Origin: Bispira polyomma | Taxonomy: Eukaryota | Length of the DNA stretch: 64,000 nt | Reading direction: 5' to 3' | NCBI GenBank assembly: GCA_965649765.1 | Contig: OZ287754.1 | Location: forward strand, 41,788,001 to 41,852,000 | Part shown: positions 1 through 64,000 of the stretch, one piece after another | How positions within the stretch are numbered: the first letter of the stretch is position 1 | How the letters are laid out: every line of letters begins with the position of its first letter | Position numbers and translations under genes: made by a program | Notes under the pieces: generated by a model | Told to the model about the DNA's origin: nothing | The model's input: the letters and a program-made list of their open reading frames with translations, nothing else | The model's database searches: none

Positions 1-90
1 GACAACATAATTATATGTAATAGACAAAAATTTTGTATTTCACTAAATTACAAATACAACTTAATTTACACTTTACTTTAAACAAGACTA

Positions 91-424
91 AGTGTACGTC
101 TTTACAAGTACCATCTGCCGATTGTACCATTTGGCGATTGCGCGCACCATTTGTAATACATATTTGTGGTTTGTGTCTCTACAATGTGATATGGTACAGG
201 GATTACATGACTTTTAATTAATTTAATATTGTTTATGACACCACTTCTGTGGGATTTTTCTGTCCGATGCGAAAATTTCCGCTACAGGAGCAAAAACTTT
301 TATCGCAATCGAAATAGTAGTGAATGTGTGTGGAGACAGTTGTATATAACTTTTAAGGAGTAAACAATCGCCATTGCAAATCGTACATGGTTTGGCGAAA
401 ATGGTACTTTTGGAGAAGTACACT
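91..424. mobile_element. MITE with ~60 bp imperfect TIRs
   Basis: agtgtacgtctttacaagtaccat versus atggtacttttggagaagtacact, flanked by TA (or TAA/TTA). Confidence 0.65.
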
Positions 425-1421
425 TACAAACAGATATGTGTCTGTACATATGTTACCTTTCATTTAGTTTAATAATAAGTTTTGTCTTATTTTATAAACA
501 TCTTTTATGTGGTTCTCTAAGAAAATAGGAGTAATGGACACAAATTTAATTTTTTCAATACTGTCTAAATTCTGAAACTTTGGGTTTATATTATTAATTT
601 TTTTTGTAAAATGCTTGCCTAGGTACATAGTATTCTAAACAAAAATGTGCAATTCATCATCTATTTCATTTAGCTCACATATTTTATCTTTTTTTTTTAA
701 CGTTATAGTATCTGAATGCTAAGTCTAACTTGCGCTATCAAGGATCTTGGATTTATACTCATATTATCAGAAATATATTTTTCCACTCCATAGTAAATTT
801 ACTATAAAATATCCATTTAGGTTCTTGTACCAATTTTTTTTTGATAGACATCTTCAATAATTGTGATAAAAGACTTTTTTACTTACCCTTACTCACATAT
901 TTTTATATTCTTAAAGTTAGTAGAGATAAAGCAATCCATCATGATACTTTGAACATTAGTAACCTAATTATTTACTTTTTTCTTGTACTTTGTTTTGGGT
1001 AAGCCTATTCTCACTCACATCAATCAATCTATTCCATAATCTAATCATTGGACTATATGAGCAAATAAACCCTGTGTTTTGACCTTAACTGAGAGGCATA
1101 ATTATATTTATCAGCAGCAGCTATTATTTCCTTTCTGAAAATATTTTTTTGACTCTCCCTAATTTAGGTTTTTCCTATTGTTTTATATTAAAATGTCTCT
1201 TCTATCTTATGACCCTTCTATTAACCAAACAAAATCTTGCTCTCCTAACATGTTCAAATAACAGAGGTTCTGCTGTATATCACACCTACTGTTTAGAATT
1301 CATTATTGTGTATCATTGTAGCTCTGTAAAATAAATTAATGGGTTTTTTCCCATCTCTTTGCATGTAATGAGGTGAAAGGTGTTTAACTTAAACTGCCTA
1401 CTCTGACTCTGAGTCACCTAC

Positions 1422-1641
1422 CTGTCACAGTGAATAAACGACACGAGTTCTTCTTATTACACTGTCTTCCACGCAAAATATCAACTCCACCAGTCTCCCC
1501 AACCATCATACACTGAATATCCAGAGTTGCTACATCCTTTTGGTCTGTTATTTTGTATGTTATTGTCTCACAGTCCCGTATTTTACTGACAAGGAAGAGA
1601 ACTGCCAATATATAGGTTGTTTCTATTTGTTTAATAAACAT
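1422..1641 (-). CDS. Possible first exon of a further divergent or internally deleted family member (MFIKQ...LDIQC...QCNKKNSC)
   Basis: MF[IV]K start as in A and B, hydrophobic signal-like segment, CxxxxxC matching CNGRNSC of A, phase-1 donor ACAG|gtaggt; only 73 codons and 4 Cys. Confidence 0.35.
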
Positions 1642-1958
1642 GGCACAGCAATTATTTGATGTGTTAATTTCCCCTAGCAGACACCAACTAAAATATAAAG
1701 GCAGTAAAGGGAAACCTGCTAACAAACAATGAATGCAGATATAAATAATGTAAATATAAATATAATATATTTCACCTTCAGTTGCACCAAGAAGAAGTTA
1801 AGAGCTAACGAGAATATCATTAATAGTTTATGACCACCACAAAGATATTGTAGAGTCATTTTTTGTTTGCTACTTTTCTCATAAAGGCTAGCTAATTTAT
1901 AAGTCATAAGTCATAAAGTTATCAGTCAGCCATTTACTGTTCTTCTATGTGTCTATTA

Positions 1959-2497
1959 TGGCCTGGTCACACCTACACGTGCTAACGTACCAAAGCAATA
2001 TAGACTGAAAACTTGCTAGTTTTGTGTCAAAGTGACGTCATTTTCATAAAGGTGCAATGGATTGTGATGTTTTGTGGTGTTTCGTGACTATGTCTGTACT
2101 TATACACACAAAGCAGGGGCAAAAATCGAACACTTTACTAGTAGGATATCGTTACCTTCTACTGCGTAGATCTACTGTACTGCTACTTACTGGTGCATTC
2201 TGTTGCTTTCTGCTACTTAGTAAAATATTTCTCGACTTGAAACGATCTCACTACTTACTGCTATTTACGGTTACGTTATGCTATGTTATGCTACTTATAG
2301 AGACAAGTTGAGACATCCTCGAGAAACGGAAAGCTCTGTCACGATTATTTCAAACAGTTTGCAACAATCATGGCAGCGGACCAAATGGAGACACTTCCGG
2401 AACGATAATATCCGTTAAGCAACCTTCTACTACGTTTCAAAACAGTTCAAAATGGCACACACACGTAGCTCCAGCACTTGTAGGTGTGACCTGGCTT
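1959..2497. mobile_element. PIF/Harbinger-like MITE, first of a tandem pair
   Basis: ggcctggtcacacctacacgtgct...agcacttgtaggtgtgacctggc; TTA flanks. Confidence 0.75.
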
Positions 2498-2500
2498 TTA

Positions 2501-3023
2501 TAACCCAGTCACACCTACAAGTGCTAGCGTCCCCTAACGTTACAAAGCCATATAAACTGAAAACATGGAGTTTTGTATCAAAGTGACGTCAGATTCATAA
2601 AGGTACAGTCCATTGTGACATTTTGTGACGATGTTGGTGACGTTTTGTGACGATGTTCGTACTTTTACACATGGAGTGGGAGAAAAAATGACGACTTTGC
2701 TGGTAGGATATCACTGCCTACTACTATGTAGCGCTACTTACGGCTAATTACTGCTACATTTTGCAACTTATACAGACGAGTGGAGAAGTCCTCAAGAAAC
2801 GGAGAGCTCCGTCACAAATTTTTCAAACAGTTTGACATAATCGTTGCAGCCAACCAAACGGCGATGTTTCTGGAATGATATTATCTGTTAACCAATGTCA
2901 CGGAATGAACGCACCAGGGATCCTCACTTTTGCATTACCTTCTACTATGTTTGTACTAGGTTTCTAAACAATTGAAAACGTCACACACACGTACCTCCAG
3001 CACGTGTAGGTGTGACTGGGCTA
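2501..3023. mobile_element. PIF/Harbinger-like MITE, second of the tandem pair
   Basis: cccagtcacacctacaagtgct...agcacgtgtaggtgtgactggg; TTA flanks; colinear with the first copy. Confidence 0.75.
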
Positions 3024-3973
3024 TTAGGGGCCTTGGTGGTGTATGTTATAACATCCTTGCCTTCCAACCTAACATTGAAACATAGACAGATTCCATGTTG
3101 TTCATAAGGTTAGCTGATGCAAAGCAAGATGCAAAGACGTGGATCGGTGTCAACTTAAAATATTACTAAAGAACATCAGTAAGAGAGAAAAGAAATTTAC
3201 CATTAGTTAGTAGCCAAGTCAGATAAATAATTTGTCTCGGTGGTGTAATGTTAACGCCTCCCACCTCCTGTACTATTGGGTTTGAATCTCAGCCCTGGCG
3301 TGTATGTGGATAAGTTGGCATTATACTTGCTGAAGATCAGTGGTTTGCAGAGCTAAAAACCTTTACCAAATACCTTGCTTTAATTTCCTCGAGTAGTACA
3401 CTGCTCATCTTGATATGACACGTGATGTATTGTAAGCCATGAAAAATCCAAACTAATTTATATATCTGTTGAACGCAAAGGCAGCAGGCTATTTATACCT
3501 TTGTACCTCCGCTGAGGAGGTTATCTTTTCAACCCTGTCTATATGTTTGTTTTCTGGCTTGTTTGTTTGGTGATTTGTTTATTAACATGATTTCTCAGAA
3601 ACTGATTATTAAAACACTTTATGGAGGAATTAGCCTGATGAGTGAGTACTGAGTGAAGATTTATAAAACTGCTTAAGTCTGCAACAAAAGCAAAATTTAG
3701 GCTGTTGTTGTAGACTGTTGTTTTGGCAACCACTTTTTTATATTTGAAGTTCTATTTTGCCTTGATCATGCTTTGATTACACCACCCAAGGCTATTCCTG
3801 AGAGGAAAGTTAGGATTTGCAGAATTGTAGAAATGTGGTGATCAAGATGTACAGATACCAAGAGTTGATCTCTGTTTCACCATGAACAATATGACCAATC
3901 TATACTTGTGATATACCTAAAAACATCCTATCTGTTCAACTTCTTGGAAACAAAGTTATTAAAGGGTATGTAA

Positions 3974-4744
3974 TGCTCCAGTCACGCAGAGGTTAAGACC
4001 TTTTAAAGATCTCCGGGGACCTAAAAATCATAGCTCTTTAATCCTGGCCATGACTAAAATATCAGCAGGTAATCTTTAATACACGTGAGTAGTTGCAGAG
4101 CAGTTTCAGAGTAGTTGCCGAAGTGCCATAACCAGTGGCAGATCACCAACTTCCAACACAAACAATAGCTTCTTTTTACACTGCTCGGACATCGATCAAC
4201 CGAAGATTATTGAAACTTAGATTCTGAGGAAGAAGCTAGATTACAAGAAAAAAATGTACATTTGGTCATATATTCAGTACAAACAGGACAATTGATTTAC
4301 ATTGGTTCATGAATTAACAATAACAGATAACAATAACACACGGAAACACATTCACCTAATCATAAGAATTATAACTACATTGGCCAGAGCCCTCCAGGAA
4401 ATACAGTGGGGGTATATACTCCACTGTGTGCTATTTATCTTCAATGATCTTCAATGATCTCTAAAGATGATTTAACGTATGATGGTCTGCAACCAGTCTT
4501 TGGTTATCTCACACAATCTTACACAATTGCAAGACCTCCGTAAGACCTTTATATGACCAATCCTCAGAAATCTGAATTGGTTGTCCATATTTGCTGACTG
4601 GTCTTTCGATAATCGGCGACCAAATTACTGTGTGACTACTAAGAATTAGTAAGACCTTAGTCCTTCATACATTCTTCATTATCTCAGCTATAATTAGGTT
4701 GTAGGTGGTCTTTAAAAGGGCTTAACCTTTGTGTGGCTGAGGCT
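3974..4744. mobile_element. Harbinger-like MITE; an interrupted paralogous copy lies at ~12500-15703
   Basis: gctccagtcacgcagaggttaag...cttaacctttgtgtggctgaggc TIRs; TAA/TTA flanks. Confidence 0.65.
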
Positions 4745-5780
4745 TTAGGAATATCGTAAAAATGTATGGCCTTAAACAAACTTGCCCAGGAAGTAGTATT
4801 AAGTAGACGTTTATATTAGTGCAGATTTTCATTTAGGGATGTATATATAGTATGCCACAAGCTAACTCCTGTCTGAGGACTAGGTTCAAATTACATAACT
4901 CAAAACAATTCATACAAAGCTAACATAGTTTTGGATCTCTAAAAAACTATACTACATAATATACAATTGAAATAAATACAAAATAATAACAAGCTAACTG
5001 TGTTAATATAATTGGCTATCAAGAACAATAAACAGCATAGATGCCTTTCTCCAGGTGAAAATGTATTTCAGACCATGTAGGGGGCCTCTTCCCAGGTAGA
5101 GCATCTGGCCTCTTCAATAACCTTAACCTAAATTTGTCATAATAAAAGGTCTGCATTTTTTTCACAGAATTCAAACGGGAAGCATTAACTAAAAACAATG
5201 AATGGAGTTGATTTTAGTCATTTTTAATATGTATTTAACATACTGTTTCTTGGTTTGTATCACTTGCTTGTTTTTAAGAATATTATAGAGAGCAGTTGAC
5301 AGTATGGGAGGATGAAAACCTGTTTTGAGCTTGTCAGACCACAGATAAAGATCCCATGGGGAAGAGGTGTCCATTCAAGAAGAATGCAGCAGGGGGCAAT
5401 ACACCACTGGCTAAGTCTATTACTGGGAACAGCACTATATGAGACACAACAAATATTAAGGCTAGGACTTTTTAAGTTGACAAAGTATTACAATAACAAA
5501 GTAACAAGCCCGACTGATGGCAGATGCCAAGTTGGAAATGACAGTAATAGTAAAAGTACAGCTGATAAAGAGTAACATAAGAGACAATTTGTTGATAATG
5601 GAATTACAATGTATGTAACATCGGTTCATTCAGCTGGTGGAAGAAGCAGTAGAAGACAGAAAAACAATGCACAAACGTTATCGACAAACTTTAATCTCAA
5701 TATCAGATACTTTTTGTGCATGCAAGGAGTTGTGATCTATCATTTATGAAATGCCTGAGGATATTATGATCTTTTGTTTC

Positions 5781-8700
5781 CTACACTTCTTCTCTCTGCC
5801 TCCCCTCCAATGCAAAATGTCCATATGTGTAAACATAATGCCCTCTTTCTCCTAAATTTCTTGCACTGGGTGACCTGTTCTCTGTAAGGTTCACATTGTT
5901 TCCATCATCAAATCCATCATAGTACGGATTATCAACTAGGCTTCCATCCATGCCTGCCAAGTCACCAACATCAAGAGCATCATGAATCCTTGTTGTACCA
6001 TCCTTTATAGGCTCAGCATGTTCTCCACCCTCATTGTTCATATCACCTACCAACTTCATGCCTTCTTCGCTCTTCTTATTACTATCTGGTGATGGTCTGT
6101 ATTGATCATTTTCTACCATTGCTATTCTATTGTCAAAGCTTTTAACATTTTTGGTATTTGGATGATCCGAGTCAAGGTATGATTTACTTGATGGATTTTT
6201 TTGTGCATCATCATCACTTGAAACACGAGCACTCAAATGAGACATTGGCAATGGTTCATCATCAGGTAACATAAATTTGTCTTCACCTCTGACAGTTGAT
6301 AAGCAACATCTGTCAAAACAACAATCATATGTTGTTTAGGTGTACAGATGTATTGAACTTGTATATGCATAATAAAAATGTTGGTAAAAAAATAGTTATA
6401 TACATGAATCATATTTTTGCAAAGAAAGATGAAAGACAAATATAAATAAATAAGACCTAAATTTTTGTCATAGCAAATTCCTCATATTTTTAAACATGGA
6501 TGGTTATTTTGCTTTTTAGACAAGAGCTCACCAATTATAGTCCTGAAGAAACATAAGAAAGTCTACAAACTTACCTGAAGTAGAGCACTGTGCCTATAAT
6601 ACCAACCATTAGACTTATTGGGACAGCAACTGCCAAACCAACAACAGCTACATCAACAAAATAGAATACAATATGAAACTACAGGCAGTCAAAAAGTTTG
6701 CCAGTACATAAATGTATTTTTCACTCATAGATGGCTCCATGTACTTCCAGGTGAGTGAACAAGGTCCTTAATTCATAGAGGGATATGAAGTTAAAATTAA
6801 AATGCCCTCATTGAAGGACCTTGCACAAGGTCTATCCGCTAGCCTTCAGCCCAGTCCTGATAGAGAAACCAAAACATTGTTTTACTGTAAAGGTTACAAC
6901 TCCAGTATCAAGGTCGAGGTAATATTTATGGTGAAATATAAATTTGCCCTGGAAAGTGATGGGCCATGTCAACGGGTAAAAGTGACTAATATTAAGAATT
7001 CTGCCTTTTTTTACTTGTTTTCAAAAAGGACAGGAAAAAAGTATACCCTGAAATATTACAATCATACCATACACATTTAACTTCCCAGAAGCTGCTCTCT
7101 CTCTCTCTCTCTCTCTGTTATTTTTCTAACAAATAAGTAACACACAGAAGTGTATATTGTAGGAACTTTCCAACCAACTGGGGATATTTCTCTACTTTTG
7201 AGTTGCCACATTTACACAAACTGGTCTTGCTGCAGTCTCCCATAAGTTTAAATCAATTCATTATATGAAGGATGTTGCACATCCAACTATCCATAAATAC
7301 TTCAAACAGGTTATCTTGTACTATTTAAACAAGAAACTTGACAACTTTGAGATACTATCTAGTCAACTAAATTTTTGGCAATACAGAAAGGAGGCTATAC
7401 AATAGAAAAGTATTTGGGCCACATTATTGAAATAATAACTTAATTTAGTGAGATAGTATGTTGATTAATTGAGATATTATCTCAATAGATATTTTGTGGA
7501 TGACCCTAATACTTTTCCATAACGCAACAGTATCCAATATATTTTTTTGTTCACTGAGGAAAGACAATATTTTATGAGGCATAGACAAAAAGAGCAATAC
7601 TGACCTACTAGCAAAAAAATCTTTCTGTGACCAACCAGGTTGAAAAGTTTTTTTAGCTTTACACTAGTATTGTGCCTGGAAATGGTATTATGATAGATTG
7701 ATTGATTATGTGTTTAACATTGCTGTCAAGACATTGTATAGGTCATATATCACAACGGGCACTTTTATTGGTGGGGAAAGCAGTGCATACTAGTTAACTA
7801 GTTAGTCAGGATTCTGCACTGTAAAACACCGAGCACTGGCAAGTAAGTCCCAACTTCCCCATATAAAGCCTCTGCCAAGATTCAAACCTATGACCTCATA
7901 GGTGGGAGGCGAGTGTGTTAACTACTATGCCACTGAGTCTCCTATTTTAATATATTGTGACATTTACTATATGTTTTACCTTATTTTGGACCATATCTCA
8001 GTAACACATTTGTAAAAAATAAAGGCAACTTTTAAATTGAAATGAGCTTTTGCCCATGCACAAATATTTGCACAGTAAAAATTGAAAACAGTGAATGAAA
8101 TCCACAAATTGTAAATATGATTTAAAATAGAGCCGTATTTAATTCATGCGATGTATAGATGGCATCCATTGCTTCTTTTCTGCTTCTGTTGCTGACAAAT
8201 ATCTTATAGACTCTCTCACTTTTTTTCTAGATTATTTAGAAGTAAGTGATATTCAAAGATGTTACTGTAAAAATAATACACAATATATATTGCTTTTTGA
8301 AAAAATTTCTATTGCAAGTTACTTTTCTTCAAATATTGCGATATATTGATTTTTCAAAATATCATTATACCCTTACTTTACAGCATACAGTAAACAAAAA
8401 TCAGATTACCGTCTTCGCCATTTGCTGTATTGCATACATATTGTATTTTCACAGTTCTACTCCAGCAACTAATACTATTGCAGGAAGTACGGCATGACCC
8501 CATATATTTGGTGGGTAATGTAATCGTACAACTGTTTCTGCCATTGCATGTAGAGTTGGCAGTTGAAAGAGTCTCTTTTGTCTCACGGATGGCACACAAA
8601 GACTCTTCTTTGAAACTGCAGCATTCTGGTTTGTCGTCGACACAGCTGGAATCTCCAGTTTCTGTGGGTCTTATGTACACTATTTCATCTATGTAATCTA

Positions 8701-8887
8701 TCAGTGCATTGTTGGTGCCACAAGCTAGAGTAATGTGTATATCTAAAGGCTTTTTAGAGTTGTCATAATCTTTAAAACACTCCTCTTGTATGTTCAAAGA
8801 AAGGCAGCTTGCTGTGACATTGTTGTAACTGCAATATATACAGCACAACATACAAAATATTATTATCCTTGTCATTTTGACAAACAT
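5781..8887 (-). CDS. Receptor paralog A: signal peptide, SUEL-like 12-Cys domain, TM, NPxY/Tyr-rich tail; exons 8887-8410, 6647-6575, 6309-5781 (~359 aa)
   Basis: GT/AG junctions in phases 1 and 2; total 1080 nt, in frame; TM AVVGLAVAVPISLMVGIIGTVLYF; tail has DNPYY and GHYVYTYGHFALEGR; close paralog of B. The TM acceptor is inferred to be shifted by 9 nt. Confidence 0.72.
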
Positions 8888-9849
8888 TGTAGTATTATTA
8901 TCGCATATTCACACCAACAGTACAGCTCAAACAGTCTTATATATATAATATTGATGAATATTGAAAATATGAAATAATAATGACAAACCCAGTTCCCACA
9001 CTACACAGTTTACATATCAAACTCGCACGTATCAAAATGACAAAACAGCGACCACATAACTATAACATCTTTTAAAAGACTGAAAAAAGCCGAAAATTGG
9101 CTTATTATCTGTTTGGTTTCAGTAATTTTCAGAGCCATTTTATACAGTGAGAAGGATAGGGTCTAGCCTTTCGTAGTGTTCAAAACAAAATTTAGATAGT
9201 TTATGTGATATACTACTTCCTACATTTAGATAGTCTATGTGATATACTACTTCCTACATTTTCTTCATATATAGGTTATAACTATTGCGTATATATTTAG
9301 ACACAAAATATCTATCACAGTTTGTCAAAAATATCTTAATACATGAACGAAATTATCACTGTAACAACAATGCAGTTTTATAATAACTACTAACAAATAT
9401 GACATATATTATGTATAGGTCAGGGTACATATTAGGGTTCCCTCTTAGAAAATAGAGTACAGTTATAGAAGTACCTTAACCTACTTATGTTAAACTCCAA
9501 CAGCGATACTTATATATATATATATATATATATAAGTATAGCTGTTTATTTCTTTCATTTAAGAAAATTTATGTCATTAAATATTGATTCATGAACTTTC
9601 TGTGTTTTTATATTACACAGAAATATTGTCAATGAGTGGCCGCCATTTCTTTGTCGATCTACCACGCAAATGTAGAAGTGATAACAACTAAGATAACTAC
9701 ATGTATATATATATATATATATATTGCATTTTTATGGTTATTTTTAATGAAAGGAACTGGTGCACAGTCTTTAACAGTACTGGACACCTTTTTTTCAAGG
9801 GTAAAAATCAACTAATTTGAATTTGTGTGTATAATTCATTACTTTGGTT

Positions 9850-11127
9850 CCCTTTGTCTCAAGTCTAAGGCTCAAAATGTCCATAAGTGTAAACATAATG
9901 CCCTCCTCTAGTGTCATCTACAGCCATTTTATAAGCAACACAAGTTGAGATTTCCTTTATTTTCTCACCGCCACCACTAGCGCATTCTGTATTCCGTTAT
10001 ATTTTCATTATTGCATCAACTTCTTTACCTTCGTAATATGGATTCTCTTCCAGTTTTATATGTTCATGGTAATCACATCTAATTTTGACAGTTGGCCATA
10101 GCATGAGTATTGTTAATTCCCAACCATGCCATTTGTTGCTTTGACAACTGCATTAGAGTTCTGCCTTTCAGAATGTGCCGCATCATGTCTTCTAACTTAT
10201 TTCATGCTTTTCAGGGAAATTTGAGACAGATAAAGAGCCCTCCAGTGTTTTCGTATTGGAGCTTAATCATTGGTCCACAGTATTTTTAAAAAGAAAATGA
10301 ATCATTATTTCCCCAAAAAGATAATAGTGTGACACATATATTGTTAGTTAAAGATATGTCAGCCAACAAATTAACATAAACCCCTTGACGACTTTGTCCA
10401 TCGCTAGCAGTCAATGGATAAGTTTATTCGCCAGTGCCATATGTCTGTCGGACATCAGTTGACAGTATAAAATATAACCATATAGCCATAGGAATAAAAT
10501 TCATTTGGGTACACTGTATTTGACGTTAAGAAAATTTGTGTCATTAATGATGTAAATAGTTGTTGCAAAAACGTCACCAAAGTGTAGCATTTTTCCTTGG
10601 TATTGTTGAATTGCTCTCCATCGGAGTTGAAGGGGCCAAGAACATTATAGCATTTGTTATTGAAGCCAGTACTTTTGTGTAGATCATTGTATTTCCTGAA
10701 TACATGGTGGCCCTCTGTCATTGGGTCTTATCCCTTGTGACAGGCAAAAGAGCCTCGACAGTTACCGGTGTTGGTATGCTCTACCTGGGTAGTCACAAAA
10801 AGGATAATTAGTGATTTGAATATCAGATTATAGGTTAATAAATGTGATGATTATAAATTTGAATTTAATAACATACATCTACTAATTGTATGTTGGTGAC
10901 TGACACAAATTTTAGTGTAGATTGCATCTTGCTGGCTTAAAAAATGAGAAAAAGAATTTTGCTGATTTTTTTCTGATTTATTCGTTTAGTAGTTGGTATA
11001 TAACAATGACAAGCTATCGACCATATATTAGGTAAGTATACTTTTACTCACCTCATCAATACCAAAGTACAAATTATTCCAGTCAACAAGCTCACTGGTA
11101 TCATTACAATTAAAGAAGCAGTTAACT
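9850..11127 (-). pseudogene. Receptor pseudogene C: 3' part of a D-type gene (TM exon 11127-11052 plus decayed tail exon ~10283-9850)
   Basis: TM exon intact and very similar to D; tail acceptor AG changed to AA; frameshifting deletion near the exon start; ends GHYVYTYGHFEP*; no ectodomain exon found upstream. Confidence 0.75.
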
Positions 11128-11497
11128 CTAAAATGAAATGAATAGTAAAACATGTCTTTTGACAGCAACATCATGGAAATTGAGGGGAAATTAATAATTT
11201 AATGATGGCTGTCTGATTACTGGGATACTATTCAATATAACAGTAAACCCCTAAGCATTGAACTACAATAGATAGCATGGCTTCCTTGACAAAACGTAAC
11301 CATTAAAATAGGAATCACAAATAAATCAGCTGGTCATGTGCACACAATCTATTTAATAAATTAATCAATCTTACGAACATGCCTGCTTGCCAATCATAAT
11401 AAGGGTATTAATAATCCCTACACCACAAAATAGAGGATTACATTTTCAGTTAATATAGGCTTAGATAGCTTGTAATTTGTGTTTCATACTTTGCTAA

Positions 11498-12054
11498 TGG
11501 CCTGGTCACACCTACACGTGTTATCATCCTGAAACGTGGCTACCGAAAACGTAGTTATTCTTGAAGTTATAACGTTTCCATACATAACTGTTACTAATGT
11601 TTGTGACTTTTCAGTGACGTTTTGATGACAAATCTGCCACAGATAAACAAAAACTTTATCACTTGATGACTACGTACTACTAGGAACAGCCTCTTACTAC
11701 TACTCACTGCTACGTTGTGTTACTTACTGCAACATTGTGTTTTTGTTTTGTTTTTTCTGCTATGTTGTGCTACGTCTGTGCTATGCTATGCTTTCGGAAA
11801 CGTTCCGGGACGAACATAGAGGAATGTAGCCTTCGTGGAGAAATGGGAGCTGTGACACGATTGTATCAAACACTTTGAAACAATCGTTGCAAGAGACAAA
11901 ACGGAGATGTTGCCGGAACGGTATCATCCATCGCATAACGTAACGAGACGATCACAGAAGGGATCCCCATTTTCTACTATGTTTCAAAAGGTTTCCACAA
12001 TTAACAAAACGTGACACAAACGTAACTCTAGGATGGAAAGGTGTGACCAGGACA
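11498..12054. mobile_element. PIF/Harbinger-like MITE, same family
   Basis: tggcctggtcacacct...aggtgtgaccaggaca; TAA/TTA flanks. Confidence 0.72.
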
Positions 12055-12844
12055 TTACGCTTGATTATTTTTTTTAAACAGAAATATACTAATTTTATAT
12101 TTTTGGCATGGATTTATAGCTTGGGGTTGCAAGACAGAAATTTTTTTGTAGACCAGAACCCATATTTTAACATAAATTTTTTCTTGAGGTATTTCTTCCA
12201 CTTTGGGCAGAAGACATGGAAGATTTGTATTTCTTCCGGACCGAAAGAAACCTATTTCTTCTGGATGGAAAGTTCCACCTCGAAAGAAATGGCTAACCCT
12301 GTACGTTATCCATCTACATTTTAATACAGTATAAGATGGCCGATTTGAGGAGGTATGTTTGCAACCAAAGCAAAATTTGCCTGGGGCCTAAAATCATAGA
12401 GGTCTCAAATAATCCTTAATATTCATAGAAAACTCCTTGAAAGTTTTTTAAAGGGATTTAATGTTTGTGGGTGGTTTTTGATAGGACTTGCGACCTTTTC
12501 GATTATGGTAAGGATTTGCTGTTGACGAGTAATCCTTGTAACGACTCAAATATTGGCAGGTAGTCTTTAATATACCCGACTAGTTGCCAAAGTGTCATAG
12601 CCCGTGGCAGACCACCAACTTCAACACTGCTTAGACATCGATCCGCAACCAGTGGGCGATTAGTGACAATAAATACTCACACAAAGTATAACCAGTAACC
12701 AACTTCCAACACAAACAATACCTTCTTCTTAGATTGCTTGGGCATCAATTCACACCCAATAGGCGATTAGTGAAGCATATTCTAAGAAAGAAGTTGGATT
12801 ACAATGGAAAAAACTTATACATTTGGTCATTTATTTAGTACAAA

Positions 12845-14229
12845 TGCATAGCAAGTCAACTGCAGGGGAATGCTAGTGCAGTTCAACCTTTTTACTAAAA
12901 ATTGTTAGCTCTACCTTATGCCCTAGCGAATGAATTGGCATATTCCCTCATTCTGTTTATCCTAGCTTCTGACCACTCACAGGCTTGGGCAGTAGCTTCC
13001 CTCCATATTGAATTTATATTTAACCTATGAATAGGTCAACCCACCCAATCTCCTTCTACCAGTAGAAAGACATGGTCATTTGAGCTTAAGGTGTTTTTTG
13101 TAATTTTGAACAATTTTTCTGGCTATTAAAGTCTACTTCATATTTTACTTATTATTGGCCGGGTTAGATTGGGGCTATTTATTTCTAGAAACAGAAGACC
13201 CATTTCCCGAAAAAATATGTTTTGAATCTTGAGCATTTCTTTTTTCATAGTAGTTCTAAAGCTCTCCTTCAGAAACTTGGAGAGCTTTAGAACTACTCCG
13301 AAAAAAGAAATGCTCCCAAACTAATGGATAGAAATTGGAAATTGACTGTTTCTGCAAAAAATACCTCCCAATCTAACCCGCCCATAGGGACTGTCTCTTA
13401 AGTGTCTTTTGGACACTTTGCCAAGCTAATAATAATGTACAGGATATAACACTATTGTGAGGTTACCATGTGTCTGTTACAGGCTTGAGACCTGAAGTAA
13501 CAAGGTCTGTATTAATCCGACCTGGTTGTCATATTAGTTGGTTAGGCAAGTAATAAACAAGTTTCACACAAAATGAGAAATTATCGACCTGTTAAGCCTT
13601 ACAAGATAATATACTGAACACTTGAGAATGGACGTTTATGTGTCATTTATGGCTGGTTCGTATGAACTGGTAGCAAGTTAGATTACTATGAACGTATGAT
13701 ACACCACACAATAATAAGGTGCATAGCGACGTAATAGTTGTTGCAGATTTGTTTGTGTTGTTAGAAGTGATCACTTTACTGGCAATATTAGGAATTGACT
13801 GGATGGTAGCACTAATTTTAACTCCCTTGGGGTAGTAATATACTAAATAAGCCAGATGACTGATAGCGTTGTATAGGTTGTAGTAATGACTACCATTTAG
13901 TTTTATTTTATGTTTAATTTTATGTTTAGTATATGTTGTCCCTTCTCACTGCCAATGATTATTTATCTGTACTGGGCTTTTAATTTGTCTTGTTTTATGG
14001 CTGGTCCTTGTTTTTGAATGTTTAGGATGTGTTATCCTGTTGTGTTATTAGCCTGTGGGGGGCTTAAAATTCTATTTACATGCAATTTTAACTTCTTTTG
14101 TTGTCAACCTGTACATAAATATTAACCTGTATAATAAAACCTTAATTGAAATCTTTTATTGTCTTCCACTTTACTTATACCTTTAACCTCTACCAACTTC
14201 ACCTCACTCATTACTCATCATCTGGACTG
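12845..14229 (+). mobile_element. Non-coding Ngaro-like derivative (TGCA...ACTG termini, no TSD)
   Basis: Empty paralogous site gtacaaa^caggacaa at ~4283; 5' end resembles repeat A (tgca..gggg..tag..cagttc..ccatattgaatt); 3' end ggactg. Confidence 0.6.
13156..13384. mobile_element. Palindromic (foldback) MITE
   Basis: gggttagattggg/ccaatctaaccc and gtagttctaaagctctcc/ggagagctttagaactac nested inverted arms. Confidence 0.65.
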
Positions 14230-14571
14230 CAGGACAACTGATTAACATTGGTTCATGATTTAACAATAACAAATAAGAATAACACACAGAAACAGGCATC
14301 ACATGCACCCAATCAAAGGAATTATAACTACATCGACCAGAACCCTCAAGGAAGTCAGTGGGGGTATGTAATCCACACTGTGCTATTTATTTTCAATGAT
14401 CTTCAATGGTTATCTCACACAATCTTACACAATCACAAGACTTCCATAAGACCTTCATATGGCCGATCCTCATAAATCTGAACTGGTTGTCCATATTTGC
14501 CATTCGGTCATACGATAATCGAAGACCAAATTGCTGTGTGAATGTCACTAAGAATTAGTAAGACCTTTGTC

Positions 14572-15613
14572 TGGTATTTCATAGGTCTGTGATGTCTGAA
14601 AAGACTACTATGAAATTTTCATGTCCGAAGTTGAACTAGAAAGGAAATTTTGTACAACCATAGATATTTGCAACCAAACTATTAGTGCAATAACTGCTCA
14701 ACTAAGAAAGTTGTCAAAATATAAATCAAATCGTCTCACAGCAAATTATATAAATATACCTAATGAGTGTTTAAAAAACATTGATTAAATTAAAAGTCCA
14801 CAAGTATATACATATTTTATTGTCACTTCTTCTAAAATTCCATCTAGTCAAAATAAATGGGTAGAATACTGACCATTTATGGAGACTGTGGACTGAAAAA
14901 ACATTTATGTCTTATCTATCAAAACTGTTATCTCAAAAATGAGAAACCATATTTGTGATAATTATGATTTAACAGTTTTGGTAGTTTACTGGGTGCACTT
15001 AATTGCAATCTTAAATATTATTATATTGTCAATTATGTTATCTTAGTGGAAAAATATTTAATCAGCAAATCGAAAAAACAAAGTCAAGACTTACACTTTT
15101 AAAATTTTCTGAAGCTTATGCTGGGGCAGAGAGTGTATACTAATCAAGGTAAAATGAAAGTATTTGAAGAGAAACTTGGTTTATTGAATTGTATTTTTTA
15201 AATGCATAGGCTCATTTTGCACTCAAACCTGTAATTGATCATATTTGTATTACAGTTACTGTTATGTTTCATGTAGCAATTGTACTTATATTATCATGAT
15301 CGCTTTTGTTATTGTAACTTACTATTCTCATTTATCCTTTTTCTTTTATGTTTTTGTAAGTCTGCTATGTCAAAAAGAAATTTCTAAAGCTCTATTGTAA
15401 TGTAAAAATTAGTAAAACCTTCATTTCAATGAGGTATGGTACAAACTGATAACAAGTGTATTTTGTACAAGAACAACAAAAAGTGTCTTTTCTTTGAAAT
15501 TGTATATTATTGTATTGTGTAATGTCTTACTGTTTTGTGAAACTGTATTTGTAATGTTAGTTGTTTTAAATGTGTATACTCAAAAAGATTAAGAAAAAAA
15601 TAAGAAGAAAAAA
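14572..15613 (+). mobile_element. 5'-truncated L1/Tx1-like LINE fragment
   Basis: 7-bp TSD ctttgtc (14565-14571, 15614-15620); A-rich tail; remnant NYVILVEKYLISKSK; empty site at ~4660. Confidence 0.7.
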
Positions 15614-16590
15614 CTTTGTCCTTCATACAGTCTTTAATGTTTTTGGCCATAATTAGGTCATAAGCGGTCTTTGAAAGGTCTTAACCTTTGTGTGGTTGAG
15701 GCTTTATGAATAGCGTAAAAATGTATGACCTTAAACAAACTTGCTCAGAAAATAGTATTGAGTAGACGGTTATATTTCGTGCAAATTTTCATTAAGGGAT
15801 GTATGTATAGTATGCCACAAGCTAACTCCTGTCCGAGGACTGGGTTCGAATTAAATTTCTCCAAACAAACTCATTAAAAGCTAACATAGTCTTAGATCTC
15901 TAGAAAAACTATACTACATAATATACAATTGAAATAAACACAAAATAATAACAAGCTAACTGTGTTAACAAAATTGGCTGTCAACAACAATAAAGATGAA
16001 AGTGTATTTCAGTCCATGTAGGAGGCCTCTTCCCATGTAGTGCCTCCAGCCTTTTCACTAACCTCAACCTAAATTTGTCATAATAAAAGGTATGCATTTT
16101 TTTCACAGAATTGAAACATTGACTGAAATACATTGAATGGAGTTGATTTTAGTCATTTATCTTTGTATTAATTTTACTGTGTTTTTTTTGGTTTGTCTCA
16201 CGGTGTGTTTTTTTTCAGAGAGTATTATAGAGAGCAGTTGACAGTATGGGAGGATGAAAACCTGTGTTCAAGAAGAATGCAGCAGATGATAATAGACCAC
16301 CAGCTACGTCTACCACTGCGGACAGTAATATATGGGAAATATTCAGGCCAGTATTTTCTAAAGTTCAAAAAGTAATACCATAACAGAGAAGCGTGCTAGA
16401 TAGATGGTAGATACCAAGCTGGTAATGGCAGTAATAGTAATAGACCAGGAGTACAGCTGCTAGAGATTCAACTTGCATGAGAGACAATTTGTTACAAGGT
16501 ATGTAATGTTGCCTCATTTAGCTAGAAGAACAGGCTATAGAAGACAGAAAAGCAATGGACACATTTAGTCGACAAACTTCAATCTCAAGA

Positions 16591-19500
16591 TCAGATGTTT
16601 TTTGTTTCCTGCACTTCTTCTCTCTGCCTCCCCTCTAATCCGAAATGTCCATAAGTGTAAACGTAATGTCCTCCTTTTCCTGAATTTCTTGCACTGGGTG
16701 ACCTCTTTTCTGTATTGCTCGCGTCGTTTCCATCTTCAAATCCATCGTAGTAAGGATTATCCTGTAGGCTTCCATCCATGCCTGCCAAGTCACTAACATT
16801 ACGTGCATCATGTATCCTTGTTGTACTATCCTTTATAGGCTCAGCGTGTTCTCCACCTACATTGTTCATATCACCTACCAACTTCACGCCTTCTTCGTTC
16901 TTCCTAATACTATCTGGTGATGGCCCATATGCCATGTATTGATCATTTTCTACCATTGCTTTTCCATTGTCAAAACTTTTTGACTTTATAACATTTTTGG
17001 CATCTGGGAGATCAGAGTCAAGGTATGATTTATTTGATATATTTTTCTGAATATGTGCATCATCATCACTTGAAACACGAGCACTCAAATTAGACATTGG
17101 CAATGGTTCATCATCGGATGACTTTATTTTGTCATCACCTTTGACAATTGATGAGCAACATCTGTCAAAGCAACAGTTATATGTTGTTTAGGTGTACAGT
17201 TGTATTGAACTTGTATAGTTTTGGTAAAATTATACTCATAAAAATTGAAGGTTCTTTTAGCTTTTTTAGACAAGAACTCAATAATTATAGTCATATACTA
17301 ATATAAGAAAATCTACAAACTTACTGAAAGTAGAGCAGTGTGCCCATAATACCAACTATTAGACTTATCGGGACAGCAACTGCCAAACCAACAACAGATA
17401 CATCAACTGAAAAAAATACAATATGAAACTAAAGCAATGACACTACTATTAGTGTTGCAAAGAAGACACTCAGGATTGCATTATTTAAAGGTATAGTAAC
17501 GTAAACACAGAAATACGTCGCCGATAAATCATACTGCATTTGCGCAAGTTTATTTTTATCTGTATACACACTATGGCAGCCTTAAAATGCTTCTTCAGTA
17601 AGGTTTTCACCTATTTTTATGTGTCTAAACAATTTAAAATGTTAATACTTTGCTATAAAACTATAAAAACACCCATGTAACCATTCTTATATTGTGACGT
17701 CACACAATTTGACCTCTATGGAGGAACGTCATATTTGTAAACAAATCTCGAAGACAAGCCTTTCTATTGTGACACAATACAAGTATGCAGACATATGCAG
17801 ACATTATATACACTAAACAACTTCAGAAAACATGTATATTATTTTGAATGATTTACATTTTTCAATATGTTTGCTTATTTTATAAAAACACAGAATACAA
17901 AACATGTTTTTGTTTAGGAGAGTGTAACTAATGTTTTTCTAAAATTATCCCCATTTTTGTGCACTTTTTAAAAAAGAATTCATTCAAAATAATGCTGATG
18001 TTTTCCTTTTTCTATTCATGTACAATACTTCAGTATTGATCCCTTTTTGGTATATGAATTGTGTCACGTTTGTGAAGCATGTACTTTGAAAATATTACCC
18101 ATTTTAGTTACAATTTTATACACGGCTATATGTATTGTATGTCTCAAGATACCTATTAAAATGATACGTAAAATATATGAATTAGTATATAATTAAAATA
18201 TATGTCATTCTTTATTATTTCTACTCCTGGAAATGTAAATATGTTATCTATAAATCGAGTTTAAGGCCACAAAGAAAAAGTTGTGCAGTTTCTGAGAAGC
18301 TCGAGCACATATGACTGTTTATCGGCGATCGTTTTTTGTTTTTACGTTACTAAAACCTTGACATCAGCAACACATTTTGCTCCAGGCATCAACATACGGT
18401 AAAGTGGGCCTTGTGGCGGAATGTTTATACACTCACTTCCTACCTCTACAGTCGTGGGTTTGAATCTCGGGCCCTGGTGTGTATGTGGGAAAGTTGACTT
18501 ATAGATTTGCAGAAGGTCAGTGGCTTGCAAGGCAAAAAAACCTTGACTATCTACCCTGCTCTAATATCCTCCACCAGTGAACTGCCCATCGTGATATGGA
18601 AAGACATGTCAAAGTGACTTTAAACCTAAACTAAACCCAGCCTGAGGAAAAACGTGTATTTACCAAAACGTGTGGTGAGGCCTGCTAGGACATTGGTGAG
18701 AGTTTTTGTGCTAGGCCAAATCAGTTTCATAGAAAGTATAGTACCCACTAGAGACGCCCTGGTAGTACTGTAATTTATCAAAAATACTCAAACTATTCTT
18801 GGTAGACACCATCTGTAAATTAATCTAAAATACAGTTTTTACTAATTCTATAATGTTTATATCCAAGTAGATTTTAGGGCCTTTGTTACCTCTCTGATCA
18901 CATCCACTGTTTGTCCTAGCCCCAGCAAATACACTTTCTGTGGCACTACGGTCACTTGTTAATTCTGCAGTGGCCGTTTCAGTTGACAAACCGCCACCTC
19001 CAGCATCTGTTTAAAGAATTTATTTGGAATTATGTATACTTTAACAGGCATACATTTGCTGCTTGTTGAAATTGTTTGACACAGACACAAAGAGACACAA
19101 AAGAATGTTGTACTTAATCGAACACTGAGTTAATATCTATAGGCGCATCATTCCTGATAGATTAGTTTGGATGACTCCATTGTTTTGAATATGTCTGGTG
19201 TTATACAGCAGGAAGTCAGAGCAGTATAAGTGATTAAGATAAGCGGATTTTTGACAAGTGTTGTCATAAACTTGTCCACTTTTTTAGGTTTTCATGAAAA
19301 ATTAATCTTAAATTTTAAGCTCTGATAAAACACAATAAAAAAACAGCTTTACTTCACTTGAAACATATTTACTTATAATTACCAAAGATTTTGCTGGCAT
19401 TTAAGAAGCTTGAAAAAAGTGGACAAGTTTATAACATCGGACAAGATTATGACAACCCATGTAAGTACATGCTGAAAGAATACAATTATACCATACGCAA

Positions 19501-22500
19501 TTACCTTCCCAGGAGCTGGAGCGCTCTCTCTGTAATTTATTAAATAATACATAGAAGTATATATTGTAGGAAATCCCAAACCAACTGGGTTCTCTACTTT
19601 CGACTTATCACATTTTCACAAACTAGTCTTGCTGAAGTCTCCTAAAAGTTCAAATCAATTGGTAAAATGAAGGATGTTCCACATCCTACTGTCCCTGAAT
19701 ACTTCAAACAGGTTATAGTTTACTACTTGAACAAGAAAAATGGCAAACTTTAGACACCATCTATTCAACTCAAGTTATTGCAATACAGAAAAAAAGCCAT
19801 ACTATAGAAGTTTTTTGGGCCACCTATAGAATATAATTATATTTATTGAGATAATACCTAATAATTTAGTGACATAATATGTCCATTAATTGAGATATTA
19901 AGTTGATTAATCGAGATATTATCCCAATAGACATTTTTAAGTGGATGACTCTAATAATCTTCCACAATCCAACAGTACCTGATATATTATATTGCTCACT
20001 GAAGAAAAGCAATCGTATTACAATAATTGGGGTTTAATATTGCTTTAAACACATTTTATCGGTACTACAATGAGAGAAAAGCAGTGCATATTAGTTAGTT
20101 AACATTCTGCACTGTAAACCACTGGGCATCAACAAGTAAATGCCAACATTTCCCACATAAAGCCACCGCCAAGATTTGAACCTGCAACCTCAGGCAAGTG
20201 TGACAAACACTACGCCACCAAGCAGTCCATGCACAAATATTTGCACAGTAAAATCGAATCATTTTAGAACACCAAAAAGTGAGTGATATTTACTGTGAAA
20301 ATGACATTTCGACAAAATTTGTATTGCAAAATATTGTTTTAAAAATATATTGGGATATATTAAGGCTTTAGTAACGTGAACACATAAACGGCCGGAGAAT
20401 AAGCATGTTATTTTTACGAAAGTGATTTCTAGTCTATGATGATTTTAAAACTACACTTTAGTAACCTTTTTAACCATTTTTATATGTCCAAACAATTTAA
20501 AAGAATAATACTATGCTACAGAATAATACTATGCTACAGAATAATACTATGCTACAAAAATATAAAAACACCCACGCCACACAATTTGAAAATCTATGTA
20601 GAACGTCATATTAGCAAACAAATCTAGGAGAGAGCCCCGTCTATTGTGACACAATACGAGTATTGATTCAACACAAATGCAGACATTATATACACTAAAC
20701 AACTTCAGAAAACATGTATATTCTTTTTAATGATTTACATTTTTCAGTATGTTTCCTTTGCACATCACGACCCAATAGGGGTCTGATAGTTCAGTTCCTA
20801 AACCCCCTCCTTCTTATTCTAACACTACCTTAATTGGCTTAGGTATCCTCTCCTTTCTTCGCTCTATCCCTTTGTGGCACCCAATTAGGGGCCCTCTCTG
20901 CTTTGACTTATTTATCCCCCTTTTCCACCATATTGAATTAAGTGATTCAACAGGCAACATCAAGAAATTTTAAATTTAAAAATACTTGGAAGAGACCTTT
21001 TATTTTTACTTGAAAGTGTTTTTATATATTTTATAACTAGTTTATAGTGTTGCAAATATGGGGAGGACAAGAAAGACCCCTTTGAGCGTGCCACTTAAGG
21101 ATAAAAAACATGCACCTACCAAGAAGCTGACAACTTCTGTTTGTGTTTCGGATCCGATAGCCATGAATTTAGAAGGATTATTAAAAGATATACGGAACCT
21201 AATCCGACCGGCAGTAATCAAGCTAATCTCAGGGACGTCATGGCTGTGCTTCAAAGGTTAGAAACGGCAAATTCAGATATCAACAGACGTCTTGACAGAG
21301 TCGAGTCCTGTGCATGCAGTTCTACTCCCGTTGGTTCACCTTCCGCCTCCAGAAACGGATCCATTTCGAACAAACGCCAGGCGGGCCAATTTGCACTCCC
21401 GATACCTCCCACTCGAGACCCTGCTTATCATCAGCCTAGGGCGTCGCACCACGACTACCAGAGAGATGGCATTATATCCAAAGTAGATGTCTTAAGATCA
21501 CTCCCAGAGGTAACTGCAGCCGTGAATCTCTGCCTCACTACTTATGACGCCCAGCTGCGTACAGAACTTACCCAAGGTAAGCCATTACTGCGACAAAAGT
21601 CGCGACGTTATCATACCACCGACATCGCCAATGCGGATCCACAACTCAGGTGGCCGAATGAGGGTTGTACTGGGGTATCTAGCAAAAAGAGACCCGCGTT
21701 TGACGACCTAACACTTCCCCAATGGGCAGCCGAGCAATTATTAAACGTATCTCAAGTCCAGGACCAAACTTTACTAAGACAAATGCTTGACCAGGTGATT
21801 AACTCGTTGAAGGACGCTTCCTCTCTCCCATAGCCAGCAGTTAGGGCGGCATGGGCCGCTAATATGCAAGAGGTGGAGGAGGGGCGAGATGCTACTCAAT
21901 GGGCGTTAACACGTATGAGCGTTTCTCAGCCAACAGTTTTGAACAGCCAGCATACAAGTACAGGAGCGGTTTCTCAGAAGGGCAAGCTACTGTGTAAGTT
22001 TTAGAACTTTGGCAAATGTAATCAGGAAGGGGATAACGAGCAGTACCGATATATTTGTTCCTACTGCCACAGAGATCTTAACATGGATGCTTCCCACCCG
22101 GCAGCAAAATGTGAAAAAAATAACACAAAAGCTAATCAGAACCAGGAAAACAAAGCCTAGGGGTACAGTCAACAGCTAACTGAACGAACAATTAGAAAGT
22201 GCAGGTATCTGGGTAGTAGTGTAAATAATGTGGTTTGTTCTTGTGATGAGTATAGGCAGCAGAAAGTATATAGAACTGTAATTGACAATGACTATACTTA
22301 ATTGTGTTTTAATAATAGCAGTAATGTAGTAGAATCTCAGACAGCTTGTGTTTTGGCCAACTTAAATGAGGGTGTTATGGGCTGTGATGAAGGAGCACAT
22401 AATGACAGTATTTATCAGAGCAATGTTAGTGATCAGATATTACAATTTTCTGTAAAAGGCATTACCTCTGGAGTAATGTCCAGTGATTATGATGTAGAGT

Positions 22501-25500
22501 GTAATGATATAAGTACTGAAGGTAACGGGGTTACCAAGGGTAACTATCAATTACATAATGACAATTATAAAAGTAATAATCAAAGTCACGGTGGCATAAG
22601 TTCCTTGGCTACTGTGTCCATTTGTAACTGGATGAATCAAGGTATTCACAATGTAAATAATATTGTCTATCTAAATGTGCATGATTGTCCCAGGGCTTCC
22701 GGTTTCTGTTACCCAAATTTTGGTGCTGATGGTTCTTACCAATTTAATGCTTGTGGGCAAGTCCCTGACTCCTATTTGGAGATCATATCAACTATAGAGA
22801 TAAAGGTCTATATTGATCCAACATACTGGGCTTACAACTAGTACACTTTAGAACAAAGGCAGCATGCCAATAATGTCCATTACTATCATAACAGAGACCT
22901 GGAATGGAATGGCACTTATGGCTGTGATTATACGCAGCACGTTGAAAAACTTATTGATGGTATAATTGATAGAGATGATTCCACTGGGGATAATAATAAT
23001 GCACCCATGCTGGAAACTGACAGTGAACCTGACAGTGCAAGAATCACACCCGTCCGCTCTTCTGACAAACAAGCTGACTGGTCAGGTGACCAGGACAGCG
23101 AATATTTCACTAGTTTGATCAAACATGGCAAAAGGCATACTTCACTTACTGATAACAAGGCCACTGATATTCATGATAATGCAAAGGCTTTCTTAAGCTA
23201 TCAAATGTGGATTTTGAATTTACTGGCCCAGATAAGGAACCTTTGAGTATCACTACTGTTGACAAAATGCTAGAAATAACTGAAATTATTAGAAACACAG
23301 GTGTTCCCAATTTTAGGGCTGCCAGAATTCCTTTAAGTTATGGCCTCAACATTAAGGCTTGGGAAAACATACTTACAGATCATCACAACAAAATACTATT
23401 ACAGTACCTCAAGTTTGGGTTTCCTCTGTCTCTGGAAAATCCTCAACTACTGCATAACAACAACTTGAACAATCACCACTCTGCTACACAATACCCTCAA
23501 GAGGTGTTTAAGTATCTTGAAAAGGAAAAGTCTAAGGGTGCCATATTGGGCCCAGTTACCCAGATAACAGATAACCATTATCATACTTCTCCCTTGTTAA
23601 CCAAACCAAGACATTGACAAGTGTAGAATTATTTTCAATTTATTTTATCCTCATGACCTCTCAGTTCACAGTCAGGAACTAAGTTTGCCCTCAGGTTTCC
23701 TACCATAGATCACATTACTGAGGCAATTAGAAACACCAATGAACCAGTTATGTTCAAAACGGACGTTTCTAGGGCCTTTAGGAACCTCAGGGTTGACCCT
23801 GTTGACGCGGTGAAGTTAGGCATAAATTGGGACAATAAATCATATGTCGACGCTGCCGTGGCTTTTGGCTGGGCCCACGACAGTGCATCTTTTCAGCGCT
23901 GTTCAAACATTATAGCCGATTACATGAAGGATCAAGGGTTCACATTGTTCTGTTACATTGACGACTATGCATGTATTTGCAATAGAGAAAAGGCCAGTAA
24001 GGGTTATGACCTTCTTCATGACATACTTCTGAAGCTTGGTCTCCCCATCAACCAAGAAAAATCAGTTCTTCCTGGTACGTTTACAACTTTCCTAGGCATA
24101 GACATAGACATTCAGGAGGGCATTATTAGCATTAATCAAGACAAGATTGATTCTATTTACCATGAGCTTCAGGCCACTGTTCAAAAATCCTGGTTATTAC
24201 GAACAAAATATCAATCTATGGTAGGGAAACTCCTATGTGTGCATAAGTGTGTCTGCCCTGCCAGAATCATTATAAACAGACTATTAGCTGTGTTTAGGGA
24301 TAACCCTCAAGCCAAACGCTTTAAGGTTACACACAATATAAGACAAAATATTGCTTGGTTCTTATCTTTTCTTCCTATGTACAATGGCATCACATATATT
24401 ACACCCAAGGACATTCAACATATGCAAGAATTCCACTTAGATGCTTGTCTGACAGGCTTTGACGGCATTTGGGATAAGGAAGTATATGCCACCCCTATAT
24501 ACAACATTTACAACAAAACTCTGGCCATCACACAGCTAGAAATGTTGAACATCATTATAGCTTTGAGGTTATGGAGTAAAAACTGGGCCCACCAGAGAGT
24601 CACAGTATGGTGTGACAACCTGGCCGTGGTGTTAGTTGTTGACACTGGTAAAACTAGGGATTCCTTTCTTGCCATATGCATTAGAAACATATGGCTTTTA
24701 GCTTCTACCTTTGACATAACATTGAACATAAAACATCTTAGGGGTAAGAAAAACATTAAGGCGGATGCTTTATCCCACATTCACTCTGCCAATTCCCCCA
24801 ATGCAGATATAATGAGAGAACTAAACACTTATTCATGGAGACACATACCTGTAGAGTTCTTTAACTTAAATTATGTTATATAACTACAGGTGCAGCACCA
24901 TCAACCTTACCTTTGGCTCTGGCAGCAGTTCAACGACTAGATGCTGCTTTGAGGCCATCTACAAACAGTGCATATATCTCACAGTTCAAGACTTATTTAG
25001 GGTTTTTGCATTATTCAGGCCTGCAGCAGGTCTCAGTACATTCTATCCTGGCTTTTCTGGAGTACCTTACCCAGCACAATATTTCCCCAAGGTAATGAAT
25101 AATTATGTTACTGCTCTCAAGTTTATGTTCTCTAAATATAATCTAAACACACAGGTGTTAACCCACAAGTAGCTGTCAATGTTCCTTAGGAGCCTGGCAC
25201 TCTCATCAAACTTCAAGCCTCAGAAAAAGGGGATCTTTGATCTAGTGATGCTTCAAAATATCTCAAGAACTTGTTCAATACTCAATGACCCAATTTTATA
25301 CAGGGCCATCTTTCTAGTTTCTTTTTCCGGTTTCTTAAGGATGTCAAATATCGCCCCCCATTCCAGGAGTAGGTTTGACCCTACAAGACACTTCCTGAGG
25401 CAAGATGTAGTGTTTGGCCGACCAGGGGCCCATCTCATTCTCAAGTGGGCTAAGAACATGCAGAATAGGACTGATACTCATGTAGTTTAATTACCCATTC

Positions 25501-27291
25501 TACAGAACAAGGCACTTTGCCCTGTTTCTGCTCTCACAAAACTCTTGCAATCTAGGGACTTGTCCGCCACTGCTCCCTTGTTCGTATGTTTTTCCCCTCC
25601 CTACCACATAATTATTGACTCTCATATTAGATCAGCACTCAAGAGTGTATTACAACATTTAGGTATTGACCATACTTACCATGATTTCCATACCTTCCGT
25701 AGGTTGGGGGCTTCACTGGCATTTAACAACAACGTGTCATTGCAGCACATAATGTCCCACGGCCTTTGGCGCAGCTCGGCCATTTAGGCCTACCTTCAGC
25801 ACTTCTCCTCACAAGCTGCAGTCATCCCTACCACTTTTGCATCCATTATTCCCTCTGCCCTCTAGTTTGGGTTTGGGTATATTTTAAAATTTTACAAGTT
25901 AAATTTTAAACTACTTTTTACCTACCTCTATATAGAACTAACCTGTACAGACTAAACTTCTCCAAACAATATAACATTTATATTTGACCTACTACTTACT
26001 TCAAGGTCAACTTATACTCACTTGGGAACTGTGCACATCACGACCCAATAGGGGTCTGATAGTTCAGTTTCTAAACCCCCTCCTTCTTATTCTAACACTA
26101 CCTTAAATAGCTTAGGTATCCTCTCCTTTCTTCTCTCTATCCCTTTGTGGCATCCAATTAGGGGCCTCTCTGCTTTGACTTATTTATCCCCCTTTCCACC
26201 ATATTGAATTAAATTCCCACTTTTCTTCCCCTACTTCCCTCCATTCTTGGGAACTGATTTTATAAAAACAAAGCATACAAAACATCTTTCTGTTTAGAAG
26301 AGTGTAACTTAAATGTTTTTCTAAAATTATCCGTGTTTTATGCTTCTTTTAAAAAAAGAATTCATTCAAAATAATGTTGATGTTATCCTTTTTCTATTCA
26401 TGCAGAATACTTCAGTATTGATCCCTTTTTGGTATATGAATTATTTCACGTTTGTGAAGCATGTACTTTGAAAATATTACCTATTTTAGTTATAATTTTA
26501 CACACTGCTATATGTATTGAATGTCTCAAGATACCTATTAAAACGATACGTAAAATATATGAAATAGTATATAATTAAAATATATGTAATTCTTTACTAA
26601 TTCTACTTATGAAAATGTAAATATGTTATCCATAAATCAAGTTTAAGACAAAAAAGAAAAAGTTGTGCAATTGCTGAGAAGGTCGAGGACACATAACGTG
26701 GTTCTCGGCGATCGTTCTATGCGTTTACGTCACTAAAGCCTTAATTTTTTAATATATCTTTACACCTTTACTTTACATGTATACAGCAAAAATCAGCTTA
26801 CTGTATTGGCCAGTTGTATTGCAGACATATTTGATTTTCACCGTTCTACTCCAGCAACTATAAAAGGCTGAAAGCAAACATTTACTGCTGCATGTCCCCA
26901 TATTTTTGATGGGTAGTGTTATCGTGCAACTGTTTTTGCCTTTGCATTTAGAGTTGGCAGTTAAAAGAGTATTTTGTGTCTCACGGATGGCACACATATA
27001 ATGTTCTTTGAAACTGTGGCAGCATTCTGGTTCCTTCCTGTCAACGCAGCTTGAATCTCCAGCCTCTCTGGGTCTTAAGTACACTATTTCCTCTATGTAT
27101 TCTATCAGCGAATTGTTGGTGTCACAAGAAAACATAGTAAGGTTTATATTTAAAGGCCTAGAGTCCTCATAATCATTAAAACATTCCTCTCGTATGTGCA
27201 AAGAAAGGTAGCTTGCCCTGACAGTGTTGTAACTGCAATATATACAGCACAAAATACAAAATATTATTATCCTTGTCATTTTGACAAACAT
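16591..27291 (-). CDS. Receptor paralog B; exons 27291-26802, 19006-18890, 17406-17325, 17161-16591 (~419 aa)
   Basis: Canonical junctions (A|gtaagc, aacag|AT, G|gtaaca, ttcag|TT, CA|gtaagt, gacag|A); 1260 nt in frame; Ser/Thr stalk exon; TM VSVVGLAVAVPISLIVGIMGTLLYF; DNPYY and GHYVYTYGHF motifs. Confidence 0.8.
17490..18357. mobile_element. Kolobok-like non-autonomous element, second copy
   Basis: ggtatagtaacgtaaac...ttacgttactaaaacc TIRs; colinear with 20364-20758 plus 26257-26740. Confidence 0.7.
18405..18635 (+). mobile_element. tRNA-derived SINE; related copies at ~3236-3450 (+), ~7715-7940 (-), ~20030-20220 (-), ~42870-43055 (+)
   Basis: gggtttgaatctc B-box; shared gtatgtgggaaagttg...cagtggt...cctccacca core. 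Confidence 0.65.
21058..22135 (+). pseudogene. gag-like ORF of the Ngaro element (frameshift and stops), with C-terminal Cys/His cluster
   Basis: ORFs 21058-21261 and 21141-21833; WPNEG and LTLPQW motifs shared with the other copies; CKF..C..YICSYC..H..C downstream. Confidence 0.7.
23207..24883 (+). pseudogene. Reverse transcriptase / RNase H of the Ngaro element
   Basis: KTDVSRAFRNL, AFGW, YIDD, FLGIDID, DACLTG, LEMLN, WCDN, NIKADALS motifs; broken between 23617 and 23750. Confidence 0.9.
24890..25865 (+). pseudogene. Tyrosine recombinase of the Ngaro element (frameshifts and stops)
   Basis: FSGFLRMSN, LKWAKN, CPV, HTFRRLGA, HGLWRSSAI*AY: the R..K..HxxR..H/W..Y catalytic signature. Confidence 0.88.
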
Positions 27292-27726
27292 TGTAGTACT
27301 ATTTTTGAATGTTCACACCAAACAGTACAGGATTAAACTGTCATTGTTATAATATTTATAAACTCAGAAAATATGATATGGTAGTGTCAGACAAACCCAG
27401 TTCCCATACTACACAGTTTATACATCAAACGCACAAGTATCAAAATAATAAAACAGTGACCACATAACTATATAGTGCTTTAAAAGATCAACCTTTATCC
27501 TATATATTCTCTTATTAAGTACTAAGTACTGTTTGTGTGTGTGTGTATCTTACAAAACATTTTCAACATCGTGGTTGGAAGAAAGTTTATCATTATTTAA
27601 ACTTATGACTTAACTTTGGCTTTTGTCTTTCAGTGCAACAGTATTGTTTTCACTTAGACCCGAAAACAAAGGTATAATTCTTTGTCCACTAAAATACTTC
27701 ATAAGTACCTAACTTTGTAAGCCCTG

Positions 27727-27833
27727 GGGTCGTATTCACGAAGGGACTTAGCCAGGTCTTAGGCTTAAATCAGTATACTTTTGTGCTAGATTTAAGCCTA
27801 AGACCTGACTAAGTCCCTTCGTGAATACGGCCC
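27727..27833. mobile_element. 107-bp hairpin MITE with CTG target-site duplication
   Basis: Near-perfect ~44-bp inverted arms; TSD ctg at 27724-27726 and 27834-27836; empty site gccctgatatt at ~62910. Confidence 0.85.
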
Positions 27834-28106
27834 CTGATATTTGACAAGTATGTGTGTAAAAGAAATCAACCATTCCTTCATGTTTACTGAATAAACTATC
27901 TGTGCAGAATAGAATGAATCTAAGTTTTGTATATTAGTCAACCAACGGGAAATTTCCACTTCTAGGCTAACTTCCGGAATAAAAAAAACTTTTAGCCAGC
28001 AGGAGTTAACTGCTTTGAAACAACAGTTCTTCACATATTTTATGTGTAAACATTGAGACCTTTAATTTGTACAGATGAAAACTGTAAACCACATCGTTTT
28101 TGCTAA

Positions 28107-28382
28107 GCGTGAGCTTCCTATTAGCATGTTTTTCTGGGCCGACATTGGCCTATTTTTATATGTCATTATTTAATATAACCAAGTGCTTCCTTTCACTATA
28201 TTTGCAGCAGATCAGAACAGACGTCAGAATATTTTATCAGCCAGGGAGTGAAAAAAACAACGATAGTTCGGCCCGATTTTTTTTAACAAAAATGAAGAAA
28301 AACGAAAGTTTATATTAAAAGATTTACTACATATCTGATGAAAGGAAGCGCCACATCGGCTGACATGTGACTGCTGAAAGGC
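28107..28382. mobile_element. MITE with gcttcctttca/tgaaaggaagc motifs, TWA flanks
   Basis: Empty site at ~63133; related copy at 30912-31568. Confidence 0.65.
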
Positions 28383-29149
28383 TTACTATGGTAAAATCGC
28401 ATCATACTTTTTACGAAAAAAATCATAATTTAATTAAATGAAGTCAAGTATCTGTTTTACTTTATTTTTTGTAACTAAAACAATCAACGTTACGGTACTG
28501 CTTGTTATCAGTGTTAAGATAAACCTTTGTTTGCCTGTGTGTATGAAAATTGCAAAAAAAAATGGTTGATCAAATAAATATGTATGAATTGGTTTCAACT
28601 TTGTTTAGGATATCCTTATAATGTGTTTGACACTAGCCTTGCATACGGCTTATGTTTGTCAGAACACTTTCTGGGACTATGAACACAACTTTAAAGTAAT
28701 GACACCATTACTTAGAGACAAAGAGCAATGTAATTCCTGATTGCTAATTAAGTTACCCTCTTTGCTTTCGTCTTCTTGGTGTTTTTAGGTGTAATAATGC
28801 ATGGTATTTTTGCTTTCAGTAGTCATCTTGTTTAAGGCCTAAAATAGTCCTATTCTCTGTTTAGTTTCAATAATTTGCAAAGACTTTTTATCTTATTTTT
28901 ATAAGAAGGATAGGGTCAGTTTCGTGATTAGGAAAAACAAAACAAGATAGTTTTATTTTAAATGAACTAATTAACTGAATGAAAGAAACAATATGGAGTA
29001 AAAGCGGTCTCAATCATTCTGATGTTGCAGTCCTAGATTATTCACCATTCTTTAAAATCATTCTTTTGTTCAGGTCAGGTCAATTATTTTGACTCAATCA
29101 TTTTGAAAGAAGAAATCACGGATGAGACAAGTGTGTGTTTTATCACAGG

Positions 29150-31800
29150 ACACACTCTTTCGAGCATTATGTCCACATGCAGTACTTACTTTTTTCTTTA
29201 TCTGCACTGCTACTTATGCTTTCACTGCTACCTAAATTACATTTTTTATCACACATAATATCAATAATATTGGTTATATGTTTAGAATAACCATAGCCAT
29301 ACTGTTGGTAACATTCTATATCTCTGTGAAAATAATAAAAACCATTTCCTGCCTGTTTTATGTCCTCAGCGTCAAATTGACTTATCTTACCAATCAATTT
29401 TTGAAGCTATACGGTTAGGTTATAGTAGATGGCTGTGACATATCTGTCTATAACCTGCATTCTTTCTCGAGGCCAATTAAACACAGGTATGTACTTAACT
29501 TCATGATCCCCACTATGGTGGTATATGTATTAAAACCTTCAATTTCCTTATAATTGCAATTTAAGAAAATTATGGGAGCCCAGATGGGCCATATTTGACA
29601 GAATTGTTGCCAATTGGTGACAGTAATTGTCACTTTTAACCTGTTTTTATCACCTTTTTGTAACATTACCTTCTCAAAGATACCACCACAGTTACGGAAA
29701 TTATCAGTTGAATTGATTCAGTACAATTCTGAAACTGAATGCCAACACTGAAGCTGGACTGTGAGTTATGATACAAACATCTTACCAGCTTTATCAAAAT
29801 TATCAAAAAATTTAATGTTTGCAATCTCACTAATATTCTCATTCATTAATTCTACTCTGCACTTATCTTTAACACCTATTGTTCGTTCTCCTGGTTGTTG
29901 AAATAAGACCTGGCTTTGCTTTCCTTGGTTCACCTGGCTGTCTAGCTGTTTGCTACCTACAGGTAAGCTTAGACTCGTTACTACTGTTATTGTTACCTAC
30001 GTTTGTACTGTTGATCATGGCTAGCTGAAAAGCACTGGGTCTGTTCAACGACCACTGAGTATCATTCTGCCAGGAGAGCCGACCCTCCTCAACCTAGTGC
30101 ATGCTAAGGACCCAGGCTGTCCTAACAACGTACCATGGAAAAGATGAAGCATCTCTGAGTGTTGAAATTACCTGGCATATCATGTCCTTCATTTCCATTG
30201 GATTCGGTACTAATAGCATGTTTGCAAGCTGCCCTTCAGCCGACTGAGGCATTGAGAGTTCGTCAAACGCCGGTTTGTTCTTCCTGGATAGCCTACCCAG
30301 CCTTCATTGGGCCATTTTAATCTAGCATCTATAGTGGTAACATCTGTATTGTTAAAGTGCCCTGATTTATGTTTAAGGTATGCCTTACCTTGTGTTAAGT
30401 CACATTGTGCAATGGCAGAGTATTGCGCAAACTGTCTAGTAACTTCAGCTTGAACGTGTGGTAGTGATCTCAGGGCATCCAGGTTTGGTACAATCCCGTC
30501 ATGTTGGAATTTGTGTCCTGTGTAGCCCGTGTGTGTTGATACAGGAACATCTTGCCTAGTATTTTGCATAAGCTGATGCAACGCTGCTTGCCTGGGTAGG
30601 GAACGTGAAAGCAGGGTTACCCTGAGCTGCTGGGTGAAAAAGGTAACCCATCTGTGGTTGTACCCAGGACGCGACCTGGCCGTAGGGCCCTGTAGTAGCT
30701 TGGTTGTGGGCTGGGACACATTCAGCAATGATGGAAGCTGTGGTTGCCATCTGCCTGATGGTCGACTTATGACCAGCTCCGAGAAGGTGAGGAGTATGTA
30801 ACGTTGGTGCATTCATTGCTGCCTGTTGTTCAACTCTCTGTAATCGGTCAGCTAGGTCAGCATTTGACGATTCCAACCTCATGAGAATGGCTAGCATCTG
30901 AGCGGAATTTTGACTTTTTTTATTGCTCTCTATATAATACAACCAAGTGCTTCCTTTCAGTATACTTGCATCAGATCCGATCAGACGTCGGCCGACGTCT
31001 GTTTGGCCAACATATTTTATCTCTCAGGGAGAGAAAAAATCGGGAGGACTGGCAGACTTAGAAACAAAAATGGCTACAAAAACACTATAATAGGTATAGT
31101 TTTCATGCTATACATACCTAATATTTATGGAATGTTGAAGTTGAAAATAGTATGAGAAAGCTTATTTAATTGTGATAACTGTGCTTCTTTTTTTACCAAA
31201 ATTCGTTGAGAAACGGCTTGGATATTAAGGTTTATAGAGGGTACCCTATTTAACTTTACTCTTCTACTGTGAATTATGCGTCACAGCAACGTCATAATGA
31301 CGTTAGTTTTACAGCTATGTCACAACTCACACATAAGCAAGTACAAATGGGTACCTCTCTATAAACTCAAATATCTGAGCCGTTTCTTAATGAATTTTGG
31401 TGAATAAAAGCACAGTAATCACAATAAAATAAGCTTTCTTATGTCATTTTTAAAGCCAACATCCCACGAATATTGGGTTTTTATCTGATGAAAGGAAGCG
31501 CTACATCGGCCGACGTCGGACACACATAAATCGGCCGACGTCAAAATATGCTGAAAGGAAGCGTAGGCTTAGAGTCGACAGTTTCCACATTCATGAGATT
31601 TATCACTGTTATATTAATGGCTGCTTGGCAAGCCGGTGCGGTAGGCTGAGTCCTACGGCACCGAATCGCCTAGCGGAGAGTCCTGGTGCCCACATCTCTT
31701 TTTCGACCCTGTTCCCCTTGGGTGAACTCAGGGGAGGTATAGGAACCAGAACTCTCCACACGGACATGGATTATCTTGCCCCGGTGACCAACAGCTATAT
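29150..31800 (-). mobile_element. Degenerate Ngaro-like element (gag region), interrupted by a MITE; boundaries approximate
   Basis: DGIVPNLDALRSLP..LTQGK..KSGHFNNTD..LKWPNEG is homologous to the gag at 21141-21833. Confidence 0.75.
30912..31568. mobile_element. MITE inserted in a gag remnant, containing a nested foldback element (arms ~31117-31246 and ~31349-31477)
   Basis: Homologous to 28107-28382; ~130-bp internal inverted repeat. Confidence 0.65.
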
Positions 31801-31969
31801 AAAATAATCAAGTGAACATTTACCATAATAGCATTCTTTCAAGGTATTATACACATACTGTGCAGCTGTCTTATAGATGCGCGAAGAAATATATTTAAGT
31901 AATCATGAACCAAAATGGTTCGACGAGCGCACTTGTGTACACCCACAGGTTATAACATAATCTATTTTA

Positions 31970-34560
31970 AAAAGCTGTGGTAAAGGGGAGGCGGTTAGGT
32001 AAAATTCCTTGTGTTACTTATTTAGTGTCCTGTTTCAATATGGCACTTGTATGGAGAGAAAAAGTATTGTCCCATCGAACAAAGAGAATGGCTATGTGTA
32101 CGGGATGGACAAATTGAATCATGGTCAACTCATCCCCAAGGATTAAGGTCATTCTATATTCATTTGCATTGTGGAGAACTTTAATATCAGACTCCTTTAT
32201 GGTTGTGATTGCTACAGTTCACCCAATTGTTGGAGGTTAAGCAGTAAGGTCATGTTTAGTATGTAAAGTGTAAAAAATGTAATAAAACTAGAGTTTTTAG
32301 CATTTATTTTTTTACAAATAAGTATAAAGAGGGTTAAAATAGTAAATTAAAAATTTTTAATATAATTTAGAAACACCCAAGCCAAACTAGAAAGATGGGG
32401 GAATGGCAGAGGCTTAGGTGAGAGGGACTGTAGAAGCTGCCAGCTGATTATCTCCAGAGATTAAGTGTTAATACTGATAAAAGATCAGAGAGAATGCGTG
32501 TCTATTACTGGAAAGTAAGGAGGTGAACAGGAAGCAAACAAAGGGTAAGTATCAGGTATTGGTCTGGAATGTAAAAGCTGCCGTAAGGCCTTAACTGGTC
32601 ATAAATCTCTGTTCTGTAGGTGTGTGATCTGTATAATGTGGACCTCACTTCTGACTTGTAGGTTCTTGGCCAATTTGATTATTAGTTTATTCAGATTAAT
32701 GAGAGGTAAAGAAAAGCCAAATTTTAAATATTGCAAAAGTCATTTATTGGGGTGATCCGTCAAAAAAAATGCATTCAATCCAGAAATGATGGGAATTCGT
32801 GCCCCTCTGTAATTAGAAACTCCCTGATGTATTTGGTTCTTGTGTTTGTACATATTAAACTGGAAGTGGTTCCTGAAAGTGGTTAAAATGATGTGACCAA
32901 CTCGTCACTTGAAGGGTGACATGAACAATTTTTATATCTGAAAGGTTTCTTGCACACTTTATGTCGGCCATTTTGTTGCTATCTGTCTTTGGGCTCACCT
33001 GAATGGGTACATTATGACTATCAAATTCTTTAAGCTTCTTAGTATAAATTATGGTATTCTTATTTTTATTGTGAAAGAGTTCAAATTGACCTTCAATCAC
33101 CTGACAGCTACTCAAACTCTGTGTATAACTATTATCATTTTTCAAATTCTGACATTTGCTAATCACACATTTGTCATATGACTTCATATGATCACTGGCT
33201 TTTGCCTCATACATTTTAGTACTAACATTTTTAGAATTACAAGATTTTCCATCAGTCATTTGCTACAGCCTACATCTGGGCTGGACTGGACATGTATTTT
33301 TTATAACAGTTTTCTTGTAATTTATCAGGGTACATTATGGTATTCTTAGTCTTAACCTTTAAATTTTTCTCTAGGCTATCAGTCACCTGACTGCTGGTCG
33401 CATTAAGTACATAATTACTAACATCTTTACATTAAATATTTTTCAATTTAGTTATGCGATTCAACATAGTCACTGGCCTGATCCCTATATATTTTTGCTA
33501 ACCTTGACATTACAGTTTCTCAAGTTCTATTACTACATTTAACTCTATCATCACTACCCTCAACTATCTTTCCCAAAGTTCGTCCATCTAATCGTTGGCT
33601 AACTTCCTAACTACTATTATTGGGTTTAACCTTATGCTGCTTTGTCACGTTCTGTAGCACTTAAATTGCGGGTGTGTCACATCCTTATGTAAAACTATCG
33701 AAAAGTGCCAGCAAATGGTTCCAGAAGACTGAGATGACTGTGAGTTATGTGAGTTGTACGACCCGTGAGAATGTTCCGAATGAACCATTGCCATCTGTGA
33801 TGCATTAAGGCGGAGTGGTGTTACCCCATTTCAGTCGCCCCTCCTGAATCTCATACATATTATGCAACCAGGAGGTTTGCACTACGTTGCAAGGGAATGA
33901 GTCTGCATTATGTAACGATAGAATCACTTGTGTAACCATTTCACGAGATTTGGTTGGGTCAGTTACTTGCATGGCATTTGCCAGTTTGCCAGCCGCCCAC
34001 TGAGGTAAAGACAGTTCACAAAAATTGGGTTTTCTGGAAGTACCTCCCACCCAACCTTCATTTACCCACCCTAATTTGGGGTCCGTTGTTGCTACATCAG
34101 TACTGTTGAACCGGCCAGACTTCTGGGGAGGAGCTGGCTTTCCTTGTGTAAGTGTCAGTTGTGCTTGGGTCTCATACTCTGCTAAACGCTAGTTTACTAG
34201 AGGTTAAACGTCATGGGCAGATTCTAAGACGTCCACCTAAGGCACAAATCCATCAGTGGTGTATTAAGCATGCGTAACTGAGTTGACGAGTGGTACCTGT
34301 GGCAATAGCTTTGCTATCATCAGGCTTTGAAGAACAGATGGATTGAAGCTCTGGACTTTGAGTGCTTCCATTCTGTCAACTCGGCTGTTAATCACCTCGT
34401 TCAATTTGGCCAGTTTATCCAGCATTGCCATCATAGTAGACATGTCCCGACCATCCGAACTCGCCATAGATGGAAAGTTTGTGAGCTTGTGGCCACGGGT
34501 ATATAACAGGCTGCTGGGTGAGCCTGAGTGATTTAATTAATGCTGGTAACAGTGGGGATC
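31970..34560 (-). mobile_element. Internally deleted Ngaro-like element (gag, RT start, YR pieces, 3' end); boundaries approximate
   Basis: ELSLPQWAAG gag motif; RGARIP..LLQYLKFGF RT start at ~32700-32820; YR pieces at ~32390-32690; tctagtttggcttgggt matches the YR 3' end of the full copy. Confidence 0.75.
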
Positions 34561-35683
34561 TGCATACCGTGTTGTATGAGATGTGAAGACACCAACTGGG
34601 CAGAAATTCAAGTCACTATTTTATTTTAGTATAGAATGATCTAAGACTTAAAAAAACACACAAAGGAATAGAAAAGGTATAACTGTTTCGTAATGCTTTG
34701 ATCTATCAAAAGTTATTATTATCAATATTATCTTTTGGAGAAATTAAGTGTACAACTCTTTTGAGACAACTACTGGTGTGTTTACTGTTTACTCAGGATT
34801 TTGTGTGTCTTTTGTCAATTAGTGTTTAAAAGAATTACAAAATTATATAACCCTTTTGAGTCACCTACTGATATATTTACTATTTACTCATGCTTTTGTG
34901 TGTGTTTTGTTTATTGGTTAGTGTTTAACAGAAGTGCAAACAAATTATGTGACAGAACAATATTTGACACTGATTAATGTAATATGGGTGTATATTCAAT
35001 GCAGTTTTATAGTAGGGTAAGGTGTTAAAAACAAGATAAAATAATATCGCCAAACTATATGATATATTGTTTTTATATTATATTGGCAAATTATATTATA
35101 TACATAACAATCACTCCTGTCCTTTACTTTTTAATGCTGATATAATTGGTAATGCTTAAAAAATGTCGGGTTCATCTTTTCCTTATACTTTCTAGATGTT
35201 TTGAAAAGTTTTTAAAGCCTGATGGTGTTTAAATCTGGAGAGAAATAAACACATAATTTAAATTAATTTAAATACATCATGTTGTAATGTGTTATGTGTT
35301 AATGTTAGTTGCTGATAAAGTGCTCAAAATAACTAAAATCTGATAAAAGTGACAATAACTATGAAAATAATACCTGTTAAATAAATATGTGTACACTATG
35401 TGCTTCTACGATGGTAAAACTATATTTAAAAATATAAATAGTTTGTACTGCATTCAAAGGATTTTAATTCCTTTTACAAAAAGAATTTCGATTAAAATCC
35501 TTTTTAAAATCAAAGGATTTAGATTCGGATTAGATTTGAAAAATTTAAAAGGATTTGGATAAATATTTAAATCCTTTTAAAAGGATTTGACCCCAACCCT
35601 GACAGTCTTTGACACTACCAGACACTTTTTTCACTGGCAAAATTCCTCCAATTTAAATTTGTGTGTATAATCCATTAATTTGG

Positions 35684-38600
35684 TTACCTTTCTCTTCCCT
35701 CAAGTTGAAAATGTCCATAAGTGTACACATAATTCCCTCCTCTGGTGTCATTTACAGCCGTTTTATCTGCCACAGACTTGGAGATTCTCTCCATTTTGTC
35801 ACTGCAATCATAAAAAGGATTATCCTCAAGAAAAGCACCTAGATTGTCAATACAAGCATCACAAATGGGAACATTTTGTGTTGCTTTATATTTCCCTTCT
35901 TCTGGATCCACATCTTTACCTGCGTAATATGGATTCTCTTCCAGTTTTGTATGATCGTGGTTGATGGTCTTGGTCATCACATTTGTTTTTGATGGTTGGC
36001 CATAGCATGAGTACTCTTGGTTTTCAACCATGGCATCGGTTACGTTAACAACCATATTGGAGTTCTGTACATGAGAATGTGCCGCATCATGTCCTCTGTT
36101 TGTAGTTGGCACAACATCAATATCTGCATATTGGTCTCCCATTCCAGAAATTACTTCATGATTTTCAGAGGATTTTGAGATAGATGACGAGGCCATTGGT
36201 GTTTTCATATTGGAGCTTGTGTGCTTTTTAATTTCTGGTGCACAGTATCTATATAAAATTAAAAAAAATAATCATCATTTCCAAAATGTAATTTCCTAAT
36301 TTATTGAAATTAAAATTAAACTGTGTACTGACAGATATATTGTTAGTATATATTGTGCCATAAAACAAATAAACCTGAAAAACATTGTAGCATTTGTTAT
36401 TGAAGCCAGAACTTTTGTGTAGTTCATAGAATCTCATTAATACATGGTGGCTCTCTGTCATTGGGTCCTACACCCAGTAACAGGCTGAAGAGCTCTGACA
36501 GTTTCCGGTGCTGTTATGCTCTACCTCGGTAGTCATGAAAAGGTTAATTAGTGCTTCAAATATCTAATTAAAGGTTGATACATGTTCTGAATATAAATTT
36601 GAATGCAATACAGTTACCACTTGTACGTTGGCGACAGACACAAATTTGCATGTAGATTGTATTTTGCTGGTTTAAAAAATGAATATTGCTAATTCATTTG
36701 TTTACTAGTTGGTATATAACAATGACAAACTATCAACCACATATTAGGTGATTATACTTTCACTTACCTCAAAAATACCAGAGTAACAATTATTCCAGTC
36801 AACAAGCTCACCGGTATCATTACAACTAAAGCAGCAGCTAACCCTAAAATGAAATGATAGTAAAACTAATATAATAGGTTACTGACAGCACCAGCATGGA
36901 ACTACCTCAGAATAATGATTTAGGAAATTTCTGGGGTTTTTTTGGTATTAAACAGGAAATTACTTAGAAAGAGAAAAAACACATGCTTATTGTAACTGGG
37001 TGGCAGGTAATCCCTTTTGTCAAATAAGAAAGATCAGTATCTGACTCAGAATGTCTATGCATAGGAATTGTTGATCGACAAAATCTGCCACATGCACACA
37101 AAGGTGACATTGACATTTTTTATAGATAAGACCAGGGAAGCAACTGACAATATAATAGTTATGGAGGACTTGTTTTTGACTGTATCTTGGGTAACCATGT
37201 ACTGGCGGATACAAAATGGCTCGAATAACAAATGGCCACTTAATGCTGGTGTCTTCTGTCATTTGGATCCTGTCTCCAGAAGCAGGCTACAGAACCTTTG
37301 TGGCCTTGATGAATGTTCATCCTCAAGCCTGTTTCTTCAGTTAGGATATGACATATTCTTATCACCTATTAAAGCATATTTTACTTCCTTGTATGTTGTT
37401 AAAATGATCACACTCTGCCATTAATTCAAGACACTTGGATTCATCAGTTAAAAGGTTACTTTATTATGTGGTTTTATATTCGTTCTTGCCTTTTTGGCCT
37501 GAAACTTTTTCATGGGTAATTTATACAAATTTGAGATTTTCCCCATATAATTTTTTTTGTACACATTCATGTGGCAAATTAATTACTTTCTTCTTGCTTT
37601 GCTAATTTGACAAGTCTGAAGTGGTATTCACGTTTTGAATAAATACTTCAGTGCTCTGATCTTTAAGCCCCATGACCAATCTGTTTAATGATACACTTGC
37701 TTCGAAATTGTATCTGACCATCAAACAATTTATATTTCTTGTCTAAAAACAAGTATCTTCCATAATATCACTTGTCAGCTGATATAACAGTCACTGGTGC
37801 TGGTTAGTTGAACTTGGGCAATCCAGAAATGGTTAATTAGCACTTTGAATACCAGATGATTATATAGGAAGATAAATGAGTGTAAATTTGAATATAATAC
37901 AACAATACGAGGCATTAGACAAAGGGGTTTGCATTCAATTGAACTGTAAACAAAGACATATAATTGATATTTATTCTGGGTTAGCAAGTTTAAAAGTAGA
38001 GCTTTCTATTTCATTTTTTATTCCAATCCAGGTTAATACGATCGGTTATAAAATGATCGTAATAGTTCTACCTGAAAAAATATTACGGTAATTCAAGCAT
38101 TATTAATGCAGTGCGTACTATTAGAATTATTCATGTTCAATCTCTTAATCTGAGACTTTTATTTTATGAAATATTATTTTTACCAAACATCACAAAGATA
38201 TTAGCCTCAATCTATTAATACTTATTTTATTATTACCTGTATTTTTACAAGACAGTTGATCATCTTCACTATCAACTGTCACTGTTTCTGTTTTGAATAA
38301 AACATAGCACCATATCATTCAGATATAATATGTACTATATACAAGACATAAAATATATGTGAGGGCTAAATTGTTTAATGTAGCCAGAACTTGCAGACAC
38401 TATCATTCATATATCAATATACCATATTCTAAAGCAAATTCTAATATAGCAATTGTAGCAATGACAATTTAATTGTACCTTTACAATGGTGTTATGTTAA
38501 TTATTGCCATAAATAGATATATTTTTACATGTTTATGGTTGATTTATTCTTAGATGTACTTTAATGAGAATAATACTAAAAAAGCAGTCCCTACCACTTC

Positions 38601-40924
38601 CAAATTAAGAATAACAAATCTATGAGGGTATATATGTGTGTATTTATAAAATGTATGTGTAAAATTGTGTAAAATATCAGTTCTATACTACTGGCTATGT
38701 ACATTTTTTGGTAAAGAATACAATAATAAAAGGTTACAACATTTAATACTCAAGCTGAGGTCACATGCTTATTTTCCAGTTTAAGTTTATGGTTATACCT
38801 TATTTAACTTTAAGTTTTAACTTAAAGGCAATTTTGAGTTTAAATTTAAGTTGCTCTTAAACTAATGACGAAACACCTGAACAAAGACGTTTAAGGTGAC
38901 CCTAACTTGAGTGGTCACCAAAGTTAACTTAAACTGTGCCAGTTTAAGGTTACCTAACCCACAAGTGTGGATTTTGAATTTAAGATGCCAATGTTTTAAT
39001 ACTCAGTTGACCTAAACTTTTCCAATGGTTTATAATTTTTGACAAATGATACATGAAGACAGCCTCAGTTAAAATACCGATGACTATAAAATTACTTGTT
39101 TTCTACTTTAAAAACAAAGATCCAGTAAAGAGGTGCATTGTCATACCACTTATAGTGTTTAAGCAAATTCCTTACTAACAACCTTGTACAATAATTAGAT
39201 GCGATTCAAGACATAACATAATTTCCAATTGAGCTCATACCTTTTAAATGTCTTCTGTTTGAGCATAGGATTACGATGTACACCTCAATTATACGTATCT
39301 TACACTAACCTACTCCAAGGGAATAGGGTGGTAAGAAATTAGAAGTTCCTGCCACACTTGCCTGAACTTATTTACTAATAAGTCTAGTCCCTAGTTCGAC
39401 TCCCGCCAATGCCATATGAACACACAACACAAAATGGCCATGTTGTTTGACTATCTCTTCTTGACTTTGATGAGTGTCTTAATATCTATTGTAGTGCTGT
39501 ATAATTAGTTTATTTGGGTTAACGGTGCCTTCAACACATTTTGTGTCATATAACAATGGGAAGTTCACTGTGAAGAAATGAGAACTGGGTAGTTGGTAAT
39601 GATTTTTCTGCACCACAAAACACTGGTCTTCAATAAGTCTACTGCTACACACACATGGAACCACATAATTACAGAGGTGGGATGCAAGTGTGTTAACGTT
39701 ACACCACCAAAGCCCCCGGAAGCGCTTTAGAAGTTTAACACATCAGGCAAGACTAAGTGCATTCAGGAGTGATACCTCTTTAAGCAAGCGTTGTCTGCTT
39801 TAAAAGGGGGTTCCACACTCAGGATTTGGTTCCCGACCTTCCCAACTTTGTGATCGATAACAGGAAAAACGGCAAAACATATAGGTCGGGGGCCAAAAAC
39901 GAGGTGATCGGGAAGGTTGGGAAGAATATAAGAAAAGTTTGATATTTTGTAAAAGTGTCCCGACTTGTGTCCACGACCTCTAAAAACGGGAAGGTCGGCT
40001 TTGGCGAATAAGTTCGATCCTATTGGTGATACGTTTTGTCTGTTAGGTCTTATTATCACTCCTGGCATGTCCTAACGCTGGCCCGTCGAAACGTAAAAGT
40101 CGGGGGCAAAAACGGGGTGGTCGGGAGGAATTTATGTATGAAGACGCATATAAAAGCCCATTTTGTCAGTCTCGATAACGTAAATCAGTTTAAAACTTGT
40201 TTACCTTTGCGACATCAAATCGACTTGAAAATCAGGCCCATTTTGCCGATCAAACTTGAATGTGGAACACCCCTTTAGGTTTGACTCAGTAAACATGCAC
40301 CTTCCTTATGAACCGTATTGTGTACATAGAACTGTTATTAGCCATTAACTCCTTAGGGGATGCCTGGACATCAATTTGGCATTAAATTGAAATTATTTAT
40401 TACAATAACTATAGTAAATCAAAAATAATAATCTCACCACATACTGCCTCTTCTTTATAGCAAACATATTTAACCTTCACCTGCCTGCTCCAGCAGGAGT
40501 TCCTTTGAATGTTACACCATGTTCTGCATTGACTCATATGAAATCCACTTATAGTCAGATTACAGCTACCTGCCTCTTTACACTGATCAGTCATATTTAG
40601 AAACAATTTGTCACTCTGATCAAACATCACAAGACATATGTCATTGTGTTTAAAGTTACAGCATTCCGTATCACCGGGTGTCCCACCTGAGCAGTCCCAG
40701 TCTCCAGGAAATGATGGCCTGATAAAGGCTATTTCAAGTATAGTTATCCAATTAGCAGAGCCACATGTTATATCTACATTTATGTCCTCTGGTTGATTAT
40801 CTTTATATGTATTAAAACAACCACCATATGTTATGTAAGTTAGGTTGTATGCTGTGTTTCTGTTTATATAGTATAGTGCAAGTATTGCTATTGATGACAA
40901 ACTTCTGTGTTTAACCAAATGCAT
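35684..40924 (-). CDS. Receptor paralog D; exons 40924-40438, 38287-38237, 36843-36768, 36248-35684 (~392 aa)
   Basis: Canonical GT/AG junctions, phases 1,1,2; 1179 nt in frame; TM LAAALVVMIPVSLLTGIIVTLVFL; tail has ENPYY, DNPFY and GNYVYTYGHFQLEGR. Confidence 0.8.
39804..40274. mobile_element. Harbinger-like MITE in intron 1 of gene D
   Basis: agggggttccacactcagg...cttgaatgtggaacacccct TIRs; TAA/TTA flanks. Confidence 0.65.
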
Positions 40925-40936
40925 TGTGAGAAAATG

Positions 40937-40969
<33 letters not shown>

Positions 40970-42024
40970 TTAATTCCTCTTATATAGAAAGCATTAGCTC
41001 CAAATAATCTTTGGTTTGCCAATTTGTCTTAATTTGTATCAGAATAATAGTAATATAACATCATTTGTTTAATGATCAGTATCAAGTTAAAGTAGGGATT
41101 TTCTTATCATCTTTTAAAGTATAATTAACTTCCTTGTATGTTGTCAAAATAATCAGACTCTGCCATTAATACAAGACACTTGAATTTATCAGCTAAGAGG
41201 TTGTTTCTGTCTTTTTGCCTGAAACTTTTACATGTGTAATTTTTACAAATTTTAGCTTTTATCCAATTACTTTTATGTGGCAAATTTAGTACTTTCTTCT
41301 TGGTTTGCTAATTGGACAAAGGTTAAGTGGTATTTATCTTTTGAACAAATACTTCAGTGTTCTTAACTTTGAGAACCATTGACAACCTGTTTGATGATCA
41401 ACCTGCTTGTAAATTTTATCAAACTTTATTAAAGATAAGTGTCTTCCATAATATCACTTGTAAGTTGTAAGACCATGAAGGCCAAATTTTAAGGATTGAG
41501 GCTGAAGGTAAATGTTTTCCAGGTCAGAAATTTTTACCAACGACCATCTACTGGTTTCCTCCACCTCCCACTCTACCCATAGCGATACAATAAAGAGATA
41601 TAAATTAAAGTGATGTTAAACTAATATGAACTATTGGTCACAGGGCTAAGAATACATGAAAACATTTTAGTGTCATTATAATTTAACACAAGAGATTGTA
41701 CAGATTAATGAAATGAAAAGATTAAGAACTTACTATGTTACTGCAAAATATGACTACAGTGAAACGTGTATAGAAAGACCACCCAAGGCAACCCTCAACA
41801 GTTGTCATTATTGGTTAGTTTTTATATAGAGGTTGAATATTATTAAATATTAGTCTTGGGCAATGAAAGTATTGTCTTTATTCAAAGGTCGCATTTCTGT
41901 AGAGCGGGTGTCTCCAGCAAGAGGTGATAACATAGTGTCTGACTAATTGCCGCAGATAATTGAACACACCTATCTATCATCAGGAAAGTTCTTTTTCATC
42001 AAAATTTTGTAGCAGCCTACCATT

Positions 42025-42865
42025 GATCTTCTATGTCTATAGGTATAATTGTGCAAACTATACAGTATATGTTCTGTGTGTAAAGGTTTACATATCCAAA
42101 CTATACAATATATCTTCTATATCTAAAGGTTTACATGTCCAAACTATACAATACATCTTCTATGTCTAAAGCATTACATGTCCAAACTATACAGTATATC
42201 CTTTATGTATAAAAGTTTATATGTGCAAACTATACAATCTATCTTCTATATGTATAGGTTTACATATCCAAACTATACAATACATCTTCCATATCTAAAG
42301 GTTTACATGTCTAAACCTTACAATATATATCTTCTATATCTAAAGGTTTACATTTCTAAACCATGTAATATAACTTTTATGTCTAAATGTTTACATGTCT
42401 AAACCATACAATATATCTTCCATATATATAAAGGTTTACATGTCCAAACTATAAGTATATCTTCTATGTCTAAAGGTTTACATATTCAAACTATTCAATA
42501 TATCTTCTATATGTAAAGGTTTACATGTCTCAACTATACAATACATCTTCTGTATGTAAAGTTTTACATGTTCAAACTACACAAACTATCTTGTATGTCT
42601 AAAGGTATACATGTCCAAAGTATATCATATATCTTCTATGGCTAAAGATTTACATGTCTAAACTATAACATATATATTCTATATCTAAAGGTTTACACAT
42701 ATCTTCTATGTGTAAAGGTTCACATGTCCAAACTATACAATATATCTTTTAGGTGTAAAGGTTCACATGTCCAAATTATACAATATATCTTCTATGTCTG
42801 TAGGTTAACATCTCCAAACTATATAACATAAATTCTATGTCTAAAGGTTTACATGTCAAAATATA
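42025..42865. repeat. Minisatellite with ~40-bp unit, ~20 degenerate copies
   Basis: Unit tcttctatatctaaaggtttacatgtccaaactatacaata(ta) repeated head to tail. Confidence 0.9.
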
Positions 42866-43084
42866 CTATGTTAAAAGCGTTCACTTCATAATCACAGGCC
42901 TCTCACATATGTAGGTTTATTTCTGGGGGGTTTTTTTCCTTCACATGGGAAAGTTTATCATGTATTTGCCATAGGCCAGTGGTTTCCCACACTGTTAAAT
43001 CTGACCTTCATAGTATGACCTAACCTGTTCAAAGCCACGTAAAAGCCAACTAAATTCAAGTCAAAATCCAAACTATACAATCTT

Positions 43085-46000
43085 CTATGTCACATCTCTT
43101 TGTCTGCCCTCCAGGCCAAAATATCCATAGGTATACATGTAATTCCCCCCTCTGTCAGTTGGCTGATTCACCTTGTCACCTTGATCCTCTTCCTTGTTAT
43201 GATCCCCGCTTTCATAATATGGGTTTTCCTCCAAGACAACTTTTTGGTCTTCAAGTTTATTGGCAAGCGAAGTATGCCTCAATTTGTCTAATACTTTATC
43301 ATTATCGTCTGAGCCTTCGTAATATGAATTTTCTTTAAGTGTCAGCTCATTCTTAGTTTCATCTTTTCTGAATTGTCTATCTAGTTGAGAATCTCCAGTG
43401 GTAATTTGTGGATTTAAATGATTCTTTTCTACATTGATGTCATCATACTGATCTTTATTATAGTCTAAACTGTTTTGCTGAACCTTAAAAGGTTTGTTAC
43501 CACTGTTTGTAGCATTGCCATCTCTATCTGATAAACAACACCTAAAATGAAATGCATTAATTTTAATGTCTGGATATTTGTGTACTTTAGAACATCAAAA
43601 GGTTTACAATTGACCTGTAAAGACTTGATAGATGGGGATTTGGGTGATTCCTCTTTTGTTAAATCACATCAGGGTTGGTATTTGCAAAGATTACTTTATT
43701 TACATTGTCACAATGAATTTGATTGTCTCAAATATTGTTTTAAGGAATCTGATTTGTTAAGACTATGCAAGCTCTAAGAACTGTATTCTAATGATACACT
43801 TTTAACCTCGATTGTTCATTTTTTTTCTGTGGTAAGAGATATGTTGGTCATGGATCTCCAGACACCCTTATATCCCCACATAGCGGGTTAAGAAGATTAA
43901 GTCACCCTAGCCAAAGTTTATATTTGAAAGAACCTGCTATAAAAAAGAAGGACATTCGGCAGGTAGTCGGTGAGCTGATTTGAAACTTGGGTCATTCAGT
44001 AGCCAAGTTGGGCGGGTAACAATCAACTTCAGCCAGTTTCTCCCATGGCCCAAGATCTAAAGAACTCACCGTATGATCAGTAAAGTGCCCGCAATTCCAG
44101 CTAGTAAACACACAGGAACTGCAACTCCCAACGCTATGATTATTCCTACACGTAGAGTATTTGTAATAAAAGTAATATTTACCTGGGAAAATATTATTTG
44201 ATTGGATGAGATTAAGGTGAATTAAATATTTTATTCTGTTTTTAACAAATTTTATATTTGTCTTAGTAGTAGTTTGTAAAATAAAAATTGTTATATTTTG
44301 TTTTTCTTTAGTGATACTTAACTTTCACATGGAACCTGATTTATAAAGTTCTCATTTATTGTTTATATTAAATTTCTATACTATTGCTACAATCGATGTT
44401 CCGGCATCTTATGTGGTACATATGCAAATCACTATCCAAAAAGAGTAGTCTGATAGAATGAAATGGTATGCCAGAACCTTGACTTGATACAGATCGATTT
44501 TTAATATTTTTTGCAATTCTATAATTTTTGTTTCAGTGAATATACTGACAGGGAGATTATTCCATTCAGAAAGTGCTATGACAATAAGATTAATTATCTA
44601 GAAGCTGTTAGTTCTAGGGCAACAAGTAAGAGGTGGAGAGACTATATTTCCTCAGGTGGGATTGCTAAGTAATCATCCTTTATGAATATATTAGGATATT
44701 TGTTTTAAATTTAATGTAGAGCTAGGTTGGTGGCCTGTGTAGCTTTTGACACAGACAGGTCATATGTGAGCATCGGCCAACTTGATTCTGCAATGATTAT
44801 TCTTTCTTTTTACAGCTTGTTTATTTTCACTTTGTTAATACCATATGGTAGAGAATTACAGTAGTTAAGTCAGCTTATAATCAATGTATTAGCAACTACA
44901 ACAGCATTTAACAAATGTGAATTGATTTAAACTTCTTCTTATTGACACCGAAATACAAACGCTGCCAAACAAAATAAGGAAGTCTATAAAACGTTATAAC
45001 AAAAGATATATGGATTTACACCTTTTCGAAAGTGGCCCCATTGGCACATAATTTTGGGTTAATACATATATTTATAAAATAACCTTATTTTCAATCCTTC
45101 CATTACAAGTTTCTAAATAAAATTCCTAATTGCAACCATAATTAATATAATTGGAATATTAGAGATAGCCCGTTATGCAACTATTGCAGATTATTTGACA
45201 CTATTGAACAGCATCTATATTACTGCAAAGATTCCAATGTCTTTCAGGGGAAACAAATACGTGGATCAACAAGGTCATGAACAGTGAGAATTGTGAATAT
45301 TCTGTCTGTGAAATTTAATTAGGGGTAACTGTATCTGTATAATACTGGAAAACCTCCTAATAAAGTAACTCTCCCAGGAAGAGAGTGTGTGATGGTAATT
45401 TTTTGGTGTATATTGACTTTTAGTCGTGCTTTTAACTGATCAAAAGAGACACTATTGTCTATTTCGCCATTGAGGTTATTCCACAATGGTATTGTTTGTG
45501 AGAAGAATGAAAATTTGTAGGCGTCACAGTTTGATCCAATAGTTCTCTACTGCAGATTGTGTTTCTTTCAGGTAGAGGTATATGGCCACTCCAGGTGCTC
45601 TTTTCTGCCTACTGCTACTGTTATATTTACAATTTTGAAAAAATAACGAATTTGAATTTGGATATTTAACGTCCACTCTAGTACCTTTTAGTAGGTTATA
45701 TTGGGATGGGTAGTTGGAAATGCTGGAGGAAACACTGCATACAGTCGGTCAAGGTTCTGCAGAGAAACCAGCGGCCCACAGTAAGGAACTACCACCTTTC
45801 CCACATAGGCATCGACGGGATCCAAACTCACGCCGCCCAGAGGTGAAAGACCAGTGATTGTGAAGCGCAATGCTTGCTAACCAATAGGCCACTGCAGCCC
45901 CCCTTGAAAAAATAACGAGACTGGTTATATGGGTATATAGGTATATGAACAACTAAACAACTGCCCCTACCTGTTTGACTGTTTTTGCTTTTGTCTGTAG

Positions 46001-47395
46001 CATTCTCTGCTTCTAGAGTTGATTCTGGAGGGTGGAATCAATTACATATTTAGAAAAAGTATGGTTGTAATTGTATTGTTTATTTGTTGTATTTTATTCA
46101 AATTTATACTCATTTATCTACCTTCATCTCATATTCAAAGTACTAATATTTAAAGCACTAATTATTTTCTTGACTGCTAACCAGCAACCATAAAGTAGCA
46201 TTTCCCTAAATAAAGAGAGAGGCTTGTGGATTGCCATTACCTTACCGTCCCCAAGGTTATTAACCCTGCAACTGGGAATAGGACAAAATGTCCAAAAACT
46301 GCTACTTAAGGGGGTCATCCAAGCCACTATTCATATGCCTTTACATGGTCACCCTATGCTGGGATTGAGCTCATGTCCTTTGTGTTCCTAAGCGAGTGTT
46401 TTACCCACTGAGACACAGTGGTATATAATGGTAGTAATAATTTAATGGACTCATTTAGACTTGTTATGTCTATAGCTTTTTTTCTGTAATAAAGGTCCAT
46501 CGTTAAGTAAGGTCCCCCCCATTTAAAGAAAATTTTGTATCACTTAATACCAATGTTTCAGGTACCATACTAAAATAGAATGGAAAACACATCTCTTTCA
46601 GGCAGTGTTGAAATTAGTAATAATATGATTTGTCTTCAATAATTTAATTATAATGTAGATCAGCATCTGCATTTTATTGGCCTTACGGTTATACAAACAG
46701 TAATTTTGAGGGTAGTTTAGTTGTGTTATACATATTACTATGATCTTTAACAATATGTTACAGCGCCACATATCAACATTGTTTTCTTTAATAATAGCCT
46801 CCCTTTTGGAAAACGCAAAGCACTGTATATAAGGCTACATGATATTGTGTTACTAAATATATTTTAATGTTAATGATTTTGTTACAACTTGTAACTTACC
46901 AGTTCTCTTGTAGCATGTGTAGGTTACTTTAGCCGTTCTGGCCCAACAGGATCCATCAAAGCCACTGGCCTTACAAGAAACTCGAATTTTACAGTCATTC
47001 ATATGCAATGGGCTTATGGTTAACAGACACTCCTCCTTTTCTTTGCAAGTATCAGTAGCATTTATAGCTAATGTATCATTTGCCTGGTAAGACAATAAAC
47101 ATACGGCATTGTATTCAAAGCTACAGCATCTGGTGTCAGACTCATTTATACAAACCTTGTCTCCCATACCATATGGTCTGATATATGTCACCTCAAGTAT
47201 ATGGACCATATCTGAAGGCTCACATGACAATGTAAGGTTGATATCCCTCGGCGGTGCTGTGTGTTTAGTTGTAGAATCCCAAAAACAGCCTTGCACTGTC
47301 CCACCAACTGTAGTTAACCTCATGACTTGGCTGTGAATATATATCAGAAAAAAACCTATACCAAACCAGTGCCGGTTTATGTTGGAAATAAACAT
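43085..47395 (-). CDS. Receptor paralog E; exons 47395-46900, 46024-45971, 44145-44070, 43541-43085 (~360 aa)
   Basis: Canonical junctions, phases 1,1,2; 1083 nt in frame; TM IIIALGVAVPVCLLAGIAGTLLII; tail has ENSYY, ENPYY and GNYMYTYGYFGLEGR. Confidence 0.8.
45400..45634 (-). mobile_element. CR1/L2-group LINE ORF2 C-terminal fragment
   Basis: Translates to CDAYKFSFFSQTIPLWNNL, typical of the ORF2 C-terminus. Confidence 0.6.
45650..45903 (-). mobile_element. tRNA-derived SINE with 15-bp TSD
   Basis: TSD ttgaaaaaataacga at 45635-45649 and 45904-45918; A-box-like tggcctattgg, B-box-like gagtttggatcc; caaatt repeat tail. Confidence 0.8.
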
Positions 47396-50300
47396 CTTGA
47401 ACTTAAATTGAGCTAATAATGTAATTTAAAGAATCCAGATATACACAGAAATTTGATTGTCCGGTGTCTCCCTAAGGATAAATATTATCCTATTCAGTCA
47501 AGAGATTGCACAGAAAATGCCAGTTCAATTACCTCTCTCAGTGGTCACAAAACACTACATATGTCTGACATAATAAAATATCTGTAGTTGACAGAATTAA
47601 ATTCACTGATGGGTATCAGTTGTTCAGTATTTTATTCCTTTCATTACTGGTATACATATAGCTTTATACTGAAAAGGACCTAAGAGTTATACCATACATG
47701 GAATATAGTGTATTTGTGTTCATATATGTCACAACACTTAGTTTTATATATCTCTATAACACATTTACATCCTGTGGTATTTTTGTTAAATTGTATGTCA
47801 CAACAGTTAGTTTTATATAACTACAACATTTACTTTCTCTAGTAGTTCAAATACACCCCCCAGCTCAATATTTTGTTATATAGCCTTTACGTAGCTTATC
47901 TTACCGTTACATGTTGATTATATATAGTTCTGCTTTTTGGAGCACTTTATATTGAAGAATCAGATACTTGTTTGATGTAATATAATGTACACCACTTCAG
48001 GCATGACTTTCTATCATTGTGGCCTAGTGGGCAACACACTCACTTAGGAGCACAGAGGACCTGGGTTGGATCCCAGCCTGGAGCCTCTGATTTTCATCTA
48101 TACAACATATAAGCCTCTTCTTTATACTATGAGGTGTTTTCGTATCAAGTTGTAGTGAGATATTTAGTGGATTGATTTTGCATCTCTGATCAGCTGTTCA
48201 GGTGCCTGTTTGTATTCAAAATAAATTGTTGCTGTTTGGCGTCTTGATAAAGACTAATACTTCTCTTTCAACAAATACAAAAAGTTGCGTATAAGTAAAT
48301 ACAAAATTGATACCAAATTACCAGTCCGTGGGTGGTTTGTTTGATATACTTGATGCTCTTTTGATACATATGATTGGACAGGTTATGACTGGTTAAAATT
48401 CTACACAATATTGTTATACCAAACATGACGTCTGATTTTGTTTGTATTTCTTGATGAATGTCTCTATTTATTGTCTAATTGATAAGTCAAAGTTGCAAAG
48501 TTATTTTGTCAAAAAACTGTTGGTATGCCCAAAATACATAGACAGCAGTAAATATACTAGCAGTCTTCTTTTTGCTAAATAACCTCATCACCATTTGATG
48601 TTTTGAATTATTAATGCTTAACAGTGGACATTTAATGCTGATGAAATTTAATTCAAACTTTTAAAAAGGATTAAAAATTTAATTCAGGCTTAAATTTGAC
48701 AGTTTGATAGCACATTGTAGTTATAATAAGTGAGTCTTATTTGAAGGGAAAGATTAAAAGTTTAATTACAGTGTGTAAGGATTATCACAGTAGCAGTAAT
48801 ATGATGGAAAACCACAACCATATTTTGTAAACAATGATGCCATTGTCGCAGAGAAATCATTTAGTTTTTGATCTCTTATAGAATCCTAATGTCTATGCCC
48901 TAATGCACTCATCTGACCAATTCGAAACAAAGGAGGGGTGGATGTAAGTTTATAGTCTGATATTAACTCTATTGAGGTATTACCCGACGTTACAGTTTGC
49001 ACCCCTAGCCTGGGTTCTTCCACTTGTCAACCAACTCTTCATGTAAATTACCTTGTCCAAGGGTACCATCTCCAGACTGGCAGAGAGGATCGAACCGGGG
49101 CTCACAGATCACCCAGATCCAAAGTCTGACACTCTAACCACTAGGCCACAAGGACCACTATTTTGATTTTTTTTTTATAAATAAAGTGTTTACCTTCTAC
49201 GATTCTAACATATTTTCTTGACGCAACAGACCTTATTTTGAAAAAAGATACATTGGAGCTACTTTTTTTTATTCCCAGAATTACAAACGATTTATTTGTG
49301 TGTTCTGCACTTCAGCAAGTGTACTGCTAACTTCCCCACATGTATGCCGGGAGCCGAGATTTAAACACACAGACACAGAGATGGGAAGCGAGTTTGTTTT
49401 TATTACAGCACTGAGGCTTAATGGTGGTTGGAATCAATATAGATGTTCTATACCTTAAAACTCACCTCATTTTAGGACCAATCTCAGTCGTTATGAGAAG
49501 ATCTCTGACCGCCACCCATAATATATCTATCTTATTAGCCAGGATGGGGACAACGGTGGACTAATGAATTGCAGCGTTCCCTTCACAACCACGCACTATG
49601 AGGACAGTGGTTTGAACCCCACTGCTTGTACTTAAAATGGCAGCCTTCTGTGATTGGGATCATATCCCCAATTGCAGGCTAAAGAACCTTGGGGACGTTG
49701 ATAAATAGAATCTTTCTTCTATTTAAGGGAATGATAGTTACTGATGCTTGTTGACTCTAGTCAAGAAATGTTTAGTAAATGCTTTGACTACCTTATAAAA
49801 GTAGTGTAAATGTGTGGAGTATAAATTTGAATACAGTACACTATAATACAACTCTTTCATATGAGGAAGTGTATAAGTATATATCCCACCTAAAAGGTGG
49901 GAAAGTGACAATGAATGTAAATAAACTCAAAGTCTAATCTTGGCCAGACTCTTCATCTACACAAACCTAACCAAGCATCAAGTTATCAAATGCATTAAAT
50001 TGAAAACGATCGAGTTTCTTTGAATAATAAATGCATTAACACAATGCAGTGCTTCCCTTAAGGATCCTACTTTCTTAAGGTTTATACTTACAAGTCCAGG
50101 ATAACCATATTGCATTTGATTGTCCTACCCTGTTGAATAGTTAACCTCATTGCATCAGGACATCGGAGTAAAAACATGTGTTTAATGATGCATTATCCCA
50201 GTTACCATTGGATTCTCTGTTCTTGACCATATGCTGTTTCTTCAATTATAATTTTTAGTTAGTTAGTCAGTTACCTTGGCGCCTTAGAATTTGATATATT

Positions 50301-50828
50301 AACAAAAATCAGCCCCACAAATAAGGATTTGATAATAATAAAAATATCAATTGGTTTTATAAAAAATTTGTCTGAACTGAACATTCTTAGGACATTAATT
50401 GATTTAATGAGTGTTACTTAACCTGAGATAACATGAGTATATATTACCACTTATTGTGCCACTTGTTATCAACTTTTCACTGGGTAAATAATACATGGAC
50501 TTTTGTTACAAGGAATGTAATAACAAAAGGAAAACTACCCTCATACATATGCCAGTTTTTTATTACCTCTGAAGAATAAACCTACATTTAGACACTGGTA
50601 TATATTTCAAGCACACTCGGATATAGTATTATATATCATTTTAATAGAGTTTTTAGGAAAACTAAAGAGATTTTAGTTTGATTGTGGAAACGTCTATTCA
50701 TTTATTTATGATCTAATTAGGTGAAAATCAAGTGTAGCATTTGAGATTAAATTCCTGGTGAATTCTGTTAATTTACTTAACACAATTCCACTTGTTATGT
50801 TATTACACTAAAAAAAAACCACACTAAT

Positions 50829-52003
50829 ACCGTGGTAACAATGAGCATGTTTGTGTTTACGTTTGCTTCGTTTTAAAAGTAAGCAAACGAAAAAAACTAA
50901 GTAAAAATTCGGACTTATCGGCAATACAATCTGACAGATTCATAACCCAGACCATCAAGATCGAACTTCTAAAAGTCAATTGTCAGGACATTTAAAATTG
51001 TTTTAAAATAGTTATTCAATATAATTAACATATCTTGTTTCAAAATATGTGCAAGTGGAATTTCATTACACATTTGTTTTATTTAAGCTATAATCTTACA
51101 ATTTACTCTATTATCGTTCCAATTAAAGTCTGTTCCAATCAATGTTCACGGGTGTATGTTCTTTCTGACTGCCCTGTCCTCCCTGTTTTCGCCACCCAAC
51201 CTATAGGTTTTGACAGGCCAGTGTTAGGACAGGCCTGGTGTAAGATAAGACATATCAGACAGAACGTAATGACAATCCCTTACCTTACTGTTTTTAAGAT
51301 CCGGGACGCAAGTCAGGGACCCTTTACAAAATATCAAACATGTTTGATATTCTTTCTGACCTTTCAGACCGCCCGTTTTTGCATCATGACCTATACAAAC
51401 TCGCCCCGGACCTCAAAATTGGGAAGGTCAGGAGCCAAATCTGTAATGTTGAAACCAGATAATGACGTTTTCGGTCGTTTTCTGAAAACTGTCCTGAAAT
51501 GGTTGGTACGTTCGGGGGAAACATATGACACGTATTCTATGCATATTTGACATAAAGGGCGGGAGTAAAACGAACTATACATACCAATAATATTAAAAAA
51601 AGAGGAGAACAAAAACGAAACAGGTTTCAAACCTTGGCTAACGTTTTTTCAAACGTAGACAACAATATAAACATAATTGAAATTTCTATTAAAAAGTGTT
51701 TAATACATGTACAAAATGTGTACAGATGCGTACTAAATGTGTACAAAACAGCCCATGCATTGACTTGTTGCTTTGTTTCCCCGAATTTTCACTTTGTTTG
51801 TCTCCTTTTTCTTATGTTTACAGAACTTAAAACGTAACACGTAGCTCAGTGTGACCATGGCGTTAGGGACCATCTTATCTATGCATGCTTATGTTTACTT
51901 AAGCGCACTACGTTCACTTTGAAAATGCTTACGTTTCACCTTACGTGTGATATTTTAAGCATTTATTGTGCGTAATCGAAACCTAAACCGAGTGTGACCA
52001 CGG
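50829..52003. mobile_element. Composite Harbinger-like MITE region
   Basis: ccgtggtaacaatgagc start; gctcagtgtgaccatggc (~51860) and gagtgtgaccacggc (~52003) ends. Confidence 0.45.
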
Positions 52004-52810
52004 CAAAATTGTCCATAATTAATCCTCATTAATCATGTTCGGTTATAAAAGTTCCAAAATGTTAAAGTGAAAATCTTAATTTGGTATGGCGACGTGGATA
52101 TAAAAACTAAAAAGGTCCATTTACAGATGATCAATCTTGTCTAAAACATGAACATTTTTAAAAAGTGAACCAATTAAAAGTGAATACAAATTGTGATTAT
52201 TGAGATCTACAAAGCTTTATACAATTGCTTTTTAATTAATTACAATACATATGTTTGCAAAAGTAAATAATGAACGTAATTTCATGATCAGTTTTATATG
52301 CACAGCTTCAGTAATTTCACTTTCAACATGCAGATTGATGGCATAGCTGACAGGGGTATTCTGACCCTGCTCTGATGACAAGACAAAATTTAAATGAGCA
52401 TCTGGAAACTCCTATGATTTGGTTATATGATGTTACTGAGATATACATCCACATTCTTGTTAGTTATAGCTCCCCGCATTATTGTGTTGTCTCATGGACC
52501 TCAAAACAAACCCATGGCAAACAAGTTTATCTTATTTTTCAAAAATTGTAAAAGTTAAAGTTTCTTTCAAAGCACTCATCAGTCAACACAGAAAAGAAGA
52601 GAGCTGTGATCAATCGCTTGCCAACTTCATTTAGTACAAGAATACTTTTGCCAAGCAGAATCTGACTTACTACTACTTTCTAATATAACATGCTTTGAAT
52701 TAGGAATATAAAAGCATTTTATGTTATACAACACAGTTATTAATACTATAATGAGCATTTTATCACAGAACCAAATATAAGGCTATGCTAACAACTGAAG
52801 CTGTATTATT

Positions 52811-55800
52811 TCAAAGTACACTGCCATTGGTGTCCTTTGTCAGTTCTCTGTGCCTTCCTTCAAGTCTAAAATGTCCATATGTGTACACATAATTCCCCTC
52901 TCTGTCCTTATCACTAGACTGTTTATTCTTGTTATTTTCTGTTTCCAGTTCAAGGTCATCAGCGCCATCATAATATGGATTATCAGACAGTTCTACCTCT
53001 TCTCCTGTGATTTCTGTTCTGTTTTTATTTCCTGCCTGTTCAAGGTCATCAGCGCCATCATAGTAAGGATTATCAGACAGTTCTACAGCTTCTCCTCTGA
53101 CTACTGTTCCGGTACCTTTCGCTGGTTTTTCAATCTCCTCATGAGCGGCCTCTTTCAGATCTCCAAAACCTTCATAATATGGATTTTCATTCAGATCTTC
53201 TTTTTCTTCTTCTGCCATGGTTGGCATACAGTAGGTGTCATCATCAAGCTCAGAATCTTTGCTTGTTTCTTCTATTCCAGCACCTTTCTTTGGTTCTTCA
53301 AGTTCCTCATGCACTGGTTGCTGGGATTCTCCCAAACCTTCGTAATAAGGATTTTTACTTAGCTCTCTTACATTGATGGATTCTTTCTTTAAACTTGGTT
53401 TACATGCATCCTCCTGCAGTATAGTATACTCTCCCTTTGTGTTTGGTTGGTCCACTTGTTTAGGAGAACAATAATCATTTGTCTTTGGATCCGCATCATC
53501 ATACATATTATCTGTAGAAGTTCTCATCATATTTGTTTCAGCATGGTTACTTGTTCTATATATTGACGAGTGACACTTGTTTTTGGCTGGTGATGAGGCA
53601 TATCTAAAAAGTTATTATCATCAGTACAGAAGTTTATAATGAACAGAACTAACAATGACGTGTGTTTTTTTATTCCATATTTTTAGTTAAACGTTTTACT
53701 AGAGTGTGCTTATATATATTTGTATTTGGAAACAATAACAATGGTTATAGTTTGAAATATTTTAATAAAACTAAAAAAACTATAATGAAATGACTGAATC
53801 TGTTCTTTAACACTACATGCATCACTACTTTACCTAGACAAACCATAGCTAATTCATTCTTACCTGGAATAAAGAATATGTGAGATTACCCCTCCAAAAA
53901 AACTGATAGGAATCAACACCGCCAAAATGACTGCAACAACTGAAACACACAATACATTGCTTTAATTATTTCAATCTCCGAATATTTAATTTTATGAACT
54001 CAGTTTCATTCTTTTCATGTCTTATTCCAAATTGTCTCCAAATTAAATCCAAATTTTTTTACCGACCCACTCTGATAATGTGATCCAGATTATCACCCTC
54101 ACAAAGTTTTGATAATGGCGCTAAATTCTAAAAATAAACTTAATGTCAGCTGGCCAAGAACTTAGATTAAACAGACTATAGGATGCTAGACACTTTTAAT
54201 TTCTGGCAATAACCATAATTATGTTATTTACCATTACAAATTTATTTTCTATAAGCTTAAGATTTCTTTGAAAACCTTTAAAAAGAATTGATTACCTAAA
54301 TACTGGCTACTAGATGCCTGTTTTAAATCTTCACATGCTGCTTGTCCTTTGGCTGTAGGATTTTCACTGGCACTGACTGTAGTTGTAGCTGGCAAAACTG
54401 CTGAAACACAGGAAACTACAAGTTTATTTACAGTGATTTTCACTAAGAAACAGTAGTATCATGGTATCCCACCTAAATCACTAGATGTAAATCTAGGTAT
54501 TAAACAGCAGTGGAACATCAACCACAGTTCTATGCTCAAAAGTACGTATGTACAGCACAAACTATAAATCATGAACACCAAGGCTTTTGACTAGCAGATG
54601 ACGGCATTTGTTGAATGCTGAAGTAGTCTTTAAGCAACTCCAGTTGTCTGTAACCTATTACTGAAAATTGTTCTTCAGTTCCCAGCAATAGTTTTATCTT
54701 GGGATCAAAAGGGTAAGTAGTTTTGGTAGTCTTAGGCATATGAGGGTTTTTATATCAGTGCCAACCTTGGGTTCCAGAATCCATTATTTTGACATCACTA
54801 TCTGAAGTTAGGCTTTAAGATTACAAATAAGTACATCTTTTTACCAAAAAAGATGCAATTTTGGACTTCGTCTACTGCTATAGACCATTCAGGGGTCACT
54901 GGTTGTGTCTGATGCATTATGGTTAAAGCTTGCCCCTTATTTTGCATACAATGGTTAATTAATTTTGTAACTAATCTAAAGGTGTGTCTTTTTAACATAC
55001 AGTACTTAAAGCAGTAATAGTTAATTATTATAAGAACAGCTGACAGGGGTCTTCAAAATTTAGCATCTCAATGTTCAAAAATACCAGAATATAAAAAAGT
55101 TCTAGACTTTTTTGGTATTGACTGGACCTTTGTCCAGAATTTAGAGCAGACATATGCAGAGCTGTCATAAATTAGGAACCATAAAAAGATCTATCAGCCA
55201 ACGTAAAATGTCACCACAGTCAACGTCACAATTAACATGTGGATGACATCAGATAATATACCATTTCTTTACGTCACAAACTTGGAGGGTCTTTCCCACA
55301 TTGTCACGGAGATATTAGCTTTGCCAGGTATTTCTCGTATAATCTCAAATGCCTAAGTCTCCATGCACACATCCCTCACAATTAAAAAAACAAAAGGGGG
55401 GTCTATTATTAAATAATTTACTTAACATATTAATCTTGTTTCCTTAACAAGTAACAGATAATTTCATGACAAGTACATATTGGAACTATATTGTTTATTC
55501 TCATAATTCAAAACGGTATCTGTGAGGGATTGGTTAGCCTGCAAAACGATGGCGTTGTGAGGATGTGTGTGTTTCCACACCTCAAAGCCTAGTGAACAGG
55601 TAGTTTCAAGTATAATATATAATACATGTGATAATACAATACCATTTACCACAAAGTTCATGTCTTATGTCACTATGTATTGGATAAAATATAACTTTTA
55701 CCTGTTGTTGGTCTTCCTGGTGTTTCTGTATTCCTACTGTTGGTGATTTCCCTAGTCATTTCACTGGATGCTGAAGTAATCTTCGTGGAAGGCATTGTTG

Positions 55801-57543
55801 ACAATGTAACTGTGGTTGTGTTTGTCGTTGCTTCAGTTGTTGATGATGCTGTGCTTTGGGCCATTCTAGTTGTGGGGCATTCTGTATAGAAGTATAGTAC
55901 AACCTCTATTATCTGAACCTCAGTTATCCGAATACTCAATTTATGAACCCATTTTTATTTCTAGAAAAATAATGATTTCTCACTGTTTTATACAGAACTG
56001 CCTCTTCTATTTTATGAATCATCACTTATGCAAACAAAATGTTGCTGTCCCAACATTTTCAGACAATAGAGGTTTTGCAATTGTGACACTTTTTACTGCA
56101 GCATTTTTGTTGAGTGACAAACTTTTCCTAGATATTATTATTATATTTATTGGTTCACATAGCTTAAATATTTTCTTTCCGAAACCTGCCCAACATTAAT
56201 ACCAAGCAAGCTATACCAATTTGGTTGGCAGTAAGAGTTATACCCATGTTAAACCCATTCATTAAATTTTCACGAATAAATATATCCTTTAAATAAGCAA
56301 AAACCAAACCAAGACACAGGATGGCAGAAGGAAAAGAATGGCTCCCAGGTCTTATAGGACATTAAAACTCAGTTCTTACCACACTGTGGACAATCACTTG
56401 AAGTACTTGTAGTACAGGGATTCTCAGTATGGGGGGTTGGCGGCTCTGAACGGTCACAAGCTACAAAAATAAGAAATGTTCACATAGCTATGGACCCTTG
56501 CTTAAGGTAACAATACTTGTTTTGATTATATACAAGACCTGCCAATATAACTGATAGGTATTTTTTTAACAAATATATCTAAGTAGATTTCACTGTTTAT
56601 AATAGTTCAACTTTTAAAAAACAAACAAAAGTAGTATAAATACTCTTAAATGTGGTTTAACTATGACAAAGCTGTGCTAATTAAGTAGACTTAACCCTAT
56701 GCAAAAGTCTCACACATTATTGCTTGTATAATCATATTGGATGTTTTGTGTTTGTATTTGATATATATCTAAATGCAATATTTACTCACTGAATCTGTGC
56801 CTAAAAAGTAACAGGAACAAGTACAACATTTTATCACTACCATTTTCTTTGTAAAGCTACGAGTTAAAGATATGTACAGTAGTTTTCATTGAAGTTTATC
56901 TCAGATACCAGTGCATATTGATTTGTATTCAAAAGTTACTTTGGCCTTGTTGACCAATTTGAAATTGATATTTTCCTGGTATAATTGTTATGGTAATGTA
57001 ATTAGTTGAATGTAATTTAACATTCGATTTCTTACAATCGTTCCTACAGAGGTAGTTCAACTGTAGTAATCTTGCCCAACACCATAGATTGTTTTTATTG
57101 TTCGTCTTGCAGTCCTTCTGACAGTCTTTGTCTAATTGTACTGACCCCATTTCTGTTGTACAAGTTGTTTGATTCTGGCAATTATTTATGATTTTCATGA
57201 TTGTTGTAAACTTTAGTGAAACTATACATTTTCTGATGATACTGTCCTCTTGTTCCCAGCTACCTGCATCACAACATTGATTATATGTAGTGGCTTCAGC
57301 ACAAGGCTGGTCACTCCTCAGACGTGGTCTTATATAGAATCCATTGATGACATCGATTATAGAATCCTGGCAGTTTAGGGTTATGTTTATAGTACCTTGT
57401 GGCTTTCTGGAAGTTTCCGTCCAAAAACATTGTGTCTTAGACTTGTATTCTAGCAAGTCTGCATGTAACAAAGATTTAAGAAAACATATTCCAATAATTT
57501 GTGTTTTTATCCAATAAAAAACTTGTTTACCAGTAGGATACAT
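52811..57543 (-). CDS. Receptor paralog F with long mucin-like stalk; exons 57543-57036, 56460-56380, 55881-55702, 54400-54296, 53939-53864, 53603-52811 (~580 aa)
   Basis: Canonical junctions; stalk exons of 81, 180 and 105 nt all phase 1-1; Thr/Ser-rich exon; TM VVAVILAVLIPISFFGGVISHILY; four NPYY motifs and GNYVYTYGHFRLEGR; 1743 nt in frame. Confidence 0.8.
55892..56085. mobile_element. Tc1/mariner-pogo-like MITE; related fragment at ~1120-1278
   Basis: agtacaacctctattatctgaa...ttcagacaatagaggtt TIRs. Confidence 0.55.
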
Positions 57544-57720
57544 GGTTTATAGCATTGTTTCATAAAGTATTATTATTTTGTTACATTGAATAAAATATTA
57601 CTCCTATATAATATATCCAACTGACATAGCTTTATACCAAAATGAAGTCTTCATTTACAAAATATAGTCTTGAATACAGATTAAAATGTGTACTACACAT
57701 AAAATACACCTCCTTTCTAC

Positions 57721-57909
57721 NNNNNNNNNNNNNNNNNNNNNNNNNNNNNNNNNNNNNNNNNNNNNNNNNNNNNNNNNNNNNNNNNNNNNNNNNNNNNNNN
57801 NNNNNNNNNNNNNNNNNNNNNNNNNNNNNNNNNNNNNNNNNNNNNNNNNNNNNNNNNNNNNNNNNNNNNNNNNNNNNNNNNNNNNNNNNNNNNNNNNNNN
57901 NNNNNNNNN
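57721..57909. other. Assembly gap (189 N)
   Basis: Run of n. Confidence 0.99.
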
Positions 57910-58269
57910 GTTTTATCAAGCAAACATTTTCCTGTTCAGAAAAGTTTTTATTCAATATGATTCACACCTGTACAATTAGCCTACATAGAAACACTAGTAG
58001 GTATTTTCCACAAGGAAGTAGATATATGTATTTATATATATGCTGTGGTCCCACTTATAATATTGGTGCCATGTATTCCATAGTTCCATTTAAAAGCAAA
58101 AGCTTGTAACTATCTGGCTATAAGATCAAATCATTTGGAAGTTGAAGATATATGGAAAGATATCTGATCAAAAGGCATTGTACACACATTCCCCCACCTA
58201 TTGAAGACTCAATTGGATACACACAGTGGGATTTAAACTTTTGTTCTCAATCTACTTTACTTTTGGTTA

Positions 58270-59460
58270 TATATGATATGTATTATTGGGATGCACGGTC
58301 ACAATGCATCCTAAGATAAAACACTAAGAGAGCATGATGCCCCTACCTCTTATCTTGCTATTTAACTTGGTATGCCCTGTGATACTTCCATAATGCACCC
58401 TTTAAATTTTAATACCAACACTATATTAGTTAATATGTACTGTTAAAGTGTTATTTCATTTTTAACCTGAATTTAAGGTAATATGCACTGTTAAAATGTT
58501 ATTTCATTTTTAACCTGAATTTCGGTTAATATGCACTGTTATAGTGTTGTGTCATTTTTAACATGAATTATTAACAGCCTGTACAAGCATTGTTTAATTT
58601 TCAACAGTCTATCAAATAGTATCATATCTTTTTTACTGTTGAACACGATATCACCATTTTGTTTAAATGCCCCGAAAGCACCAGAGCGCCTAAAACTATG
58701 GAATGTGTAATTTTGTGACTGTAACTTAATAAAGTTCAAAACCTTTTTGAAGTGCCTTCTTGCCATGGAGTCTGTCAGTATAGACCTGCAATGCTTGTAT
58801 GTTTGAAACAAGATGTCATTGAGACTGCATAAGGTGAGTGTTGCCCCGCCCCTTTTTTTATTAGGGGCCTTTATATTGTCACTATATTTAAATCTATCTC
58901 AATGGACTAGGGTAACAGTTACATTCTGCCCATACCCCTGGGCTATTCATTTGGTTTTAGGTGGTTTTTTTTTTTTTGCGATTTTTGCACTCAGACCCAG
59001 GATGCATGTTCGATTTTCCCTCCAACGCAAAACATGCATAACAGATATGTTTATGGAAAGTGCACGCTGTTTCGTGGCTTTTGGTATTCTTACACTGGTT
59101 CTTATTATAAAAATTGCATTCATGGAATTTGTTTTCTGACTACAACTACTGCTCTGCCTTTTACTTTAGTAGATAGCAGTACTATTAACACTAGCATGCT
59201 TTTAAGCATTAGACCTTCGCGTCCAGTCTATCTTATCTACTGACGTTCAATTATCAATCTTGTCCTGCTCCATTCTACAAAGGAACACTGCATGGCTGGC
59301 CTTTGTCGATGGCCAGGAAAAGTCCCAAGCCTCATCGAGCAATACAATTAAGTACTCGAGCATATGCTCTTATTCAAGTGAAGTTGGCCAAGATTTGGAG
59401 GGTAACGGTTTTATATACGTTTCAGAGCTTTTCATCAGTCAGGTTGTGTGATCAGACATA
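58270..59460 (-). mobile_element. Degenerate DIRS/Ngaro-like remnant (gag and YR fragments); boundaries approximate
   Basis: FHSFRRSGA YR motif in ORF 58539-58811; the minus strand also reads LLDEAWDFSWPSTKASHAVFLCRMEQ and CNFYNKNQC..H..HICYAC. Confidence 0.72.
58432..58571. repeat. ~48-bp tandem repeat, ~3 copies
   Basis: aatatgcactgttaaaatgttatttcatttttaacctgaatt units. Confidence 0.75.
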
Positions 59461-60499
59461 AAGTCATCTAGAAATCTAGACATGGAGGTAGGTAAGTGTA
59501 TTAGTATATATCGAACCTAAAAGGTTTGAAAGTGACAATGAATCCAAATAAACTCAAACTTAAATTTTAGCCAGGCTGTTCACCTAAACAAACCTAACCA
59601 GGCATTAAATCAATCTATGTCTTAAGAATGCTGATATGGTTTCAACAAGTTCTTAAAAAAATTTTAATTTAGTTTCAACATGTCCTTAGAACATTTAAAG
59701 TTTTCTCATAACAAATGATATTTTTATTATTTCTTATTTTAGTGCTTGTTTTTTATTATATTAAATTCTAAGGCGTTTGGTTAGCTAGGTAGTCAGTATC
59801 AACAAGTAATAGATCATTAAACAAATGTGTTTTTAATTTGTGATGGAAGAAATGTAAGGTAAGAGCTGTCCTAATGCAATGAGGTAAACTATCCCACAGG
59901 GTAGGACCATAAGATGCAAAACTTTTATCAAAGTGAATCTTTGTTCAATGTATTCTGAACTTACAAGTGGGAATGTAACAGAAGTAGAAACCTCAAATAT
60001 AGCGATGCAGTGTATTAATGTTTTTATTATTCAGAGGAACCTGACAAATTTTACTTTTAAGTATTTGGTAACCTACTACATTCATCTTGAGTGTTACTTA
60101 ACCAAAGATAACATGAGTAGATATTACAACTTATTGTGCCACTTGTTATTCACTCTTCACCGTCTAAGTAATACATGGATTTTTGTATAGAAGATGATGA
60201 AGAAAAGAAAAAAACTACTTTATTCCCTATTACATATTTTAATATTTTACTTTCTAATACAATATATTACATGTTTCAAACACAGCTTTATGTTATTCCA
60301 ATAGGGTTTCAGGTGTTATTAAGGGATTATCTCTAATCAGGTGAAATGCAAATGTTGAATTTGGGATTAAATTACTTACTTATGATGAATAATATATTCT
60401 AAATAGTCAGTTGAAATTATATCAGCTATGATCACTACATATACATTCTGTATATTTAACAAGTTAAAATAATTTCTGTCATTAATGTATATTATTCTA

Positions 60500-62773
60500 C
60501 TTAATCTCTTATTCAGCGATAACTGTGTCGTCATAGTATGTGTCATCATTAAGCTCAGCATCTATGCTTGGATCTTCTGTTCTAGTCTTTCTTTGGTTCT
60601 TCAAGTACTTCTGGTTGCTTGGATTCACCAAAATTTTCATAATATGGATTTTCATTTGGTTCTTCTGCATTGATGGATTCTCCCTTCAAACCTGGTCTGC
60701 ATGCAACTTCCTGCAGCATGGTATACTCTTGTTTTTTGTTTGGTTGGTCCACTTGTTCAGGATGCTGATAATCATTTGTCTTCGAATCAACATCATCATC
60801 CATGTCTTTTGTAGAAGTTCTCACCATATTTGTTTCAACATGGTGACTTATTCCATATGTTGACGAGCGACATTTGTTTTTAGTTGATGATGAAGCCCAT
60901 CTAAAAAGTCATTATACATTAGTTTATAATCAAAATATTTAAAAAACTAACAATGATGGGTTTTTTATTACATGTGTATGTGTACATTACAGTTGGCTTA
61001 TATACTTTGTATTGTAATTGGAGAAAATAACAATTATAGTTAAATATTTTAATAAAACTGAAAATAAAATCACTCAATCTGTTGTTTAACACTACCGGCA
61101 TTACTACTTTATCATAAACCATGGACGAACAATAATAGCTTAGTTCTCAACTCGAAAAAACAATATGCGAGATTACTCCTCCAAGGAAGCTGATAGGAAT
61201 CAACACCGCCAGAATGACTGTAATAACTGGAACACACAAAACAACGCTTTATTAATTATCTCATTATCCAAATATTTTATTTTTTAAACATAGTTTTGCT
61301 CTTATTTATATGTCTTTTATTCCAAATTAGTATCCTAAATGTAAGTTGGCTTATCACTTATATTTACTGGACTATTGGATGTCAGTCACTTTAATTTCAG
61401 GAAACAACCATGATTATGTTATTATGTTATTTATTTGTGACTATAAGCTTAACATTTCTGTGAAAACACTTAAATATAAAGTAAATATGAAATAGTTAAT
61501 GTGAGAGAGAGACATCAATGAAATAAATAAAAAATAAAATTACATTAAAAATATGTAATACAATACAATACTGCAAAGCTGAAAATAATTTCTTGAATAT
61601 TTAATTGGATCTATAATGTTTGGATTCATTCATTTAAAATTGTGTATATAATTTGCAAACATAGTGGAATATCTTGTTTAACAATGCCTTGCACTGTCCC
61701 TGATTGCACTATTGGATTGTATACTGACAATCTTTGACTTTCTGCAAAACTATTAGATTGTATACTGACAGTGTTTGACTTTCTGCAAAACTATTAGATT
61801 GTATACTGACAATCTTTGACTTTCTGCAAAACTATGATATTGTTTACTGAAAATGCTTGGAGAGATTATTCATGATGCCAACCAAACATGAAAATATAAT
61901 AAGACAATTGTTTAACACATTTAAAATGGAAATAAGGTGGCAGCCAATTAGATTGCTTTCTATTACAAACAATAACAAATGCACATGTGAAAACTGATTC
62001 ATCCTGCCCAGTACTTTTTTCTGTTAATCTTTCCACTGGCCACTGATGTGAAAAATGCTTCTGCTCGTTTAAATCAAAGGTACCGCAGATATATTAGTAA
62101 ATTTGTTTTCGAAAACAGGTCCAAAATCAATTCCAAGAATACAAAACCCATGCTAAACCTATTTATTAAATAGGTCAAATATATGTGAAGTATATTTCCT
62201 TTGAATGAACAAAAACCCTTTTAATGTTAGTAGTTAAGGCGGTTTTTCAAAATAGGTCTAAAATCAATCCCAAACAAGCCATACCCTTAATAAACATAAG
62301 TTTTAAAGTTAATGAAGATGATATGCAATGCTTTTTCTCTAAATTAGTGGAAACTTTTTCTACATATGTAGGTATGGCAGCCATGTTGTTTTTAAAATGT
62401 TGTTGTTTTCCAAAACAGGCCTAAAATCAATTATGAACATACTATACCCATGCTGACCATATGTTTATAATTTCCTTTAAATAAGCAGAAACAGAAATCA
62501 ATCCTAAGCAAGCTATACCCATTTGGTTGGCAGCAAGCGCTATACCTATGCTTAACCCATTCATCAAATTTTATGAATATATATCTAATGTACTTTTCCT
62601 ATAAATGAGTAAAAACCAAACTAGGAACCGAAATAGTAGAATAAAAAGGAATAGGTCCCAGGTAACAGGGGACATTTCAACACAATCCTTACCACATTGT
62701 GGACTGTCACTTGAAGTACATATAAGCCAAGAATCCTCAGTGTGGGGGGTTGGTGTCTCACAAGGGTCAGAGG
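60500..62773 (-). pseudogene. Receptor pseudogene G (F-type): exon 62773-62693, TM exon 61226-61151, truncated tail exon 60900-60582
   Basis: Exons homologous to F; TM donor GT changed to TT; premature TAG at 60582; homology ends ~60500 so the C-terminal motif is lost; 180 and 105 nt stalk exons not found; ectodomain exon not in the window. Confidence 0.7.
61709..61853. repeat. 41-bp tandem repeat, ~3.5 copies
   Basis: ctattagattgtatactgacaatctttgactttctgcaaaa. Confidence 0.85.
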
Positions 62774-64000
62774 CTACAATAATAAGTAATATTGACACAC
62801 TTTTACATCCAGTATTTATAAAGCTTCTACTTTAGGTAACAATACCTTTTTTAATTAAAAACAAGAACTGTTAATACAAATGTCCACTCATAACTACCTA
62901 ACTTTGTGAGCCCTGATATTTGACAAGTATGTGTGTAAAAGAAATTAATCATGCCTTCATGTTTACTGAATAAACTATCTGTAAAGCAAACAATGAATAA
63001 AGTTTTATATATTTGTCAACGAACAGATAATTTTCACTAACTGCTTTGAAACAACAGTTACACATATTTTATGTGTAACGATTGAGACCTTTTATTTATA
63101 CAGCTGGTTACTGTAAACCGCATCATTTTTGCTTAGTTTAGTAAAACCACATTATACTTTTTACAACAACAAAACCCAGATTCTAAATTTGTTTTTTTAC
63201 ATAGTTTTTAATTAATAGACCTTTTCAACAAACAAATGCCCTTTCACTCACGTGACCTACAGTGGGTCAACAAAGTTCCACTGTGTGTGATATTTCCATA
63301 TGGTTTATCAGTGTTTATGAGAGTACTGCTTTTGATTGCTTTAATACTTGTGCTATCAAAGGGATACCTTTTAAAACTTTTCCCAAAAATAATAAAAGAA
63401 TATAATTAAGTTGCATTTTAAATTACTTTTGTCATAAAATAACAATAAATATTAAGGAAATAAGCTATAAATAGGCCTTCTGTATAGAAGTATATGAACA
63501 AATAAAGATAATGTATTCTAGAACATCAGTTTGGGGACTATAAAACATTATATACAGAGTTAATACATTAGTAGGGGAGTTCTTAAAAATTGTTCACTTA
63601 ATCTATATGTGTTTTACAATACTTAGAGCTAAAATTTATTAATGTCACTATTTTATCCTTTGTCGTCCACTATATATCTTTACAGAGTATACATAAGTGA
63701 CTCACTCTTGTTTATTAGAATATAGGAATGTTGAAACATAAGTTAACTTATATATATGTATATAACATAAAACATGCGTTATATACAATACAAACATGTG
63801 TTATCTTGTATGAATTTATAATTATTGTAAAATTTTGTAAATTCCATTAAAGTAAAACATTTAGCTTTTATGAGGAGTTTCTCCCCTCTTTAGTCAGATA
63901 TTCAAATATCATGTATATTTTACATCCTATATGTGAAATTGCTCATTTAATGAAATGGGCCAGAAAATTTCATGAAATGAGCAACCCAACTGCATATTTC

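Follow-up and report, generated by a model that had tools for sequence, protein, structure and literature searches.

Predicted receptors with a SUEL/RBL-like ectodomain lacking rhamnose-binding residues in Bispira polyomma

A 64,000-nt stretch of the Bispira polyomma genome (assembly GCA_965649765.1, contig OZ287754.1, positions 41,788,001 to 41,852,000 of the forward strand; the whole stretch is referred to as the window) carries five adjoining minus-strand genes, A, B, D, E and F, each predicted, upon in silico splicing, to encode a cell-surface receptor. Comparisons of sequences and of modelled structures lead us to favor, with some reserve, the view that these are single-pass receptors whose SUEL/RBL ectodomain, devoid of the rhamnose-binding residues, is likely to bind a different partner, most probably a protein, through enlarged loops. 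The gene letters were assigned in the present analysis and may differ from those of an earlier, sequence-only reading of the same DNA.

Gene models and cytoplasmic tails

Exon 1 of each gene encodes the signal peptide followed by a 12-Cys domain; in the predicted models it is joined in a single frame to a transmembrane exon and to an acidic, tyrosine-rich tail (Table 1). All five frames are intact, with GT-AG introns and predicted products of 342-545 aa. The ectodomain open frames span 8908-8381, 27312-26776, 40963-40412, 47425-46856 and 57546-56932, all on the minus strand. The bounds given in the sequence-only reading agree with these models, 8410 being the last base of gene A exon 1 and 57543 the gene F ATG. 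In three DNA-like contig sets the exons of gene A are identical to those of the window, and no splice joints were seen there. A simple splice scan, which short exons could escape, yielded no convincing extra stalk exon in A, B, D or E. Two remnants, C and G, accompany the intact genes; no ectodomain exon was found for C, nor for G in the interval up to the next upstream gene.

Table 1. Predicted exons and gene remnants in the window
Positions	Strand	Feature
5781..6309	-	Gene A cytoplasmic exon: 1 NPxY, terminal YVYTYGHF
6575..6647	-	Gene A transmembrane exon, phase 1 to phase 2
8410..8887	-	Gene A exon 1: signal peptide and 12-Cys SUEL-like domain (C1-C12 at 8779-8432)
9850..11170 (approximate)	-	Remnant C: D-like transmembrane exon (11170-11051) and tail with stops and frameshifts
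16591..17161	-	Gene B cytoplasmic exon: 1 NPxY, YVYTYGHF
17325..17406	-	Gene B transmembrane exon
26802..27291	-	Gene B exon 1: signal peptide and 12-Cys domain (27183-26821)
35684..36248	-	Gene D cytoplasmic exon: YADI, 2 NPxY, YVYTYGHF
36768..36843	-	Gene D transmembrane exon
40438..40924	-	Gene D exon 1: signal peptide and 12-Cys domain (40819-40460)
43085..43541	-	Gene E cytoplasmic exon: YDDI, 1 NPxY, YMYTYGYF
44070..44145	-	Gene E transmembrane exon
46900..47395	-	Gene E exon 1: signal peptide and 12-Cys domain (47287-46913)
52811..53603	-	Gene F cytoplasmic exon: YTIL, 4 NPxY within internal repeats, terminal YVYTYGHF
53864..53939	-	Gene F transmembrane exon
55702..55881	-	Predicted S/T-rich, mucin-like stalk exon 2 of gene F
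56380..56460	-	Predicted S/T/P-rich stalk exon 1 of gene F
57036..57543	-	Gene F exon 1: signal peptide and 12-Cys domain (57429-57046)
60585..61248	-	Remnant G: F-like transmembrane exon (61248-61150) and early-stopping tail

The acidic, tyrosine-rich tails all end in Y[VM]YTYG[HY]F and together hold nine NPxY motifs, against 0.19 expected and a maximum of three in 5000 shuffles. Examination of nine tails revealed no canonical ITAM (YxxL/I-x6-8-YxxL/I) or ITIM ((S/I/V/L)xYxx(I/V/L)); their YxxI/L motifs are isolated, and position -2 is occupied by D, G, P, Y, K or Q. Transmembrane and acidic, tyrosine-bearing exons also lie downstream of dispersed family members on contigs C5, C8, C9 and C10.

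The 12-cysteine domain and its fold

The cysteine pattern described in the sequence-only reading is present in all five minus-strand open frames. Each trimmed domain has exactly 12 cysteines, invariant in the five-domain alignment, as are the F that follows C1, the RP pair and single D, W, R and Y residues; identity to the gene A ectodomain ranges from 25 to 70%. Six-frame translation of the window yields the CW[SA]R motif at five places, one in each ectodomain frame. Two elements show small deviations from the proposal: L.C, found in A, E and F, reads FSC in B and ITC in D, and YIR, said to replace the YGR of SUEL domains, does so in A, E and F, gene B having YLR at this place and gene D FIR. 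Recurrence of the same cysteine scaffold in 14 further aligned loci of the genome (19 aligned domains in all) and in 24 database proteins shows that the pattern is not due to chance. These sequences make up the 43-row family alignment used for residue counts; the family includes a 14-Cys sister group and relatives elsewhere.

The suggestion of a SUEL-like fold was borne out by profile comparison, by a PDB sequence search and by two structure searches. Aligned by hhalign to 30 SUEL domains of the same genome, the family gave probabilities of 96.0% and 96.2%, with an E value of 4.5e-9 in the former. The 43-row profile retrieved nine PDB sequences at E<=10, all nine of them RBL lectins or latrophilins (best E 0.0016); only this profile reached RBL proteins, a five-row alignment giving no match in the PDB. 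Set against the 96% of hhalign, Pfam answered the proposed profile search in the negative: PF02140 matched none of the five window domains, a scan of these and of the corresponding tails returned no relevant family, and on contig C7 there was no PF02140 match among those listed (150 scored out of 203 candidates). Among the 43 relatives, ten match PF02140 weakly (best E 0.0027). In the top ESM Atlas clusters (scores 0.91-0.93) PF02140 is found in 10-36% of members, with recognition values below the threshold of the tool, so that this counts as a lead and no more.

AlphaFold models of domains A and F have mean pLDDT values of 87.9 and 88.9. Comparison with known folds, one of the checks put forward for the SUEL proposal, placed the same eight RBL-type entries in the lead for both models: three latrophilin Lec domains, CSL3, SUL-I, the C-terminal domain of a rice beta-galactosidase, P113, and 8cdd chain A, classed as RBL-like from its search listing. 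Their Z scores are 6.0-6.8 (A) and 5.3-7.2 (F), all below 8, against at most 4.9 and 4.2 for unrelated entries, with rmsd values of 3.0-4.6 Å over 83-92 residues. Foldseek returned nothing at E<=0.001 (best 0.0038). Median spacings of the core cysteines are the same in the family and in SUEL domains (14/14, 5/5, 12/12 and 7/7), and C1, C2, C6-C9 and C12 are present, at SUEL-like spacings, in 40-43 of the 43 rows. The identity of the third core cysteine, one of those in loop 1, is ambiguous; hhalign and HMMER match that of SUEL to C3 and not to C5. Together, these alignments and models support SUEL/RBL ancestry and fold for the 12-Cys domain.

The cysteine counts fit the two added disulfides proposed in the sequence-only reading. 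Judging from co-loss, the core bonds would link C1 to one loop-1 cysteine (probably C5), C2 to C12, C6 to C9 and C7 to C8, and new bonds C3-C4 and C10-C11 would likely hold the enlarged loops. Loop 1 has one, three or five cysteines in 42 of the 43 rows; the three 10-Cys proteins lack C3 together with one member of the CC pair, and P0017 lacks both C6 and C9. The losses in L006, P0008 and L023 are not simply compatible with this pairing.

Loss of the rhamnose site and enlargement of the loops

Mapping of residues onto the latrophilin-1 mutagenesis data (PMC2430599) upheld the claim that the canonical rhamnose-binding motifs are replaced. The Glu42 position, immediately after the first cysteine, is occupied by F in 26 rows, L in 8 and Y in 8, with one gap, and by Glu in none. 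In latrophilin-1, changing this residue to D or Q weakens rhamnose binding about 80-fold, and binding is undetectable in E42A, E42R, K120A and K120R (PMC2430599). The Lys120 position holds R in 41 rows, G in one and a gap in one, and the preceding GTY is replaced by C-W-[SA]. Since CW[SA]R aligns with G-T-Y-K, its Arg occupies the position of the sugar-binding Lys. The proposal that CW.R had supplanted both DPC and KYL thus needs amending: the motif replaces GTYK, and the cysteine of DPC is retained as C9, 12 residues after C8 as in SUEL domains. Tyr63 is kept in 25 of the 43 rows, including four of the five window genes, and is F in ten more; a W, F or Y is conserved near the old pocket in 39 of 42.

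Three segments are longer than in SUEL domains (medians of 19 vs 8, 27 vs 15 and 18 vs 4 residues). The insertions, which carry the extra cysteines, sit in the turn between beta1 and beta2 and in loops 1 and 2; in latrophilin-1 the same segments form or border the rhamnose pocket (PMC2430599). With the canonical residues gone and three enlarged loops at this site, the receptors likely recognize a different partner. Loop 2 varies from 11 to 25 residues and differs between paralogues. By residue entropy the loops (3.0-3.4 bits) are no more variable than the helix region (3.1) or beta1 (3.3), so that hypervariability in this sense is not supported, only length variation being concentrated there. 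Positive selection was dropped as a claim: pairwise Nei-Gojobori comparisons gave no dN/dS that exceeds 1 significantly (0.48-1.03 for ectodomains), and the ratio is below 1 in 11 of 12, significantly in 4.

Ligands, rival readings and known systems

A protein ligand has precedents in the RBL fold, teneurin for latrophilin Lec (PMC6978801) and RH5 for P113 (PMC7482062). A changed ligand has already been proposed for receptor-bound RBL domains (PMC2430599), and receptor RBL domains blind to sugar have been on record since 2008. In the receptors of the window, the conserved Arg residues may serve structurally as Arg65 and Lys120 do. Binding of a ligand could cluster the receptors and allow tyrosine kinases to phosphorylate NPxY and YxxI/L; PTB or SH2 adaptors recruited to the tail might then promote uptake or signalling. 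By analogy with tandem immune and cell-recognition receptor families, paralogues would differ in recognition and share a common signalling tail.

The domain might instead still be a lectin of new specificity, its Tyr, Arg, Trp and post-C1 aromatic forming a site for an acidic or extended glycan, so that the proteins would be pattern-recognition receptors for microbial or self glycans. Sites built of aromatics and Arg are common in glycan binding, and the old pocket is ringed by R in 41/42, W/F/Y in 39/42 and Y/F at Tyr63 in 35/43; retention of Tyr63 in 25/43, with another basic residue in place of Lys, makes a rebuilt glycan site conceivable. PMC2430599 leaves room for an unknown glycan, and it also assigns Arg65 and Lys120 buried structural roles in latrophilin-1, which would explain conservation of the Arg without sugar binding. 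The bidentate Glu is missing in every member, and the paralogue-dependent length of loop 2 is unlike a fixed sugar site; we hold this alternative to be tentative, though not far-fetched.

A more speculative reading, which we think rather unlikely, would make these proteins annelid variable recognition receptors, with three antibody-style loops on the former sugar face of a SUEL scaffold, stabilized by disulfides added in modular fashion (10, 12, 14 or 16 Cys). Recombination within the array would swap ectodomain exons onto homogenized tyrosine-motif tails, generating a repertoire for self/non-self or symbiont/pathogen discrimination comparable to Hydractinia Alr or the vertebrate paired receptors.

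We regard as doubtful an EVA-1-like role as co-receptors in development or neural guidance, in which the endogenous ligands would be fixed and the tandem copies would reflect local duplication rather than immunity. EVA-1 is itself a single-pass receptor with RBL domains lacking the sugar residues, and dispersed members form well-supported pairs with database proteins from other sources (L008-P0008 100/100, L028-P0019 100/99, L027-P0015 99/91, L021-P0016 96/86), indicating that subfamilies have been retained. Against this, each gene model has one RBL domain and not two, and a search of 1.84 billion representatives gave no relative from any named source. The family also displays cassette duplication, ectodomain-less remnants and mosaic copies, features that are commoner in recognition families than among receptors for guidance. 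The 10-Cys protein P0022, used as query against the B. polyomma genome, gave one weak match and no orthologue. A word-indexed protein search yielded two matches of near length and none among longer proteins, which is weak evidence.

That the SUEL likeness is superficial, or that the copies are decaying, functionless genes, is very improbable and already largely refuted: the lack of Pfam matches for the window domains, the moderate structural scores and the two remnants are outweighed by four independent kinds of comparison indicating SUEL/RBL only, by five intact frames with 12/12 cysteines despite 25-37% identity between subfamilies, and by dN/dS values mostly below 1.

What SUEL-type proteins do in lophotrochozoans has been called elusive (PMC8878817). 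Our search of the accessible literature found no paper on this receptor family; being invisible to Pfam, the family will be missed by genome annotations. It offers a clear natural example of a lectin scaffold remodelled at its binding face, with graded cysteine additions and a conserved signalling tail. Should paralogues bind different protein ligands, they would constitute a concrete, testable receptor family for annelid immunity or cell recognition, as well as a small disulfide-rich scaffold with tolerant loops; binding of merely another glycan would be a modest addition to lectin diversity.

With the SUEL/RBL lectins (PF02140; CSL3, SUL-I), the window family shares the fold, eight core cysteines at matching spacings, the Arg of YGR and the terminal Y-x-C. 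It lacks the Glu after C1, the Gly of YGR, the D-P of DPC and GTYK, and has three insertions, 2-8 extra cysteines when the whole family is considered, and a Pfam score below cut-off; its members are predicted membrane receptors rather than secreted lectins. The Lec/RBL domain of latrophilins (ADGRL), teneurin-binding and likewise attached to a receptor, provides the best structural matches (Z 6.6-7.2), but latrophilin-1 retains Glu42, Lys120 and eight cysteines, and the window genes have no olfactomedin, GAIN or 7TM part. EVA-1/EVA1C, set beside the family by description, is similar in being a single-pass receptor with RBL domains free of sugar residues; it has two in tandem, whereas each window gene combines a single remodelled domain with a multi-NPxY tail and belongs to a multigene cluster. 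Plasmodium P113 (structural match Z 6.0-6.3) has an RBL fold without the GTY motif and binds protein (PMC7482062). It is a two-domain parasite protein with 10-16% identity, a parallel case and not a relative by any of our sequence tests. The engulfment receptors CED-1/Draper are single-pass proteins with an EMI/EGF ectodomain that signal through NPxY and YxxL-type tyrosines. The logic of their tails resembles that of the window family by analogy only, the ectodomains being unrelated.

Window genes and predicted receptor architecture

Six-frame translation of the window identified five open frames on the minus strand (genes A, B, D, E and F), in which a hydrophobic N-terminus precedes a Cys-rich domain closing with CW[SA]R-x5-Y-x-C. 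Twelve cysteines (C1 to C12) are invariant, as are the F after C1, RP, D, W, R and Y; the pattern proposed in the sequence-only reading is borne out, with minor deviations only. Downstream of the domain exon lie a short transmembrane exon and then a large acidic one. Spliced in silico at GT-AG junctions, with the first intron in phase 1 and the next in phase 2, all five genes keep an intact frame, for predicted proteins of 359 (A), 380 (B), 375 (D), 342 (E) and 545 (F) residues, with four near-equivalent splice solutions in gene D and two in gene F. The gene F model includes two predicted S/T-rich stalk exons. All five predicted tails end in Y[VM]YTYG[HY]F and together contain nine NPxY motifs, where shuffled tails average 0.19; a single YxxI/L motif is found in the tails of D, E and F. 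As read from sequence, the window genes are a genuine, intact, undescribed multigene family of predicted SUEL-derived single-pass receptors.

Each of remnants C and G keeps a transmembrane exon, with a tail that is broken or shortened; a search at both loci found no ectodomain exon. Remnant G and gene F3, which lies outside the window, share an identical early tail stop ahead of the terminal YxYTYGHF. The F3 ectodomain is otherwise intact, and this gene could encode a short-tailed receptor form.

Coordinates of features in the window and of loci elsewhere in the same genome (G000, followed by contig)
Feature	Position	Strand	Basis
Gene A domain frame	8.4-8.9 kb	-	six-frame translation
Gene B domain frame	26.8-27.3 kb	-	six-frame translation
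Gene D domain frame	40.4-40.9 kb	-	six-frame translation
Gene E domain frame	46.9-47.4 kb	-	six-frame translation
Gene F domain frame	57.0-57.5 kb	-	six-frame translation
Retrotransposon, gene B intron 1	window 21105-25784	+	
Its reverse transcriptase frame	window 23657-24880		Pfam scan (RVT_1)
Element-like fragment	window 30213-34536	-	
Element-like fragment	window 58542-58898	-	
Tandem repeat	window 42018-42884		
Remnant G	window 60585-60908 (shared early tail stop)		
Gene F3	G000:C7:41906037-41906360 (shared early tail stop)		
L003/L125	G000:C7:41227411-41230448	+	
L009	G000:C7:41917258-41918497	-	
L023	G000:C7:36853886-36854452	+	
L130-L140	G000 C8:53.3-58.1 Mb, C9:45.1-45.2 Mb		
L041-L090	G000 C4, C2, C3, C8, C12		PF02140 matches

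Fold and sugar end of the domain

At the Pfam cut-off the window domains have no SUEL (PF02140) match, and 10 of 43 family relatives match weakly. A comparison of the family profile with one built from 30 SUELs of this genome gave a 96% match. Searched against PDB sequences, the family profile returned nine matches, every one an RBL lectin or latrophilin. Confidence is high in the structure models of both A and F, which have a common strand order and one long helix. RBL chains lead in Foldseek, but at E≥0.0038; an exhaustive structural aligner ranked the same eight RBL-type entries first for each model, separated by a gap from unrelated folds. The alignments cover only about 90 of 133-138 residues, which accounts for the moderate structural scores. 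Profile comparison, PDB matches and models uphold the earlier fold claim, and the domain very probably has the SUEL/RBL fold.

In latrophilin-1, rhamnose is contacted by Glu42, Tyr63, Gly117 and Lys120; Arg65 and Lys120 are buried, stabilising loops 1 and 2, and the loops are tied by Cys41-Cys71 and Cys83-Cys115 (Vakonakis et al. 2008, PMC2430599). Rhamnose binding is undetectable in mutants K120R, E42A and E42R; the mutants of that study do not include changes of Glu42 to F, L or Y. We aligned 43 family rows (A3: 19 own-genome domains and 24 database proteins, excluding the frameshifted or split copies L003, L009 and L024). The Glu42 position is F, L or Y in 42 of 42 rows having a residue, that of Tyr63 has Y in 25 of the 43 and F in another 10, and Arg65 is retained in 41. 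Gly117-Thr-Tyr-Lys120 becomes C-W-[SA]-R, at an unchanged distance of seven residues from the last Cys. The original motif mapping is amended on one point: the DPC cysteine, supposedly replaced, persists as C9, and the Arg of CW.R stands in place of the old Lys. The Glu42 and Lys120 replacements, together with the non-binding latrophilin-1 mutants, mean that canonical rhamnose/galactose binding has very likely been lost. Core Cys spacings are those of SUEL. About 11 residues have been gained in the beta1-beta2 turn, 12 in loop 1 and 14 in loop 2, all at the sugar end, and the lengths of these segments differ widely among rows (16-36, 20-41 and 11-25 residues, respectively).

In 42 of 43 rows the Cys count of loop 1 is odd (1, 3 or 5), in keeping with one bond to C1 and zero to two bonds within the loop. 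C3 and one Cys of the CC pair are missing together in three database proteins (P0021-P0023); in P0017, C6 and C9 are, matching latrophilin-1 Cys83-Cys115. P0018 and P0020 have an extra Cys pair between C1 and C2. The simplest reading of this co-loss would place new bonds at C3-C4 and C10-C11; three rows do not follow the pattern, and sequence aligners align the third SUEL Cys with C3 instead.

Duplication and relatives

The window belongs to a roughly 125-kb cluster that contains a duplicated F-E-D cassette. Between F and its copy F2, identity is 96.6% in the tail exon but 76.7% in the domain; for E and E2 it is 95.3% upstream but 85.5% in the domain. No such contrast between domain and upstream flank was found for D/D2 or A/B. 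Introns adjoining the domain exons have diverged about as much as the exons. These mosaic patterns speak for recombination or conversion within the array more than for selection acting on the domain. Pairwise dN/dS spans 0.48-1.03 among ectodomains and 0.49-0.89 among tails, in no pair significantly above 1, and residue entropy is not raised in the loops relative to the rest of the domain surface.

At L003/L125, 0.57 Mb away, a frameshifted A-type ectodomain (77% identity over 92 residues) precedes an F-type stalk end and transmembrane exon; the locus is possibly a chimera. In the gene B intron element, gag-like and tyrosine-recombinase-like frames lie next to the reverse transcriptase frame, which would make it a DIRS element; the frames are stop-interrupted. 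Two fragments elsewhere in the window resemble its gag-like/recombinase-like frames. The interval from D to E holds a tandem repeat (about 43 bases) that recurs in the duplicated cassette.

Single-protein searches of the genome (1.035 Gb in 75 contigs) found further family domains on contigs C7, C10, C9 and C5, many likewise with transmembrane and Tyr-bearing exons downstream. Matches to the erythrocruorin linker also exceed the Pfam cut-off in this genome, which is probably that of an annelid. A database search of 1.84 billion representatives returned 24 related proteins; ten looked up were singletons of ENA or Logan origin. Through P0024, one of the 24, a 14-Cys sister group came to light: 17 matches, 11 of them, on contigs C8 and C9, at E<1e-24. 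These 11 loci (L130-L140) carry CHSRW and a different kind of transmembrane exon, with no LP-to-RP match; the C8 copies are near-identical and recent. In a midpoint-rooted tree of 63 rows, 51 family rows split from 12 ordinary own-genome SUELs with support 97/85, branches being long on either side of the split. Several own-genome members group with database proteins, so that subfamilies predate the tandem copies of this genome. L023 has an intact frame with only eight Cys and neither RP nor CW.R, and may be either a second remodelling or a copy in decay. At L009 the domain lies in two frames about 600 bases apart, the break inside loop 1 being either an intron or an insertion.

Comparison with known SUEL/RBL domains

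Glu and Lys are both kept in only 10 of 30 ordinary SUELs aligned from the same genome (drawn from the 150 matches listed, mainly top-scoring), which makes their loss in the family less surprising. At least 140 PF02140 matches lie above the cut-off in this genome, many in tandem, and a large YGRM..GRC type has neither Glu nor Lys.

Non-carbohydrate ligands were proposed as early as 2008 for RBL domains attached to receptors, EVA-1 being an example (PMC2430599). Latrophilin Lec binds teneurin (PMC6978801), P113, without the GTY motif, binds RH5 (PMC7482062), and the function of lophotrochozoan SUEL lectins is termed elusive (PMC8878817). For the window family we lean slightly towards a ligand of protein type, together with tyrosine signalling. 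Our literature search found no published account of this family, with its CW.R signature, three insertions, graded series of added Cys and NPxY/YxYTYGHF tail.

Follow-up and report, generated by a model that had tools for sequence, protein, structure and literature searches.

The 64,000 nucleotides of Bispira polyomma DNA analysed here (the window) contain a tandem cluster of putative single-pass receptor genes, which raises the question of whether these receptors serve non-self recognition or some other task. Five receptor genes (A, C, D, E and F) are intact in the window, in tandem on the minus strand, and two further copies (B and G) are broken, so that in-silico splicing and mapping of the lesions bear out the five intact and two broken co-oriented paralogs of the original prediction. 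All five intact genes splice with GT donors and AG acceptors into frames without internal stops, giving products of 359 (A), 380 (C), 392 (D), 360 (E) and 594 (F) amino acids. The predicted protein begins with a signal-like N-terminus, judged by hydropathy alone and weak in E and F, followed by one disulphide-rich domain of SUEL/rhamnose-binding-lectin (RBL) fold, a stalk of zero to three exons, one transmembrane (TM) helix and a tail. In every intact gene, a phase-1 intron comes right after the ectodomain exon, and a TM exon of 73-82 nt is followed by a phase-2 intron and a single tail exon. To this extent, the common exon plan that had been proposed holds for all five genes, but the stalk exons are not universal: D and E have one each and F has three, while none was found in A and C. 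The stalk exons of D, E and F are kept in paralogues. Database searches were done per exon, and the joined models served only for checks of frame and length.

Each first exon of the intact genes encodes a putative signal peptide and the SUEL-like domain, and each tail exon carries NPxY and a shared C-terminal motif. Gene A (8887-5781) consists of exon 1 (8410..8887), a TM exon entered in phase 1 and left in phase 2 (6575..6647) and a tail exon (5781..6309). The corresponding exons of gene C (27291-16591) lie at 26802..27291, 17325..17406 and 16591..17161. In gene D (40924-35684), the first exon (40438..40924) supplied the ectodomain for structure prediction; it is followed by a symmetric phase-1 stalk exon of 51 nt (38237..38287; 94% to its paralogue), the TM exon (36768..36843) and the tail exon (35684..36248). 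Gene E (47395-43085) has its first exon at 46900..47395, a 54-nt stalk exon at 45971..46024, and TM and tail exons at 44070..44145 and 43085..43541. The longest stalk is that of gene F (57543-52811), where exon 1 (57036..57543) precedes a Cys/Pro/Thr-rich (56380..56460), a Ser/Thr-rich, mucin-like (55702..55881) and a third stalk exon (54296..54442), the TM exon (53864..53939) and the tail exon (52811..53603).

The broken copies, also on the minus strand, display distinct lesions. Copy B retains a TM exon with its splice sites (11052..11127) and a D-type tail remnant with approximate ends (9860..10283), which has lost its acceptor and carries frameshifts and stops in all three frames; its ectodomain exon was looked for and not found. 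Copy G retains a homologue of stalk exon 1 (62693..62773), a TM exon whose donor GT is changed to TT (61151..61226) and a tail exon shortened by a frameshift common to its paralogue G' (60582..60900); the 15 kb that follow hold no ectodomain exon. The assembly gap between F and G (57721..57909) is intergenic, lies 178 nt upstream of the F start codon and interrupts no modelled exon. The sequences on both sides of the gap align to a duplicated copy of the D-G block further along the same chromosome, with order and orientation preserved. We rejected a false haplotype duplication of this block because the paralogues are 4-25% apart at the DNA level and have distinct insertions. The first intron of gene C holds a plus-strand remnant of a tyrosine-recombinase (DIRS/Ngaro-like) retrotransposon (17593..26742, approximate ends taken from split direct repeats), with an RVT_1 match (E 2.6e-10) and a weak integrase match (E 0.04), which belongs to no part of the receptor. 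The cluster runs beyond the window edge and comprises 12 copies.

The SUEL-like ectodomain that had been proposed is well supported, and the modelled domain has the SUEL/RBL fold. HHalign against SUEL/RBL gave 95.4% (E 5.6e-9), all four matches of a PDB sequence search were RBL proteins (best E 0.0068), and PF02140 was carried by 21 of 30 matches in an Atlas search. The predicted structure of the gene D ectodomain (pLDDT 79) matched lectin domains in Foldseek with a probability of 0.96-0.99, yet with E about 0.02, and aligned to CSL3 in VIA-align with Z 6.7 and an rmsd of 3.5 over 89 residues. Since Z values of 6-7 alone are only middling, it is the agreement of these five methods that carries the assignment. 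Eight chains reached Z >= 5 in VIA-align; seven were RBL lectins, latrophilin lectin domains, P113 or the beta-galactosidase C-terminal domain, the latter two of which we count as SUEL-like, and the remaining one was the Plasmodium RIPR complex. Pfam PF02140 matched 4 of 15 family members at all, with a best E of 0.00093 that does not reach the curated cut-off. None of the 146 matches in a PF02140 genome scan falls on any receptor-family locus, and Pfam on single exons gave no receptor-family match.

The SUEL/RBL domain itself (Pfam PF02140; CSL3, SUL-I) shares the fold and the core cysteine pattern but has about 100 residues and 8 cysteines, against about 135 residues and 12 cysteines in the ectodomain described here. 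Functional rhamnose-binding lectins harbor YGR, DPC and KYL motifs along with eight cysteines (PMC10817417). These three motifs are found in none of the 15 family ectodomains: the YGR position is taken by (Y/F)-(I/L/V)-R-P, the KYL position by W-(S/A)-R, and DPC is absent. In all 15 aligned rows, the first invariant Cys is followed by Phe or Leu in place of Glu, and Arg replaces the loop-2 Lys (Lys120 position) in 14 of them; in the latrophilin RBL domain, each such change abolishes binding (PMC2430599). With motifs and Glu/Lys residues replaced, a conventional rhamnose lectin was rejected. As the rhamnose-binding residues are missing, the ectodomain probably binds a ligand other than rhamnose, and neither rhamnose nor galactose is expected to bind.

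Differences between paralogues concentrate in the two loops of the putative ligand face (RBL loops 1 and 2), where 74 of 130 non-Cys sites differ (57%) as against 76 of 347 elsewhere (22%; Fisher p 9e-13), the loop limits having been set after the alignments had been viewed. Under a shared synonymous rate, omega is 1.78 for the loops versus 0.44 for the core (p 0.002 against omega 1), but once the loops are given their own rate, their omega is 1.11 and not significant. Estimates for the ectodomain core range from about 0.44 to 0.51, and the whole domain gives 0.80 (0.61-1.07). A site-model test was rejected as proof of selection, because its signal comes from an implausible class (omega 149, 3% of sites) and is likewise seen in the tails. 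The loop pattern suggests that positive selection may act on the loops. In F, F' and G', ectodomain and tail group differently (p 5e-10); evidently, the ectodomain exons were exchanged, or they stayed separate during homogenisation of the remainder of the duplicated block, and one ectodomain has a history unlike that of its tail. Differing histories of gene parts are also known from Hydractinia Alr genes (10.1101/2022.03.04.482883).

The tails are low-complexity and acidic, span 150-450 residues and end in the mark of the family, YxYTYGHFxLEGR, a 13-residue motif with three tyrosines that includes YxxF. They had been described as NPxY-rich, and the counts of 1, 1, 2, 1 and 4 in A, C, D, E and F (the four in F arising via internal duplication) do exceed the 0.01-0.05 expected from shuffles, but "rich" fits F only. 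NPxY is missing in family member H and in the two tails examined from a second animal assembly, and because the C-terminal motif stays there, NPxY is not a family mark. The tail motifs are under purifying selection (omega 0.28, 0.10-0.71). The proposed contrast of a fixed tail with a divergent ectodomain survives for the terminal motif, but between species the tail body shows no better conservation than the ectodomain (39% versus 50-52%). Consensus ITAM, ITIM and ITSM sequences do not occur in any window tail and appear only as scattered single matches in longer tails outside the window, and PF14851 (FAM176) does not match the tail exons. An Atlas search with the tail was uninformative (best score 0.84). 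Word-index protein searches with the tail motif and with the ectodomain exon came back blank; they cover only proteins of similar length, so these blanks say nothing of longer kin. Just beyond the window edge, gene G' has a short tail that lacks the terminal motif.

The genome holds about 22 ectodomain exons on five chromosomes, and the terminal motif also occurs, with no ectodomain match close by, at C7 10.04 Mb, C8 33.1 and 53.7 Mb, C3 47.5 Mb, C2 74.06 Mb and C1 39.81 Mb; different ectodomains joined to it would mark it as a general signalling module. HSP70 of this genome gave 66-72% to molluscs, nemerteans and a brachiopod, which makes a lophotrochozoan host probable. In the second animal assembly, exon plan, splice phases and C-terminal motif are all preserved. 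Since one-to-one counterparts of several subfamilies occur in other assemblies, turnover has not been fast throughout the family. The tandem duplication and pseudogenes of the suggested birth-and-death mode are borne out. A literature search of incomplete coverage returned no description of this combination of domain and tail or of the terminal motif. The original prediction recognised no named family, and domain, protein and literature searches likewise gave no named-family match; the cluster is an undescribed variable receptor family.

Several known systems resemble it in part. EVA-1 / EVA1C (C21orf63) is likewise single-pass, and its RBL ectodomain, too, is devoid of sugar-binding residues (PMC2430599), but it is a guidance co-receptor with two RBL domains, whereas here one remodelled domain occurs in many tandem copies; having one RBL domain per gene and no FAM176-type tail, the genes were not assigned to EVA1. 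The lectin domain of latrophilin (ADGRL) has the same fold and binds proteins, and its teneurin- and TOL-1-bound structures are among our matches, but latrophilins are GPCRs that cross the membrane seven times and carry additional domains, all of them absent from the cluster genes. The rhamnospondins of Hydractinia are also RBL-domain genes diversified by duplication, with a proposed part in immune recognition (PMC3269628); they are secreted and contain thrombospondin repeats, while the cluster genes have a TM helix and a tail. CED-1, Draper and Jedi-1 are also single-pass with NPXY in the tail (PMC4055271), but combine EMI and EGF repeats with ITAM or YxxL, whereas the NPxY described here sits distally and differs in copy number, and relatives can do without it. 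No Pfam matches to an EMI/EGF-repeat ectodomain (CED-1/Draper/MEGF10) occur in the cluster, and Draper family membership was rejected. The Hydractinia Alr cluster shares divergent single-pass receptors, pseudogenes, exon exchange and tails with tyrosine motifs (10.1101/2022.03.04.482883). Its Ig and FN3-like domains and ITAM or ITIM differ from the RBL fold and terminal motif found here, making the likeness one of analogy, not homology; Alr membership was rejected because the fold search points to RBL and not to the Ig fold. The Biomphalaria PTC2/GRC clusters also contain divergent single-pass genes of similar length and are tied to parasite recognition (PMC7494358), but PTC2 proteins lack known domains, have homologues only within gastropods and are defined by allelic polymorphism, while one assembly was read here. 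Tandem paralogues, pseudogenes and exon exchange, traits common to such polymorphic recognition loci (Alr-, PTC-like), are all present, and by this analogy the layout is typical of recognition receptors.

We consider the chances even that the cluster represents an old family of type I membrane receptors, restricted to its lineage, whose ligands vary and are probably foreign, and a role in non-self recognition is plausible, with the balance standing level. Each paralogue would bind a different protein or unusual glycan via loops 1 and 2, with microbes or parasites as the most likely source of the pressure on them. Ligand binding would cluster the receptor, and a tyrosine kinase would then phosphorylate the tail; from there, PTB adaptors bound to NPxY, together with an SH2 or sorting adaptor on the terminal motif, could pass on a signal or bring about uptake. 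Engulfment receptors use NPXY to recruit CED-6/GULP (PMC4055271). Against this reading, variable loops would be expected whatever the fold. A fuller scheme, a variable innate recognition system on the RBL fold with ectodomain exon swaps, loop diversification under selection, signalling through the terminal motif and short-tailed, motif-less partners (G') as decoys or dampers, can be put forward only tentatively. The receptors might instead bind the animal's own proteins in cell-cell identity, guidance, adhesion or gamete recognition, with one host ligand per subfamily and a tail coupled to PTB adaptors. Receptor RBL domains free of sugar residues are thought to bind proteins, and the non-immune receptors EVA-1 and latrophilin have SUEL-fold domains of this kind (PMC2430599). 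EVA-1, the known single-pass RBL receptor, acts in guidance and not in immunity, and the ligand-bound latrophilin neighbours, the stable orthologous subfamilies and the window tails free of ITAM or ITIM point the same way. However, a recently duplicated block, pseudogenes, change centred on the loops and exchanged ectodomains are unusual for guidance receptors, though they fit gamete or self-recognition genes, and the FAM176 tail is not matched, so that we regard recognition of own proteins as somewhat unlikely.

Other readings are less probable still. NPxY and YxxPhi are standard internalisation signals, and the proteins could be endocytic or scavenger receptors that use NPxY and the terminal YxxF for sorting into clathrin pits, with little signalling. 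NPxY is indeed a signal of the internalisation type (PMC4055271), but its absence from H and from relatives' tails, a three-tyrosine motif exceeding the needs of a sorting signal and tails long enough to suggest a scaffold make this unlikely. Mostly neutral copy turnover, with few old functional genes and extra window copies drifting under relaxed selection, would agree with a nearly-neutral model in which omega 1 fits about 72% of ectodomain sites, with an omega of 0.76 for the tail body and with two dead copies among the seven in the window. The lower omega of the ectodomain core and tail motifs, and frames and splice sites that remain intact although copies share just 75-90% DNA identity, argue against it, and we consider it quite improbable. 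Lastly, the exons might not be joined as modelled, and could represent a separate secreted domain or chance ORFs; no database protein with ectodomain, TM helix and tail in one chain was found. Yet nine modelled genes of this genome and two of the second assembly agree in exon order, orientation and splice phases, which leaves hardly any room for such an explanation.

Being invisible to Pfam, and with its database homologues unannotated, a receptor family of this kind would be missed by standard immune-gene inventories. That the terminal motif is constant in tails which have otherwise drifted speaks for a specific adaptor that it should be possible to find. Variable recognition receptors have arisen repeatedly among invertebrates on a variety of scaffolds, such as Ig domains in Alr and unknown folds in PTC2. 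If detection of variable, probably foreign, ligands is indeed the role of the family, the remodelled RBL fold would be an added scaffold for such receptors, and would allow the old idea of protein binding by receptor RBL domains to be put to the test.

Six-frame scans and profile searches of the window locate, on the minus strand, five ectodomain exons, seven transmembrane (TM) exons and seven tail exons or their remnants. Spliced in silico, genes A, C, D, E and F display GT-AG at all junctions and no internal stops. In copy B the ectodomain exon and the tail acceptor are gone and stops are present; copy G lacks an ectodomain exon and a TM donor, and its tail is frameshifted. The predicted five intact and two broken co-oriented paralogs are thus recovered. 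The exon plan, expected to be the same throughout, is shared with respect to the phase-1 intron after the ectodomain exon and the phase-2 intron between TM and tail, but the number of stalk exons varies (none in A and C, one each in D and E, three in F). An intronic block conserved at 72% between genes A (7039-7568) and C (19463-20013) lies at the position of D's stalk exon; none was detected within this block, and one with weak splice sites may have escaped.

The first intron of gene C harbors, on the opposite strand, a retroelement remnant (17593-26742) with gag-like, reverse-transcriptase and tyrosine-recombinase frames, split direct repeats and stops in several frames. Gag-like and recombinase-like fragments on the minus strand (30213-31023, 33808-34536 and 58542-58898), for which there were no Pfam matches, are probably older retroelement remnants. 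Between D and E lies a tandem array of about 16-19 copies of a 43-nt unit (42026-42866).

Immediately right of the window, the D-G block is duplicated as D', E', F' and G', followed by one extra gene, H, bringing the cluster to 12 copies across about 130 kb. The array recurs in the duplicated block, and the flanks of an intergenic assembly gap 178 nt upstream of the F start codon (57721-57909) are colinear with it. G and G' carry the identical tail frameshift (G tail exon at window 60582-60900; gene G' at L006:4037-7265). Unlike G, G' retains the ectodomain exon and TM donor, and may therefore yield a receptor whose short tail carries a single NPxY but not the terminal motif. In gene H, the ectodomain exon is split by a 649-nt GT-AG phase-1 intron (L007:5548-6196). 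A direct repeat of ~10 nt flanks it on both sides and the orthologue in a second assembly is uninterrupted. The interruption resembles an intron newly acquired through an insertion; alternatively, an insertion may have disrupted the gene.

Across the animal's 1.035 Gb genome, the ectodomain profile yields 23 matches at E < 1e-5, 15 of which had built the profile, representing ~22 genes on chromosomes C5, C7, C8, C9 and C10. A lone A-type copy 0.56 Mb away (C7:41.227 Mb; L015:5411-5957) is chimeric and broken, its frameshifted ectodomain exon being joined to a stalk end and TM exon of F type. The terminal tail motif also scores in long open frames, with no family ectodomain match nearby, at C7:10.04 Mb, C8:33.1 and 53.7 Mb, C3:47.5 Mb, C2:74.06 Mb and C1:39.81 Mb; other receptor types may carry this motif. 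Separate from the variable receptor family is a large expansion of canonical SUEL domains, with at least 146 matches, many of them arrayed in tandem (C2, C3, C4, C8, C9 and C12).

When 1.84 billion proteins were searched by profile, 46 matched, 19 of them at E < 1e-10. Among the 30 looked up, 29 are nameless entries of ENA or Logan assemblies, and the only one with a name is a canonical multi-SUEL protein. HSP70 places the animal among the lophotrochozoans, without a closely related named species. ENA assembly ERZ22147071, which holds the nearest HSP70 match (78% identity), contains two genes with the ectodomain-TM-tail order, splice phases and terminal motif of the window genes. In a tree, several subfamilies pair across assemblies with strong support. 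This pairing and the shared gene plan indicate that the family is old, with recent turnover superimposed on stable subfamilies.

The SUEL-like nature of the ectodomain holds up. PDB sequence matches, weak Pfam matches, language-model neighbours, structure searches (AlphaFold model, pLDDT 79) and a profile-profile alignment (95.4%), each not strong by itself, point concordantly at a predicted SUEL/RBL fold. Compared with RBLs, the ectodomain is longer, has 12 cysteines and lacks the listed motifs YGR, DPC and KYL (PMC10817417). In the aligned family, Phe or Leu replaces Glu after the first Cys, and the loop-2 Lys position is Arg in 14 of 15 ectodomains. In the latrophilin RBL, binding is lost or almost lost when E42 is changed or with K120R (PMC2430599); judged from that protein, canonical rhamnose or galactose binding is unlikely here. 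The binding site has been placed at loop 2 next to loop 1, and receptor RBL domains have been argued to bind non-sugar ligands (PMC2430599).

When pairwise estimates are pooled, omega reaches 0.80 (0.61-1.07) in the ectodomain and 0.68 (0.52-0.93) in the tail, but only 0.28 (0.10-0.71) in the tail motifs. The conservation originally noted for the tail motifs does not extend to whole tails: between the window genome and ERZ22147071, orthologues are 39% identical in the tail versus 50-52% in the ectodomain, and 76% in the last 25 residues. Replaced non-Cys sites amount to 57% in loops 1 and 2 versus 22% elsewhere (p 9e-13), and under a shared synonymous rate the loops have omega 1.78 (p 0.002 against omega 1), the core 0.44. 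Giving the loops a rate of their own lowers their omega to a non-significant 1.11, and all these loop statistics depend on limits set after the alignments were seen. A site-model test was rejected as evidence of selection, as it is formally significant yet driven by an implausible class, with tails significant too. Relaxed drift is improbable as the overall explanation. No coding part of the duplicated block diverges more than the ectodomain exon, in which F and F' are 79% identical, against 96% in the tail and 3' flank. Among F, F' and G', the ectodomain places F' next to G', whereas the other parts (stalk, TM and tail) place F next to F' (p 5e-10), a conflict that shows exon exchange or uneven homogenisation, as also described for Hydractinia Alr genes.

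The tails are acidic and tyrosine-rich. NPxY, in which they were described as rich, far exceeds chance in the window, but at 1-4 copies per tail, and is missing from H, two other paralogues and both relatives' tails. What stays constant is the terminal YxYTYGHFxLEGR, six positions of which are invariant among 13 sequences drawn from two assemblies. No ITAM, ITIM or ITSM consensus fits it; it includes YxxF, a possible site for an SH2 domain or a sorting adaptor. Phagocytosis had been suggested because engulfment receptors recruit the PTB adaptor CED-6/GULP through NPXY (PMC4055271); the absence of NPxY from the relatives' tails argues against such a core function. Cargo uptake is a doubtful alternative, slightly ahead of drift. 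Recognition of the animal's own proteins, in an EVA-1-like manner, is a more serious though still tentative one. A wrong gene model is very improbable; cross-species conservation is the best available stand-in for transcript evidence here. The most likely reading, to which we give about an even chance, is that of receptors for variable foreign ligands, in which the ectodomains would recognise these ligands and the tail would signal through phosphotyrosine adaptors. Ligand, kinase, adaptors and tissue are elements that we infer, alongside an anatomy and an evolutionary pattern that were observed.

The family belongs to the RBL fold superfamily; for functional RBL membership, the motif test and the Pfam cut-off test both came out negative. 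Membership in EVA1, latrophilin, Alr, PTC2 and Draper was rejected, and no account of an RBL-fold ectodomain combined with the terminal-motif tail was found in the literature, of which coverage was incomplete. The view that the combination matches no named family is supported. In working mode, our best guess would liken the cluster to those of Alr or PTC2. Invertebrate genomes commonly contain clusters of divergent single-pass receptors, but here the remodelled fold, loop-focused change, exon exchange and fixed motif make the case concrete and testable.

Follow-up and report, generated by a model that had tools for sequence, protein, structure and literature searches.

A conserved C-terminal tyrosine motif shared by predicted SUEL-fold receptors of Bispira polyomma

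The window analysed here, a stretch of 64,000 nucleotides of Bispira polyomma contig OZ287754.1, carries a series of related loci on its minus strand (Table 1). Open gene models with GT-AG introns were obtained at five of them (580 residues for gene F; the other lengths are given in Table 1), and all five are built alike. The first exon opens with a hydrophobic stretch and encodes a cysteine-rich domain; between zero and three Ser/Thr-rich stalk exons follow; next comes a transmembrane exon, whose donor is in phase 2; and a single last exon encodes an acidic tail and the C-terminal motif described below. It should be noted that these models are predictions, and that small stalk exons may have been missed. 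The models predict single-pass, kinase-less receptors composed of a signal peptide, a SUEL-fold ectodomain, a transmembrane exon and an acidic tail; Pfam assigned no credible family to the window tails. In three sequencing runs covering this DNA, the introns were evenly covered and no splice joints were seen, which is how genomic DNA behaves. An ectodomain exon was sought at pseudogene C and not found. Locus G has lost the donor after its transmembrane exon, and its duplicate, G', retains the donor and has the same short tail.

Table 1. Coordinates of the predicted genes and features of the window
Feature	Position	Strand	Remarks
C-terminal motif of gene F (GNYVYTYGHFRLEGRHR)	52847..52897	-	Y-4 codon starts 52891, Y0 codon starts 52879
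Gene F last exon: acidic cytoplasmic tail, four NPYY, motif, stop	52811..53603	-	gene model
Gene F NPYY sites	52970-52981, 53060-53071, 53174-53185, 53342-53353	-	in last exon
Gene F transmembrane exon (predicted)	53864..53939	-	
Gene F Ser/Thr-rich stalk exons (predicted)	56460-56380, 55881-55702, 54400-54296 (span 54296..56460)	-	
Gene F first coding exon: predicted signal peptide and SUEL-fold ectodomain without YGR/DPC/KYL	57036..57543	-	
Gene E, 360 aa model	43085..47395	-	motif 43141-43097, variant YMYTYGYF
Gene D, 375 aa model	35684..40924	-	motif 35731-35687
Gene B, 380 aa model	16591..27291	-	motif 16665-16621
Gene A, 359 aa model	5781..8887	-	motif 5837-5793
Pseudogene C: D-like transmembrane exon, tail with stops and frameshifts	9865..11130	-	motif remnant YVYTYGHF 9897-9874
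Locus G: F-like stalk, transmembrane and tail pieces	60585..62773	-	tail stops after one NPYY, without motif

Positions 52811-52900 are the end of the minus-strand frame of gene F, with the translation DREGNYVYTYGHFRLEGRHRELTKDTNGSVL-stop. Within this segment, 52897-52847 encode G-N-Y-V-Y-T-Y-G-H-F-R-L-E-G-R-H-R, and the stop codon ends at 52811. We numbered the motif from its last tyrosine (Y0). The window has six copies, each of them on its minus strand, at 5837 (A), 9897 (C), 16665 (B), 35731 (D), 43141 (E) and 52891 (F). The copy of gene E is a variant with YGYF, and that of pseudogene C is frameshifted after YGHF. In the models of the five intact window genes (5/5), the motif closes the last exon, after the transmembrane exon.

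The sequence-only reading of this DNA had described an invariant motif at the C-terminus of A, B, D, E and F, and partly in C. The motif is indeed present and in frame at these places, and its reach is larger than first noted, but its invariance is limited to the clade on contig C7 that includes the window genes. Pattern searches of the genome, with the contexts of the matches then read, gathered 21 intact copies on six contigs (two on C1, one each on C2 and C3, 12 on C7, two on C8 and three on C10) and two broken copies, pseudogene C and C8:33123536. Each of the 21 intact copies is followed by a stop 11-23 codons further on and preceded, on the same strand, by a SUEL-like exon; for the broken C8 copy, the only such exon is a weak one (E 0.42). 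In one C1 member, six or more SUEL-like exons stand in tandem. A Toll-like gene (TIR E 2.6e-14) lies between two C1 members.

The pattern Y[GD]HFxΦEGR matched the genome 12 times, against none for the reversed control, and a pattern for the first half of the motif matched 13 times against seven for the control, with 12 of the 13 falling in two C7 clusters. Two looser patterns gave 65 matches (control, 38) and 47 matches (control, 24), each set including the 21 family copies; 33 of the other 44 and 22 of the other 26, respectively, were read in context, and none was in a tail-like frame. Among all the genome pattern matches read in context, none placed the motif on a non-SUEL receptor.

Column counts over the 21 intact copies were as follows: on the N-terminal side, G13 at -6, Y21 at -4, V10 at -3, Y16, N3 and D2 at -2, and T12, V5, A2, I1 and P1 at -1; then Y21 at 0, G15, Q2, D2, A1 and E1 at +1, H20 and Y1 at +2, and F20 and I1 at +3; and on the C-terminal side, L13 at +5, E21 at +6, G21 at +7, R20 and K1 at +8, and R20 and T1 at +10. 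These counts are partly circular, as the search patterns dictated columns 0, +2, +3, +6, +7 and +8 and listing required Y-4. Two observations are free of this circularity. The first-half pattern did not include LEGR, yet all of its intact matches (11/11) run on into LEGR; the second-half pattern and two further patterns, among them the looser one with 47 matches, did not include Y-4, yet their tail-like matches carry it. The core consensus is Y-x-[Y/N/D]-x-Y-x-H-F-x-x-E-G-R-x-R. Beyond the C7 clade, the middle tyrosine, the leading glycine and the leucine all vary, as the counts at -2, -6 and +5 demonstrate, and the conserved core is not the three alternating tyrosines first proposed but two tyrosines four residues apart, followed by H-F-x-x-E-G-R-x-R.

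When loci were instead counted by their ectodomains (C7 clusters, C5, C9 and C10), the full motif was present in 14 of 20. The other six comprise a C5 paralogue with a degenerate copy in register, and G', three loci at C7:36.84-36.86 Mb and one on C9 in which there is no motif, although the tail assignment on C9 is unsure. In the C5 copy, Y-4, Y-2, Y0, R+8 and R+10 are kept in register, and the F, E and G are lost.

We compared synonymous and non-synonymous change in the motif codons of the 11 intact copies of the C7 clusters (55 pairs). Three pairs (D/D', E/E' and F/F') had a pS of 0; the other 52 had a pS of 0.43-1.10 and a pN of 0.03-0.15 over 13 codons. Downstream of the stop, 300 bases could be aligned in four pairs only (A/B, D/D', E/E' and F/F'; scores 142-538), and the remaining 51 pairs scored 15-27, equal to background. 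Conservation therefore does not extend equally to synonymous sites and the 3' flank, as the sequence-only reading allowed that it might if gene conversion were at work; nor is the motif absent from a second genome. A motif profile retrieved four proteins among 3315 candidates, all of them unnamed ENA frames, with tails that end in NYVYTYGHFxLEGRxRE and are acidic, with NPYY-type or NxxY-like sites. In these four second-genome tails, 13-14 of 15 motif residues are kept, compared with 32-42% identity upstream, measured against the best partner among the stretches compared here. Three of the four tails, and a twin of the fourth, lie on a contig of 1,325,100 bases, and the contig of four ectodomain matches, which share 33-46% identity with the best partner of each in this genome, is of the same size. 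This suggests a matching receptor cluster in another species, with tails and ectodomains on a like-sized contig. On these comparisons, the motif is a linear motif conserved at the protein level and under purifying selection, both family-wide and across species.

The ectodomains themselves are far less alike. They are 13-31% identical to that of gene F, except in two close paralogues (61 and 63%), and their tree is poorly resolved, with 7 of 26 inner branches supported. In an alignment of 16 domains, five of the 16 members matched Pfam SUEL_Lectin (best E 4e-4), and a PDB sequence search with the ectodomain alignment gave one match, the rhamnose-binding lectin CSL3 (E 0.57). An AlphaFold2 model of the ectodomain (pLDDT 84) had as its best structural matches CSL3, latrophilin lectin domains and SUL-I (Z 6.2-5.6; for the top ones, Z 6.2-6.0 and rmsd 3.5-4.2 over 84-85 residues). 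The eight best matches all appear by title to be SUEL-type domains (Z 6.2-4.7), with the next unrelated row at 3.8, and latrophilin lectin domains also headed the Foldseek matches (best E 0.022). The Z scores are middling, and it is the agreement of the sequence and structural hints that carries our assignment of the modelled ectodomain to the SUEL-type fold. In ESM Atlas, the ectodomain led to SUEL-bearing clusters at 0.83-0.86 and the tail to one unnamed cluster at 0.75, both of which we treat as leads only. Word-indexed protein searches with the F tail and the ectodomain alignment found no match among longer proteins, which is weak evidence. An ectodomain profile found 38 proteins among 1.84 billion; of the 25 that were looked up, only a canonical tandem lectin of Saccoglossus carried a name, the other 24 being unnamed.

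YGR, DPC and KYL are the marker motifs of rhamnose-binding lectins (PMC10817417), and none of them occurs in any of 29 ectodomain pieces (29/29); in most pieces, [YF][ILVM]RP and CW[AS]R occupy the places of the rhamnose-lectin motifs. Given a SUEL-type fold that lacks these markers, canonical sugar binding by these ectodomains is unlikely. They share their fold with the SUEL/rhamnose-binding lectins CSL3 and SUL-I and the latrophilin lectin domain, and differ from the lectins in these missing motifs and in extra cysteines and loops. EVA-1/EVA1C is also a SUEL-bearing single-pass receptor. The long acidic tyrosine tail with its motif sets the receptors described here apart from SUEL lectins, latrophilin and EVA-1/EVA1C, the last of which has a role as a Slit receptor (PMC3767613).

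The tails had been described as otherwise divergent, which holds apart from a second shared element. [DE]NxxY occurs 36 times in the 21 tails, with at least one occurrence in 18 of them, compared with a mean of 2.6 and a maximum of 10 in 500 shuffles. The repeat takes the form hydrophobic-x-[DE]-N-x-x-Y (for example, MVENDQY and LEENPYY), which as sequence agrees with a PTB ligand, namely NxxY with a hydrophobic residue upstream. NPxY is bound by PTB-domain proteins such as CED-6/GULP, Dab2, ARH and Numb (PMC8092387, PMC6912373). More generally, the tails are rich in acid-flanked tyrosines of the kind typical of kinase substrates.

Comparison with consensus sequences bore out, over all 21 copies, the earlier statement that the motif matches neither ITAM, ITIM nor PDZ ligands. 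An ITAM consists of two YxxL/I units 6-12 residues apart; the aligned ends contain a single YxxF, with the other conserved tyrosine four residues upstream, and no second unit at ITAM spacing. ITIM and ITSM follow [SIVL]xYxx[IVL] and TxYxx[VI]; at Y0, position -2 is Y, N or D, position +3 is F in 20 of 21 copies, and the median percentile for the SHP2-C SH2 domain is 37. PDZ-binding motifs are the last three to four residues of a protein, and here 11-23 codons separate Y0 from the stop, with final residues that vary freely. Grb2 ligands need Asn at +2, which Y0 does not have. The phosphotyrosine site of the PKC-delta C2 domain is (V/I)-pY-(Q/R)-x-(Y/F), which F at +3 fits, but Q at +1 is found in only two of 21 copies, and G in 15. 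Akt RxRxxS/T was rejected as no S/T is conserved in the motif copies, and an arginine ER-retention signal, a Cbl TKB site and a STAT6 site were dropped on inspection of the column counts. The AP-2 consensus YxxΦ is satisfied in 21/21 copies (F20, I1), although this is a loose consensus and the search patterns had partly set +3. By its sequence, the motif thus falls outside the ITAM, ITIM, ITSM and PDZ classes, and clearly fits only the loose YxxΦ among the motif classes tested. To our knowledge, no phosphotyrosine reader accounts for E-G-R-x-R, and EGRxR is not known at the Cas-family YDYVHL site. The isolated 36-residue end had no confident fold in AlphaFold2 (pLDDT 59), as expected of a linear motif. 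The literal motif strings were searched for in largely open-access literature, and among the papers listed none was recognized, from its title and the beginning of its abstract, as dealing with such a motif; nor did any paper listed there on transmembrane receptors of the SUEL or rhamnose-lectin kind with tyrosines in their tails describe the present family.

In 25 tails, 21 from this genome and four from the second, each tyrosine was scored with four matrices (PMC10065799), treating neighbouring tyrosines as Phe; the percentiles are relative to random sequences, and the matrices describe human enzymes and domains, including two SH2 domains only. Median percentiles for the c-Src kinase, Abl kinase, c-Src SH2 and SHP2-C SH2, in that order, were 88, 61, 12 and 37 at Y0; 83, 69, 36 and 77 at Y-2; 50, 63, 32 and 44 at Y-4; 92, 76, 74 and 9 at the NxxY tyrosines; and 66, 45, 56 and 33 at the other tail tyrosines. 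Y0 reached or exceeded the 90th percentile for the human c-Src kinase in 11 of 25 tails. A Src substrate has a branched residue at -1, G, D, E, S or A at +1 and F at +3, and the score of Y0 was obtained with His at +2 and Tyr at -2 both penalised by the human c-Src matrix; G or D at +1 and F at +3 agree with SrcTide peptides. By these human matrices, Y0 rates as a fair c-Src substrate and a poor ligand of the c-Src and SHP2-C SH2 domains. His at +2 is disfavoured by the c-Src matrix (-0.63), yet it is present in 20 of 21 copies, which points to a reader rather than to the kinase. E-G-R-x-R falls beyond the span of the scoring matrices.

These results led us to favour, with moderate confidence, the hypothesis that the motif is a phosphotyrosine docking site at the end of predicted kinase-less, single-pass SUEL-fold receptors, served by one shared reader. 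If the receptors are expressed with the predicted topology, clustering by a ligand would be followed by phosphorylation of Y0, presumably by a Src-family kinase, and a single reader would then bind the extended surface Y-x-x-x-pY-x-H-F-x-x-E-G-R-x-R. In parallel, the hydrophobic-x-[DE]-N-x-x-Y repeats would recruit PTB-type adaptors, giving a two-module tail. Members without the motif may signal differently or act as decoys. The higher c-Src kinase score of Y0 than of the other tail tyrosines is consistent with this hypothesis, as is the YGHL of human CDCP1, a phosphorylated site that contributes to SHP2 binding (PMC4395315). Against it, Y0 fits neither SH2 matrix scored; its Src-substrate score is moderate, refers to human enzymes and is equalled or bettered by the NxxY tyrosines; YxxF also fits the AP-2 consensus, for which no phosphate is needed; the invariance of Y0, H, F, E, G and R is partly circular in members found by pattern; and the full motif is missing from 6 of the 20 loci counted by ectodomain. 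A docking motif for a shared adaptor or kinase had been proposed from the sequence at the outset. That proposal survives both the synonymous-site and the second-genome comparisons, but some members of the family do not have the full motif.

A two-module tail of this kind would work like that of CED-1/Draper/MEGF10, outside that family. As described in PMC8092387, these receptors are likewise kinase-less and single-pass, and combine NPxY with a distal tyrosine site written there by Src-family kinases. Their ectodomain is composed of EMI and EGF-like repeats rather than a SUEL fold, and their distal site is an ITAM or YxxL read by Syk/Shark, whereas here it is a YxxF that lacks an ITAM partner and has a conserved EGRxR; as many as five NxxY repeats occur here, unlike the arrangement described there. 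The Pfam matches of 16 members included no EMI or EGF family, and we rejected membership. CDCP1 is also a single-pass Src substrate, and YGHL at its Y743 site is close to YGHF (PMC4395315). It has a CUB ectodomain, and its YGHL pairs with a YAVI nine residues upstream in an ITAM-like SHP2 site, according to the same source; no such pair exists here, and we claim no homology.

It is possible, though rather unlikely, that the motif is instead a phosphate-independent peptide whose 15 residues bind the groove of a scaffold, such as an ankyrin-, armadillo- or FERM-type surface, with phosphorylation, if any, turning binding off. The conserved stretch of two Tyr, His, Phe, Glu, Gly and two Arg exceeds most SH2 ligands and fits neither SH2 matrix, and the C5 paralogue keeps its register despite losing F, E and G, from which it follows that spacing over 15 residues is constrained. 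However, the motif alignments matched no PDB chain sequence at E<=10; the look-alikes considered fail on their defining residues, as L1 FIGQY requires the Gly and the cadherin juxtamembrane core requires GGGEED where the motif has GRxR; and the abundance of acid-flanked tyrosines in the tails speaks for kinase substrates.

A trafficking role is unlikely. In such a role, Y-G-H-F would be an AP-2 YxxΦ signal, found in every intact copy (partly by pattern), and together with the NPxY repeats it would mark endocytic or recycling receptors, as NPxY and YxxΦ are two classic clathrin signals (PMC6912373). YxxΦ nevertheless places no demand on -4, +2, +6, +7, +8 or +10, all of which are conserved here, and the bulky residue, which varies in most receptors, is nearly always Phe.

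We consider it improbable that the motif is an ordinary SH2 site for Src-family kinases, of the type known from Cas (YDYVHL) or from class III receptor kinases (Y-x-Y), in which the first tyrosine is read and the middle one carries a second phosphate. The motif shares the Y-x-Y-x-H-hydrophobic spacing of YDYVHL, the Src SH2 site of Cas (PMC5556061), although Cas is a cytosolic adaptor rather than a receptor. The c-Src SH2 domain prefers an acidic or small residue at +1 and I, V, L or M at +3, and its median percentile for Y-4 was 72 in 10 dispersed members, rising to 90 when the neighbouring tyrosine was scored as Glu. In the 11 C7-clade members, which include the window genes, the corresponding values were only 28 and 65, with Y-2 and Y0 also low, and we rejected a c-Src SH2 ligand there; moreover, H-F-x-x-E-G-R-x-R is left unexplained. 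Finally, a functionless peptide maintained by gene conversion or recent duplication is extremely improbable: the cluster does contain recent duplicates with aligned 3' flanks, three of them with synonymous-identical motif codons, but between subfamilies the near-saturated synonymous sites and unaligned flanks refute conversion, and the motif persists on six contigs and in another genome whilst decaying in pseudogenes C and C8:33123536.

Returning to the docking hypothesis, we tentatively suggest a further step: the motif may represent a new class of receptor tyrosine motif, distinct from ITAM, ITIM, ITSM and hemITAM, with a reader of its own, such as an SH2- or FERM-type domain that recognizes two tyrosines four apart and H-F-x-x-E-G-R-x-R. 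A fast-evolving and variable set of SUEL-fold recognition receptors in an invertebrate lineage could use it as their shared output, the motif-less members being decoys or opposing receptors. In another invertebrate, the polymorphic PTC2/GRC genes of Biomphalaria are likewise single-pass genes that diverge strongly and lie clustered in tandem; the comparison is by description only, and their abstract-level description does not include a SUEL domain or a shared tail motif (PMC7494358). An immune role is suggested only by analogy with such genes (PMC7494358) and by the Toll-like gene on C1.

How variable surface receptors of invertebrates signal is for the most part not understood, since their tails have the appearance of disorder that cannot be aligned. 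In the present case, some twenty receptors whose ectodomains can barely be aligned share one exact 15-mer, which is kept on six contigs and in a second genome and can be synthesized. The motif is a handle for family members that ectodomain searches miss, and naming its partner would bear on the whole family and on invertebrate tyrosine motifs beyond ITAM and ITIM.

The cytoplasmic tails of the predicted SUEL-fold receptors are rich in a second tyrosine element, hydrophobic-x-[DE]-N-x-x-Y, which occurred 36 times across the 21 intact motif-bearing tails of the Bispira polyomma assembly, compared with 2.6 times in shuffles. The NPYY unit spans about 28 residues, and is present in two copies in F and in three in its duplicate F'.

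Divergent forms of the C-terminal tyrosine motif (columns numbered from its last tyrosine, Y0) were found on other contigs. The C5 locus carries a degenerate motif in register, in which Y-4, Y-2, T-1, Y0, R+8 and R+10 are kept and the F, E and G are lost. Two members on contig C8 combine proline-rich tails with the motif variants YSNIY and YANPY, the first tyrosine of which lies in a YxN context. On C1, one member carries the motif in its tail behind at least six tandem SUEL-like exons, a repeat stalk and a transmembrane exon. A Toll-like receptor gene (TIR match, E 2.6e-14), with its ectodomain and TIR parts split over two overlapping frames, lies between two motif-bearing SUEL receptor genes on the same contig.

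The D-E-F-G block has a second copy about 42-57 kb further along C7. The F-like locus G and its counterpart G' share a frameshift that cuts the tail short after one NPYY; the splice donor is kept in G' and lost in G. G' may be the gene of a motif-less receptor. Another C7 copy, itself frameshifted, joins an A-type ectodomain to an F-type stalk end and transmembrane pieces, and is apparently a chimera.

Within the window, decayed plus-strand frames, putatively of a retrotransposon, fall in gene B's long intron; we take 23657-24880 to be reverse-transcriptase-like and 25173-25487 to be recombinase-like. Short repeats in the introns of gene F reach a read depth of up to several hundred times background, and a run of N (57721-57909) just upstream of its first coding exon would hide any 5' exon there.

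Locations of the receptor-related loci, tail features and repeats
Feature	Location	Strand	Remark
NPYY-type repeats, example tail	window 52970-53353	-	
Juxtamembrane Cys-Cys	window 6309, 17161, 43541	-	
G tail	window 60585-60908		
G' counterpart	C7:41906037		
Duplicate block D', E', F', G'	C7:41.865-41.909 Mb		L042-L046
Chimera-like copy	C7:41227411-41230448		L059, L060
Degenerate-motif locus	C5:2961492-2962304		L069
Proline-rich-tail members	C8:53639942-53640799, 53677919-53678563		
Toll-like receptor gene	C1:39832362-39834688		L121
Tandem-SUEL member	C1:39843007-39855627		L122, L123
Decayed retrotransposon frames	window 21100-25500	+	putative
Decayed retrotransposon frames	window 30200-34550	-	putative
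High-copy short repeats, gene F introns	window 53977-54060, 54470-55200, 55896-56056		read depth

Finally, in A, B and E a Cys-Cys pair immediately follows the transmembrane helix, and D has one cysteine nearby. The pair is a possible palmitoylation site, of the kind carried by raft-targeted adaptors.
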